Assembly: GCF_029232205.1 (NCBI RefSeq) | Contig: NZ_CP107255.1 | Location: 300,001-332,000, forward strand | Direction: 5' to 3' | Origin: Candidatus Saccharimonadota bacterium | GTDB lineage: Archaea; Nanohalarchaeota; Nanosalinia; Nanosalinales; Nanosalinaceae | DNA: 32,000 nucleotides | Part shown: positions 1-32,000 of the stretch, piece after piece | How positions within the stretch are numbered: position 1 is the first letter of the stretch | Layout of the letters: every line of letters starts with the position of its first letter | Position numbers and translations under genes: made by a program | The notes under the pieces: generated by a model | Seen by the model: only the letters and a program-made list of their open reading frames with translations | What the model was told of the DNA's origin: nothing | Database searches by the model: none

Positions 1-724
1 AGTCTTGTATGTGGTCTATTTCTATTGGGAGTGAGACTAGCCAGCTTCCGTCGTGTAGGCTGTATGGCATTCTGAACAGGTGGCGTTGGCCCCAGTCGTT
101 TTCGATATCGGAGACTCTGTAAGGTTTTTTCCCGTTATCGGTCTCCATCTTCTCCTCCAGGCCGTATTCTTTGATCAGCTCCATCATTTCTTCTCGGAGA
201 TTGTCTCGTATGTAGTCAATTATTCCTCTTGGAAGCCGAGGGTACATGTCTGAGATTTCTTGCTGGTCGATCTCCTGAGGGAAGGCCTCTCCTCTGACTC
301 CTATGTGGAATCCGCGGTTGCCGGAGAATTTTACGCTGATGTTCTCTATGCCGTGATCCTCTAGTTCACGGATTACAAGTTCGGCAGTATCTTTTGCGAG
401 ATCAAAGCTGTGATCGCAGTCGATATCTATTACTAGATCCCAGCCCTCACGTAGCTGATTCAAGTCTGAAACATTGTCGATCAGCAGAGGGTTGCGCCAC
501 TTCTCTACAGAGGAGTGGAATGCTACTGCGCCATCCTCTACCAGTGCCTGGAAGTCACCAGGGAAGTTAATAGCATCCGGTCTTTTACCGTAACCGTTTG
601 GGTAGGTGGGGGCGATCTCTCGGTATTCTGCGATTTCAAGAATTTTTTCCTGAAGGCCTTCTTTTTCGTAGTACTGGCGTATTTTCCAGTCCTGTGGCCT
701 CCGGTCGTCCCCCTCCTCTGACAT
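1..724 (-). CDS. priS: DNA primase small (catalytic) subunit PriS, N-terminal ~241 aa; the C-terminus lies beyond the window edge
   Basis: Absent from the ORF track because it runs off the window. My minus-strand translation from the ATG (complement of 722-724) reads MSEEGDDRRPQDWKIRQYYEKEG...GWDLVIDIDCDHSF...VKFSGNRGFHIGV...RHLFRMPYSLH. These are archaeo-eukaryotic primase motifs I (DxD), II (SGxRGFH) and III. The + ORF at 515-721 is its antisense shadow. Confidence 0.8.
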   Translation of the reverse strand, partial: MSEEGDDRRPQDWKIRQYYEKEGLQEKILEIAEYREIAPTYPNGYGKRPDAINFPGDFQALVEDGAVAFHSSVEKWRNPLLIDNVSDLNQLREGWDLVIDIDCDHSFDLAKDTAELVIRELEDHGIENISVKFSGNRGFHIGVRGEAFPQEIDQQEISDMYPRLPRGIIDYIRDNLREEMMELIKEYGLEEKMETDNGKKPYRVSDIENDWGQRHLFRMPYSLHDGSWLVSLPIEIDHIQD

Positions 725-809
725 GTAAATAGTTGTGGTAGGAAACTGTAAAAATCCCGGCCTCTGGTGAAGGTTTCGGATAAAAAAGTTTCTTACGTAT
801 AGAAGCTGT

Positions 810-1493
810 ATGCCGGAAGAAATATACAGAGACCCAGAGACTTATGTCGAGAAAAGGTATAGCTCGACTGGCGGAAGAAAGGTTTTGGAAAGGCAGAACA
901 GGAATTTTGAGGAGCTTCTTGAAGGCCTTGGTGCCGAGCCTGGTGATAGTGTTCTTGAGCTTGGTTCTGGGCCGGCTTTGCTTTCAGAGTATCTTGACGA
1001 GTATGATTCTGTAGGTGCGGATATTGAGCAGGAGCCTCTTCAGGTTGCTGTTGATAGTGGCCGTGTTGAGGATGCCGTTCGTGTTGATGCCCACAGACTT
1101 CCTTTCAGGGATGATGCGTTTGACTATGTGGTTGCGCCACGGCTTTTCCATCTCGTTGGCGATGAAGAAGATGTTGTGGATGAGATGAATCGTGTTGCGG
1201 AGGAAGGTTTTGTATTTGATGTTTTCAGCGAGTCAAGCGGTCGTAAAGTATACAATAACAGGATGTCGAAGCACAGCAGCTATATGCCTGCTGACAGCAC
1301 TCTTCACAGTGATGAGGAAGTTGAGAGTTGGCTTGAAGGCCTTGATTTTGAAGTTCAGAGCGACTTTCCGATTCCTTTCGGAGCCTACAGAGAGTCTGAG
1401 TCTGAACTGTTTACTGATGCTGTTGAGAAGATGCAGGATGCTTTTTCCGGCTCTCTCGACTCGGTAGTTTACTTCGGCGTAGAATCGGAGTAG
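810..1493 (+). CDS. Class I SAM-dependent methyltransferase
   Basis: 227-aa ORF. It has the glycine-rich SAM-binding motif I (VLELGSGPALL) followed by an acidic residue (GADIE). Substrate is unknown. Confidence 0.7.
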   Translation: MPEEIYRDPETYVEKRYSSTGGRKVLERQNRNFEELLEGLGAEPGDSVLELGSGPALLSEYLDEYDSVGADIEQEPLQVAVDSGRVEDAVRVDAHRLPFRDDAFDYVVAPRLFHLVGDEEDVVDEMNRVAEEGFVFDVFSESSGRKVYNNRMSKHSSYMPADSTLHSDEEVESWLEGLDFEVQSDFPIPFGAYRESESELFTDAVEKMQDAFSGSLDSVVYFGVESE

Positions 1494-1601
1494 TTTTTCT
1501 TTGTAGATAGAATAGAAATGAAAGAGAAATGTTTGAGGGTTTTAATCCTCTTCAATTCGTGACGAAGCATCAGGAGATGCTTCTTAGAGCATGCGAAGAA
1601 G

Positions 1602-2354
1602 CTAATCTTCTTCGATGCGTGGTGCCAGTACAAAGCTTAGGTTGGCTTCGTCTGGGATTGTGAATTCCAGTCTTACTGGGAATTCGTCGGCCATTTTGAC
1701 GGTTACTGTGTCGCTTAGTTTCTTTGCGCCGATCATTTTGGACAGGTAGTCGAGGCTGAACATGGATTTGGCCTCTTCTCCTGATAGCTCGATTACGCCG
1801 TCTGAGTCCTCTGTGATCTTGAAGTCTACGTCGGACTGGTCTCCCTCAGCTACTATCTCGATCCTATCCTTGGAGGCTGTTACTGTTACTGAGTCTGAGA
1901 CTACCATTGCGTCTTTGATTGCGCTCTCCAGTACGTCGGTCTCAAGTTCTCCTTCGAATGTGAATTCAAGTTGGTCTGTTGATGGAATGTCGTCCTCTGA
2001 AAGGTTGAGGATTGGCAGCGAGAAGTTTCTTGTGCTGCGGCCTTCCATATTGATGTAAAACTTGGATTCATCGTCTTTTACTTCGAGAGTGATTACGTCG
2101 TCGCTGTTTGCTCTTCGAAGAATTGAGTATAGATTTTCTAGATTTAGACCTACTTTTGATTCTTCATCAAGTTCGTAATTTTCGAATACGTCTTTTTCGA
2201 TGTGGAAATCTACTAGTCCTACCATTGCAGGGTCTGCTGCAACCAGGTGAATGCCGTCATCCTTTAACTGGAATAGGCCTTCACTGATTAGATCTGAAAT
2301 GGTTTTCATGGAGTCTTGTAGAAGTCCAACATCTTCGATTTCTGCTTTAAACAC
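1602..2354 (-). CDS. pcn: DNA polymerase sliding clamp PCNA
   Basis: 250 aa. The N-terminus MFKAEIEDVGLLQDSMKTISDLISEGLFQLKDDGIHLVAADPAMVGLVDF, the length and the two-domain layout are typical of archaeal PCNA. Confidence 0.9.
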   Translation of the reverse strand: MFKAEIEDVGLLQDSMKTISDLISEGLFQLKDDGIHLVAADPAMVGLVDFHIEKDVFENYELDEESKVGLNLENLYSILRRANSDDVITLEVKDDESKFYINMEGRSTRNFSLPILNLSEDDIPSTDQLEFTFEGELETDVLESAIKDAMVVSDSVTVTASKDRIEIVAEGDQSDVDFKITEDSDGVIELSGEEAKSMFSLDYLSKMIGAKKLSDTVTVKMADEFPVRLEFTIPDEANLSFVLAPRIEED

Positions 2355-2369
2355 CCTCCCTCACCTATG

Positions 2370-2699
2370 TTACTCAGAAGTGTTAACAACTTTTTTAACG
2401 CTGTCGTAGGTTTCTGGGTCGACGTCTTCGAAGCTCTGCACTATCTCTCCCTGTATTTCGAAGCTGTCAGGAGTTGGCAGTACTCGTCCAAGCACACGAA
2501 TTCTCTGCTGTTCTTCAAGATCTTCCATGACCTCATCTTCCAGGAATACCTCTACAGAGCCTGTGCTGTCGTCGATTGTAACTGAGTCGTTGTCAACTGA
2601 GATTACTGTTCCAACTACTCTTACTCTAATATCTTTTTGCGGGTCGATCTCCTCGATATCTTTAGGCCTTGCCGGCGCTCGTCTTTGGTTCTCGGGCAT
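2370..2699 (-). CDS. Small OB-fold nucleic-acid-binding protein (tRNA_anti-codon/RPA-like OB)
   Basis: 109 aa. The pattern IRVRVVGTVISVDNDSVTIDDSTGSVEV...RIRVLGRV is a typical OB-barrel strand pattern. The gene sits 15 nt upstream of PCNA on the same strand. Confidence 0.5.
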   Translation of the reverse strand: MPENQRRAPARPKDIEEIDPQKDIRVRVVGTVISVDNDSVTIDDSTGSVEVFLEDEVMEDLEEQQRIRVLGRVLPTPDSFEIQGEIVQSFEDVDPETYDSVKKVVNTSE

Positions 2700-2730
2700 A
2701 ATAAATACCGTGAGATAAAACTATTTCAAT

Positions 2731-2967
2731 ATGGGGAAGGTTCGAGAGAAAATACTGCATAACAGGCCTCTTGGAGAGTTTATGGTTCTGGGAGGTTTTC
2801 TGTCTTTTCTAGGCCTTTTCGTTTATCTTGGTTACAGGGTTTCTCAGGGTATTTACAGCTATAATCCTGGTGAGTATCAGCTTTTTGCTGTTTTGATGGC
2901 CTTGAGTTTTGCTGTTTTTATCGGTGGTGCTGAGATTTTGTTGATTGATTGGCGGGATCGGCACTAG
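2731..2967 (+). CDS. Small membrane protein (2 predicted TM helices)
   Basis: 78-aa ORF with two hydrophobic stretches (FMVLGGFLSFLGLFVYLGY and LFAVLMALSFAVFIGGAEILLI). Confidence 0.45.
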   Translation: MGKVREKILHNRPLGEFMVLGGFLSFLGLFVYLGYRVSQGIYSYNPGEYQLFAVLMALSFAVFIGGAEILLIDWRDRH

Positions 2968-2998
2968 GATTAAATACCAGCATTTTCAATTTCTTTGT

Positions 2999-3622
2999 AT
3001 GGACTTGTTTGGCAAGAAAGGAGAGGAAGCTGCTGCCGAGGCTCACGAGCTTGAGGAGCAGATTAATTCTCTTCAATCGCATGTAAATGCTATGGATAAT
3101 GCTTTGCAGGATTTTGAAACTCGTTTTAATTCTCTCCAGCAGAGTATGCCTGAAGGCCTAGAGGATGATATTGATCAGAATAAGCGTGATTTGAATGATC
3201 TTGAGCGTATTTTCCGAAGGTTGAGCCGGATTCAGTCCAAGCAGAATGAGAAGCTGCGACAGCTTAATGATAGTAAGAACAGTATTCAGGATGAGATCGC
3301 TGGTCTGAAGCAGCAGTTGAAGGACAGGAAGTCAGATGCTCAAAGTCTTGAGGAACGCATTTCCCGGCTTGAAAGCCAGATTCAGGATCAGGATCGCCAG
3401 GTTTTCGATAGAGTTGATGAGATCGAGTCCAAGGTCGGCGAGATTGAAGAACAGTTTATTCTTGACAGTAATCGTCAGGAGTGGGATCTTGATAGCAAGG
3501 TTGAAGAGTCCAAGTTCAAGAACAGGGCCTCAAAGATTGATAAAGAGTTGAGCAAGTTGAGAACTTCTGTTAACGCTATTGCTGATGAGGTTAACGCTGA
3601 AAAAGTAGAGATTGAGGAGTAA
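2999..3622 (+). CDS. Coiled-coil protein, ~207 aa (possible ESCRT-III/PspA-superfamily-like, unproven)
   Basis: The track ORF is 2945-3622. I prefer the ATG at 2999 (MDLFGKKGEEAAAE...), which avoids overlap with the upstream gene. Heptad-like, Q/E/L/R-rich sequence runs throughout. Confidence 0.55.
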   Translation: MDLFGKKGEEAAAEAHELEEQINSLQSHVNAMDNALQDFETRFNSLQQSMPEGLEDDIDQNKRDLNDLERIFRRLSRIQSKQNEKLRQLNDSKNSIQDEIAGLKQQLKDRKSDAQSLEERISRLESQIQDQDRQVFDRVDEIESKVGEIEEQFILDSNRQEWDLDSKVEESKFKNRASKIDKELSKLRTSVNAIADEVNAEKVEIEE

Positions 3623-3636
3623 AAAATAATTTTATT

Positions 3637-3972
3637 CTAGTCGTACTCCTTGTAGACGTTTCCACATTCACGACACTTGTAGAATCGTGTTGCAGGCTCG
3701 TCCGAAGCTCTTGTCTGTTCCATCCACCATTCTTGCTCTGTTTCTTCTCCACACTTCTTGCATTCTTTCTTGGTGGTTGGTCTTGTTGACTCTTCTCCGC
3801 CTTCCTCATTCACGTTCAGGCGATCCATAGGGTCGTCTTCTTTTTCTTCAGTTACTTTGTAGTCTCCGCCATCAACATCCTGGACATGTCCGCAGTCACG
3901 GCACTCCATGACTGTCTGACCGTCCTGTTTCTGGGAGACAAGCATTCCTCCGCATTCATCACAGAAGTCCAT
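3637..3972 (-). CDS. tfs: Transcription factor S (TFS; RNA polymerase subunit M-like cleavage factor)
   Basis: 111 aa. It has an N-terminal zinc ribbon (CDECGG...CRDCGH). The C-terminal zinc ribbon carries the catalytic acidic loop (CKKCG...QTRASDEPATRFYKCRECG). Confidence 0.9.
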   Translation of the reverse strand: MDFCDECGGMLVSQKQDGQTVMECRDCGHVQDVDGGDYKVTEEKEDDPMDRLNVNEEGGEESTRPTTKKECKKCGEETEQEWWMEQTRASDEPATRFYKCRECGNVYKEYD

Positions 3973-4011
3973 ATTGCCATAGATTACATGACCAATCTTT
4001 AAATTAACTAC

Positions 4012-4749
4012 CTAGCACGAAGGAGTATTGTCAATTACCAAGGGTCGATCCCCTGCATAACCAGCCAGATCCATAGCATACAGCTTGATAAGGCCTAGAC
4101 GCGGAATCTTGAAGAAAACTTTTCCATGGATCTGGTCGGGCCTCACCTCTTTCTCGAACTCCAGCTGTCCTGAGTTGGCGTCGCCCAGTGTTTCCAGGCT
4201 GCTGTTATTCTTCCTGACTACTCTGTGGACAATTGGAATATCTCCGACAGGAAGATCTGTTGCATAATCCACGCTAACGTCACGGCCTTCAATATTGTAT
4301 TCCTCTCCCTCTTGAAGTGGTTGCAGAGCACTGCCATTCAGGGATAAGAGTACTTTGTCGCGGTCTCTATCAGCTGAAGGCCTTACCTCCAGTAGTTCGA
4401 GGGTTCCGAGGGAGGTTTCTTGTTTCGAGAATTCTGTTGTATTTTTTTCGAGTACGATTTTTTCTCCATTAATTGTGAGTTCTGCTCTGTCAGGGACATC
4501 GTACACGATTATGTCGCCTTCTTCTACATTCTCGTATTCTGTGCCTTTTACAAATAGTATGTCGCCTACCTGTAGATCTGGACACATTGAGGGAGATACA
4601 ACTGTAACAACTGGCTTCTGAGTATCTGTTACTGCGCCTGCTGTCTGCAAGCTGCCAAATGCAAGTAGAATTGCCAGAAAAATAAAGTATATATCGTCTA
4701 GTTCTGTTAACTGATCTCTAAAATCGCTGTATCTCTCTTGGAAATCCAT
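4012..4749 (-). CDS. Signal peptidase I, archaeal/ER type (S26B)
   Basis: 245 aa with an N-terminal TM helix. The catalytic Ser motif is VVSPSMCPDL and a His box (IPIVHRVV) is present. Confidence 0.8.
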   Translation of the reverse strand: MDFQERYSDFRDQLTELDDIYFIFLAILLAFGSLQTAGAVTDTQKPVVTVVSPSMCPDLQVGDILFVKGTEYENVEEGDIIVYDVPDRAELTINGEKIVLEKNTTEFSKQETSLGTLELLEVRPSADRDRDKVLLSLNGSALQPLQEGEEYNIEGRDVSVDYATDLPVGDIPIVHRVVRKNNSSLETLGDANSGQLEFEKEVRPDQIHGKVFFKIPRLGLIKLYAMDLAGYAGDRPLVIDNTPSC

Positions 4750-4819
4750 GAAGAAAAACTTTGTAACTTCTCTTTTTTGAGTTAACCCTGTCTAAAATCA
4801 GGAAAGTAAAAGCAGGTTT

Positions 4820-5062
4820 TTAGGCCTGATCTTCGAGTTCTTCCATCCATTCCTGTGCAGTAGCAATTCCTTCTTTAAGAACTTCTTTTGGATTGTCTGC
4901 ATCGATTACAAGATTGGATTCTTCTCCTAGAGGGTGGCCTTTATCGTATCCGGCTTCTTCACCGTTCTCCCAGATTGCCTTTCTTACAAGATTTGCGACT
5001 GTATGGTTTTTCTGAAAGTTTACGATAAGTCGGTCTCCTTTTTCTACTGCTTCAAGCTCCAT
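4820..5062 (-). CDS. rpoL: DNA-directed RNA polymerase subunit L (Rpo11)
   Basis: 80 aa. The sequence ...FQKNHTVANLVRKAIWENGEEAGYDKGHPL is the typical RpoL/Rpb11 core. Its start overlaps the stop of the upstream methyltransferase (TAATG). Confidence 0.85.
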   Translation of the reverse strand: MELEAVEKGDRLIVNFQKNHTVANLVRKAIWENGEEAGYDKGHPLGEESNLVIDADNPKEVLKEGIATAQEWMEELEDQA

Positions 5063-5655
5063 TATTCTTTTCTCCTCGTGATTATCAAGTCTATTTCGGT
5101 TTCATGGCTTTCCTCTGTATGGAAGCCATAACTCGGCGGCAAAGAGATGCTGAACTCCTCTACCGCCAGCACTTCATGACTGGATTTTCCTGCAAAATCT
5201 TTTATACGTTCACGCATACCTCGTGGAGAAATTCCATAGACTGCGTTAGAGTGCTCTAAGGCCTTCTCCCAGAACTTCAGTCCAATGTCCGAGTGATGTG
5301 AGAAAGGAGGGTTCATCAGAACAGTGTCAACATCCAGTTCAAAATCCTCAATATCCTGCTGAATTACTTCAATATCAATATTCATTTTCTCCAGGTTTTC
5401 ATGCAGAAGTCTGACTGCATCGTCTTCTTTCTCTACTGCTGTGACCTCTGCTCCAAGAAGTGCTGCTCCTATACTGAGCATTCCGGTACCAGCTCCTAGA
5501 TCTGCTACTTTTTGGCCTTCAATATCGCCCTGCATGTACGCTGTATGCAGTAAATCAGCTGCAAGGGCCGGTGGTGTACGGTACTGTTCGAGGCTTATTC
5601 TTGGGTTCTCGAAGTCGCTGATCTTTGAAAGTTCTTTCTTGAGTTCTGTCTTCAC
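5062..5655 (-). CDS. METTL5-like N6-adenine RNA methyltransferase (NPPF family)
   Basis: 197 aa with LEQYRTPPALAADLL, SAM motif I VADLGAGTGMLSIGAALLGA, and the catalytic NPPF motif (VLMNPPFS). Confidence 0.75.
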   Translation of the reverse strand: MKTELKKELSKISDFENPRISLEQYRTPPALAADLLHTAYMQGDIEGQKVADLGAGTGMLSIGAALLGAEVTAVEKEDDAVRLLHENLEKMNIDIEVIQQDIEDFELDVDTVLMNPPFSHHSDIGLKFWEKALEHSNAVYGISPRGMRERIKDFAGKSSHEVLAVEEFSISLPPSYGFHTEESHETEIDLIITRRKE

Positions 5656-5700
5656 AGAGTAGGAATAGGGATTTAAGATTTAACATTCCTTCACACGGGT

Positions 5701-7335
5701 ATGCCAGACGAAAATTCCGAGCTACAGGATTTATCCCGCGAAGAACTTATTGAGAAAGTAAATGACCTACAGGAAGATCAGGTTGTCTTCTTCGAGCCAC
5801 AGAGAGAAATTATACTATCAAACCCTACAGATGAAACACTGAGAGAAATCTCCTCAATCTCACATATGGAGACCTCTTCTGGAGACCACTACAAGTTCCA
5901 GGTCCGAGAAATGGACATCTGGAACTCAGATCTCTCACTCGAAGAAATGAAAGAGAAATACACTCGTCTGGTAGGAAGCTACCCGCACTTCGTCGAATGG
6001 GTCGAAAGAACCTACGAGAAACAAGAAATGTTCAGAATAGAGCACGAAAGAATGGCTCACGTACTTGTCTCAGAAGATCCTGAAAGAATGGAATGGGCCC
6101 GCGGAATCGACAAGGTCCGCCAGAATCTATCAGTAGATCTTTCAGACACAAAATCCAGAATCCAGATGGGGGCAAAATCCCGTGCAGAGATCAAGAAGGC
6201 CCTGCTCAAGAAAGGATATCCGGTAGAAGACAACTCAAAATTCCGCGAATCCACAGAAAAGATAGGATGCGATCTAAAAGGAATAGATCTAAGAGATTAT
6301 CAGGAAGAATACGTAGAAAAGGCCTACGAGAAGAGGGCTGCAGTACTTGCTAATCCTGCAGGCTCAGGAAAAACTGTTACTTCTATCGGCCTCATGGCGA
6401 AAGTTGATGCACCGACACTGGTGCTTGTGCCGCAGAGGTCTCTTGTAAATCAGTGGAAACGTGAGATACTAGACAAGACAACTGTTACAGAGGATCAGAT
6501 AGGCCAGTATCACGGCGATCAGAAGAAGATGAAGGATGTAACTATTGCAACTTATCACATGGCTGGAGAGAAAACTTCTCTCTTCCAGAAGGAGTGGGGC
6601 CTGATTATTTTCGACGAGGTACACCACATTCCTTCCAAACTTTTCAGAAAGACTGCATCTCTACAGTCAACCAGAAGAATAGGCCTTTCTGCTTCTCCTG
6701 TTAGAGAGGATTCCAAGGAAAGGGAAATCTTCGCATTGATCGGTCAGGAGATTGGCGCCGACTGGGCCCGTTTCTTCTCGGAAGGCTACGTTGTCAAGCC
6801 GGATGTAGAAATTAATCTGGTTGAGTGGGAGTCCGATTTCTATAGGCACAAGTATGAGGAGGCCTCTGGAATCAAGAAAGCTATTGTGGCTTCGAAAAAC
6901 CCTGCTAAGATCCCTATGCTTGATGATTTGCTGGAAGAGCACACTGAGGAGAAGACCTTGATTTTCTGTGACTGGATTGATCAGGGAGAGGAGATCTCCG
7001 ACAAGTTTGACGTACCTTTCATTTCGGGTGAGACAGACTTTGATGAAAGAGAGGAGTACTTCGAGGACTTCAGAGAAGGCAAGATCAATACTATAATTGT
7101 CTCCAGGATCGGGGATGAAGGCCTTGATCTGCCGGATACAGAAGTTGGCATCATAATGTCTGGGCAGGGAGGATCCCGTAGACAGGCTACTCAGAGAGCT
7201 GGCAGAGTTATGAGGCCTTTCGGTGATGCTCAGGTCTACATGATCGCGACAAAAGGCTCGAATGAGGAGGACTTCGTTAAGAGACAGGTTGAACTTCTGA
7301 AAGAGAAAGGAGTGCCTGTTAAGATTAAGGAGTAA
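5701..7335 (+). CDS. xpb: XPB/Rad25-type SF2 DNA repair helicase
   Basis: 544 aa. Motifs: LRDYQEEYV (Q motif region), Walker A PAGSGKT, DEVHH box, SASP, and the C-terminal RecA domain motif QATQRAGRVMR. Confidence 0.85.
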   Translation: MPDENSELQDLSREELIEKVNDLQEDQVVFFEPQREIILSNPTDETLREISSISHMETSSGDHYKFQVREMDIWNSDLSLEEMKEKYTRLVGSYPHFVEWVERTYEKQEMFRIEHERMAHVLVSEDPERMEWARGIDKVRQNLSVDLSDTKSRIQMGAKSRAEIKKALLKKGYPVEDNSKFRESTEKIGCDLKGIDLRDYQEEYVEKAYEKRAAVLANPAGSGKTVTSIGLMAKVDAPTLVLVPQRSLVNQWKREILDKTTVTEDQIGQYHGDQKKMKDVTIATYHMAGEKTSLFQKEWGLIIFDEVHHIPSKLFRKTASLQSTRRIGLSASPVREDSKEREIFALIGQEIGADWARFFSEGYVVKPDVEINLVEWESDFYRHKYEEASGIKKAIVASKNPAKIPMLDDLLEEHTEEKTLIFCDWIDQGEEISDKFDVPFISGETDFDEREEYFEDFREGKINTIIVSRIGDEGLDLPDTEVGIIMSGQGGSRRQATQRAGRVMRPFGDAQVYMIATKGSNEEDFVKRQVELLKEKGVPVKIKE

Positions 7336-7338
7336 TCC

Positions 7339-7734
7339 ATGACTGTCTCAGATAAGAAATGGAGCCAGGAATACAGTTTTCTGGAGCCTGAAGATATTGA
7401 TAGAGCCTTTATAGCAGATACAGAGGTTGAGGGTCAGTCGGGGCCTGTTCACGGATTTGATCGTGAGGATATCTACTTTGAGTTTTCAATGAGGAGGCCT
7501 TTGACTGTACGAGAGCTTTCTCCTGACCTTTCTACTTCTATACTTGAGAATTATGGTTTTGATCCTTATTCGGAGGATCCTTTCCTTGACTCTGAGGTTG
7601 TGCGGACTCAGGAAGGTGAAGAATTCCTCAGGGTAGGTTATCGTGATAACGCGGTTTATTTCTCGGTTAGTGGCTCTTCTATGCCTTTCGAAAGAGAGTA
7701 TCTTGATGAGGAGAGTCCTCGGTGGAGGGCTTAA
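7339..7734 (+). CDS. Hypothetical acidic protein, 131 aa, translationally coupled to xpb
   Basis: The ORF starts 3 nt after the xpb stop. I recognise no motif. Confidence 0.45.
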   Translation: MTVSDKKWSQEYSFLEPEDIDRAFIADTEVEGQSGPVHGFDREDIYFEFSMRRPLTVRELSPDLSTSILENYGFDPYSEDPFLDSEVVRTQEGEEFLRVGYRDNAVYFSVSGSSMPFEREYLDEESPRWRA

Positions 7735-7760
7735 AAAATCTGTTTTAACCTATTTTTTCT

Positions 7761-8747
7761 ATGAGTTTGATTAAAGCCGAGAATCTCAACAAGACCTTTC
7801 GTATTTACCAGCGTGGAGACGGTATTAAGGGTTATCTGAAGAGCTTTGTATCCCGTGAATTCGAAGAAGTTCATGCAGTAGAAGACTTGAATCTAGAGAT
7901 AGAGGAAGGAGAGATGATCGGCTATATCGGTGCTAACGGCGCTGGGAAATCTACTACAGTCAAAATGCTGACAGGAATACTTGAACCAAGTTCAGGCCTT
8001 ATAGAAGTTGACGGTCGCGACCCTCAGAAGGAGAGAAAAAAGAATGCGAAGAATATTGGAGTAGTTTTCGGCCAGAAAACACAGCTCTGGTGGGATCTGC
8101 CTGTTAAAGAATCTTTCAGACTCTTGAAAGAGATATACGAGGTCTCCGATGAGGATTATGAACAGAGAATTGATGAATTCGATGAAGTACTTCAGTTAAG
8201 CGAGTTCTGGGATCAACCGGTCAGAAAACTTAGCCTAGGCCAGAAAATGAGATGTGAACTTGCAGCAGCTTTCCTCCATCACCCGAAAATTGTCTACCTC
8301 GATGAACCTACTATAGGCCTTGACGTCGCTGTTAAGGAGAGGATCAGAGATTTCATCAAGAAAATGAATAGAGAGAAGAATATTACTGTAATGCTTACTA
8401 CTCACGATATTGGTGATATAGAGGATCTCTGTGACCGTATCGTAGTTCTTGATCAGGGGAAAAAGATTTACGACGGCGAGCTTGAGGCCCTGGTAAATAG
8501 GTTTACTTCCAGAAGACTGGTCATGGATATGCGTAACGGAGAGAAAGTAAATATAGAAAATGAGGGTATTAAAGAGATTAATCAGGATGAAGGCCATGTA
8601 GAAATCGTCTTTGACAGAGAACAGATTTCTGCCAGCGATTTGATGCGTGAAGTACTCGAGAGGTATGATGTAATTGATTTCCAGATCAGAGAGCCTGACA
8701 TTGAAACAGTAGTCAAAAAGGTGTACAATGAAGGTTTGGAGGAATAA
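7761..8747 (+). CDS. ABC transporter ATP-binding protein (uncharacterized ABC-2-type system)
   Basis: 328 aa. Motifs: Walker A GANGAGKST, Q-loop, signature LSLGQKMR, Walker B VYLDEPTIGLD, and H-loop TTHD. Confidence 0.9.
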   Translation: MSLIKAENLNKTFRIYQRGDGIKGYLKSFVSREFEEVHAVEDLNLEIEEGEMIGYIGANGAGKSTTVKMLTGILEPSSGLIEVDGRDPQKERKKNAKNIGVVFGQKTQLWWDLPVKESFRLLKEIYEVSDEDYEQRIDEFDEVLQLSEFWDQPVRKLSLGQKMRCELAAAFLHHPKIVYLDEPTIGLDVAVKERIRDFIKKMNREKNITVMLTTHDIGDIEDLCDRIVVLDQGKKIYDGELEALVNRFTSRRLVMDMRNGEKVNIENEGIKEINQDEGHVEIVFDREQISASDLMREVLERYDVIDFQIREPDIETVVKKVYNEGLEE

Positions 8748-8752
8748 CTCCT

Positions 8753-9538
8753 GTGAACTTGTCAAAGTACCTGGAGTTTTCTAGAGTATCCTTTAGAGAA
8801 TCATTTGCCTACAGAGTAGATGCCTTTTCAAGCATATTCTCCTCCTCAATATTCTTGCTTCTTTACTTCTACGTTTGGTCAGCCATAATTGCTTCAGGCC
8901 ACGTAAATTCAAGCCTGCACAGAATAATGACTTACTTCGTTATAGGACAGGTAGTGGGGAACACTGTATTTGTTAATGTTGAGAGATACCTGGGAGAAAA
9001 GATAAGGAAAGGCACTATAGTTAATGAGCTGAAGAGGCCTATAACTGTTTTTTCTCAGGCCTATTTCCACGAATTAGGAAATTTAATGTTTAATTTTGTG
9101 GCAAGGGCATTGCCTGTAGGGTTTTTAGGCCTGATTTTCCTCCAAATCTCTCTTCCGGGCATTTTCTCCAGTTTATTGTTTTTGTTAAGTCTTTTTCTGG
9201 CTTTTAATTTGGTTTTTCTTTTTTCCTACTCTGCATCTATGCTGATTTTCTGGACAAAGGTCGAATGGTCTATTAGAGGAAGCAGAAACCGTATTCAGAA
9301 AATCTTTGCAGGAACGCTCTTCCCTCTGTTCCTTGTTCCCGAAAAATTTCAAGTATTTTTCAATATTCTACCGTTCAGATACATGGTGGATGGCCCGATC
9401 ACGATATTCACAGGGTCTTCTATAACCACGTCTTTACAGATTATTCTAATTCAGGTTGTCTGGATTGGTCTGCTCTTGATCCTTGCTCACTTTTCATGGA
9501 AAAAAGCTAAAACAAAATTAACTGTGCAGGGTGGCTAA
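8753..9538 (+). CDS. ABC-2-type transporter permease, type A, copy 1
   Basis: 261 aa, polytopic and hydrophobic, with a GTG start. It is a paralogue of 10375-11157: shared N-terminus (KYLxFxRV...YFVW.AI.ASG), RKGTIVNELKRP/RRGTIVNELKKP, and C-terminus KKAK.KLTVQGG. Confidence 0.75.
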   Translation: MNLSKYLEFSRVSFRESFAYRVDAFSSIFSSSIFLLLYFYVWSAIIASGHVNSSLHRIMTYFVIGQVVGNTVFVNVERYLGEKIRKGTIVNELKRPITVFSQAYFHELGNLMFNFVARALPVGFLGLIFLQISLPGIFSSLLFLLSLFLAFNLVFLFSYSASMLIFWTKVEWSIRGSRNRIQKIFAGTLFPLFLVPEKFQVFFNILPFRYMVDGPITIFTGSSITTSLQIILIQVVWIGLLLILAHFSWKKAKTKLTVQGG

Positions 9539-10349
9539 AACCTTGTTAAGTTCTACTAAGAGGCATTTCAGGCTTTACAGGAAGTTTTTCATGATTTATT
9601 TGAAGACTCAGCTTGTCTATTTCAAAGACACTATTCTAGGTTTGGTTAACCAGTTTTTCAGTATATTTAGCTCTTTACTCTTGATAGGCTTGATATTTAC
9701 ACAGGTAGACTCGATAAATGGCTGGGGGCTATACGAACTCTTATTTCTAACAGGCCTTAGCAGGTTTGTACTCCATTTCCACACAATATTCATGTTTTCT
9801 ACAGTATTCCTGGGAGAACACTATATAACGACCGGAAGGCTTGACAGATACCTCGTCAGGCCTTTAAACGTGCTTTACCAGCTTTATGCTAGTAGAGTAA
9901 ACTTCCATAATCTGGGAGATGCAGTAGCCAGCCTTCTAATAGTGATCTACTCTGTAAACCAGATACAGGGATTCTCTCTGACAGGCTTGAAAGTTATCTA
10001 TGCATTGTTATCTCTTGGTAGCGCGGTTATGGTTATAGCGGCAATATTTCTGTTCTTCGGCACAATCGGGTTCTGGACAGGTAGAACGGGGTCGCTTTTC
10101 TCTCTTTTCTGGAAAGTTAGAAAATTCATGAAGTATCCGTTTGGAATATACTCTGAAGCCATGAAAATCTTCTTCATAACGATTATGCCGATAGCTTTCG
10201 CATCTTTCTTCCAAGCCAGCTTTCTCCTTGGAAAATTCCAGTATATTAGACTACAGGCTCTCTCCATAGTTGCAGGCCCTGTCTTCTACATTTTAGCATA
10301 TCGTTTCTGGCTTTACGGCCTTTCAAAATACTCGAGTACAGGAAGTTAA
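9531..10349 (+). CDS. ABC-2-type transporter permease, type B, copy 1
   Basis: 272 aa, polytopic. It overlaps the upstream stop. It is a paralogue of 11162-11974, sharing the LDRYLVRPLN/MDRILLRPLN motif and the YRFW..G.S.YSSTGS C-terminus. Confidence 0.75.
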   Translation: MAKTLLSSTKRHFRLYRKFFMIYLKTQLVYFKDTILGLVNQFFSIFSSLLLIGLIFTQVDSINGWGLYELLFLTGLSRFVLHFHTIFMFSTVFLGEHYITTGRLDRYLVRPLNVLYQLYASRVNFHNLGDAVASLLIVIYSVNQIQGFSLTGLKVIYALLSLGSAVMVIAAIFLFFGTIGFWTGRTGSLFSLFWKVRKFMKYPFGIYSEAMKIFFITIMPIAFASFFQASFLLGKFQYIRLQALSIVAGPVFYILAYRFWLYGLSKYSSTGS

Positions 10350-10374
10350 AGAGATAACGAACAAAAGTGAAAAC

Positions 10375-11157
10375 ATGAAATTGCAAAAATACCTTTCATT
10401 CACAAGAGTAGGCCTTAGAGAAGGCCTTCAGTACCGTGCTGATACTCTGGCAGGTATTGGCTCTACTCTTATTTCCTTGGTGCTTTTCTACTTTGTGTGG
10501 AAGGCTATTGCTGCTTCAGGGGAGCTTGCTGTTCCTTTCAGCACGATTATTGCCTATGTGGCCCTGGCGAGAGTTATCGATAATGCTACTTCTGCGAATC
10601 TGGAGTCGTGGATTGGTGACAGGATAAGGAGAGGTACTATTGTTAACGAGTTGAAGAAACCGGTTTCTCTGAGAGGCCAGCTTTACTTTTACGAGATAGG
10701 CCGCTCAATGTTCAAGCTGGTGGTCAGAGGTATTCCTTCGCTTATCGCTGGCATTATTTTCCTGAATGTGGGTGTTCCAGGCCCTAGAAACGCGTTTTTG
10801 TTCTGTGTTTCAATCTTTTTGACACTGAATCTGGCTATCGCGCTCTCATACGTGACCTCTATGCTGGTTTTCTGGACAAAAATCGGATGGAGCCTCAGAA
10901 TGATGAGGACTATGCTTGCAGGCCTGCTTTCAGGAGCAATGATTCCTCTCTACCTGGTGCCGGAAGGCCTCAGACAGTTCTTCTACTACACGCCTTTTCC
11001 TTCAATGGTTGATGGCCCGATCTCCATCTATCAAGGAACAGCAGACAGCGTAGTTAATGTGCTGGGAATTCAGCTGGCCTGGATTATAGGCCTTTTCCTG
11101 CTTGCAGAGGTTCTCTGGAGAAAAGCCAAGAAAATACTAACGGTGCAGGGAGGCTAG
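10375..11157 (+). CDS. ABC-2-type transporter permease, type A, copy 2
   Basis: 260 aa, collinear with 8753-9538 along its whole length. Confidence 0.75.
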   Translation: MKLQKYLSFTRVGLREGLQYRADTLAGIGSTLISLVLFYFVWKAIAASGELAVPFSTIIAYVALARVIDNATSANLESWIGDRIRRGTIVNELKKPVSLRGQLYFYEIGRSMFKLVVRGIPSLIAGIIFLNVGVPGPRNAFLFCVSIFLTLNLAIALSYVTSMLVFWTKIGWSLRMMRTMLAGLLSGAMIPLYLVPEGLRQFFYYTPFPSMVDGPISIYQGTADSVVNVLGIQLAWIIGLFLLAEVLWRKAKKILTVQGG

Positions 11158-11161
11158 AATA

Positions 11162-11974
11162 ATGAAAGAAAAAATGAAGATTTTGAGGAAGTATGCAAAG
11201 ATTTACTGGCTTTACTTTGTCCAGTACTGGAAGTCCAGACTGGTATACAAGAAAGACTTTCTGCTGGGAGCTTTAGGCCAGACAGTCAGCGTTGTAGTTT
11301 CGGTATCATTCCTTACACTGGTATTCACACAGATAGAAACCTTGCAGGGCTGGACATTCAATGAAATGCTATTTTTATCTGGTTTCGGAGGCCTGGTGAT
11401 ATTTACCCAGAACATGTTCTTCTTCAACATTACAAGGCTTGGAAGAGACTACATTATCTCAGGAGACATGGATAGAATTCTCTTAAGGCCTTTAAACCCT
11501 CTTTTCCAGATCTACGCCGACGATGTACACGATAACAATCTTCCGAAAGTATTGGCAAATGCATTGCTGATTGTATACGCTGGCTCGAAGATAGGCCTCA
11601 ATCTTACGTTGCTTAAAGTGCTTTATGCAGCTGCTGCAATGATGAGCGGCATAATGGTCGCTGCATCGATCTATCTATTCTTTTCATCGACTGCTTTCTG
11701 GACAGGAACTTCCAGGAGTGCGGTCTGGCTAATTTTCAGAATCAGTAATTTCAGAAAGTATCCTATTGAGATATTTGCAGTAGCTATACAGGCCTTGCTC
11801 GTTACTCTTATTCCACTGGCCTTTGCATCTTTCTTCCCGGTCTCCTTTATTCTTGGGAAGGAAGGATTTACTTTCTGGAAGATTGCAACGCCTCTAGCAG
11901 GCCCGGTATTTTTCTTCGTGGCCTATAGGTTCTGGAAGTTTGGGGTAAGCAATTATTCGAGTACTGGTAGCTGA
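11162..11974 (+). CDS. ABC-2-type transporter permease, type B, copy 2
   Basis: 270 aa, collinear with 9531-10349. Confidence 0.75.
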   Translation: MKEKMKILRKYAKIYWLYFVQYWKSRLVYKKDFLLGALGQTVSVVVSVSFLTLVFTQIETLQGWTFNEMLFLSGFGGLVIFTQNMFFFNITRLGRDYIISGDMDRILLRPLNPLFQIYADDVHDNNLPKVLANALLIVYAGSKIGLNLTLLKVLYAAAAMMSGIMVAASIYLFFSSTAFWTGTSRSAVWLIFRISNFRKYPIEIFAVAIQALLVTLIPLAFASFFPVSFILGKEGFTFWKIATPLAGPVFFFVAYRFWKFGVSNYSSTGS

Positions 11975-12016
11975 AAAACAGAAACACTTAAGTTGTTTAT
12001 CTGAGGTAACAACATT

Positions 12017-12547
12017 ATGCCGGATTTCTATGATTTTCTGTATGAGCAACTTGATGAGCCTGATTCTCTGGCCCTGATAGCTACCGGGAAATCAAATGAT
12101 GAGCGCAGAAATCAGTGGTTGCACGATGAGGCCTCTGAGTTCAGAGACTATGGTGTTGACGTGGAAGTAGGCTGGCTGGGTATTCCAGGCCAGGATGGCG
12201 TGGATTATGATATTGTTGATAATGCGTTTGAGTGGGAGGGAGAGAACTCTCTTGATATGGAGAGAAATCTTTTCAGGGTTCCAAAGCCTGGTGTTTTGAG
12301 ATATAATCCTGAGAATCCCAGGAATGATCCTCTGGAGAACTATGTTTCGATCGCAAAGAGAATAGAGAAAGATGTGGATGCTGCTTTAATGACAGAGGTT
12401 CATGAGGACGCTGCTGGAGATCTACCGGATGTTGAGGACATCGCGTATAGAGTAAGTTCTGATGTAGCTGGCCAGGTTGTGCCTGTAGTTGGAGATCAGG
12501 GAAGTGAGTCTCTGTTCGTCAGAAAGTTCAGATATCCGCAAAATTAA
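12017..12547 (+). CDS. Hypothetical acidic protein, 176 aa
   Basis: Clean ORF with acidic composition like its neighbours. No recognisable motif. Confidence 0.5.
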   Translation: MPDFYDFLYEQLDEPDSLALIATGKSNDERRNQWLHDEASEFRDYGVDVEVGWLGIPGQDGVDYDIVDNAFEWEGENSLDMERNLFRVPKPGVLRYNPENPRNDPLENYVSIAKRIEKDVDAALMTEVHEDAAGDLPDVEDIAYRVSSDVAGQVVPVVGDQGSESLFVRKFRYPQN

Positions 12548-12581
12548 ATAAAAAAGAAGGCCTTATTGGCCTCTAGGGTAC

Positions 12582-13115
12582 TTATTCGAATTTTTCGCTG
12601 TAAAGTTCCATTGAGCGGTTGATTGCGTCGTGTGCGTCTTCCTGTCCGCCCCATCCCTCGATTTCCACGTGCTTCTTAGGTTCGAGGTTCTTGTAGGTCT
12701 CGAAGAATTCTGCGATCTCTTCCTTCTTGTGATCGGATAGATCATCCAGGCTTTCTACTCCATCCCATCTTGGATCTTCTGTCGGGACTGCGATAATGTT
12801 GTCGTCCTGCTCGCCTCCATCATCCATGTACAGGATTCCGATAGGTCTGCATTCGATTACGCAGCCTGGGAAAGTGGCGTGAGTGGTTAGGACCAGAATA
12901 TCCATAGGATCGCCGTCCTCATAGTAGGCCTGCGGAATGAAACCGTAGTCTCCAGGATAATGAACTGCGGAATGCAGTACTCTGTCAAGAACTACAGACT
13001 CCTTCTCTTTGTCGTATTCGTACTTATTTTTGGTTCCAGTCGGGTTTTCGATAACTGCATAAATCTCTTCAGGCGCGTTAGGCCCTGTCTCGTAGTCTTG
13101 CCATTTATTTACCAT
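12582..13115 (-). CDS. ppa: Inorganic pyrophosphatase (family I)
   Basis: 177 aa. The motifs ...KNKYEYDKE..., YPGDYGFIPQ and DGDPMDILVL are canonical family I PPase active-site motifs. Confidence 0.92.
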   Translation of the reverse strand: MVNKWQDYETGPNAPEEIYAVIENPTGTKNKYEYDKEKESVVLDRVLHSAVHYPGDYGFIPQAYYEDGDPMDILVLTTHATFPGCVIECRPIGILYMDDGGEQDDNIIAVPTEDPRWDGVESLDDLSDHKKEEIAEFFETYKNLEPKKHVEIEGWGGQEDAHDAINRSMELYSEKFE

Positions 13116-13190
13116 AACTATCTACCAGAAAATAAGGCCTGAGAACTTTTAACGTCTTCGAAAAGTCAGAAATTAGTGGGTGGAGAGTTT

Positions 13191-13346
13191 TTACCTCTCC
13201 TGAGTAGCTGTAGCAGAAAGCCGGATCATTGAAATATTCTCTACGTGCCCGCACTCGCTACACACAACTTTCATCCAGTCCACATTCGGTTTATCTACAG
13301 GATTAACCTGTATTCCATTACCGCATTTCTCGCATTCCACGCTCAT
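13191..13346 (-). CDS. Small zinc-ribbon protein, 51 aa
   Basis: I prefer the internal ATG (complement of 13344-13346): MSVECEKCGNGIQ...VVCSECGHVE. Two CxxC pairs are present. Confidence 0.45.
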   Translation of the reverse strand: MSVECEKCGNGIQVNPVDKPNVDWMKVVCSECGHVENISMIRLSATATQER

Positions 13347-13474
13347 CAAGACTTTTACCTCGAGTAAACAATGCCTTTCCAACTATTTAAGCCTAACTAG
13401 CATTACTGTAACCAGTATCAACGTTTGCAGTTGATTCAAAAAAGTACACCTACAAATCTGCCTATACACAGACA

Positions 13475-13548
13475 GGGTTCGTGGTCTAGTTGGTTATGAC
13501 ACCGCCTTGACATGGCGGAGATCCCCGGTTCGAATCCGGGCGAACCCA
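13475..13548 (+). tRNA. tRNA-Val (anticodon GAC)
   Basis: Hand-folded cloverleaf: acceptor GGGTTCG/CGAACCC, D arm GTCT..TGAC, anticodon arm CCGCC-TTGACAT-GGCGG, T arm CCCGG-TTCGAAT-CCGGG, discriminator A. Total 74 nt, with no encoded CCA. Confidence 0.9.
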
Positions 13549-13695
13549 AGGCTTGTTACGCTAAGCCAACGCAAGAAGCCATACTTCGATGGCTTTCAGA
13601 TTATCTGAAGTCGGTTCTCCTTAGAACCGTCCGATCGCTTGAACGGATCTCCGTTCACGGGAAAGTAGCTCAGCGGTTAGAGCGCTGCGCTCATA

Positions 13696-13764
13696 ACAAC
13701 TTTATGAGCAATGAGAGGCCCTAGATAAGGCCTTGATGATTAAATAAAAATTCGTTTGTGAGAT
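13696..13764 (+). other. tRNA-Met intron (bulge-helix-bulge substrate)
   Basis: Intron TGAG (13759-13762) pairs with loop nucleotides C32-A35 to form the central 4-bp helix. Three-nucleotide bulges (TA|A and AT|A) sit at both splice sites. An internal hairpin AGGCC-ctagataa-GGCCT is present. Confidence 0.75.
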
Positions 13765-13789
13765 ACGCAGAGGTCCCGGGTTCGATTCC

Positions 13790-13800
13790 CGGCTTTCCCA
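13790..13800 (+). repeat. Putative attL core (CGGCTTTCCCA; last 11 nt of tRNA-Met)
   Basis: Exact 11-bp match to 26807-26817 in the same orientation. Confidence 0.5.
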
Positions 13801-13892
13801 ATACTTCCCATGTTCGGGATTGAGGGCTATTCTTCTAGTTAATACATTCTTTGACAGCAAAATTTATACGATTTAACTGTCAATTTAACTGT

Positions 13893-14033
13893 ATGAAAGT
13901 TCAGGAGAAGCCAAACGGCCAGTTTGTGCTCACTATACCGAAGCGTCTTGCCAATGCGAAGAACTGGGAAGATGGCCAGGAAGTCGAGTGGAAATTAAAT
14001 AGCAATGGAAAATTAGAACTTGAAGAGGATTAG
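13893..14033 (+). CDS. AbrB/SpoVT-family (swapped-hairpin barrel) DNA-binding protein, 46 aa
   Basis: MKVQEKPNGQFVLTIPKRLANAKNWEDGQEVEWKLNSNGKLELEED follows the AbrB/MazE/VapB-type pattern (xxxVTIPKxxxxxxxxxxGdxVev). I prefer the ATG at 13893 to the track start at 13851. A TATA-like TTTATA lies ~28 nt upstream, and the tandem 10-mer ATTTAACTGT occurs twice (13871-13880 and 13883-13892). Confidence 0.65.
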   Translation: MKVQEKPNGQFVLTIPKRLANAKNWEDGQEVEWKLNSNGKLELEED

Positions 14034-14039
14034 TAAAGA

Positions 14040-14405
14040 ATGGGGCTACCACAATTTACGGATGGTAATGTTAAAGCTAATATTAAACAGCTTGAGGCAA
14101 TTAGTGACCTACATTACATGCAGATGAAGTCCTCTGCCGTGGAAACGCTATTCACGCTGTCTTTGCTAACCTTTACTTGGCTTCAAGCTGTAATACAGTT
14201 CAATATTTTTGGAAGTAAACTACTTGTGATAGGTAGTATAACTATGGATCCTGGTACAGCTCTCTACTTGATCACAGTTTCTTGGGCCCTTCTTATCGGC
14301 GGAGAGAACCTAATACGTGTAACATTTCACGAAATAGGATTGGGCAACCAATACAACCGAGTGTACAGATGGATATTTGGAGGGCCTGAAGGTGATGAAG
14401 AATGA
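14040..14405 (+). CDS. Membrane protein, 121 aa (2 TM helices)
   Basis: Starts 6 nt after the AbrB-like gene. Hydrophobic segments are VETLFTLSLLTFTWLQAVIQFNIF and ALYLITVSWALLIGG. Confidence 0.5.
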   Translation: MGLPQFTDGNVKANIKQLEAISDLHYMQMKSSAVETLFTLSLLTFTWLQAVIQFNIFGSKLLVIGSITMDPGTALYLITVSWALLIGGENLIRVTFHEIGLGNQYNRVYRWIFGGPEGDEE

Positions 14406-14527
14406 TTCCCCCAGCTATTTCAGGCAATATAGGTCTAGTAGCAGGAATATTTATTGCTATAATAGTAGTGATAGCAGTGGCTATTAGAAATTATCTCCAA
14501 GAGAAGCCTGATAGAGGTAAAGCCTGA
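14402..14527 (+). CDS. Small single-TM peptide, 41 aa
   Basis: Below the ORF-track size cutoff. Its ATG overlaps the upstream stop (ATGA). Sequence: MIPPAISGNIGLVAGIFIAIIVVIAVAIRNYLQEKPDRGKA. Confidence 0.4.
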   Translation: MIPPAISGNIGLVAGIFIAIIVVIAVAIRNYLQEKPDRGKA

Positions 14528-14748
14528 ATTCTTCACTTCTCGTATTATTTTTCTATGTCTACGTGTGTGAAGGAGCTGGTGGATCCGCATTCTGTGCAGG
14601 ATTCTGTGCCTTCGTTCAGTTCTTCAGCTTTGACGAAAGAATCCATTCTTTTCCACATTCTTCGCAGACTACACGATACTTGTTGAAGCCGTCTCCCCCA
14701 TCCTCTCCCATACAGAAATTTTATTGGTCGGAGAGTTATCTGTTTTTC

Positions 14749-14943
14749 GGCGTTCGAACGCCGTTCAAGTTTTTGTTCAACAGACGTTCAGTGAACGTTC
14801 AATAGCCCAGGGGTATTCAACCCCGTTTCCAGCTAGTGGAGAGGTTTTCTAGTTAAAGGCCCTTCAAAACACCTTTAATTGAACGTTCAAACCCTGCTTT
14901 AACACCTTTAATTAAAGCTTTAACCGAACGTTCAGTGAACGTT
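14749..14943. repeat. Cluster of GAACGTTC-core palindromes and direct repeats (candidate origin, iteron or operator array of the element)
   Basis: Palindromes: GGCGTTCGAACGCC (14749-14762), ACGTTCAGTGAACGT (14784-14798), TTGAACGTTCAA (14879-14890), CTTTAATTAAAG (14906-14917) and AACGTTCAGTGAACGTT (14927-14943). The direct repeat AACACCTTTAATT occurs at 14868-14880 and 14901-14913. The octamer GAACGTTC occurs 3 times within 150 bp. Confidence 0.65.
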
Positions 14944-15068
14944 GTATCTCTGTACACTAGAGGTTCTGAACGATATTTCCTAATACTGCGTCTACGCACT
15001 ACAGATAGATTTCTGGCAGCACTGTGTGTGTTCATGAAAGGCCGTATAGTTCACTAAAAACGGAATCA

Positions 15069-15635
15069 CTACTCCTCGTCTTCTTCCCAGGTAACATCTT
15101 CCATGCTCGAGCGTATACTTTCTAATAGCTCCGTTTCTTTCTTCTCCATCAAGTCATCTAATTCTTTGCTGAAAATCACTGAAAGTGCTGAATCGCCCTC
15201 TTTAACGCTCTTCGGGATATGGATAAAGGTCCAAGAGTCTATGGCATCGTAATGTCGGAGCGTATCCAGATAGTCTATACATTTTCTAAGAAAGTCGTAG
15301 GTGCTATCAGACCAATGTTTATTGAAGCCACACTCTATGACGATCCGGTTTTCCTCATCAAGTACGTCTGGATGTAATCCTGCTAATCTACCCTCTATTT
15401 TTACTTCCTCATAACATTCCTTGTAAGTTGGATATAACTTCTGTTGATTGACTAAGAGTTTGATTGCTGCAATAACCAGTTTCCCGTGTAGTTCTTTGCC
15501 TCCTTGCTCTCTTACTGCTCCTTTCGCCCACCTACTATTGGGCTCTTCTAGAGGGCCTATATCGAATTTCTCGACTTGCTTAATATGTTCTTCTTTATCA
15601 AATTCCTCAAGCAAATCACGGGGATTTACAGTCAT
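15069..15635 (-). CDS. Hypothetical protein, 188 aa (possible PD-(D/E)xK nuclease fold, weak)
   Basis: Clean ORF. The segment GLHPDVLDEENRIVIECGFNK resembles a PD...E.K-type restriction-endonuclease-like core, but the Lys position is non-canonical. Confidence 0.5.
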   Translation of the reverse strand: MTVNPRDLLEEFDKEEHIKQVEKFDIGPLEEPNSRWAKGAVREQGGKELHGKLVIAAIKLLVNQQKLYPTYKECYEEVKIEGRLAGLHPDVLDEENRIVIECGFNKHWSDSTYDFLRKCIDYLDTLRHYDAIDSWTFIHIPKSVKEGDSALSVIFSKELDDLMEKKETELLESIRSSMEDVTWEEDEE

Positions 15636-15725
15636 AGTACCTGTATAGTATGTATTTAGGGCTTAGAGCTTAACTATCTTCCGCAGCTCCACCATTTGTT
15701 TAAACATAAATGCGATATTTAGCCT

Positions 15726-16379
15726 ATGGAACGACAGAAGGCTGCATTAATCTTCTTCGCAGCAATATCTTTTGCATTGTTATTTACTACGGGCCTATTT
15801 GCAAATGCATGGGCCGAATCAACAAAGAACGTTGAAAACCTAAATAGTACTCTGCAAAGTAAAGAATCTTCTTTACAACAAAAGACCTCCACTATAGATA
15901 AACTAAACCAGACATTGCTGATAAAACAGCAGAATATCTCCGACCTAGAACGTACTAAGAGTAATCTGGAATCCGAAGTTGATATGCTCCGTGATGAACT
16001 GGATAAGGCCAAAGTATGGACAACTGCTCCTGAGCCTTATTCTACAGGCGGAGGAGAATATGTAGTCCCTTTCACTATATACAATTATGGTAAAGAAACT
16101 GCTAGTAACGTTATTGCCGAGGTAGCTGTATACGAAAGCTCAAGTTCGACAGAGCCTAAAGAAGTGAAAAGTGTTCAAGTAGGGAATACTGCAGGCAACT
16201 CCATGAAAGAGGTGGAATATAATATCGACTTTGATTCAACCATAGATGATGACGATGTCGCCTCTGTATACGTAGTTAGTTGTGGAAACTGTGAAATTCT
16301 CTGGAAAAATATTCCTAGCTTATCTTACTTTGAGGACTCTAGCTCCGAAGCTGCTGAAGCTGGAGCTTCTAGCACTTGA
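15726..16379 (+). CDS. Secreted or membrane-anchored protein, 217 aa: signal/TM, coiled coil, then a beta-rich domain
   Basis: The N-terminal hydrophobic segment ALIFFAAISFALLFTTGLFANAWA is followed by a coiled-coil stretch. A beta-sandwich-like region (YVVPFTIYNYGKETASNVIAEVAVYE) follows. Confidence 0.55.
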   Translation: MERQKAALIFFAAISFALLFTTGLFANAWAESTKNVENLNSTLQSKESSLQQKTSTIDKLNQTLLIKQQNISDLERTKSNLESEVDMLRDELDKAKVWTTAPEPYSTGGGEYVVPFTIYNYGKETASNVIAEVAVYESSSSTEPKEVKSVQVGNTAGNSMKEVEYNIDFDSTIDDDDVASVYVVSCGNCEILWKNIPSLSYFEDSSSEAAEAGASST

Positions 16380-16433
16380 ACAATAAACCGCCTATTAGAA
16401 GAAAATTTCAATCACACAACGGGATAAGAATCT

Positions 16434-16700
16434 ATGACTGAGGACCTGGAAGAGCTGCGTGAGAAGAGAGATGAACTGGAAGAAAAAATGCTGCAGAAGC
16501 TTGAAGAGGATCAAGACAGTGGAAAGTTAATAACTCGTGAAGAGTTTGTTGACGAGCTGGTAAAAGCAGCTTATGCAGGCTTTAACTTTGATAAAGGGAG
16601 TTATGACTGGGAGCAGCTAGAACCTGTTCTTAGAGAGACGTTCCGGAAGGTTTATGTGGAAGGCCTATCCCAGGAAGAGTTAGAAGAACTTACTGATTGA
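16434..16700 (+). CDS. Hypothetical acidic protein, 88 aa
   Basis: Clean ORF with no recognised motif. Confidence 0.45.
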   Translation: MTEDLEELREKRDELEEKMLQKLEEDQDSGKLITREEFVDELVKAAYAGFNFDKGSYDWEQLEPVLRETFRKVYVEGLSQEELEELTD

Positions 16701-16830
16701 ATTCTTCCGCGAAGTCTTCTTCTAGCTTTTTTCTTACCCATTGGGAGAAGTTAAATCCTCCAGGCCTTTCTTTCAGGTTGGAGATAGCTTCTATATGCTC
16801 TTCTTTCAGAGTAACTATCTTGTCTTTCAT
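16690..16830 (-). CDS. Ribbon-helix-helix (CopG/Arc-like) protein, 46 aa
   Basis: I prefer the internal ATG (complement of 16828-16830): MKDKIVTLKEEHIEAISNLKERPGGFNFSQWVRKKLEE. This gives a beta strand followed by two helices. Confidence 0.5.
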   Translation of the reverse strand: MKDKIVTLKEEHIEAISNLKERPGGFNFSQWVRKKLEEDFAEEFNQ

Positions 16831-16834
16831 GTAG

Positions 16835-16892
16835 CATATGTTGGCATAGGTTGGTTTTAAATACAGGTGTGGAACATATGTCAACATAGGTT
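16835..16892. promoter_or_regulatory. Divergent promoter region with two 18-bp direct repeats (putative RHH operator)
   Basis: CATATGTTGGCATAGGTT (16835-16852) and CATATGTCAACATAGGTT (16875-16892) match at 15 of 18 positions and are 40 bp apart. They lie between the two divergent RHH-like genes. Confidence 0.45.
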
Positions 16893-16898
16893 AAAATT

Positions 16899-17120
16899 AT
16901 GAAGGACGACCACCCGACCAAGAGTAGACCGTCCTCCAAAACAGTATTGGAGGGCCAACAGCATAAAACTGTCGAAAAGCTGACCGAAAAAAAATTCTCG
17001 CTACCAGAGGCTCAGGCCGAAGTCATCGAAGAGACGGCACGTAAAATGAGTGTAACGGAGTCGCAGGCCTTGAACTACCTTCTAGCAAGATACACAAAAG
17101 GTGAATGGGAAGCTCTATGA
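16899..17120 (+). CDS. Ribbon-helix-helix-like protein, 73 aa
   Basis: The C-terminal KKFSLPEAQAEVIEETARKMSVTESQALNYLLARY fits the RHH strand-helix-helix pattern. Confidence 0.45.
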   Translation: MKDDHPTKSRPSSKTVLEGQQHKTVEKLTEKKFSLPEAQAEVIEETARKMSVTESQALNYLLARYTKGEWEAL

Positions 17121-17800
17121 ATGCCTCTCTAAAAAAATCTAAGAATCTAGTGGAAAGCTGGAAACCAGAACAGTCGGGGAAGAAAACTGTGGATCAGGCA
17201 ATTCTAGAGATAGCGGACTTCGAGTCTTGGAAAAGTCCTAAGGAGATGTATAGGGAATACAGGTACTACAAGAAAGATCCTGTCCACGTACAGACATTCT
17301 CCAAATACCTCAACGAGCTTGAATCTATAGGAGAATTGGAGGCTAGAGGCAGAGGTAGCTCTAGAGAATACAGAAAAGCAGACAAACCTGTGCAAGAAAC
17401 AAGAGAAGATCACAGCTCTCCACTAAGTGAGGGTCTCCCGGACTTCGTAGAAAAAAGAATCCAGAAAGAAGTGGAGAAGAGAGTCCAGGAAGAGATCGAC
17501 AACATCAGAAATGACATAGAGCAGAGAATCTTGATAGAGAGAAAACAGAACAGTGAATCTCAAGAAGAAAGCAACGCCCCGGAAGACAAAGATGATCCCA
17601 TCAATCCTCCAGAATACATTCATCAACTGTTAACTGAAGCTGAAGAAGAACTCAGCGCTTCAAAAATAGGAGAAAAATATAGAGAAAGAACAGAATATAA
17701 TCCAGCACAGAGAACAATCAGGAGATACCTTAAAAACCTAGTAGACAGAGGTCTAGTGGAGAAGGAAGGCAGTAAAAAAGGCACAACATACAAGGCCTGA
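17105..17800 (+). CDS. DNA-binding protein with two winged-helix-like domains, ~227-231 aa
   Basis: The likely start is the in-frame ATG at 17117, overlapping the upstream stop (ATGA). The C-terminal wHTH is IGEKYRERTEYNPAQRTIRRYLKNLVDRGLVEKEGSKKGTTYKA. A similar N-terminal module reads VQTFSKYLNELESIGELEARGRGSSREYRKA. Confidence 0.55.
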   Translation: MGSSMNASLKKSKNLVESWKPEQSGKKTVDQAILEIADFESWKSPKEMYREYRYYKKDPVHVQTFSKYLNELESIGELEARGRGSSREYRKADKPVQETREDHSSPLSEGLPDFVEKRIQKEVEKRVQEEIDNIRNDIEQRILIERKQNSESQEESNAPEDKDDPINPPEYIHQLLTEAEEELSASKIGEKYRERTEYNPAQRTIRRYLKNLVDRGLVEKEGSKKGTTYKA

Positions 17801-17991
17801 TTTAAACCCTTTTTCTTGTCTCTTTCTTCCTTGCTTGGGCAAGGGTTAGGCCCGAAGATGTAGGCAGAAACAATTCTGTATTGCAGGTAATATAGGTTCT
17901 CCTCTATTCATACTTTCTTATTCTATTTGTGGGTGCCTGTAGGAACCAAAAAGTTTAACAGGCCTCTATATAGGTGTTGTATCGAAGAAAG

Positions 17992-20532
17992 ATGGGATTA
18001 TACGACAGGTTGACTCCAGGCGATCAGAATAATATAGATGAGCAGAAAGAACAGGTAGAGGAAGAGCAGCAATCAGCTGAAGAAGAATTTGTAGACAGAT
18101 ACAATAATGATACTTCTACAGATAATTCCAGCAGCGACAGCTCTGACAATACTTCTGAAGCAACAGAAGATTTCTTGGACGACTACGGTCCTAGCGGAGA
18201 TGGTAGCTTCGGAAGCGATGACCTAGATTCTGTCAACGACAGCACAGATAACTCAACAGACAGCTCTGACAATGCTACTCCTGAAGAAGAGTTCGTAAAA
18301 AATTACGGTCAGAGCAGCAAGAAGAAAGATAAGAAAAAGAAGAAAGGTAGCAGCTCCGAAAACCCTTTAGTCGATGAACTGCAGAGGCAAAGAAACGTAA
18401 TCGACAGTGAAGAAGCAGATATGAACCTGGAAAATCCTTCGGCTCTTGGACCGCAGACTGTAACGCGCTTAGGCACAGGAAACATTCCTCCCGCACAGAT
18501 CTCTAACGAAGAATACAGATCGCCAGAACAAACAGTGGTAGACCGAGAATATGGCTCAGGCACAAACCTAAAAGGACAAAGCTATCTAAACCAGGATCAG
18601 ACTGCAGAAGATGTAACCGCAAAAAGCCTGATTCAAGGCGCTCAAGACGTAATGATTGATCCAGGACAGACTGGCCAGAACACCTATGAATCTGTTTCAA
18701 ACCTCGACCTACCTGGAGAAATGGAAGAAACCTATGCCAAAGGCGCAGGAACTATAACAGCTGCCGGAGCCCAGCTATTCAACACCGTACCAAGTATCTT
18801 TCAGACAACAGTGGCTGCAAGCCAAAACCCGTCAGGCACAGCTTCAAAGCTTTATCAAGGAACTAAACGTGCAGGCCCGAACCTTGAAGGTCTTTCTAGG
18901 AATACAGGAAGCAAAGAATACTTTGAAAGCCAGGCAGGTATACTAAACCTTGTTGCAGGGGCTGGAGCAAGTAGCCTAGCAAGAAAAGGAAGTCTCAGAG
19001 GAGTAACTACTGACGAAGGCCTGACAGATCTTGTGAAAAATCCTGTAAGGCCTGGTGACGATGCTACTGTCGAAGCAGAGATACAGGAAACATTCCAGAG
19101 CAAACCCGATCAGCTGAGTCCTGAAGCTCAGAAAGCATTATCTCAAATGGATTTATCTGGAACCAAGGGTCCAGCAGGTTCAGGGAGACGTCTAGTGGTT
19201 GAAGGAGATGGAGAAAACACTTACGCCGAAAAGCAGGATTACTTGATGACAAAAGTACAACAGAATGGCAGAGAGTTTATTGTAGTAGGAAGAACTGCGT
19301 CTCAAGGCCGGGGTAGTGATGGAGAAAGCGAGGGTCTTGTAGCAAGTGAATCACTTATTATCAGCGAGAACGGAGAATTAGTCGATCAAAGCAAGCAGAA
19401 ACCTACTAAAAAACTGTATGACTTCCAGACAGAAGTTACTGATAGTTCACAGGATGTTGTTGAAGGGGTAGGTCCAAGAGGGGATGAAAAAATAGTAAAG
19501 ACGGACTCGGTTGGAGAGGGTACTGTAGCGGGAGAAGACTTTATCTTCAGAGATGAATCACAGAGATTCTCAAGTCCTGGAACTGATGCAGACCTGCTGC
19601 AATCTAAAAGTGTTACGGGTACCGATAACTCGAAAAGCAGCATAGGAAGCAAAGGACCTGTAATTAACAGAGGCCTGTTTGAAGATGAAGACGTAAAAAC
19701 TGCAGATATAGATGGTGAGAGCACTGATTTCGATGCTGAGAAGCTGCAGGATTCTATAGAGTCAATCTTTGACGATCAAGACAGCGACAGGAGTGAGGTA
19801 GGTAACGTAATTGACAGGGATTCTGACGGGCAATCTGATAGTGATTCAGGCCCCCAAAAACTGAAGATAGAATCAAGTAACAAGCAGGAAGACAGAACCG
19901 GGATAGGAACTGACGCTGTAAACCAGAAAGCCTTTGAGGAGAACGTAAAAGATGCTGCTAGTTTTGAAGATACTGGTGCTGATAGTGTTTTCGGGCCTAC
20001 CGAGGCAGCTGTAGGAACCAATGTACTGGGCGAGGCTGGAAGCTCTTTATCTCAAGGTCAAGACCAGGATACTTTCGGCCTTGTAGACAAAGAAGATAGC
20101 CAGCAGAAGGGCAGAGACAAGATTTTAGAAGATGATAAAACTAGAGGCAAGCCTGATGTAGCGAACAAAAATGCTTTAGATGTAGGGCAAGATGTGGGGC
20201 AGGGTCAAGACTTTGACACCAATCTAGATTCGAGCCAGGAAACAGACTCCATATTAGTGAGAGGTCTAACCAATACAGATACAAACTTCAGAGAAGGAGA
20301 TGGAAACAAGCGTAGAGATCTTAACCTAGAAGGGGATGACGATGACGACAAAAGATTGTTTTCCAGATTACTTGGAGGGAAAAAGAAAACAAAGTATAGA
20401 GGCAGTGTAGGCGCAGAAGTACTCGGTATCACAGCAGAGGAAGCTCCAGGAAGATCTGCAGCACAGAACCCTCTCAACCTTAGACCTGTAGTAGAGGACT
20501 CTACAAAGAAAGATGAAGAAAATATTTTGTAG
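17992..20532 (+). CDS. Large acidic low-complexity protein, 846 aa, function unknown
   Basis: An uninterrupted 2.5-kb ORF; I prefer the ATG at 17992 to the GTG at 17974. It is rich in D/S/E/G/T/N/Q/K, has no Cys, and has no TM helix or signal peptide. The N-terminal region contains three E-[ED]-F-[VL]-x-x-Y-[GN] motifs separated by S/D/N/T linkers. Confidence 0.7.
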   Translation: MGLYDRLTPGDQNNIDEQKEQVEEEQQSAEEEFVDRYNNDTSTDNSSSDSSDNTSEATEDFLDDYGPSGDGSFGSDDLDSVNDSTDNSTDSSDNATPEEEFVKNYGQSSKKKDKKKKKGSSSENPLVDELQRQRNVIDSEEADMNLENPSALGPQTVTRLGTGNIPPAQISNEEYRSPEQTVVDREYGSGTNLKGQSYLNQDQTAEDVTAKSLIQGAQDVMIDPGQTGQNTYESVSNLDLPGEMEETYAKGAGTITAAGAQLFNTVPSIFQTTVAASQNPSGTASKLYQGTKRAGPNLEGLSRNTGSKEYFESQAGILNLVAGAGASSLARKGSLRGVTTDEGLTDLVKNPVRPGDDATVEAEIQETFQSKPDQLSPEAQKALSQMDLSGTKGPAGSGRRLVVEGDGENTYAEKQDYLMTKVQQNGREFIVVGRTASQGRGSDGESEGLVASESLIISENGELVDQSKQKPTKKLYDFQTEVTDSSQDVVEGVGPRGDEKIVKTDSVGEGTVAGEDFIFRDESQRFSSPGTDADLLQSKSVTGTDNSKSSIGSKGPVINRGLFEDEDVKTADIDGESTDFDAEKLQDSIESIFDDQDSDRSEVGNVIDRDSDGQSDSDSGPQKLKIESSNKQEDRTGIGTDAVNQKAFEENVKDAASFEDTGADSVFGPTEAAVGTNVLGEAGSSLSQGQDQDTFGLVDKEDSQQKGRDKILEDDKTRGKPDVANKNALDVGQDVGQGQDFDTNLDSSQETDSILVRGLTNTDTNFREGDGNKRRDLNLEGDDDDDKRLFSRLLGGKKKTKYRGSVGAEVLGITAEEAPGRSAAQNPLNLRPVVEDSTKKDEENIL

Positions 20533-20549
20533 AAAGCTAATCTCTCCCC

Positions 20550-20575
20550 CAGTCATATACTGACTGCTTGTTTTT
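20550..20575 (+). terminator. Hairpin plus T-run downstream of the 846-aa gene
   Basis: CAGTCA-tatac-TGACTG is followed by CTTGTTTTT, 18 nt after the stop codon. Confidence 0.4.
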
Positions 20576-20913
20576 AGAAGCGTAAGAAGCATTCCATTTC
20601 TGCCAAAGATCGGTGGACGCTTTCATAACCAGATGCGCCCCTGTATAGATCCGGCTTAAAACTAGTGGAAACTAAGATAGAGTTCCTGTCTTTCTATGAG
20701 ATTGACAGAGTAATTGCTTAGTTCAAAGTTAATAATTTCTTGTCGGAAGCTGCTCCTTCGTGTGTCCCGCACGTACAAAGACCTCCTCATAGCTATTATA
20801 TAGAGAAGAGGGGAGGGGCAGGGGGCGGTGACGAACGAACCTAGTAGTCAGGTTCGATCCATCGACTAACACAGTCTATCTATAACAGGTATAGATTATC
20901 AACACTCCTCCCT

Positions 20914-21207
20914 CTACCTGCCGTCATCGTCTCCCTGTCTTTCGAATAAAGGCGACACCATGTCCACATTCAGAGCCTCTTTGTAGTCATCAATATCTTC
21001 GCTCAACAGCTTCCAAGCAGCTTCAGATCGATCAGCCGCTAAACGTTTATCTTCAAGAGTCTTCATGTGCTTTTGAATTTGTCTCAACTCTTCCGGGTCG
21101 CTGGTAATGTTCGTAGGCTTCACCCACAATCTTTTGTGATCGTGATAGATTTTATCGGCTATTCTATTCCAAAGTTTTTCTCCAGGATTCAAACCTAATT
21201 CTGACAC
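20914..21207 (-). CDS. Hypothetical protein, 97 aa
   Basis: Clean ORF and the last gene of the leftward operon. No motif recognised. Confidence 0.45.
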   Translation of the reverse strand: MSELGLNPGEKLWNRIADKIYHDHKRLWVKPTNITSDPEELRQIQKHMKTLEDKRLAADRSEAAWKLLSEDIDDYKEALNVDMVSPLFERQGDDDGR

Positions 21208-21279
21208 TACCGCATCACCTTGTAGTTAAACACTACTGCATTTATTGTAGAATTGCTCATTATTTCAGCCTTCTGTTGT

Positions 21280-21510
21280 TTATCTGTACCAGTGGTTCTT
21301 GTCTTCGAGTCCTACAGCAGATTCATCTGACTGCATCTGTATCTGGTAATCTCTGTTGATGGTTTGCTGCAGTTCCTCCAGCACTAGATCTAGGTCTTTC
21401 TTTCTTCTGATTTTGTAATCATAGTAGAGCTTGTCTCGAAGCGTCTCCACTATATCAACAAGCTTTTCTTGGTCTACAATCTCATTGACATCTTCTGGTT
21501 CTTCTGACAT
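21280..21510 (-). CDS. Hypothetical acidic protein, 76 aa
   Basis: Clean ORF starting 10 nt downstream of the wHTH gene. Confidence 0.45.
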   Translation of the reverse strand: MSEEPEDVNEIVDQEKLVDIVETLRDKLYYDYKIRRKKDLDLVLEELQQTINRDYQIQMQSDESAVGLEDKNHWYR

Positions 21511-21520
21511 GAGTAATACC

Positions 21521-21799
21521 TCAGTAAGCAGGCACGTTCATCCCGTCAAGGACTACACGACCTTTCTCTGTGATTTTGTAGTATGTACGGCCTTCTTCCT
21601 CTCCAGTATTCTCTACGAGGCCTTCAGCTTGTAGCTTTTCTACATGATAGAGAACTGTTTGATGCGCTACATCTAGTTCGTCTTTCATGCTGCCGATATG
21701 ATCCTGGTTCTGCAGCAGGTCCAGAGTCTGTTTCGTAGTCTTGCCGCCTACTTTTCTCCTGATTCTGTCGTAATCTTCCGACTGGTCTACCTCAGGCAT
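21521..21799 (-). CDS. ArsR-like winged-helix transcription regulator, 92 aa
   Basis: I prefer the ATG at the complement of 21797-21799 (MPEVDQSEDY...). The HTH-wing is LDVAHQTVLYHVEKLQAEGLVENTGEEEGRTYYKITEKG. Confidence 0.65.
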   Translation of the reverse strand: MPEVDQSEDYDRIRRKVGGKTTKQTLDLLQNQDHIGSMKDELDVAHQTVLYHVEKLQAEGLVENTGEEEGRTYYKITEKGRVVLDGMNVPAY

Positions 21800-21979
21800 A
21801 CAACACCGCCTCTTTCTAAACACTCTCTAATTGTTCTATCAAGCGATTCTGTACTCTTTCTAACCGGTTGATTCGCTGTGGTTCGATAAAGAAATGTCAA
21901 GGCTGTCGATGGGGTATTACCCCTTTGTGTGTTATCATAACACGCATAGGGTAGGAAACCCCCCGACATGCCTGACACA

Positions 21980-23509
21980 TTAAATCGCATAGTCCTTCAC
22001 CTCGATATTCATGAAGCACATAGCTCTTCCCCCGTTCTCTACCATAGCTTTCTCTTTCCGCATATCAGGATGAGAAGCAGCTTGGCTCACAAACTGGTTT
22101 CTAGGTACTGGAGTTTCTAGTTTTTTCTCACACCATAGTTCATAGGCCTCGTAGACGTCTGAAGTTCTGATATTCTTCGCATCTTCAGTTTTTACTCTTA
22201 TCTGATCTGAGATAAACCGCTGAGTTGATGTTCCGAACTTGTCCCAGGCTTTCTTTATTTCGTACTCTGTCATTTCTTTGGAAAACCTGTTTTGTTCTTC
22301 TAATCTTTCCAGACCTTCGATAGCCCAGTTAAGAAGCCAGGACATGTTTTTTTCGGTAGTAAGTTTTTCTACTAGGTTTCTTTCCTTGTCTTCTGGATCT
22401 ATCCTGGTTGTTGCCATGACTGTCTTGAATCTGTTGTAGTATGCGTCTGTTGCTGAGCTGTCGTCTGGCGCGTTGTTGCTTGCTATCATGAAGTTGGTTT
22501 TTGGTTGGAACTCGTAGCCTTTCTCGCCTTTAGGATCGGCGTGTAGTGGTTCTTTGCTTATTGCTTTCTTTACTCGTGATTTCCTTCTGATTTCTTTGTC
22601 GTCCATATCCATGTCGAAGTTGACTAGGGAATCTCTGAGTTTGTCGATGTGGAATGCTCGATCCATACCGAGCTGTGGGAAGCTCATGCTGGTTGTATTG
22701 CTGCCTTCAAAGAGTTGCTCAATAGTTTTCAGGAGTGTTGACTTTCCTGTATCAGTATATCCCAGGATAAGTAAGGCCTTCTCGAACTTGTCTGAAGGCC
22801 ATGTAAGGCAGTATCCTAGAAATTCTTGGATTACTTTTACTCCTTCTTCTGTGTCGATTGTTTTCTCTATAAATTCCTTGATTCTGTCTGGTTCTGCGTC
22901 AGGGTTGTAGACGGCGTTGATGCTGTTTAGTGCTAGATCTTCCTTGTTGGCAGGCCTTGTTTCTTTAGTCTCTAGATCCAGGATATTCCCGTCTTTGAGG
23001 AGTATCTTTTTCCGGTCTAAACCCATTTCCTTGAATTCGGTGTATTTGTGGTGGTCTTTGAAGGATTGCTTGAACTGTCTGAGGAAGTGGTTCGTGTAGT
23101 CCTTGCCCATCTCTTTGTTGGCCTGTTTCTTGATTAGCTCGAAGTCTACTTCTTCCCATCTGCGTGTCTCCTGGTCGTACTTATAGAAAAGAGTCTTGGA
23201 GTCGATAACTACAGGCCTGATATTTCTTTCCTCTACTAGGAAATCTGCGTAGGCCTGAGCTTTCTCTGTTAGTTCTGCTCCTGCGTGCTCTTGCATTGGG
23301 AAACTCTTCGGGCCTGATTCTTCCTCAAGATCTTCTTTCAATGCTTCCAGATGACTTTTGATTTCTGGATTGCTGCTCTTCAATGCTGAGATGAAGTTTT
23401 CATCTGTAAGTTGGCTTTCATCCGCGTTTCTGATTGTCTCTGCGATATTTTCGTTCCCGGCCTTCTCTATTTCTCTGGCGTAGTATGTTACTGGGCTTTC
23501 TACAGTCAT
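21980..23509 (-). CDS. D5/P4-family SF3 helicase (phage/plasmid primase C-terminal-type NTPase)
   Basis: 509 aa. Motifs: Walker A ILGYTDTGKSTLL, Walker B-like VNFDMDMDD, and the family-typical downstream block KKAISKEPLHADPKGEKGYEFQPKTNFMIASNNAP...DAYYNRF. No AEP primase motifs were seen in the N-terminal part. Confidence 0.8.
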   Translation of the reverse strand: MTVESPVTYYAREIEKAGNENIAETIRNADESQLTDENFISALKSSNPEIKSHLEALKEDLEEESGPKSFPMQEHAGAELTEKAQAYADFLVEERNIRPVVIDSKTLFYKYDQETRRWEEVDFELIKKQANKEMGKDYTNHFLRQFKQSFKDHHKYTEFKEMGLDRKKILLKDGNILDLETKETRPANKEDLALNSINAVYNPDAEPDRIKEFIEKTIDTEEGVKVIQEFLGYCLTWPSDKFEKALLILGYTDTGKSTLLKTIEQLFEGSNTTSMSFPQLGMDRAFHIDKLRDSLVNFDMDMDDKEIRRKSRVKKAISKEPLHADPKGEKGYEFQPKTNFMIASNNAPDDSSATDAYYNRFKTVMATTRIDPEDKERNLVEKLTTEKNMSWLLNWAIEGLERLEEQNRFSKEMTEYEIKKAWDKFGTSTQRFISDQIRVKTEDAKNIRTSDVYEAYELWCEKKLETPVPRNQFVSQAASHPDMRKEKAMVENGGRAMCFMNIEVKDYAI

Positions 23510-23742
23510 TGAATCACCTTCTGTGGTGGCTCTGTAATTACTGCTTTTTGTGAGGCGAGAACTCTTTTGGCCTGGAGAAACTTTTTCCTGTCATAATCAG
23601 ACCATTCAGATTCTACAGCCTCCTTCAGAGTTAGGTAGTCGCCTAACTGCCTTTTCTGCTTTTCTGATAGCTCTTTGTTCCAGTCTTGAATGGTAGAGAA
23701 AGTTACTATCTCTTCAGGGTAGTGTAGAACTTGCTTAATCAC
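23506..23742 (-). CDS. Hypothetical protein, 78 aa
   Basis: Its ORF overlaps both neighbours by 4-8 nt, consistent with operon packing. Confidence 0.45.
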   Translation of the reverse strand: MIKQVLHYPEEIVTFSTIQDWNKELSEKQKRQLGDYLTLKEAVESEWSDYDRKKFLQAKRVLASQKAVITEPPQKVIQ

Positions 23743-24010
23743 TTACTAGGTTCACCTCTTCGAGTATCCTGGTTCTCTCTCCTGTTAGGTCGTAAATATT
23801 GAGCTGGTATTTCGCCGGGATGTAGAGCGCATATCCTTTCGGTGGTGTTCCTTCGAGGATGAACAGCCTGCCTTCTACTCGCCCATCAAAACGGTCGAAG
23901 TCTATCTCAATGAGCTTCCGGCCGGTTTTCCTCTTTCTTTCGAGTCTGCTCCGTATGTCTTCCTTGTCTATCTCTGTTACTCCTCTTTCTCTAAGTCTCA
24001 CGTCTTTCAC
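23735..24010 (-). CDS. Hypothetical protein, 91 aa
   Basis: An overlapping-start/stop operon member. No motif recognised. Confidence 0.45.
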   Translation of the reverse strand: MKDVRLRERGVTEIDKEDIRSRLERKRKTGRKLIEIDFDRFDGRVEGRLFILEGTPPKGYALYIPAKYQLNIYDLTGERTRILEEVNLVSD

Positions 24011-24221
24011 CTTTGCTTTCAGGACTTTCTAGTTCTTCTACATCTATATTACCGTCTAGAAGTTCTCTCATTACTTCTGAACGGCTTAATTCTTCTTCGA
24101 AATTATCTAGAGACTCTACTTGATCCTTGAAAAGAAAGAAGGAGGCTTGTGCTTTGTCTCTGTCCTCTGATTTTACAGTTTCTTTGACAGAAGAATTTAT
24201 ATTTCGCTTAAGCTGATACAT
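23991..24221 (-). CDS. Possible ribbon-helix-helix protein, 76 aa
   Basis: ASFFLFKDQVESLDNFEEELSRSEVMRELLDG fits the RHH pattern weakly. Confidence 0.4.
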   Translation of the reverse strand: MYQLKRNINSSVKETVKSEDRDKAQASFFLFKDQVESLDNFEEELSRSEVMRELLDGNIDVEELESPESKGERRET

Positions 24222-24327
24222 TGTTAGAGGTATTGCTTTGCTTGCTGGAGCTGGTGACTCCAGTGTTTTCTGATTTTTCTTCTTTTATCTTCGAAATTTC
24301 GTCTTCTATAATTTTGTCGACATCCAT
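24208..24327 (-). CDS. Possible small ORF, 39 aa
   Basis: Below the track cutoff. Its ATG lies 1 nt after the stop of the upstream RHH gene, and its stop overlaps the start of 23991-24221. Sequence: MDVDKIIEDEISKIKEEKSENTGVTSSSKQSNTSNNVSA. The only support is operon packing. Confidence 0.3.
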   Translation of the reverse strand: MDVDKIIEDEISKIKEEKSENTGVTSSSKQSNTSNNVSA

Positions 24328-24328
24328 G

Positions 24329-24454
24329 CTAATCACACAGTCCATCTGCAAGGCATGACCTGACAATCTCTGCCTGGCTTCTACCGGTTTTTTCGGATTC
24401 TTCTTCTATGTGCTCTTTCAGCTCTTCTGGCACCGAAAATGTCCATCTATTCAT
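24329..24454 (-). CDS. Ribbon-helix-helix (CopG/MetJ/Arc) protein, 41 aa; first gene of the leftward operon
   Basis: Below the track cutoff. My translation is MNRWTFSVPEELKEHIEEESEKTGRSQAEIVRSCLADGLCD, a textbook RHH pattern (beta strand TFSVPEEL plus two helices). Confidence 0.6.
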   Translation of the reverse strand: MNRWTFSVPEELKEHIEEESEKTGRSQAEIVRSCLADGLCD

Positions 24455-24582
24455 CACTACCACCCCTATATAGAGGCCTTATAAACGTTTTGTAATCACG
24501 AGTGTTTACACAATCTTCTCTGTTCATGTAATCAAGGTTGATTGCGATATGTTTTAAATCTTCCCATCATCCTTGATTGCAT

Positions 24583-25206
24583 ATGGTCAGGGACTATGAG
24601 GAAGAAGTAATGACGTCTCTTCTGGCGTATAAAATTTTGCGTTCTATTAATAGGAAAGGCCAAGCATACCCTACAGAGATAGCAGAAGATCTTGATACTT
24701 CTTACCAATCTGTAAACAATTATATGAAAGGCCTAAGAAAGAGAAAAATAGTAGAAAAGAGCAAAGAGGAAGGGAAGAAAAGATACTATTCTATTTCTCC
24801 AGAAGGAATCTTTAACACTTGGAAGCAGTTATGGCTTGAAGATTTAGATAAGGAAACAGTTTCTAGCCTAAAGAGAGCAGTGCAAAGCGATAAGGCCCAA
24901 AAACATATCGAAGATATAGAAAATAACGTAGGTGTTCTGGTATCATCATATACTGCAGGCTACTTAGAGGTAAATGAGGAAGGAAATCTTCAGGACATGT
25001 TATATGACGACTTCTGGACGTCTCTACAACCGTATCCTACCAATTCAGAACAGTGGCTATCTACTTTTTGCCATCTAATGGATATACTTCGAAAGACAGA
25101 AAAAGTCGGAAAAGGACCTATGATAGCGGCTATTGAAAAAACAAGAGAATCTGAAGAGCAGATTGGGGACTTTAAATTTTTCTCAGATTTGGAGAAAGAG
25201 AATTAA
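24583..25206 (+). CDS. Winged-helix transcription regulator with a C-terminal extension, ~207 aa
   Basis: LLAYKILRSINRKGQAYPTEIAEDLDTSYQSVNNYMKGLRKRKIVEKSKEEGKKRYYSISPEG is an ArsR/MarR-like wHTH. I prefer the ATG at 24583 to the TTG at 24577. Confidence 0.6.
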   Translation: MVRDYEEEVMTSLLAYKILRSINRKGQAYPTEIAEDLDTSYQSVNNYMKGLRKRKIVEKSKEEGKKRYYSISPEGIFNTWKQLWLEDLDKETVSSLKRAVQSDKAQKHIEDIENNVGVLVSSYTAGYLEVNEEGNLQDMLYDDFWTSLQPYPTNSEQWLSTFCHLMDILRKTEKVGKGPMIAAIEKTRESEEQIGDFKFFSDLEKEN

Positions 25207-26714
25207 AGGAAGCCTTTCTCTTTCATACGTTTTCGAGTACTATCGCGGATACTCTCCTCTATCTGTTCTTCATTTAACCCAAACTCCTCTGTCAACGTCT
25301 CTATAACTTCGCTCTTTACTTCGTGTGTTGTCTTGTTCATTTCTGAAACTGTGTCAGCATTCTTTGCAGGATTTTCTATATTCTTCATGCTGTTTTGGCT
25401 AGCAATATCCTCCAAAGCCGCTTCCATTACTTCATCAGGGCTGTTGTGAGCCTTTAAACTGTTTTCAAGTTCTCCTTCACAGTTCTTGCAGTAACTCCAT
25501 AGAGGAGAGGCGTACTCTCCGCACTCTGGACAGTCGTAGGGTTTAAGGTTATCTCTACTGAATTTCTTTTCTGATTTATTTAGGTTTTCTCCATAATCCT
25601 CTCTCACTCCTGCTAGGAGGCTCTCCTGCATGAGCTCGATATAGTATTTCGGAGCATCGCTATTCTTGCTCCATCCGAAAAACCCTCTCAAGAAGTTCTC
25701 GTTTTTATCCTTCGATGCCCAATACAGCGCTCTTCCGTCTCTCCAGAACCAGTGTGGCTTTTTCGTTATCCTCTCTGGTATGTCTGACCTGTCTATACAT
25801 CTCTGCAAGGCCCTTCTCATGGCGTCATCATCCAGGGGTTTGTACTTCTTCACTGCTTCAGAATTCTTCCCTTGCCAGGTGCAGCTCTCACATTCATACC
25901 GTCTTTCACTATAGTTTCTGGATCTACTTTTCGCATTAAGCTGGTCCCCACAGTTGGGGCAGAAATTTCTTGGGTTCTGATGCCTGAAAACAGGATCTGA
26001 CATGTCAGGATTTGTTTCTTCGTACAGTTTCTTCATCAGAGGCATCCCTACACGGACAGGAACTGTCCTCTCTCCTGACTTACCTCTGAGAGTTACGTGC
26101 ATCTCCTGGTCCTTGAACTTGATCTGGTTCCAGCTAAGAGGCTCCGGGTACTTGTGCGTGTCAGAGGTCTTCGCTAGCTCACCTATTCTTGCACCCGTGG
26201 CCCAGCCAAACACAACCATTGCTTGATCGCGCAGACTGTTTGCTGCTTCGGAAACTTTTATTACGTGCTCAGGCGTTGGTCTGGTATCTGTATCGATATT
26301 GTGCGTGATATTGGTGTGTACTTCGAGATCTTCCAGGAGTTCCTCGCCGTCAATATCTTCAACATATCCGCGTCCTTCTTTCTTGATGAAACTATTGTAG
26401 AACACGCTAATAGTCTCCATCAGTTTCTCTTTGCTGTAGTCGCTATATTTCTCTCCATCGTTCTTCCTTACTTCATCTTGGTTTATCTTGCCTACTAAGG
26501 CCTCTAGGTCCTTATATTTGGCTTTGTCTAGTTTAAAATCTATATGTTCTGCTAGACTATTGAAGCAGGAAGCATTCCTTTGCAGGGTTTCGCCTCCTAC
26601 GTCTGTTGATTTTCTCTTGCGGAAGAAATCGTTTAGAACTTCTTTATTGTGCTCTGAGAGTTCGGGATTTTGCTGAAGTTTCTGGTTGGTCTGTTTTAGA
26701 GCTTGGAAGGGCAT
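25203..26714 (-). CDS. int: Tyrosine recombinase/integrase (intact; not split by integration) with two zinc-ribbon insertions
   Basis: 503 aa with an N-terminal SAM-like domain. Catalytic residues in order: Arg (GWATGARIGE), the Lys hairpin (LRGKSGERTVPV), His..Arg (KPHWFWRDGRA), and Trp...Tyr (GWSKNSDAPKYYIE). There are two CxxC...CxxC modules: CPNCG..CESC and CPECG..CKNC. Confidence 0.8.
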   Translation of the reverse strand: MPFQALKQTNQKLQQNPELSEHNKEVLNDFFRKRKSTDVGGETLQRNASCFNSLAEHIDFKLDKAKYKDLEALVGKINQDEVRKNDGEKYSDYSKEKLMETISVFYNSFIKKEGRGYVEDIDGEELLEDLEVHTNITHNIDTDTRPTPEHVIKVSEAANSLRDQAMVVFGWATGARIGELAKTSDTHKYPEPLSWNQIKFKDQEMHVTLRGKSGERTVPVRVGMPLMKKLYEETNPDMSDPVFRHQNPRNFCPNCGDQLNAKSRSRNYSERRYECESCTWQGKNSEAVKKYKPLDDDAMRRALQRCIDRSDIPERITKKPHWFWRDGRALYWASKDKNENFLRGFFGWSKNSDAPKYYIELMQESLLAGVREDYGENLNKSEKKFSRDNLKPYDCPECGEYASPLWSYCKNCEGELENSLKAHNSPDEVMEAALEDIASQNSMKNIENPAKNADTVSEMNKTTHEVKSEVIETLTEEFGLNEEQIEESIRDSTRKRMKEKGFL

Positions 26715-26806
26715 GGTTTTGCTTTACACCTCTATAAAGCCTAGAAGCGACTAAGCCCTTCAAAAGAGTATCTGTTAAGTCGATACTGAACATGGGAGCC
26801 AATGGG

Positions 26807-26817
26807 CGGCTTTCCCA
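26807..26817 (+). repeat. Putative attR core (CGGCTTTCCCA)
   Basis: Exact 11-bp copy of the tRNA-Met 3' end, 93 nt upstream of the integrase start codon. It is followed by the hairpin CTTCAC-gtat-GTGAAG. Confidence 0.5.
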
Positions 26818-26942
26818 TCCTTCACGTATGTGAAGGCTGTTCAAGAAACCATTTGGGTTTGAATGCTTTTGTTCCCAAGTTTTTCTTCATTCTCTAATAA
26901 GAAAGGAAAAGGAAATGTTTGTGGTTTTTTTCTGTCGTGTGA

Positions 26943-27110
26943 TTAGGCCTCTGCCTCTACTATGTGGGTATTGTTTACGCAGCTTTGGTGACAGTAGCCT
27001 TCGGTAGCTTCCAGGTAGTCTTCGTGACTGTGAACTCTATCTCCGCAGATAACGCATAGGCCTAACCTGTCGACTGTTGTATTCAGAATTGTTCCACCCC
27101 CCGTGGCCAT
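26943..27110 (-). CDS. Small Cys/His-rich protein, 55 aa
   Basis: Below the track cutoff. My translation is MATGGGTILNTTVDRLGLCVICGDRVHSHEDYLEATEGYCHQSCVNNTHIVEAEA, giving a CxxC...H.H...CHxxC pattern. Confidence 0.35.
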   Translation of the reverse strand: MATGGGTILNTTVDRLGLCVICGDRVHSHEDYLEATEGYCHQSCVNNTHIVEAEA

Positions 27111-27194
27111 ACGTTTACCGAGGAGGGTATTAAGTAAATCTGTAGAGGAGAACTTGTGTTCTCCTCCGATACTACTTTCTGGTCAAAAGGCCTT

Positions 27195-28997
27195 TTACTC
27201 GTGCGTGAAGTAGAAAATTCCTTCTTCCTCGCATCTTACGAATCCGAATCTCTCGAACTGGTATACCTCATTTGAATCATATTCGGATGGTTCGATCCGG
27301 CCTTCTTTGACTTCGCCGTCAGGCATGTGGACCTGAGCCTCGTCTGCGTTGGATGGAGCCCAGTGTACAATGTCTGCGTCTTTATCTAGGGCCTCGGTGT
27401 GGTCTCCTTCGCGGTACTCTGCGGTTTCTCCTTCTATTTCGATGTTGCAGAGGCCTTTCAGTCTGAGGAATCCGTCCTCAAGATCTTCTTCCTCTACAAG
27501 AACTGTGATTTTTTCTCCGTCTCTGTCTAGTTCGAAGTTTCTGGTGCCCAGATCCTGGTCTGGGTGGCGGGCCATGTGAGGTTCAACATCCTCTGGAACT
27601 CCTGAGATCTCAAGTTCTACAGGGTTTCTGACGAAGAATCTTCTTTCGGCTTCCTGATCCACTATCTTTCTGTTGTGGGATTCAAGTGTTTCTGTGCTGG
27701 CCTCGATATCTTTCTCTGAGACCCCCATTTCAATGTAGAAGTTCTGAAGGGCCTCTGGCTGGAATCCTCTTTTTCTGAGAGCTCTCAGTGTTGGAGCTCT
27801 TGGGTCGTCCCATCCGTCGAGTTCTCCTTCCTCCATCATTTCTGTAAGCGTGGATGTGCTTACAGGTGCGTCGAATCCTGAGATCTTGACATTGCCCCAG
27901 TACATGATGTGAGGGTAATCCCAGTCAAGGTAGTCGTAGATAAATTTCTGACGCTTTGTGGAGGCCCTGAGTTCTTTCCCACGTACAATATGTGTTGTAC
28001 CCATTACATGATCCTCGATAGCGCCCTGGAAATCAAGAAGAGGCCAGACACGGTACTTATCTCCGGTAACAGGGTGATCGGCCTCATCAATTATTCTGAA
28101 AGCTACAAAGTCTCTGATAGCAGGATTCTTATGCTGCATATCTGTCTTGATCTTCAAGGTAGCTTCTCCTTCTTCAAAGAAGGCCTTTTCTTCCTCTTGA
28201 TCCTCTTCTTCAGTTTCTTCATCTGCTTTATCTTCATTGTCTTCTTGAGGTTCCGATTCTTCGTCGGCCTCTTTTTCCTCTTCCTGTTCTTCTGTTTCTT
28301 CTTTGTTTTCTGCACGCATTTTCTTCCAGAGCTGCATGTTTTCCTCTGCGCTCTGATCTCTGTGTGGGCAGGCCTCTCCTTCTTCACGGTATTTGTGTCC
28401 TTCTTCCTGTGAGCACTGGCATACGTAGGCCTTGCCCATTTCGATAAGTTTTTCCGCGTATTCTATGTATGTATCAAAGTTTTTGGATGAGTAACGGACT
28501 TCGTCAGGCTTGTAGCCCAGCCATTCGTAGTCCTCTGCGTACATGTCGTATGCTTCTTTCAGAGGCCTTTTAGTGACTGGATCTGTGTCGTCGTACCTGA
28601 GAATTAGTTTGCCTTCGTATTTGTCCCGTAGCTCTCCGTTGATTGTCATTCCGCGGGCGTGGCCGATGTGTGGAGGGCCGTTGGGGTTTGGTGCGAATCT
28701 TACAACTATTTCTTCGTATTCTTCTGCGTTTTCAAGGTCTGGGATCGGGTCGTGTTCTTCCTCTTCTTTTTCCTCGAACTCGTAGGATTCAAGCTCTTCT
28801 TCCTGTTCTTCAAGGCTCATTTCGTTGATTTCTGCGCAGATTTCCTGTGTTTTCTGCGTTACTTCTCCCTTGTTTTCAAATTCTTCCTCTGCAAAAATCT
28901 TTCCAATTACTGCTCCTGGGTTGCATTCTCCGCCGTGATCAACAGCGTTCTTCAAAGCATATTTACGAGCTATCTCCTCGAGTTCCATACCTTTCAC
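27195..28997 (-). CDS. gltX: Glutamyl-tRNA synthetase (archaeal/eukaryal type) with hyper-acidic insertions
   Basis: 600 aa. It has the HIGH motif (PNPNGPPHIGHARG) and LRYDDTDP. The blocks FRIIDEADHPVTGDKYRVWPLLDFQGAIEDHVMGTTHIVRGKE are class I GluRS core sequences. Confidence 0.9.
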   Translation of the reverse strand: MKGMELEEIARKYALKNAVDHGGECNPGAVIGKIFAEEEFENKGEVTQKTQEICAEINEMSLEEQEEELESYEFEEKEEEEHDPIPDLENAEEYEEIVVRFAPNPNGPPHIGHARGMTINGELRDKYEGKLILRYDDTDPVTKRPLKEAYDMYAEDYEWLGYKPDEVRYSSKNFDTYIEYAEKLIEMGKAYVCQCSQEEGHKYREEGEACPHRDQSAEENMQLWKKMRAENKEETEEQEEEKEADEESEPQEDNEDKADEETEEEDQEEEKAFFEEGEATLKIKTDMQHKNPAIRDFVAFRIIDEADHPVTGDKYRVWPLLDFQGAIEDHVMGTTHIVRGKELRASTKRQKFIYDYLDWDYPHIMYWGNVKISGFDAPVSTSTLTEMMEEGELDGWDDPRAPTLRALRKRGFQPEALQNFYIEMGVSEKDIEASTETLESHNRKIVDQEAERRFFVRNPVELEISGVPEDVEPHMARHPDQDLGTRNFELDRDGEKITVLVEEEDLEDGFLRLKGLCNIEIEGETAEYREGDHTEALDKDADIVHWAPSNADEAQVHMPDGEVKEGRIEPSEYDSNEVYQFERFGFVRCEEEGIFYFTHE

Positions 28998-29054
28998 TGC
29001 GTAGAAAATTCCTATAAATTCAATCCCTATGGAAAGATAGTTTTAGTGAAGGCC

Positions 29055-29567
29055 TTACTCTTCATCGGAGATAAGAGTCCATTTCTTCTCCGCGGTCGAG
29101 TTATCTACAACCCAGAGATCTCCGTTCTCAAGTCTCAACCGGGTCTTCCTCAGGCCTACATCTTCCAGAACACCTTCTGTACCCTCGATAATCACGCGGT
29201 CGCCGGAGTTAAAGTCCGAGTCCTGTGCCAGGTATGCTCCAGCAACGGTATCAGCGATAACATCCTTCAACGCGAACGCTACACCAAGAGCTACAAAACC
29301 TGAGGCAGTACCCATTGAAGCCGCAATACCTGAGAAACCGAGCACGCTGAGAGTCATGAGAATGGCCCAGAACCACATGAAGAAACGGCCTGAATCCACA
29401 ATAAGCTCAACTACAACAGGCTCCGAGTACCTCCGCGAGGCCGCAGATCTCAGAATATCCGATCCTGCTCTTATACCAATAACAGCCGCCAGCAGAAGAA
29501 GGCCTGCCTTGATTATTTTTATCCCAATCTCCGATACAGCAGCCTGAACCACAACAGGATCAATCAT
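29055..29567 (-). CDS. Short MscS-family mechanosensitive channel homologue, 170 aa
   Basis: The pore-lining helix pattern GFVALGVAFALKDVIADTVAGAYL is followed by the beta-domain GDRVIIEGTEGVLEDVGLRKTRLRLENGDLWVVDNS. The usual C-terminal alpha/beta domain is absent. Confidence 0.7.
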   Translation of the reverse strand: MIDPVVVQAAVSEIGIKIIKAGLLLLAAVIGIRAGSDILRSAASRRYSEPVVVELIVDSGRFFMWFWAILMTLSVLGFSGIAASMGTASGFVALGVAFALKDVIADTVAGAYLAQDSDFNSGDRVIIEGTEGVLEDVGLRKTRLRLENGDLWVVDNSTAEKKWTLISDEE

Positions 29568-29618
29568 ACTGAAAATTTACTTTTGCCTTCTTTTTACTCT
29601 TTGCAGCTTCCCAGAAAA

Positions 29619-31034
29619 TTATTTCAGGCCTAGTTTCTTCTTGAATTCTTTGGCATTTTTTAGATGATTCTCGACTGTTTCATCGTTCATTCTGTCGAGT
29701 GTTGATGTCATGAAGCTCATTCTGTGAATATCTGAGATTTTTTCTCTGTGTTTGTTGATGAAGTTCCAGTAGAGGCCGTCCCAGTGGTCTTCCCAGTCTC
29801 CACCTTCGTAATGAGACATCTTGTTGATGTAGTTTGATGAGGAGATGTAGGGCTTGGTCATCATGTTTTCGTAGGCGTATTGGCTCATACCGTAGATGTT
29901 CGGCACCATCACCCAGTCATACGAGTCGATAAACATCTCCATAAACCAGTCATAGACTTCATCAGGATCGATCTCGAGAAGTAGCATCACGTTGCCGAGA
30001 ACCATCAACCGCTCGATGTGGTGAGCATATGCATCATCCAATGCGTGACGAATAGAATCATCAACGGGTGGAAGGCCTGTACTTGCGCTGTAAAACTCTT
30101 CTGGCATCGAGTTATCCGCGTTCCAGAAGTTGGCTTCCCTCATCCCTGGCTCCAGCTCGTACATCGCCCGTATGAATTCTCGCCACCCGATGATCTGTCT
30201 CAGGAAACCTTCAAGAGAATTCATGGGGTAATCTTTCTCTTCATGGGCCTGTAGAGTTTTCTCTACTATTTCTTCCGGCGTCAAGAGGCCTAAATTGATT
30301 GAAGAGGATAGCAGAGAGTGGAAGCCGAACTTGAGGTCTGGATCAATCGCGTCCTGGTAGTCACCGAACTTCTCTAATCTATTCTCAAGGAAGTCTTCAA
30401 GATTTTTCAGGGCCTGTTCGCGTGTTGCCGGCCAGAAAAAATCCTCGATTTTCCCAGGATTTTCCGGAAAGTTTTCCTCCACGTATTCTTTCGCATCTTC
30501 GACGTGCTGAGAAGAAAACTGTGGTATCTCCGGTTTTTCAATATCTTCCGGCATTTTCTTCCTGTTTTCGGGATCGAAACTCCATTTGCCTCCTTCAGGC
30601 TTTCCTTCATCATCTACCAGTATGTTGAACTTTTTCCGCATCTGTTTGTAGTAGTTCAACTGGAAGTACTTGTGTGAAGAGAAGTATTTCTGGTTGAAAT
30701 CCATCGAGGCCATGAAACCTGGGTTCTCCTCGAAAACTAGCTCGACATCGAACTTTTCCGCTAGGCCTTCCAGCTGGTTCCTAGCTTTGTGGTCTACAGG
30801 ATTGTATATCCTGATTTTATCTTCTTTCTGGAAGATCTCGGCGATATCCTGGTCGTATTCGAAGTATTCGACGTTAAATTTCTCTGAGTAGGCCTTCATT
30901 GAGGCCCGGTGTAGTATTAGCTTTTTTCTGTGGAAGTTGAAGTCTGTGAAGTATCTTGAGTGCTCTACGAGGTATTTTATGTCTTCATCTACTGGTTCTG
31001 GGAAGAGCTGGTTTGGGAGGATGATGGAGGCCAT
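29619..31034 (-). CDS. FeS-BCP/(6-4)-photolyase-related protein (COG3046-type cryptochrome/photolyase family)
   Basis: 471 aa. N-terminus IILPNQLF...HRKKLILHRASMKAY. C-terminal blocks are LEGFLRQIIGWREFIR, AYAHHIERLMVLGN, PNIYGMSQYA, TKPYISSSNYINKMS and LYWNFI. The protein contains no cysteine at all. Confidence 0.8.
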   Translation of the reverse strand: MASIILPNQLFPEPVDEDIKYLVEHSRYFTDFNFHRKKLILHRASMKAYSEKFNVEYFEYDQDIAEIFQKEDKIRIYNPVDHKARNQLEGLAEKFDVELVFEENPGFMASMDFNQKYFSSHKYFQLNYYKQMRKKFNILVDDEGKPEGGKWSFDPENRKKMPEDIEKPEIPQFSSQHVEDAKEYVEENFPENPGKIEDFFWPATREQALKNLEDFLENRLEKFGDYQDAIDPDLKFGFHSLLSSSINLGLLTPEEIVEKTLQAHEEKDYPMNSLEGFLRQIIGWREFIRAMYELEPGMREANFWNADNSMPEEFYSASTGLPPVDDSIRHALDDAYAHHIERLMVLGNVMLLLEIDPDEVYDWFMEMFIDSYDWVMVPNIYGMSQYAYENMMTKPYISSSNYINKMSHYEGGDWEDHWDGLYWNFINKHREKISDIHRMSFMTSTLDRMNDETVENHLKNAKEFKKKLGLK

Positions 31035-31290
31035 ACTGTAAGGTCTAATGCTGAGTTATTTGTCCTTTTTTGTTTCCTGTCTGGCCTTATCCCCAAACTG
31101 TTTTTCTTCTGATCGGCCGTCGTTAGTTTTTCTTTTTGGAGGTCTTATTCCCTGATTTTCTTGATTCTAATGCTGTTTCAGGCCTTGATTTCTGCAGTAA
31201 AGCTCTGTATCTATAGGGAAAAAGGTTTATAATTGATTTTGCAGAATTTCTGGCCTTGTTTTGATAAGTGAAAGGGTTACAGTTTGGTTT

Positions 31291-31506
31291 ATGGATTCAA
31301 CTCAAGCTAAGTTGCTTTTTCCAGTAGGTGCAGTACTGGAGTTTCTGGGAGCGCTGACATTAATCACCAACGATGGAGCCTTAATCTCCAAAGTTGATCT
31401 TGGATTTAGCATTCCAGCTATCCTGCCTGTAGAAGTTCAGGGGATAGGGCTCCTGGCTGCTGGAGGTCTACTAACGGCATTTGCCATAAAGGAGATAAGT
31501 AGCTAG
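31291..31506 (+). CDS. Small membrane protein, 71 aa
   Basis: I prefer the ATG at 31291 (MDSTQAKLLFPVGAVLEFLGALTLI...). Two hydrophobic helices are present. Confidence 0.4.
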   Translation: MDSTQAKLLFPVGAVLEFLGALTLITNDGALISKVDLGFSIPAILPVEVQGIGLLAAGGLLTAFAIKEISS

Positions 31507-31595
31507 TTAAAACCCTAGACTCCTTACAAAAATTCTCTTCTTTTATCTTTACGCTATGAGAAAATAGGCCTAAAATTTGAGCTTTATATCTAATA

Positions 31596-31871
31596 ATGAG
31601 CGATCCAATTTATTCCAGCAAATTAAAAAGCATAGGCCCTTATTTTAGATGTATGAATACAAAACTGAAAGAGGCCATTCTCAGAGGCCTGTCTGCATCA
31701 GTTTTTTCGGCAGTAGCAACATATCTGGGCCTGAGAGCATGGATAACTCTAAGTATCAGTGTAGGGCCTGTGACAAAGCTTTACTCGCTGGTTGATGCGG
31801 CTACAGTTCTTGCAGCAGTGCTTGCCTTTTTCACTACGGCATTGGCATCGTATACTTCAATGGAGGAATGA
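31596..31871 (+). CDS. Small membrane protein, 91 aa
   Basis: Two or three hydrophobic segments, including LSASVFSAVATYLGL and AATVLAAVLAFFTTALA. Confidence 0.45.
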   Translation: MSDPIYSSKLKSIGPYFRCMNTKLKEAILRGLSASVFSAVATYLGLRAWITLSISVGPVTKLYSLVDAATVLAAVLAFFTTALASYTSMEE

Positions 31872-32000
31872 TTTTTATCGGGTTTAGAGAGATTTTAGAG
31901 AGACGTAAAATAGAACTTGCCGGGCTTCTATCCCTTCTAGTAGTTACAGTGTTGAATCAAATAGCCCGAACTCCGTTAATTTACATATTTACGGTAATTG
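31868..32000 (+). CDS. Membrane protein, 5' fragment continuing beyond the window
   Basis: Its ATG overlaps the upstream stop (ATGA). Sequence starts MIFIGFREILERRKIELAGLLSLLVVTVLNQIARTPLIYIFTVI... and stays open to the window end. Confidence 0.35.
   Translation, partial: MIFIGFREILERRKIELAGLLSLLVVTVLNQIARTPLIYIFTVI

Follow-up and report, generated by a model that had tools for sequence, protein, structure and literature searches.

The 32,000-bp stretch of DNA analysed here (the window) is very probably from the small salt-loving archaeal symbiont Ca. Nanohalovita haloferacivicina BNXNv (CP107255). It consists of two core chromosomal flanks separated by an integrated mobile element of about 13 kb, which is inserted at a tRNA gene and bounded by an 11-bp direct repeat. 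The palindrome AGGCCT is scattered over the entire window. The features and site positions are listed in the table.

Features of the window and positions of AGGCCT
Coordinates	Strand	Feature	AGGCCT content	Evidence
1..32000		Field of 76 free-standing AGGCCT sites, each its own reverse complement and hence without a strand	Site starts: 283, 654, 923, 1337, 2275, 2664, 2764, 2811, 3154, 4091, 4378, 4822, 5259, 6320, 6681, 6860, 7119, 7213, 7495, 7994, 8315, 9035, 9057, 9127, 9752, 9858, 10410, 10422, 10920, 10965, 11088, 11389, 11486, 11593, 11790, 12129, 12558, 12926, 13135, 13728, 16661, 16762, 17065, 17793, 17960, 19017, 19048, 19671, 21618, 22144, 22774, 22952, 23213, 23251, 24474, 24729, 26498, 26945, 27058, 27188, 27451, 28181, 28370, 28427, 28563, 29050, 29152, 29500, 29626, 30073, 30286, 30763, 30890, 31180, 31566, 31685	Exact count; flanking logo flat apart from a mild A at -1 and T at +1
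1..13800		Left core flank: primase small subunit, PCNA, XPB helicase, ABC-2 transporter genes, pyrophosphatase and two tRNA genes	40 sites, 2.9 per kb, 15.9x over expectation	Pfam annotation; syntenic with M3_22 and other nanohaloarchaeal loci
13659..13800	+	tRNA gene, anticodon CAU, with a 71-nt intron; integration target	One site (13728), in the intron	Rfam tRNA match, 60.5 bits, with a 71-nt insertion after the anticodon loop; last 11 bases repeated at the far end of the element
13790..13800	+	Left attachment-site repeat, CGGCTTTCCCA		Exact 11-bp direct repeat of 26807-26817
13801..26817		Integrated mobile element of about 13 kb	17 sites (counted over 13801-26818), 1.31 per kb, 7.7x; none in 13801-16660	Absent from the syntenic M3_22 locus (L002), where L002 11970 aligns with window 26893 and L002 11982 with window 13806
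21983..23509	-	P4-family primase/helicase of the element	5 sites in the gene region, a core-like density	TIGR01613 match, E = 3e-36; Pfam DUF5906
25206..26714	-	Tyrosine recombinase (integrase) of the element		Weak Phage_integrase and XerA matches; next to the right attachment-site repeat
26807..26817	+	Right attachment-site repeat, CGGCTTTCCCA		Exact 11-bp direct repeat of 13790-13800
26818..32000		Right core flank: glutamyl-tRNA synthetase, a mechanosensitive-channel-like gene and a photolyase-related gene	19 sites (counted over 26819-32000), 3.67 per kb, 19.8x	Pfam annotation

The initial annotation had reported about 76 AGGCCT sites, some 13-fold more than expected, in all codon phases and in intergenic DNA, and sparser in the integrated element. 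This observation is correct. The exact count is 76 in 32,000 bp at 43.7% GC, against a mononucleotide expectation of 5.7, giving an observed/expected ratio (O/E) of 13.2. Markov models of order 1, 2 and 3 expect 8.4, 18.0 and 44.5 sites (9.0x, 4.2x and 1.7x, respectively), while the order 4 expectation of 72.6 is trivial, because the pentamers AGGCC and GGCCT already carry the signal. AGGCCT ranks first of 4096 hexamers under both order 1 (z = 23.3) and order 2 (z = 13.6), and the next palindromic hexamer is AGATCT at 2.8x. Of the 182 GGCC tetramers, 113 (62%) have A on the 5' side and 117 (64%) have T on the 3' side, in line with the two-thirds estimated by the initial annotation. No longer motif surrounds the hexamer.

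To examine whether the excess is a compositional, codon or dipeptide artefact, we assigned the sites to codon phases and compared them with a synonymous-codon shuffle that keeps the proteins and the codon usage. The phases AGG CCT, xAG GCC Txx and xxA GGC CTx hold 12, 17 and 33 sites, and 14 sites lie outside our gene calls, including those at 12558, 13135 and 27188 that had been cited as intergenic. The phases cited for the sites at 9035 and 9057 are also as described, and that of the site at 923 follows from our gene call at 810-1490. The shuffle expects 10.8 coding sites against 62 observed (z = 17), with each phase 5.1-7.2x over expectation, and intergenic DNA holds 12 sites against 0.62 expected. 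Thus, neither outcome that the initial annotation had said would overturn it was observed: O/E stays well above 1 after di- and trinucleotide correction, and the enrichment is not confined to one codon phase. Raw O/E values of 6-10x do occur for CTCGAG, GTCGAC and CGATCG in GC-rich haloarchaeal loci, probably through codon effects, but for AGGCCT the artefact reading is refuted by these results and by the absence of the sites from orthologous genes that encode the same peptides in sister lineages.

The element, at 1.31 sites per kb, is sparser than the flanks, which together carry about 3.1 sites per kb (binomial p = 0.001). AGGCCT occupies 13 of 36 peptide-permissive positions in the element (0.36), as compared to 49 of 79 (0.62) in core genes (Fisher p = 0.015). 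Homologues of its primase/helicase sit on other nanohaloarchaeal mobile-element contigs that are either AGGCCT-rich or AGGCCT-poor: three relatives of the element (contigs L085, L091 and L092) are enriched 11-14x, while others are not enriched at all. The hexamer is identical to the StuI-type site AGG^CCT, and its size and symmetry are typical of Type II enzymes. However, restriction pressure normally causes avoidance of the site, whereas here the host is 13-30x enriched and the resident element and some of its relatives are enriched rather than depleted, which is not expected of an active Type II restriction-modification target. Avoidance is seen only in other lineages and elements, with 0 sites against about 7 expected in L088 and L090.

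Next, we compared related loci of about 20 kb from independent assemblies. The enrichment behaves as an on/off trait. At least two nanohaloarchaeal clades are enriched 12-30x, and interleaved lineages have none. The same enrichment appears in the M3_22 (CP046106) locus L002 and in the loci L005, L008, L010, L019, L020 and L029; it is absent from syntenic loci of other nanohaloarchaea and of haloarchaea. All statistics rest on the window and these loci, not on whole genomes. Pooled over 125 kb from 8 enriched loci (15.4x) against 187 kb of non-enriched loci, there are 363 sites against 22, a 19.5-fold difference in O/E. No other independent hexamer shifts as much: the next ones all overlap AGGCCT, and among those that do not overlap it the largest shift is about 3-fold. 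The occupancy of permissive peptide contexts is 0.56-0.74 in six strongly enriched lineages (0.44 in the small L010 sample), against 0.00-0.11 in non-enriched ones, or about 60% against about 5% overall. The L026 lineage is intermediate at 0.24, and the element falls at 0.37 in this comparison. The sites are made mostly by synonymous codon choice at peptides conserved in non-enriched lineages, as 85 of 139 orthologous peptides are identical.

The sites are also conserved in position. Between the window and M3_22, 62% of the sites are conserved, against 26% for all hexamers (p = 1e-6), and third-codon-position identity is 0.757 inside the motif and 0.538 outside. Across lineages, 65 of 121 window sites are kept in strongly enriched lineages, against 12 of 157 in non-enriched ones, although convergent filling of a limited set of permissive positions may contribute to this sharing. 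When GGCC was classed by context, the enriched/non-enriched ratio was 19.5 with both good half-sites, 3.1 with one and 1.15 with none, indicating that the whole hexamer is read and not the GGCC core alone. One-letter deviants are biased to the outer letters: outer variants are raised 2.2-4.5x and inner variants are at 0.68-0.96x, and at aligned positions we found 13 outer and 13 inner deviants in enriched lineages, against 7 outer and 57 inner in non-enriched ones (Fisher p = 1.4e-4).

Conservation above background and a symmetric half-site logic would fit a dimeric nucleoid or architectural protein, with the sites kept by ordinary purifying selection for chromosome organization, which the initial annotation had listed as one possibility; a chromosome-structure role was likewise favoured for the cyanobacterial palindrome HIP1 by Xu et al. 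(PMC5861425). On the other hand, the spacing is close to random (CV 0.95), with no regular period at short range. Occupancy is nearly saturating and almost independent of the distance to the next site (0.49-0.70), which is not expected if a given density is enough. The trait is absent from sister lineages with the same core genes, and per-site selection on about 3 sites per kb is, we infer, hard to sustain in a small-population symbiont. We therefore regard this reading as doubtful, although it was neither confirmed nor excluded.

The interpretation offered by the initial annotation is only partly supported: the signal does act at the DNA level, but its first-named cause, a methylation-linked repair bias of the very-short-patch type, is not supported. 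In this model, T:G mismatches inside the site are corrected to C:G, enriching AGGCCT at the expense of AGGCTT/AAGCCT or AGGTCT/AGACCT. In outgroups the orthologous positions often do read AAGCCT, AGGCTT or AGGTCT, and the intermediate lineage L026 has somewhat raised transition neighbours. However, depletion of these neighbours, which had been put forward as a check, is not seen in enriched lineages relative to non-enriched sister lineages, with ratios of 0.96 for AGGCTT/AAGCCT and 0.93 for AGGTCT/AGACCT. Furthermore, the outer A and T are essential and no T:G repair can create them, the Gly codons GGA and GGG are also replaced by GGC, which needs transversions, and by our estimate a joint occupancy of 0.6-0.7 over two or three synonymous positions is beyond what a single-mismatch repair can give. 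A search for the responsible genes, also suggested beforehand, found no DNA methyltransferase or Vsr-like gene in the window or in any of the related loci, and a REBASE survey lists no Vsr gene and no m5C methyltransferase gene for the equally enriched M3_22 (PMC10609329); as the BNXNv genome was not scanned, the gene content leaves the matter undecided. In E. coli, the Dcm/Vsr system similarly raises the frequency of a palindromic methyltransferase-type site (CCWGG) by a repair bias, but that effect, which was not tested here, is small and drains specific T-containing neighbours, while here it is 13-30x. Taken together, this explanation seems very unlikely. A pure context-dependent mutation bias, such as a polymerase or damage signature without any protein that reads the hexamer, appears equally improbable. 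It would act on all resident DNA, including mobile elements, but it would have to favour one palindromic hexamer at all six positions by both transitions and transversions, the largest shift among hexamers that do not overlap AGGCCT is about 3-fold, and the half-site hierarchy points to protein recognition.

A further suggestion of the initial annotation, that AGGCCT is a DNA uptake or exchange signal accumulating by uptake-biased recombination, was likewise neither confirmed nor excluded, and we consider it possible but unlikely. The DUS of Neisseriaceae (as in Neisseria) and the USS of Pasteurellaceae (as in Haemophilus) are thought to spread in this way. Like them, AGGCCT is dense and fairly even in core DNA and sparser in mobile DNA, lies mostly inside genes at tolerant positions, is lineage-specific like a dialect, and accumulates site by site without a density threshold, as drive could explain. 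HIP1 was reported to raise transformation efficiency in a methylation-dependent manner and was proposed as an uptake sequence (bioRxiv 10.1101/2024.09.10.611283; 10.64898/2026.06.24.733823). However, DUS and USS are asymmetric words of 9-12 bp recognized by a known receptor or competence machinery, whereas AGGCCT is a 6-bp palindrome with no extended context. Such a word gives poor discrimination, since host-type GC-rich DNA still carries 0.1-0.4 sites per kb. No uptake sequence is known in Archaea, no competence system or uptake is known here, and a literature search found nothing on DNA uptake in nanohaloarchaea; the presence of competence machinery was not examined. In addition, the 11-14x enrichment of small integrase-borne elements is not predicted by uptake drive on chromosomal DNA, unless the elements also spread by uptake.

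The closest parallel is HIP1 (GCGATCGC), together with the alternate highly iterated palindromes of cyanobacteria (PMC4390886, PMC5861425). Both HIP1 and AGGCCT are short GC-rich palindromes, with HIP1 over-represented 15-fold or more genome-wide and AGGCCT reaching the values given above in the window and the pooled loci. Both occur in all codon phases and in intergenic DNA, are present or absent by lineage, are conserved above background, and have one-letter deviants biased to the first and last letters. In both, the function is unresolved, and methylation-linked repair, chromosome structure and DNA uptake have all been proposed. AGGCCT is nonetheless a HIP-like analogue and not HIP1 itself: it is a hexamer rather than an octamer, it belongs to a DPANN archaeon, and its density of about 3 per kb is higher than the roughly 1 per kb quoted for HIP1. 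The 10-90 kb periodicity was not measured over the lengths of DNA analysed. HIP1 is linked to an orphan methyltransferase, and a methyltransferase is known that recognizes its inner CGATCG, whereas the inner GGCC of AGGCCT is not enriched by itself and no cognate methyltransferase has been found yet. M3_22 is listed with one orphan Type II methyltransferase, predicted to make m4C and of unknown specificity (PMC10609329); whole genomes were not searched for a cognate enzyme. The only DNA methyltransferase that the BNXNv paper describes is a Type III Mod, which sits in low-GC, AGGCCT-poor DNA and has an 83%-identical homologue in a non-enriched Ca. Nanosalina sp. contig; it is therefore not the determinant. 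Methylation of AGGCCT has not been shown in any nanohaloarchaeon, and the one published methylome, of Ca. Nanohalococcus occultus, shows only GDGCHC. We found no earlier report of this hyper-abundant palindrome in archaea.

With moderate confidence, we therefore interpret AGGCCT as a highly iterated palindrome of a subset of Nanohaloarchaeota, of the same kind as cyanobacterial HIP1. The data themselves establish that it is a free-standing 6-bp word, neither a repeat element nor a codon artefact; that it has been pushed into about 60% of the positions where the encoded peptide permits it, and into intergenic DNA; that occupancy at one position depends little on how close the next site is; that the trait is on or off between related lineages; and that mobile elements living in enriched hosts carry it at roughly half the host level. 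What follows is inference from these findings. The cause would be a directional force on DNA, acting site by site with a scaled strength of about ln(odds ratio) = 3.5, on any DNA that replicates in these cells. It would be mediated by a protein that reads the whole symmetric hexamer, because two AGG half-sites count and GGCC alone does not, although no protein that reads AGGCCT was identified, and divergence data alone do not separate selection from biased conversion. Since each of the roughly 3 sites per kb could contribute only a tiny fitness share in a small-population symbiont, we consider a repair or recombination bias (molecular drive) more likely than classical per-site selection, and this bias is probably tied to recognition or methylation of AGGCCT. 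In this view, the integrated element is sparser because it has been exposed to the force for less time, or only in part of its mosaic.

The window holds exactly 76 AGGCCT sites, which include the example positions given in the initial annotation. At a GC content of 43.7%, the base composition predicts 5.7 sites, and thus the excess is 13.2-fold. The excess survived correction for short-range composition, as the dinucleotide model predicted 8.4 sites (9.0x), the trinucleotide model 18.0 (4.2x) and the order-3 model 44.5 (1.7x). Only the order-4 model accounted for the count, because the pentamers AGGCC and GGCCT already contain the signal. AGGCCT ranked first among all 4096 hexamers under the order-1 and order-2 models (z = 23.3 and 13.6, respectively), whereas the next palindromic hexamer reached only 2.8x. 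Of the GGCC tetramers, 62-64% carry the A or the T flank. Beyond the six letters the sequence logo is flat, which ruled out a hidden longer repeat or a mobile miniature element.

To examine whether codon usage or dipeptide content generates the motif, we assigned the sites to codon phases using our own ORF-based gene calls. Twelve sites fall in phase AGG CCT, 17 in xAG GCC Txx and 33 in xxA GGC CTx, while 14 lie outside the genes. Shuffling of synonymous codons, with every protein and the codon usage preserved, gave 10.8 coding sites as compared to the 62 observed (z = 17), and each phase was 5.1-7.2x over expectation. Shuffling of the codon order within genes gave 7.2 sites. Furthermore, 12 sites lie wholly within the 4.5 kb of intergenic DNA, against 0.62 expected. 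The initial annotation had specified two outcomes that would contradict its observation, a ratio near one after di- and trinucleotide correction and an enrichment confined to one codon phase and explained by peptide usage, and neither was obtained. Its observation of a strong AGGCCT excess, sparser in an integrated element, therefore held, and a codon or dipeptide artefact was rejected, also because orthologous peptides in sister lineages lack the sites. Raw ratios alone are not evidence, however, since CTCGAG, GTCGAC and CGATCG reach 6-10x the mononucleotide expectation in GC-rich haloarchaeal loci (L030-L084), probably through codon and dipeptide effects.

The genes of the window are archaeal and include PCNA, XPB helicase, the primase small subunit, RNA polymerase subunits and an intron-containing tRNA, and the closest pyrophosphatases belong to Nanohaloarchaea. 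The window is very probably from Ca. Nanohalovita haloferacivicina BNXNv, a cultivated ectosymbiont of Haloferax. Its closest complete relative, strain M3_22 (CP046106; locus L002), is syntenic but lacks a segment of about 13 kb. In the window this segment is bounded by an 11-bp direct repeat, the left copy of which is the 3' end of a tRNA gene, and encodes a tyrosine recombinase and a P4-family primase. Thus, the integrated element proposed in the initial annotation is real, although the paper describing BNXNv states that no genomic islands were found (PMC10266531). The element contains 1.31 sites per kb, against 2.9 and 3.67 in the flanks (p = 0.001), but is still 7.7x over expectation, and its first 2.9 kb has no site. 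A search of the viral contig collection returned no relatives of the element.

Coordinates of the features in the window and in related contigs
Sequence	Coordinates	Feature
Window	5065-5655	HemK/MTS-like methyltransferase with an NPPF motif
Window	7339-7731	131-aa ORF with no family match, directly after the XPB helicase gene
Window	7761-8747	ABC ATPase gene
Window	8753-11971	Four consecutive paralogous ABC-2 membrane-protein genes
Window	12558-12580	Between two convergent genes, AGGCCT followed after 5 bases by GGCCT; small hairpin-capable inverted repeat, AGGCC-N5-GGCCT
Window	13659-13800	tRNA(CAU) gene with a 71-nt intron; the intron contains one AGGCCT (13728) and one AGGCCC
Window	13790-13800	Left copy of the 11-bp direct repeat, CGGCTTTCCCA
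Window	13801-26817	Integrated element
Window	13807-26892	Positions lacking in M3_22
Window	26807-26817	Right copy of the 11-bp direct repeat, CGGCTTTCCCA
L093	4434-8959	Type III Mod/Res pair
L095	9028-13553	Type III Mod/Res pair
L086	15049-18531	1160-aa MmeI-like Type IIG enzyme

Syntenic loci from one genome scan and one metagenome scan split cleanly in their AGGCCT content. M3_22 and the loci L005, L008, L010, L019, L020 and L029 are enriched 12-30x, while L026 (LFCJ01000004.1) is intermediate (7.4x) and L018, Nha-R1-type contig, is weak (2.5x). The other 21 nanohaloarchaeal loci are below 2x in every locus longer than 5 kb, and reach up to 3.5x, from 1-2 sites, in two contigs under 5 kb. 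The GC-rich haloarchaeal loci are at about 1x or less in all but one short contig (L070, 3.1x). When 125 kb of enriched loci were pooled and compared with 187 kb of non-enriched loci, 363 sites were found against 22 (O/E 15.4 against 0.79), a 19.5-fold contrast. No independent hexamer comes near it, and the runners-up all overlap AGGCCT. All of these numbers derive from the 32 kb plus loci of about 20 kb, mostly from one chromosomal neighbourhood. In bootstrapped trees, the enriched loci form at least two well-supported clades: the window, L002 and L005, joined by L019 (91% with XPB), and L008, L010 and L026 (100%). A single all-enriched clade received 18% support with XPB and 0% with GluRS, and a single origin was therefore not shown; these are single-gene neighbour-joining trees, which do not allow gains and losses to be counted. 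The trait is thus evolutionarily labile.

We next counted every position where the encoded peptide allows AGGCCT, namely R-P, [EKQ]-A-[CFLSWY], and x-G-L where x has a codon ending in A. In the core genes of the window, 49 of 79 permissive positions are occupied (0.62; 0.55-0.67 in each phase), as compared to 13 of 36 (0.36) in the element. The occupancy is 0.56-0.74 in six strongly enriched lineages individually, 0.44 (11 of 25) in the small sample of enriched L010, and 0.60 (279 of 462) in the pooled enriched lineages. In contrast, it is 0.046 (27 of 591) in the pooled non-enriched lineages (0.00-0.11 individually) and 0.24 in L026. The log odds ratio between the two pools is about 3.5, which we read, as an inference, as the scaled strength of the force. 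At the sites of the window, 85 of 139 orthologous peptides in non-enriched lineages are identical and are simply encoded with other synonymous codons, such as GGT, GGA or GGG for Gly, or CGT for Arg, whereas at 7 of 26 sites no non-enriched orthologue shares the peptide. Permissive peptides are more frequent in the less constrained GluRS of enriched lineages (16.0 against 10.7 per 1000 residues, p = 0.004), but not in PPase, XPB or the ABC ATPase. The force therefore works mainly at synonymous and non-coding positions, and occasionally changes amino acids.

The sites are also conserved. Of 42 aligned window sites, 26 are AGGCCT in M3_22, while the figure for all hexamers is 26% at 78% nucleotide identity (p = 1e-6), and third codon positions are 75.7% identical inside the motif as compared to 53.8% outside it. 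Across all strongly enriched loci 65 of 121 window sites are kept, but only 12 of 157 in non-enriched loci. Given that permissive positions are few and mostly filled, part of this sharing may reflect convergence rather than common ancestry. The spacing of the sites is close to random (CV 0.95), and the occupancy of a permissive position is nearly independent of how near the next site lies (0.49-0.70, rho = 0.11). Neither regular spacing nor a density threshold was seen. This argues against a need for a given density, such as one strand-discrimination signal per kilobase, and for a force that acts on every candidate position.

To define what is recognised, we compared GGCC contexts between enriched and non-enriched lineages. 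GGCC with both the A and T flanks is raised 19.5x and GGCC with one good half-site 3.1x, whereas GGCC with neither is unchanged (1.15x). The unit is therefore the whole symmetric hexamer, and a GGCC-core (HaeIII-type) specificity was rejected. One-step variants at the inner four letters are neither raised nor drained (ratios of 0.68-0.96), while outer-letter variants are raised 2.2-4.5x. At positions that carry the site in at least two enriched lineages, deviants in other enriched lineages are outer-letter changes in 13 of 26 cases, as compared to 7 of 64 in non-enriched lineages (p = 1.4e-4), even though by our count of codon positions the inner letters coincide with synonymous positions more often. 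Elhai described the same outer-letter bias for HIP1 (PMC4390886). Depletion of the one-step neighbours had been named beforehand as a test, and its absence, together with the need for the outer A and T, speaks against repair of the very-short-patch type, the cause that the initial annotation put first. Its interpretation was thus supported only in part: this repair model is not supported, while the architectural binding and uptake that it also named remain possible. In the intermediate L026, the deviants at shared positions are all at inner letters, and AGGCTT and AGGTCT are raised (2.5x and 2.4x) but outer variants are not. This lineage may be gaining or losing the trait.

Homologues of the element's primase lie on other small integrase-bearing contigs. 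Among these, L085 has 32 sites (11.4x) and L091 and L092 are at about 14x, whereas L086 is at 1.0x and L093 at 3.2x. L088 and L090 have no AGGCCT at all, against about 7 expected under order-0 to order-2 models, suggesting that some hosts in these communities restrict AGGCCT (StuI-type); the non-enriched nanohaloarchaeal loci are also mildly depleted (21 sites against 29-39 expected). Resident mobile DNA thus mirrors an on/off state, presumably that of its host, and whatever the force is, it reaches mobile elements. Relatives of the element, or contigs that share its Mod gene (L093, L095 and L086), carry restriction-modification cargo next to the integrase. This element family therefore shuttles restriction-modification systems among nanohaloarchaea.

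We then searched for the determinant. Pfam and NCBIfam scans of all window ORFs, and inspection of the related loci, revealed no DNA methyltransferase, Vsr or restriction gene, and a motif scan of all nanohaloarchaeal loci found only the HemK/MTS-like methyltransferase, which is present in enriched and non-enriched lineages alike. No gene in the neighbourhood tracks the trait. The 131-aa ORF occupies the place where archaea usually encode the larger Bax1 nuclease, and its homologues were found only in the two closest loci, L002 and L005. The matches of the ABC-2 paralogues in related loci have two identity levels (about 41-57% and 70-83%), consistent with an older duplication of a two-gene module, although the paralogues were not compared directly. 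For M3_22, a survey of REBASE lists one orphan Type II methyltransferase, predicted to make m4C, but no REase, no Vsr and no m5C enzyme (PMC10609329), and the BNXNv paper reports only a Type III Mod/Res pair. This Mod gene lies on a 2-kb contig (L094) with 37.7% GC, against 45% for the genome, and only one AGGCCT, and this DNA looks recently acquired. Its 83%-identical homologue is in a non-enriched Ca. Nanosalina sp. contig, and no homologue assignable to the M3_22 chromosome (915,886 bp) appeared among the top 120 hits. We therefore reject it as the determinant, and the protein that reads the hexamer was not identified.

Our data demonstrate a DNA-level, lineage-specific, near-saturating, per-site enrichment of a symmetric hexamer, which also affects resident mobile DNA; that a protein specific for the hexamer mediates a directional force is an inference. 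We consider a repair or recombination bias (molecular drive) more likely than classical selection, since each of about 3 sites per kb could carry only a minute fitness share and the filling is indifferent to local density. A methylation-guided scheme of the kind that Elhai proposed for HIP1 would act at all six letters and on any resident DNA. Methylation of AGGCCT has not been examined, and the one published nanohaloarchaeal methylome, of Ca. Nanohalococcus occultus, shows only GDGCHC (PMC11001535). Uptake-biased recombination and architectural binding are not excluded. The syndrome matches the highly iterated palindromes (HIP1) in five tested features and differs only in the trivial one, the exact sequence and host group, while a cognate methyltransferase and long-range periodicity were not assessed. 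It is neither a DUS/USS-type word nor a target of active restriction. No report of AGGCCT over-representation, or of iterated palindromes in archaea, was found in the literature searched, which did not extend to subscription journals. A further reading, possible but doubtful, is that AGGCCT would be the first archaeal self-DNA tag, spread through whole genomes and their resident mobile elements by a molecular drive, either methylation-guided repair or conversion or uptake-biased recombination, that is switched on in some nanohaloarchaeal clades and off in their sisters. Gene-content comparison between such lineages could identify the machinery, which could also bear on the long-standing HIP1 problem.

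Highly iterated palindromes have been an open problem in cyanobacteria for about thirty years, and repair bias, chromosome architecture and DNA uptake are all still debated. An independent system would give that problem a natural comparative experiment, as here the palindrome is a different word, in a different domain of life and in genomes of about 1 Mb, the trait is clearly on or off between sister lineages, and one carrier, BNXNv, is already cultivated with its Haloferax host. The motif also matters for binning and for codon-usage analyses of DPANN metagenomes, because it overrides codon choice at about 60% of permissive positions. It is a strong marker of residence time for spotting foreign DNA in these genomes, flagging an integrated element in a genome that was reported to have no islands, and it links mobile elements to the class of host they live in.

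Follow-up and report, generated by a model that had tools for sequence, protein, structure and literature searches.

Gene content of the tRNA-Met locus

We analyzed a 32-kb window of genomic DNA, to which all coordinates refer and in which a sequence-only reading had placed an integrated element of about 13 kb at a tRNA-Met gene of a possibly nanohaloarchaeon-like host. The host is indeed Candidatus Nanohalovita haloferacivicina BNXNv, a tiny salt-loving archaeon, and the BNXNv genome paper reports no genomic islands. The target gene and the left half of the element contain the following features:

13659–13800, + strand: host tRNA-Met (CAT anticodon; intron of 69 nt); integration target, intact after integration
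13790–13800, +: left (attL) copy of the 11-nt core CGGCTTTCCCA, with which tRNA-Met ends
13797–13823, +: attP right (P′) arm, including the perfect 10-nt repeat TCCCATGTTC at 13806–13815
13893–14033, +: AbrB/MazE (SpoVT-AbrB) small DNA-binding protein, start possible at 13851; first gene inside attL
14040–14405, +: 121-aa protein (g02) with moderately hydrophobic segments
14402–14527, +: 41-aa single-pass membrane protein; start overlaps the stop of the 121-aa gene
14548–14711, −: small zinc-ribbon ORF, frameshifted, with CxxC at 14619–14711 and CxxC in the other frame at 14548–14637
14750–15060: non-coding block of palindromes and iteron-like repeats that may serve as replication origin or bind regulators
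15069–15635, −: 188-aa acidic protein
15726–16379, +: 217-aa ORFan with N-terminal signal/anchor, coiled coil, and C-terminal beta-rich domain
16434–16700, +: 88-aa gene
16690–16887, −: 65-aa gene, homologues in L012 and L013
16899–17120, +: 73-aa gene
17105–17800, +: 231-aa protein with two winged-helix domains (Pfam HTH_12, 3e-7; Cdc6_C)
17947–17989, +: promoter/operator-like element of 43 nt, copy 1, preceding the 846-aa gene and including AGGCCTCTATATAGG
17992–20532, +: 846-aa protein, acidic and for the most part disordered; beta domain in the centre (about residues 400–550)

The tRNA gene scored 60.5 bits on the + strand with Rfam RF00005. It is missed by ARAGORN in default mode and was called as tRNA-Met (CAT) with its 69-nt intron in intron mode (-i); an orthologous intron-bearing tRNA was found in L002 and L003. 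Next to attL, the AbrB protein scored 25.0 bits against a cut-off of 24.7 for Pfam PF04014 and matched phrog_661, and tblastn placed its homologues next to att in L010 and L012 as well. No homologue of the 121-aa protein was found. Membrane proteins had been expected here, and the standard transmembrane hydropathy threshold (KD of at least 1.6 in a 19-aa window) was reached by the 41-aa protein (hydrophobic window at residues 1–34) and the N-terminus of the 217-aa protein (residues 4–28) only, but not by any window of the 121-aa protein. A pseudogene or a sequencing error would explain the split zinc-ribbon ORF, which hints at some decay. In the non-coding block, GAACGTTC occurs three times (0.29 matches expected; three reached in 0 of 100 shuffles), ACGTTCAGTGAACGTT occurs twice, and CACCTTTAATT is repeated.

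The 188-aa protein matched no family or PDB entry, and its PD...E motif suggests a candidate nuclease-like fold. The 217-aa protein gave weak coiled-coil-type matches only and retrieved only itself among 5.8 billion clusters. For the 846-aa protein, only 6 relatives were detected among 1.84 billion representatives; its termini are conserved, with the C-terminal motif SVGAEVLGITAE..PGR..QNPLNLRP, and its middle is variable. The disorder ascribed to it by the sequence-only reading agrees with an AF2 model of mean pLDDT 39, in which 677 of the 846 residues lie below 50 and the beta domain reaches 58 to 76; Foldseek returned no fold match, viral or otherwise, for this model. In all, about half of the coding capacity, including the 846-, 217-, 188-, and 121-aa proteins, has no detectable function or relatives.

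Replication operon and integrase

The right half of the element carries the genes for replication and integration:

20914–24454, −: nine-ORF leftward cluster, several start/stop codons overlapping, in the order RHH (24329–24454), 52 aa, 76 aa, 91 aa, 78 aa, helicase, wHTH, 76 aa, 97 aa
21521–21823, −: wHTH protein of 100 aa, within the cluster
21980–23509, −: SF3 helicase of the D5/P4 primase C-terminal type, Walker A GYTDTGKST
24450–24492, −: promoter/operator-like element of 43 nt, copy 2, heading the RHH-helicase operon
24577–25206, +: MarR/TrmB-like winged-helix protein, 209 aa, divergent from the replication operon
25203–26714, −: intact tyrosine integrase, 503 aa (alignment, profile, and fold)
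26780–26806, +: attP left (P) arm, including GAACATGGGA at 26788–26797
26807–26817, +: attR copy of the 11-nt core CGGCTTTCCCA (repeat search and M3_22 comparison)

The leftward nine-gene operon had been described as headed by an RHH protein and as containing a D5/P4 SF3 helicase, and both assignments held. The first protein matched RHH_1 (Pfam) with 27.5 bits against a cut-off of 20.5, and the helicase matched Pfam DUF5906 (2.2e-15), D5_N, and Pox_D5 as well as TIGR01613 (124.8 bits; cut-off 108.7). Several small RHH regulators had been proposed; Pfam supports the 41/44-aa protein but no other. With its motifs intact, the helicase is 100% identical to a protein of Ca. Nanohalovita haloferacivicina. 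It lacks a primase (Prim-Pol) domain, and the PHROG "DNA primase" families match it through their helicase part only. The 78-aa gene and the helicase are kept together in L010 to L013, and homologues of the 209-aa protein (Pfam TrmB, 1.4e-5; MarR) adjoin the integrase or the helicase in L010 and L018 (tblastn). The two 43-nt elements are 81% alike over 43 nt, and the 15-mer AGGCCTCTATATAGG occurs at these two sites only (0.07 expected). Because this promoter/operator is common to both, the replication operon and the 846-aa gene are probably co-regulated. The element encodes neither a primase nor a recognisable initiator and its origin is guessed from repeats, so that its autonomous replication is something we infer.

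In the family alignment (A3), integrase residues R176, H321, R325, W348, and Y358 are invariant, and K212 is present in at least 90% of the sequences. Two zinc ribbons (C252/C255/C275/C278 and C395/C398/C409/C412) form insertions. The profile matched Pyrococcus abyssi XerA (4a8e, 1.5e-6), and the AF2 model (pLDDT 77) matched XerA, IntI, Cre, XerH, and lambda Int by Foldseek with a probability of 1.00. This enzyme, with its R-K-H-R-W-Y residues conserved, is a classical tyrosine recombinase; its gene is intact with attP outside it, so that it is not of the SSV type, as the sequence-only reading had recognized. Most of its approximately 50 homologues are unnamed metagenome proteins, and those with a named source are all nanohaloarchaeal, one being labelled Aenigmatarchaeota. 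A tRNA gene lies immediately upstream of the integrase gene in 12 of the 14 related loci, and relative to core orientation the BNXNv integrase is on the opposite side of attP from that of all tRNA-adjacent relatives.

Attachment sites and empty site

The recurrence of the last 11 nt of tRNA-Met in the same orientation had been given a chance of the order of 1e-4 or less in about 200 bp. CGGCTTTCCCA occurs exactly twice in the window, both times on the + strand. The right end can lie only in the 228 nt that separate the integrase start (26714) from the conserved host gene (26943–27110), and the chance of this fixed 11-mer within that interval is approximately 4e-5, in line with the earlier figure. 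Without the positional constraint, we estimate that an 11-mer common to the tRNA and 32 kb would be unremarkable, and the weight is therefore carried by position and comparative evidence. Archaeal att sites down to 8–13 bp have been documented (PMC8371274). The integrase gene lies 93 nt from the attR core. As had also been noted, a 10-bp inverted repeat lies just inward of each core; each copy is unique in the window, and the repeat extends imperfectly to the 27-nt arms, which are 74% complementary. In all seven sites compared, the symmetry (dyad) axis passes through one and the same tRNA nucleotide (core nt 4 here), which implies a 7-nt crossover, probably core nt 1–7 (CGGCTTT; tRNA nt 63–69).

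In the complete genome of the Nanohaloarchaea archaeon M3_22 (CP046106.1), whose GluRS is 82% identical, PPase, tRNA-Val, the intron-bearing tRNA-Met, a 55-aa gene, and GluRS follow one another contiguously without the 13-kb insert. In BNXNv the 55-aa gene lies to the right of the element and is 80% conserved in M3_22. Homology starts again immediately past the second 11-mer, with host sequence from 26818, and deletion of 13801–26817 in silico gave a collinear alignment with M3_22. Judged by this alignment, M3_22 has the empty site that the sequence-only reading had suggested looking for, with the 11-bp repeat as its boundary, within the limits of synteny at 82% identity.

Direct repeats of an 11-nt tRNA 3′-part bound four further elements of the same architecture (L019, 11.1 kb; L012, 10.65 kb; L010, 14.1 kb; L021, 3.9 kb), which together with the empty site bears out integration at tRNA-Met with the boundaries first proposed. 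On the metagenome contigs L018 and L020, attP is present unintegrated and has both of its repeat arms. A circular form had also been proposed as a check; no circular junction or excised form of the BNXNv element was found.

Nature of the element

The BNXNv element has a backbone (AbrB, MarR-like wHTH, 78-aa gene, and helicase) in common with L010 and L012, whose cargo consists of SRAP, an MmeI-type RM system, and DUF8203. Elsewhere in the integrase family, MCM, PolB plus Cdc6, or a type ISP RM system plus DUF2326 are carried. The cargo ranges from a plasmid-like MCM replicon and a PolB element to a defence island and a possible virus. The family is shared through integrases and att sites, and the cargo is very different. 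The new family first suggested therefore stands as an integrase/att-site family but not as one defined by this gene set. Elements of this kind are well known in other archaea as cryptic integrated elements and pRN/pSSVi-like integrative plasmids; the BNXNv element is a new member of an undescribed integrase/att family, and the kind of element is ordinary.

No ORF matched a virion, packaging, or conjugation family in Pfam, PHROGs, NCBIfam, PADLOC, or tblastn searches against phage records, and Foldseek on the largest ORF found no recognisable virion or conjugation protein, in agreement with what had been read from the sequence. Archaeal virion proteins are often unrecognisable, and this lack of matches is hence compatible with a virus. 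The choice between integrative plasmid and provirus had been left open; because the backbone is common to elements with non-viral cargo, the former is favoured, and we infer a plasmid rather than a virus. The 13-kb region is thus probably an intact, site-specifically integrated, plasmid-like mobile element, for which "cryptic integrated element" may serve as an alternative label.

In such an element, the free circle with one core copy would measure 13,017 bp. Its attP would lie within the approximately 190 nt that separate the divergent integrase and AbrB genes, with an 11-nt core identical to the tRNA-Met(CAU) end flanked by inverted-repeat arms. The tyrosine recombinase would synapse attP with the tRNA 3′ end (attB), and strand exchange over the 7-nt overlap would insert the element and restore the tRNA intact; the same integrase may excise it, perhaps aided by a small DNA-binding protein. 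The RHH-led operon with its SF3 helicase would maintain the excised form, with priming from the host and an origin probably in the iteron-like block; the 846-aa gene would probably respond to the same promoter/operator, and the remaining genes would be lineage-specific cargo.

It is possible but unlikely that the element is the provirus of a small pleomorphic or spindle-like archaeal virus that has so far gone unrecognised. Its structural proteins would be the ORFans (the 121- and 41-aa proteins as hydrophobic components, the 217-aa protein as spike, and the 846-aa protein as adhesin or internal protein), with integrase and helicase serving lysogeny and genome replication. The size of 13 kb is typical of pleolipoviruses; GacPV1 has 13.4 kb, and its integrase (24% identity) is the sole phage-record match of the BNXNv enzyme. 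However, no VP3-like or VP4-like protein, morphogenesis ATPase, MCP, or PHROG structural match was found, the SF3 helicase being the sole NTPase, and the integrase, helicase, and 846-aa families were not found in IMG/VR, save one distant integrase match, nor is there any other relative in phage records. A cluster of hydrophobic/secreted proteins adjoins attL, but its 121-aa member falls below the transmembrane threshold and the candidate structural genes are missing from L010 and L012 despite the common backbone. Conserved termini with a variable middle, as in the 846-aa protein, are frequent in host-interaction proteins, and the promoter element links its gene to the replication operon; against this, its model has no viral fold match. 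One integrase relative adjoins a Zot-like ATPase, and the closest helicase clade (approximately 70% identity) lies on a 35-kb contig (L009), a probable virus, with a weak large-terminase match. Nanohaloarchaeal spindle viruses reportedly have a common tyrosine integrase and mostly unannotatable genes (10.1101/2025.02.15.638363).

A helper-dependent element, either a virus satellite or a mobilisable integrative plasmid like pSSVx, pSSVi, or SRCEs, is distinctly improbable. Its own helicase module would replicate it, and particles of a co-infecting nanohaloarchaeal virus would spread it. A plasmid-type replication module does occur here together with small hydrophobic proteins, the helicase clade is shared with L009, and satellites that pair MCP or ATPase genes of spindle viruses with primase-helicases of plasmids have been described for nanohaloarchaea (10.1101/2025.02.15.638363). 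For the BNXNv element, nevertheless, homology to an MCP or an AAA+ morphogenesis ATPase could not be shown, BNXNv has no known helper virus, and SRCEs are circles of 2.7–9 kb for which integration is not reported.

It is very unlikely that the region is a fixed or decaying genomic island that integrated site-specifically once and then lost excision and replication. The frameshifted zinc-ribbon ORF, the missing circular form, and the lack of an identified primase or initiator would fit such an island, but the 11-nt cores are identical, neither 10-nt repeat arm has a mismatch, the full-length integrase keeps all catalytic residues, the helicase motifs are intact, and the element is missing from M3_22, the closest complete genome available. 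The idea that the 13 kb is ancestral and deleted in M3_22, with the 11-nt repeat arising by chance, as an 11-mer of this kind is not rare by itself, is effectively refuted by the expected 4e-5 matches in the 228-nt interval, the integrase gene 93 nt away, the four bounded elements and two free attP sites, the constant dyad axis, and the GC content of the element (42.7%), which is below that of its flanks (44.2% and 45.0%).

Insertion boundaries and empty site

Rfam detected two tRNA genes in the window, namely, tRNA-Val at 13475–13548 and a second tRNA at 13659–13800. ARAGORN identified the latter as tRNA-Met (CAT) with a 69-nt intron; its default mode overlooks this gene, and the intron mode is needed. 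The last 11 nt of tRNA-Met, CGGCTTTCCCA (13790–13800), have one further copy in the window, at 26807–26817 on the same strand. TCCCATGTTC (13806–13815) and its complement GAACATGGGA (26788–26797) each occur once in the window and form the centers of imperfect inverted arms of 27 nt each (13797–13823 and 26780–26806). By our own estimate, an 11-mer common to a tRNA and 32 kb of DNA is not rare by itself; when the search space for the right end is taken as the 228 nt that separate the integrase start from the conserved host gene that follows, ~4e-5 chance matches are expected. The sequence-only reading had described the repeated tRNA end and a 10-bp inverted repeat inside each copy and had put a chance match at the order of 1e-4 or less, all of which was reproduced here.

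The GTDB species genomes were scanned with the flanking GluRS (27195–28997, minus strand), which gave three nanohaloarchaeal loci. In the complete M3_22 chromosome (CP046106.1; GluRS 82% identical), PPase, tRNA-Val, intron-bearing tRNA-Met, a 55-aa gene, and GluRS are contiguous, with only 318 nt between tRNA-Met and GluRS, and the same tRNA-Met adjoins GluRS in a second metagenome-assembled genome (L003). The window without 13801–26817 aligns collinearly with M3_22, which is the kind of empty site that the sequence-only reading had proposed to look for. Homology to M3_22 restarts right after the CCCA of the second core (window TCCTTCACGTATGTGAAGGCTG versus M3_22 TACTTTTCAAAGGCCG), and a 53-nt indel begins 23 nt to the right of the core, where the stretch 26840–26892 is absent from M3_22. 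The host 55-aa gene (26943–27110) is 80% identical to its M3_22 counterpart. The empty site thus has the same boundaries, with a precision limited by sequence divergence and the 53-nt indel. ATACTT, which lies beside the tRNA at attL, was considered as the ancestral downstream flank and rejected because the attR flank fits the M3_22 sequence better. The tRNA 3′ part is present as a direct repeat at both ends of the element, and tRNA-Met is left intact. These results indicate that the boundaries of the element are real and precisely delimited. The GC content of the element (42.7%) is slightly lower than that of its flanks (44.2% and 45.0%). No circular junction of the element itself was found in the IMG/VR scan. 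A perfect 7-bp hairpin, CCTTCAC-gtat-GTGAAGG, lies directly after the attR core (26818–26840).

Candidatus Nanohalovita haloferacivicina strain BNXNv (genome CP107255) encodes a protein with 100% identity to the helicase of the element. The flanking PPase and the integrase had no record in exact-protein look-ups. The element proteins are acidic, like those of the host. The genome paper of BNXNv reports no genomic islands (PMC10266531), and the element corrects this record.

Gene content of the element

ORF calls and family scans (Pfam, PHROGs, NCBIfam, and PADLOC) gave the following gene map.

Features of the integrated element (window coordinates, strand, description)
13893–14033, plus, AbrB/MazE-type protein
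14040–14405, plus, 121-aa protein
14402–14527, plus, 41-aa membrane protein, passes hydropathy threshold
14548–14711, minus, frameshifted zinc-ribbon ORF
14750–15060, no strand, non-coding block
15069–15635, minus, 188-aa acidic protein
15726–16379, plus, 217-aa protein with signal/anchor, coiled coil, and beta-rich domain
16434–17800, both strands, four small genes including a 231-aa double winged-helix protein
17992–20532, plus, 846-aa protein
20914–24454, minus, nine-ORF leftward cluster
24577–25206, plus, MarR/TrmB-like wHTH protein
25203–26714, minus, integrase

The leftward cluster is the putative replication module. As the sequence-only reading had it, its nine ORFs are headed by a 41-aa RHH protein (RHH_1, 27.5 bits, above the Pfam cut-off) and include an SF3 helicase of the P4/D5 primase C-terminal type (DUF5906, 2.2e-15; TIGR01613 above cut-off). 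DUF5906, D5_N, and primase_Cterm are the only matches of the helicase, which has no Prim-Pol domain; PHROG "DNA primase" profiles match it only from about position 155–400 onward. It is the only NTPase or P-loop protein of the element. A 43-nt sequence occurs at 17947–17989 and 24450–24492 in copies that are 81% identical and share AGGCCTCTATATAGG exactly; no further copies were found in the window. It lies ahead of the 846-aa gene and, inverted, of the RHH-helicase operon, so that each copy points the same way with respect to its gene, with a TATA-like box ~20 nt before the start codons. From its position and sequence, it looks like a shared promoter/operator, which suggests shared regulation of the 846-aa gene and the operon.

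The non-coding block at 14750–15060 holds GAACGTTC three times versus 0.29 expected, ACGTTCAGTGAACGTT twice, and a repeated CACCTTTAATT, which makes it a candidate for the origin of the element or for a site bound by regulators. The adjacent small zinc-ribbon ORF (14548–14711) is split, with MGEDGGDGFNKYRVVCEECGKEW... in one frame and ...FVKAEELNEGTESCTECGSTSSFTHVDIEK in another, and is either a pseudogene or an assembly error.

Much of the remaining cargo is ORFan. A search of 5.8 billion clusters gave no relative of the 217-aa protein, and a PDB sequence search gave only coiled-coil noise for it and no match for the 188-aa protein. PADLOC found no defense systems in the cargo. The standard hydropathy threshold is passed only by the 41-aa protein and the N-terminus of the 217-aa protein. 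The 121-aa protein was rejected as a clear membrane protein because its Kyte–Doolittle value stays <1.6, so that the membrane and secreted proteins announced earlier are retained for the former two and not for the 121-aa protein.

An exhaustive HMMER search of 1.84 billion representatives gave six relatives of the 846-aa protein besides itself. A C-terminal motif, F..SVGAE(V/L)LG(I/V)TAE..PGR..Q(N/D)P.NLRP, is kept in these relatives; the N-terminus is common to one of them, and the middles are variable. An AlphaFold2 (AF2) model from a shallow alignment had a mean pLDDT of 39, with a central beta-hairpin domain (residues ~400–550) at 58–76. Foldseek found no match to this model at E <1e-3 in BFVD or PDB, and the weaker matches carry no meaning. 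No relatives were detected in IMG/VR by single-protein and alignment-based scans or in JGI metagenomes by an alignment-based scan, and neither the 846-aa nor the 121-aa protein had a tblastn match among phage records.

A divergent integrase with two zinc ribbons

The integrase has ~50 homologues with 40–59% identity, most of which are unnamed metagenome proteins; those with a named source are nanohaloarchaeal, except for one labeled Aenigmatarchaeota. The catalytic R-K-H-R-W-Y set of tyrosine recombinases is present: R176, H321, R325, W348, and Y358 are invariant in a 20-sequence family alignment, and K212 is kept in at least 90%. Eight cysteines, most of them conserved in the same alignment, make up two zinc ribbons, the first between the beta-hairpin Lys and the HxxxR box and the second after the Tyr. 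PF00589 (Phage_integrase) matches at 22.1 bits, below the gathering cut-off of 27.1, and is precomputed for most homologues; Pfam gave no Phage_int_SAM match. The family profile matches Pyrococcus abyssi XerA (4a8e) at 1.5e-6 with the catalytic boxes aligned and a one-residue insertion in the H-R box. The AF2 model (mean pLDDT 77; catalytic core >90) matches XerA, IntI, Cre, XerH, and lambda Int in Foldseek (E 4e-7 to 1e-4, probability 1.00) over 350–410 columns, in agreement with the two-domain fold of a core-binding and a catalytic domain. The protein is therefore a divergent tyrosine recombinase and not a non-member of this superfamily. Its ORF is intact and full length compared with the homologues, and 93 nt separate the start codon from the core upstream of it, which makes it a classical integrase and not an SSV-type one, as had been read from the sequence.

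A tblastn search of 50,697 phage and archaeal-virus records (E <1e-5) gave a Geoglobus pleolipovirus integrase as the sole match (24% identity, 55% of the query). Single-protein scans of IMG/VR found no relatives of the integrase or the helicase, and the integrase alignment gave one distant match only.

Attachment sites of related elements

Loci with related integrases were fetched by exact-protein look-ups and a metagenome scan. In 12 of 14 loci, int is preceded on its own strand by a tRNA gene (Pro, Ala, or Ile) whose end lies 60–110 nt away; three of these tRNAs are cut short because the contig starts within them. The last 11 tRNA nt recur as a direct repeat wherever an element has both of its ends in the sequence: GGGCCGGTCCA bounds a complete 11.1-kb element in L019 (LFCJ01003588.1, 1–11367), and CGGGTGGACCA bounds 3.9 kb in L021. 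A second integrase family, 25–27% identical and linked to the same helicase backbone, shows the same att behavior, with TGGCTTGGGCG bounding 10.65 kb at tRNA-Asn in L012 and ATCCCTCTCGG bounding 14.1 kb at tRNA-Thr in L010, where the identity is shifted 4 nt inward. In integrated copies, the flanking inverted repeats are divided between both junctions. In two metagenome contigs, L018 (660–710) and L020 (~800–850), the copy of GGGCCGGTCCA upstream of int is surrounded by both arms and has no tRNA body; the L018 arms, TACTAAATTAA and TTAATTTAGTA, are perfect. These sites are unintegrated attP, and free forms of such elements therefore apparently exist. Neither of these two contigs has a terminal overlap.

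In a computed scan, the best dyad axis of the window (17 of 23 positions complementary) and those of L019, L018, L020, L012, and L021 fell on core nt 4, and that of L010 fell on nt 8 of its shifted core; counted from the tRNA 3′ end, the axis lies on the eighth nucleotide in 7/7 sites. From this axis, we infer a 7-nt overlap region, CGGCTTT in the window (approximately tRNA nt 63–69), as the predicted crossover, which integrase-binding half-sites would flank. The 11-nt identity would then comprise the overlap and 4 nt on one side. The integrase gene in the window adjoins the partial core copy (attR), and the orientation of the core toward int is therefore opposite to that in the tRNA-adjacent relatives. 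A weak likeness of the P′ arm to the tRNA-Pro elements (CCC-N6-GGGATT) was considered and set aside.

The ~50 integrases, the tRNA-int arrangement in 12/14 loci, the 11-nt cores, the free attP, and the common dyad axis show a coherent recombination family that moves very different cargo among nanohaloarchaea. The comparison thus adds a nanohaloarchaeal integrase/att family with a putative crossover position fixed in tRNA genes. The sequence-only reading had suggested a candidate new family of element; the family is one of integrases and att sites, and the element is of the kind of known cryptic integrated elements.

Integrative plasmid or virus

We favor an integrative plasmid, or cryptic integrated element, as the probable nature of the insertion. 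Its backbone, comprising AbrB beside att, the MarR-like wHTH, a 78-aa gene, and the 509-aa helicase (55–56% identity), recurs in L010–L013 with SRAP, an MmeI-type restriction–modification (RM) system, and DUF8203 as cargo, and none of the ORFans of the window are present in these loci. L010 (Nanohaloarchaea archaeon H01, WMEN01000002.1) and L012 (JGI 3300042552) are further like the element in that the AbrB gene adjoins att, the 78-aa gene is conserved, the 11-nt tRNA-derived direct repeats have flanking inverted repeats, and int and AbrB diverge from attP in the circular form. They differ from it in their integrases (only 25–27% identical and shorter, 421–426 aa), in the intact tRNA on the integrase side, and in their cargo, where SRAP, MmeI-type RM, and DUF8203 replace the 846-, 217-, and 188-aa ORFans. 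The integrase family of the window itself is associated with an MCM helicase in L018, with PolB and a Cdc6-like ATPase beside a type I RM system in L007, and with a type ISP RM enzyme and a DUF2326 protein in L019. Since L019 has no replication gene, its cargo makes it a mobile defense island.

A provirus is unlikely in our view, although several findings may point to a viral link. The integrase relative in L020 adjoins a Zot-like ATPase, and the sole phage-record match of the integrase is that of a pleolipovirus. The closest helicase clade (~70%; 69% identity) is found in L009 (JGI 3300019927 Ga0207285_1000008, 35.3 kb) directly after a separate Prim-Pol gene, together with an HNH protein, a weak large-terminase match, and a bacteriorhodopsin-family gene; by its gene content, L009 is probably a nanohaloarchaeal tailed virus carrying rhodopsin. 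Nanohaloarchaeal spindle-shaped viruses have also been described as having a common tyrosine integrase (10.1101/2025.02.15.638363). Modules clearly move between plasmids and viruses. In the element, Pfam, PHROGs, and NCBIfam gave no match to capsid (including HK97 and DJR), portal, terminase or packaging-ATPase, spike, matrix, morphogenesis-ATPase, or VirB4/VirD4 families, and Pfam and NCBIfam gave none to VirB4/TraC-like and VirD4/TraG-like ATPases, in agreement with the earlier statement that virion and conjugation genes are not recognizable. The VP3-like matrix, VP4-like spike, and conserved NTPase of Pleolipoviridae had no PHROG or Pfam match within the sensitivity of sequence methods, and the spindle-virus AAA+ morphogenesis ATPase was not found, the SF3 helicase being the sole P-loop protein.

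A more specific proposal, which as a whole we consider doubtful, is that the ORFan half is the morphogenetic module of a new temperate nanohaloarchaeal virus family or of a hijacking satellite that uses the zinc-ribbon integrase and a compact attP. The module would consist of two hydrophobic proteins (121 and 41 aa), the secreted protein of 217 aa, and the 846-aa protein with its conserved C-terminal SVGAE...NLRP motif as a docking peptide, and the attP would be unusually compact, with an 11-bp core, a 7-nt overlap at tRNA nt 63–69, and bipartite inverted repeats. With regard to the hydrophobic alpha-helical hairpin of the major capsid protein (MCP) in spindle-shaped viruses and SRCE satellites, the 121-aa protein has two moderately hydrophobic segments, with KD <1.6, and shows no homology to any MCP among PHROGs and phage records. 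If this proposal were true, the element would provide the first virus–host or integrase–att pair usable in a cultivated DPANN archaeon.

A helper-dependent satellite seems still less likely than a provirus; nanohaloarchaeal plasmid-derived satellites carry spindle-virus MCP or ATPase genes, in a study whose text mentions neither BNXNv nor the element (10.1101/2025.02.15.638363). An immobile relic is the least likely of the four and highly improbable, and the int ORF is intact.

Comparison with known systems

The element fits the category of cryptic integrated elements (CIE). CIE of Thaumarchaeota are mostly <20 kb, have short direct repeats (down to 8 bp), and often lie at tRNA genes; the integrase is their only universal gene, replication genes, if any, are of the S3H, MCM, or RCRE type, and the cargo includes RHH and wHTH regulators and RM systems, without virus or conjugation hallmark genes (PMC6563490). 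The element likewise has an integrase and att repeats without hallmark genes of viruses, casposons, IS, or conjugation. It differs in that its host belongs to another phylum (Nanohaloarchaeota, DPANN), its integrase is of a distinct family with two zinc ribbons, its helicase has no fused primase domain, and its cargo is ORFan. The surprise is therefore modest, as an element of this kind is biologically expected, and the sequence-only reading of 13790–26817 as an integrated element at tRNA-Met was largely right.

In pRN-family plasmids of Sulfolobales, the operon for the D5/P4-type SF3 helicase replication protein begins with a small RHH (CopG-like) gene; pSSVi and pXQ1, their integrative relatives, use tRNA genes as insertion sites, and some of these elements are satellites of spindle-shaped viruses. 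The element resembles them in its RHH_1 gene (27.5 bits) heading an operon with an SF3 helicase and in tRNA integration. By contrast, pRN RepA has an N-terminal prim-pol domain, which is not fused to the element helicase or encoded by a separate gene such as that in L009, and the pSSVi and pXQ1 integrases are SSV-type and split on integration, whereas the integrase gene of the element stays intact. No sequence relationship to the pRN family was detectable beyond the helicase superfamily.

The integrase shares the R-K-H-R-(H/W)-Y set, the two-domain fold, an att outside the gene, and a tRNA 3′ target with classical archaeal tyrosine recombinases (XerA, pNOB8, and SNJ2 types), but differs from them in its two inserted zinc ribbons and in matching PF00589 with only 22 bits. 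Short archaeal att identities range from 8 to 13 bp, with 11 bp in Msmi-Pro1 and 13 bp in SNJ2 (PMC8371274). SNJ2-type integrases are defined by at least ~30% identity over 60% of the length to SNJ2 Int and are restricted to Halobacteria (PMC8371274), whereas the host here is a nanohaloarchaeon; tblastn (E <1e-5) found no SNJ2-type match among the 50,697 records, a collection that may lack SNJ2 itself. DPANN and zinc-ribbon integrases both lie outside the scope of this review of archaeal tyrosine recombinases (PMC8371274). The family may have been described earlier elsewhere. Geoglobus acetivorans pleomorphic virus 1 (Pleolipoviridae, BK065156.1) is similar to the element in size (13.4 kb) and in being integrated, but its matrix protein (VP3-like), fusion protein (VP4-like), and rolling-circle Rep have no detectable counterparts in the element.

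BNXNv is one of the few cultivated DPANN archaea and is grown with Haloferax, a genus with established genetics; we know of no genetic tools for Nanohaloarchaeota. The recombination system is complete, with an intact integrase, a ~60-bp attP, the tRNA-Met 3′ end as attB, and a predicted 7-nt crossover, and a candidate replicon is also present. Such parts are the usual start for integrative or shuttle vectors, and those of the element could seed genetic tools in a cultivated DPANN archaeon.

Other features of the host chromosome

The intron of tRNA-Met (CAT) is kept across three nanohaloarchaeal genomes (window 13659–13800; L002 11986–12130; L003 12025–12180), with a length of 69–83 nt, a position one nucleotide downstream of the canonical site, and a variable middle. 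Introns of 54–84 nt also occur in several other integrase-adjacent tRNAs (Ile-TAT, Arg-CCT, and Gly-CCC). In the host GluRS (27195–28997, minus strand), the catalytic domain is interrupted midway by a long and highly acidic insertion (...EETEEQEEEKEADEESEPQEDNEDKADEETEEEDQEEEK...). An ABC ATPase gene (7761–8747) precedes paralogous genes for membrane proteins, arranged as two tandem pairs (261/272 aa and 260/270 aa; 8753–11974), which form a duplicated ABC-2-type permease module of the host chromosome.
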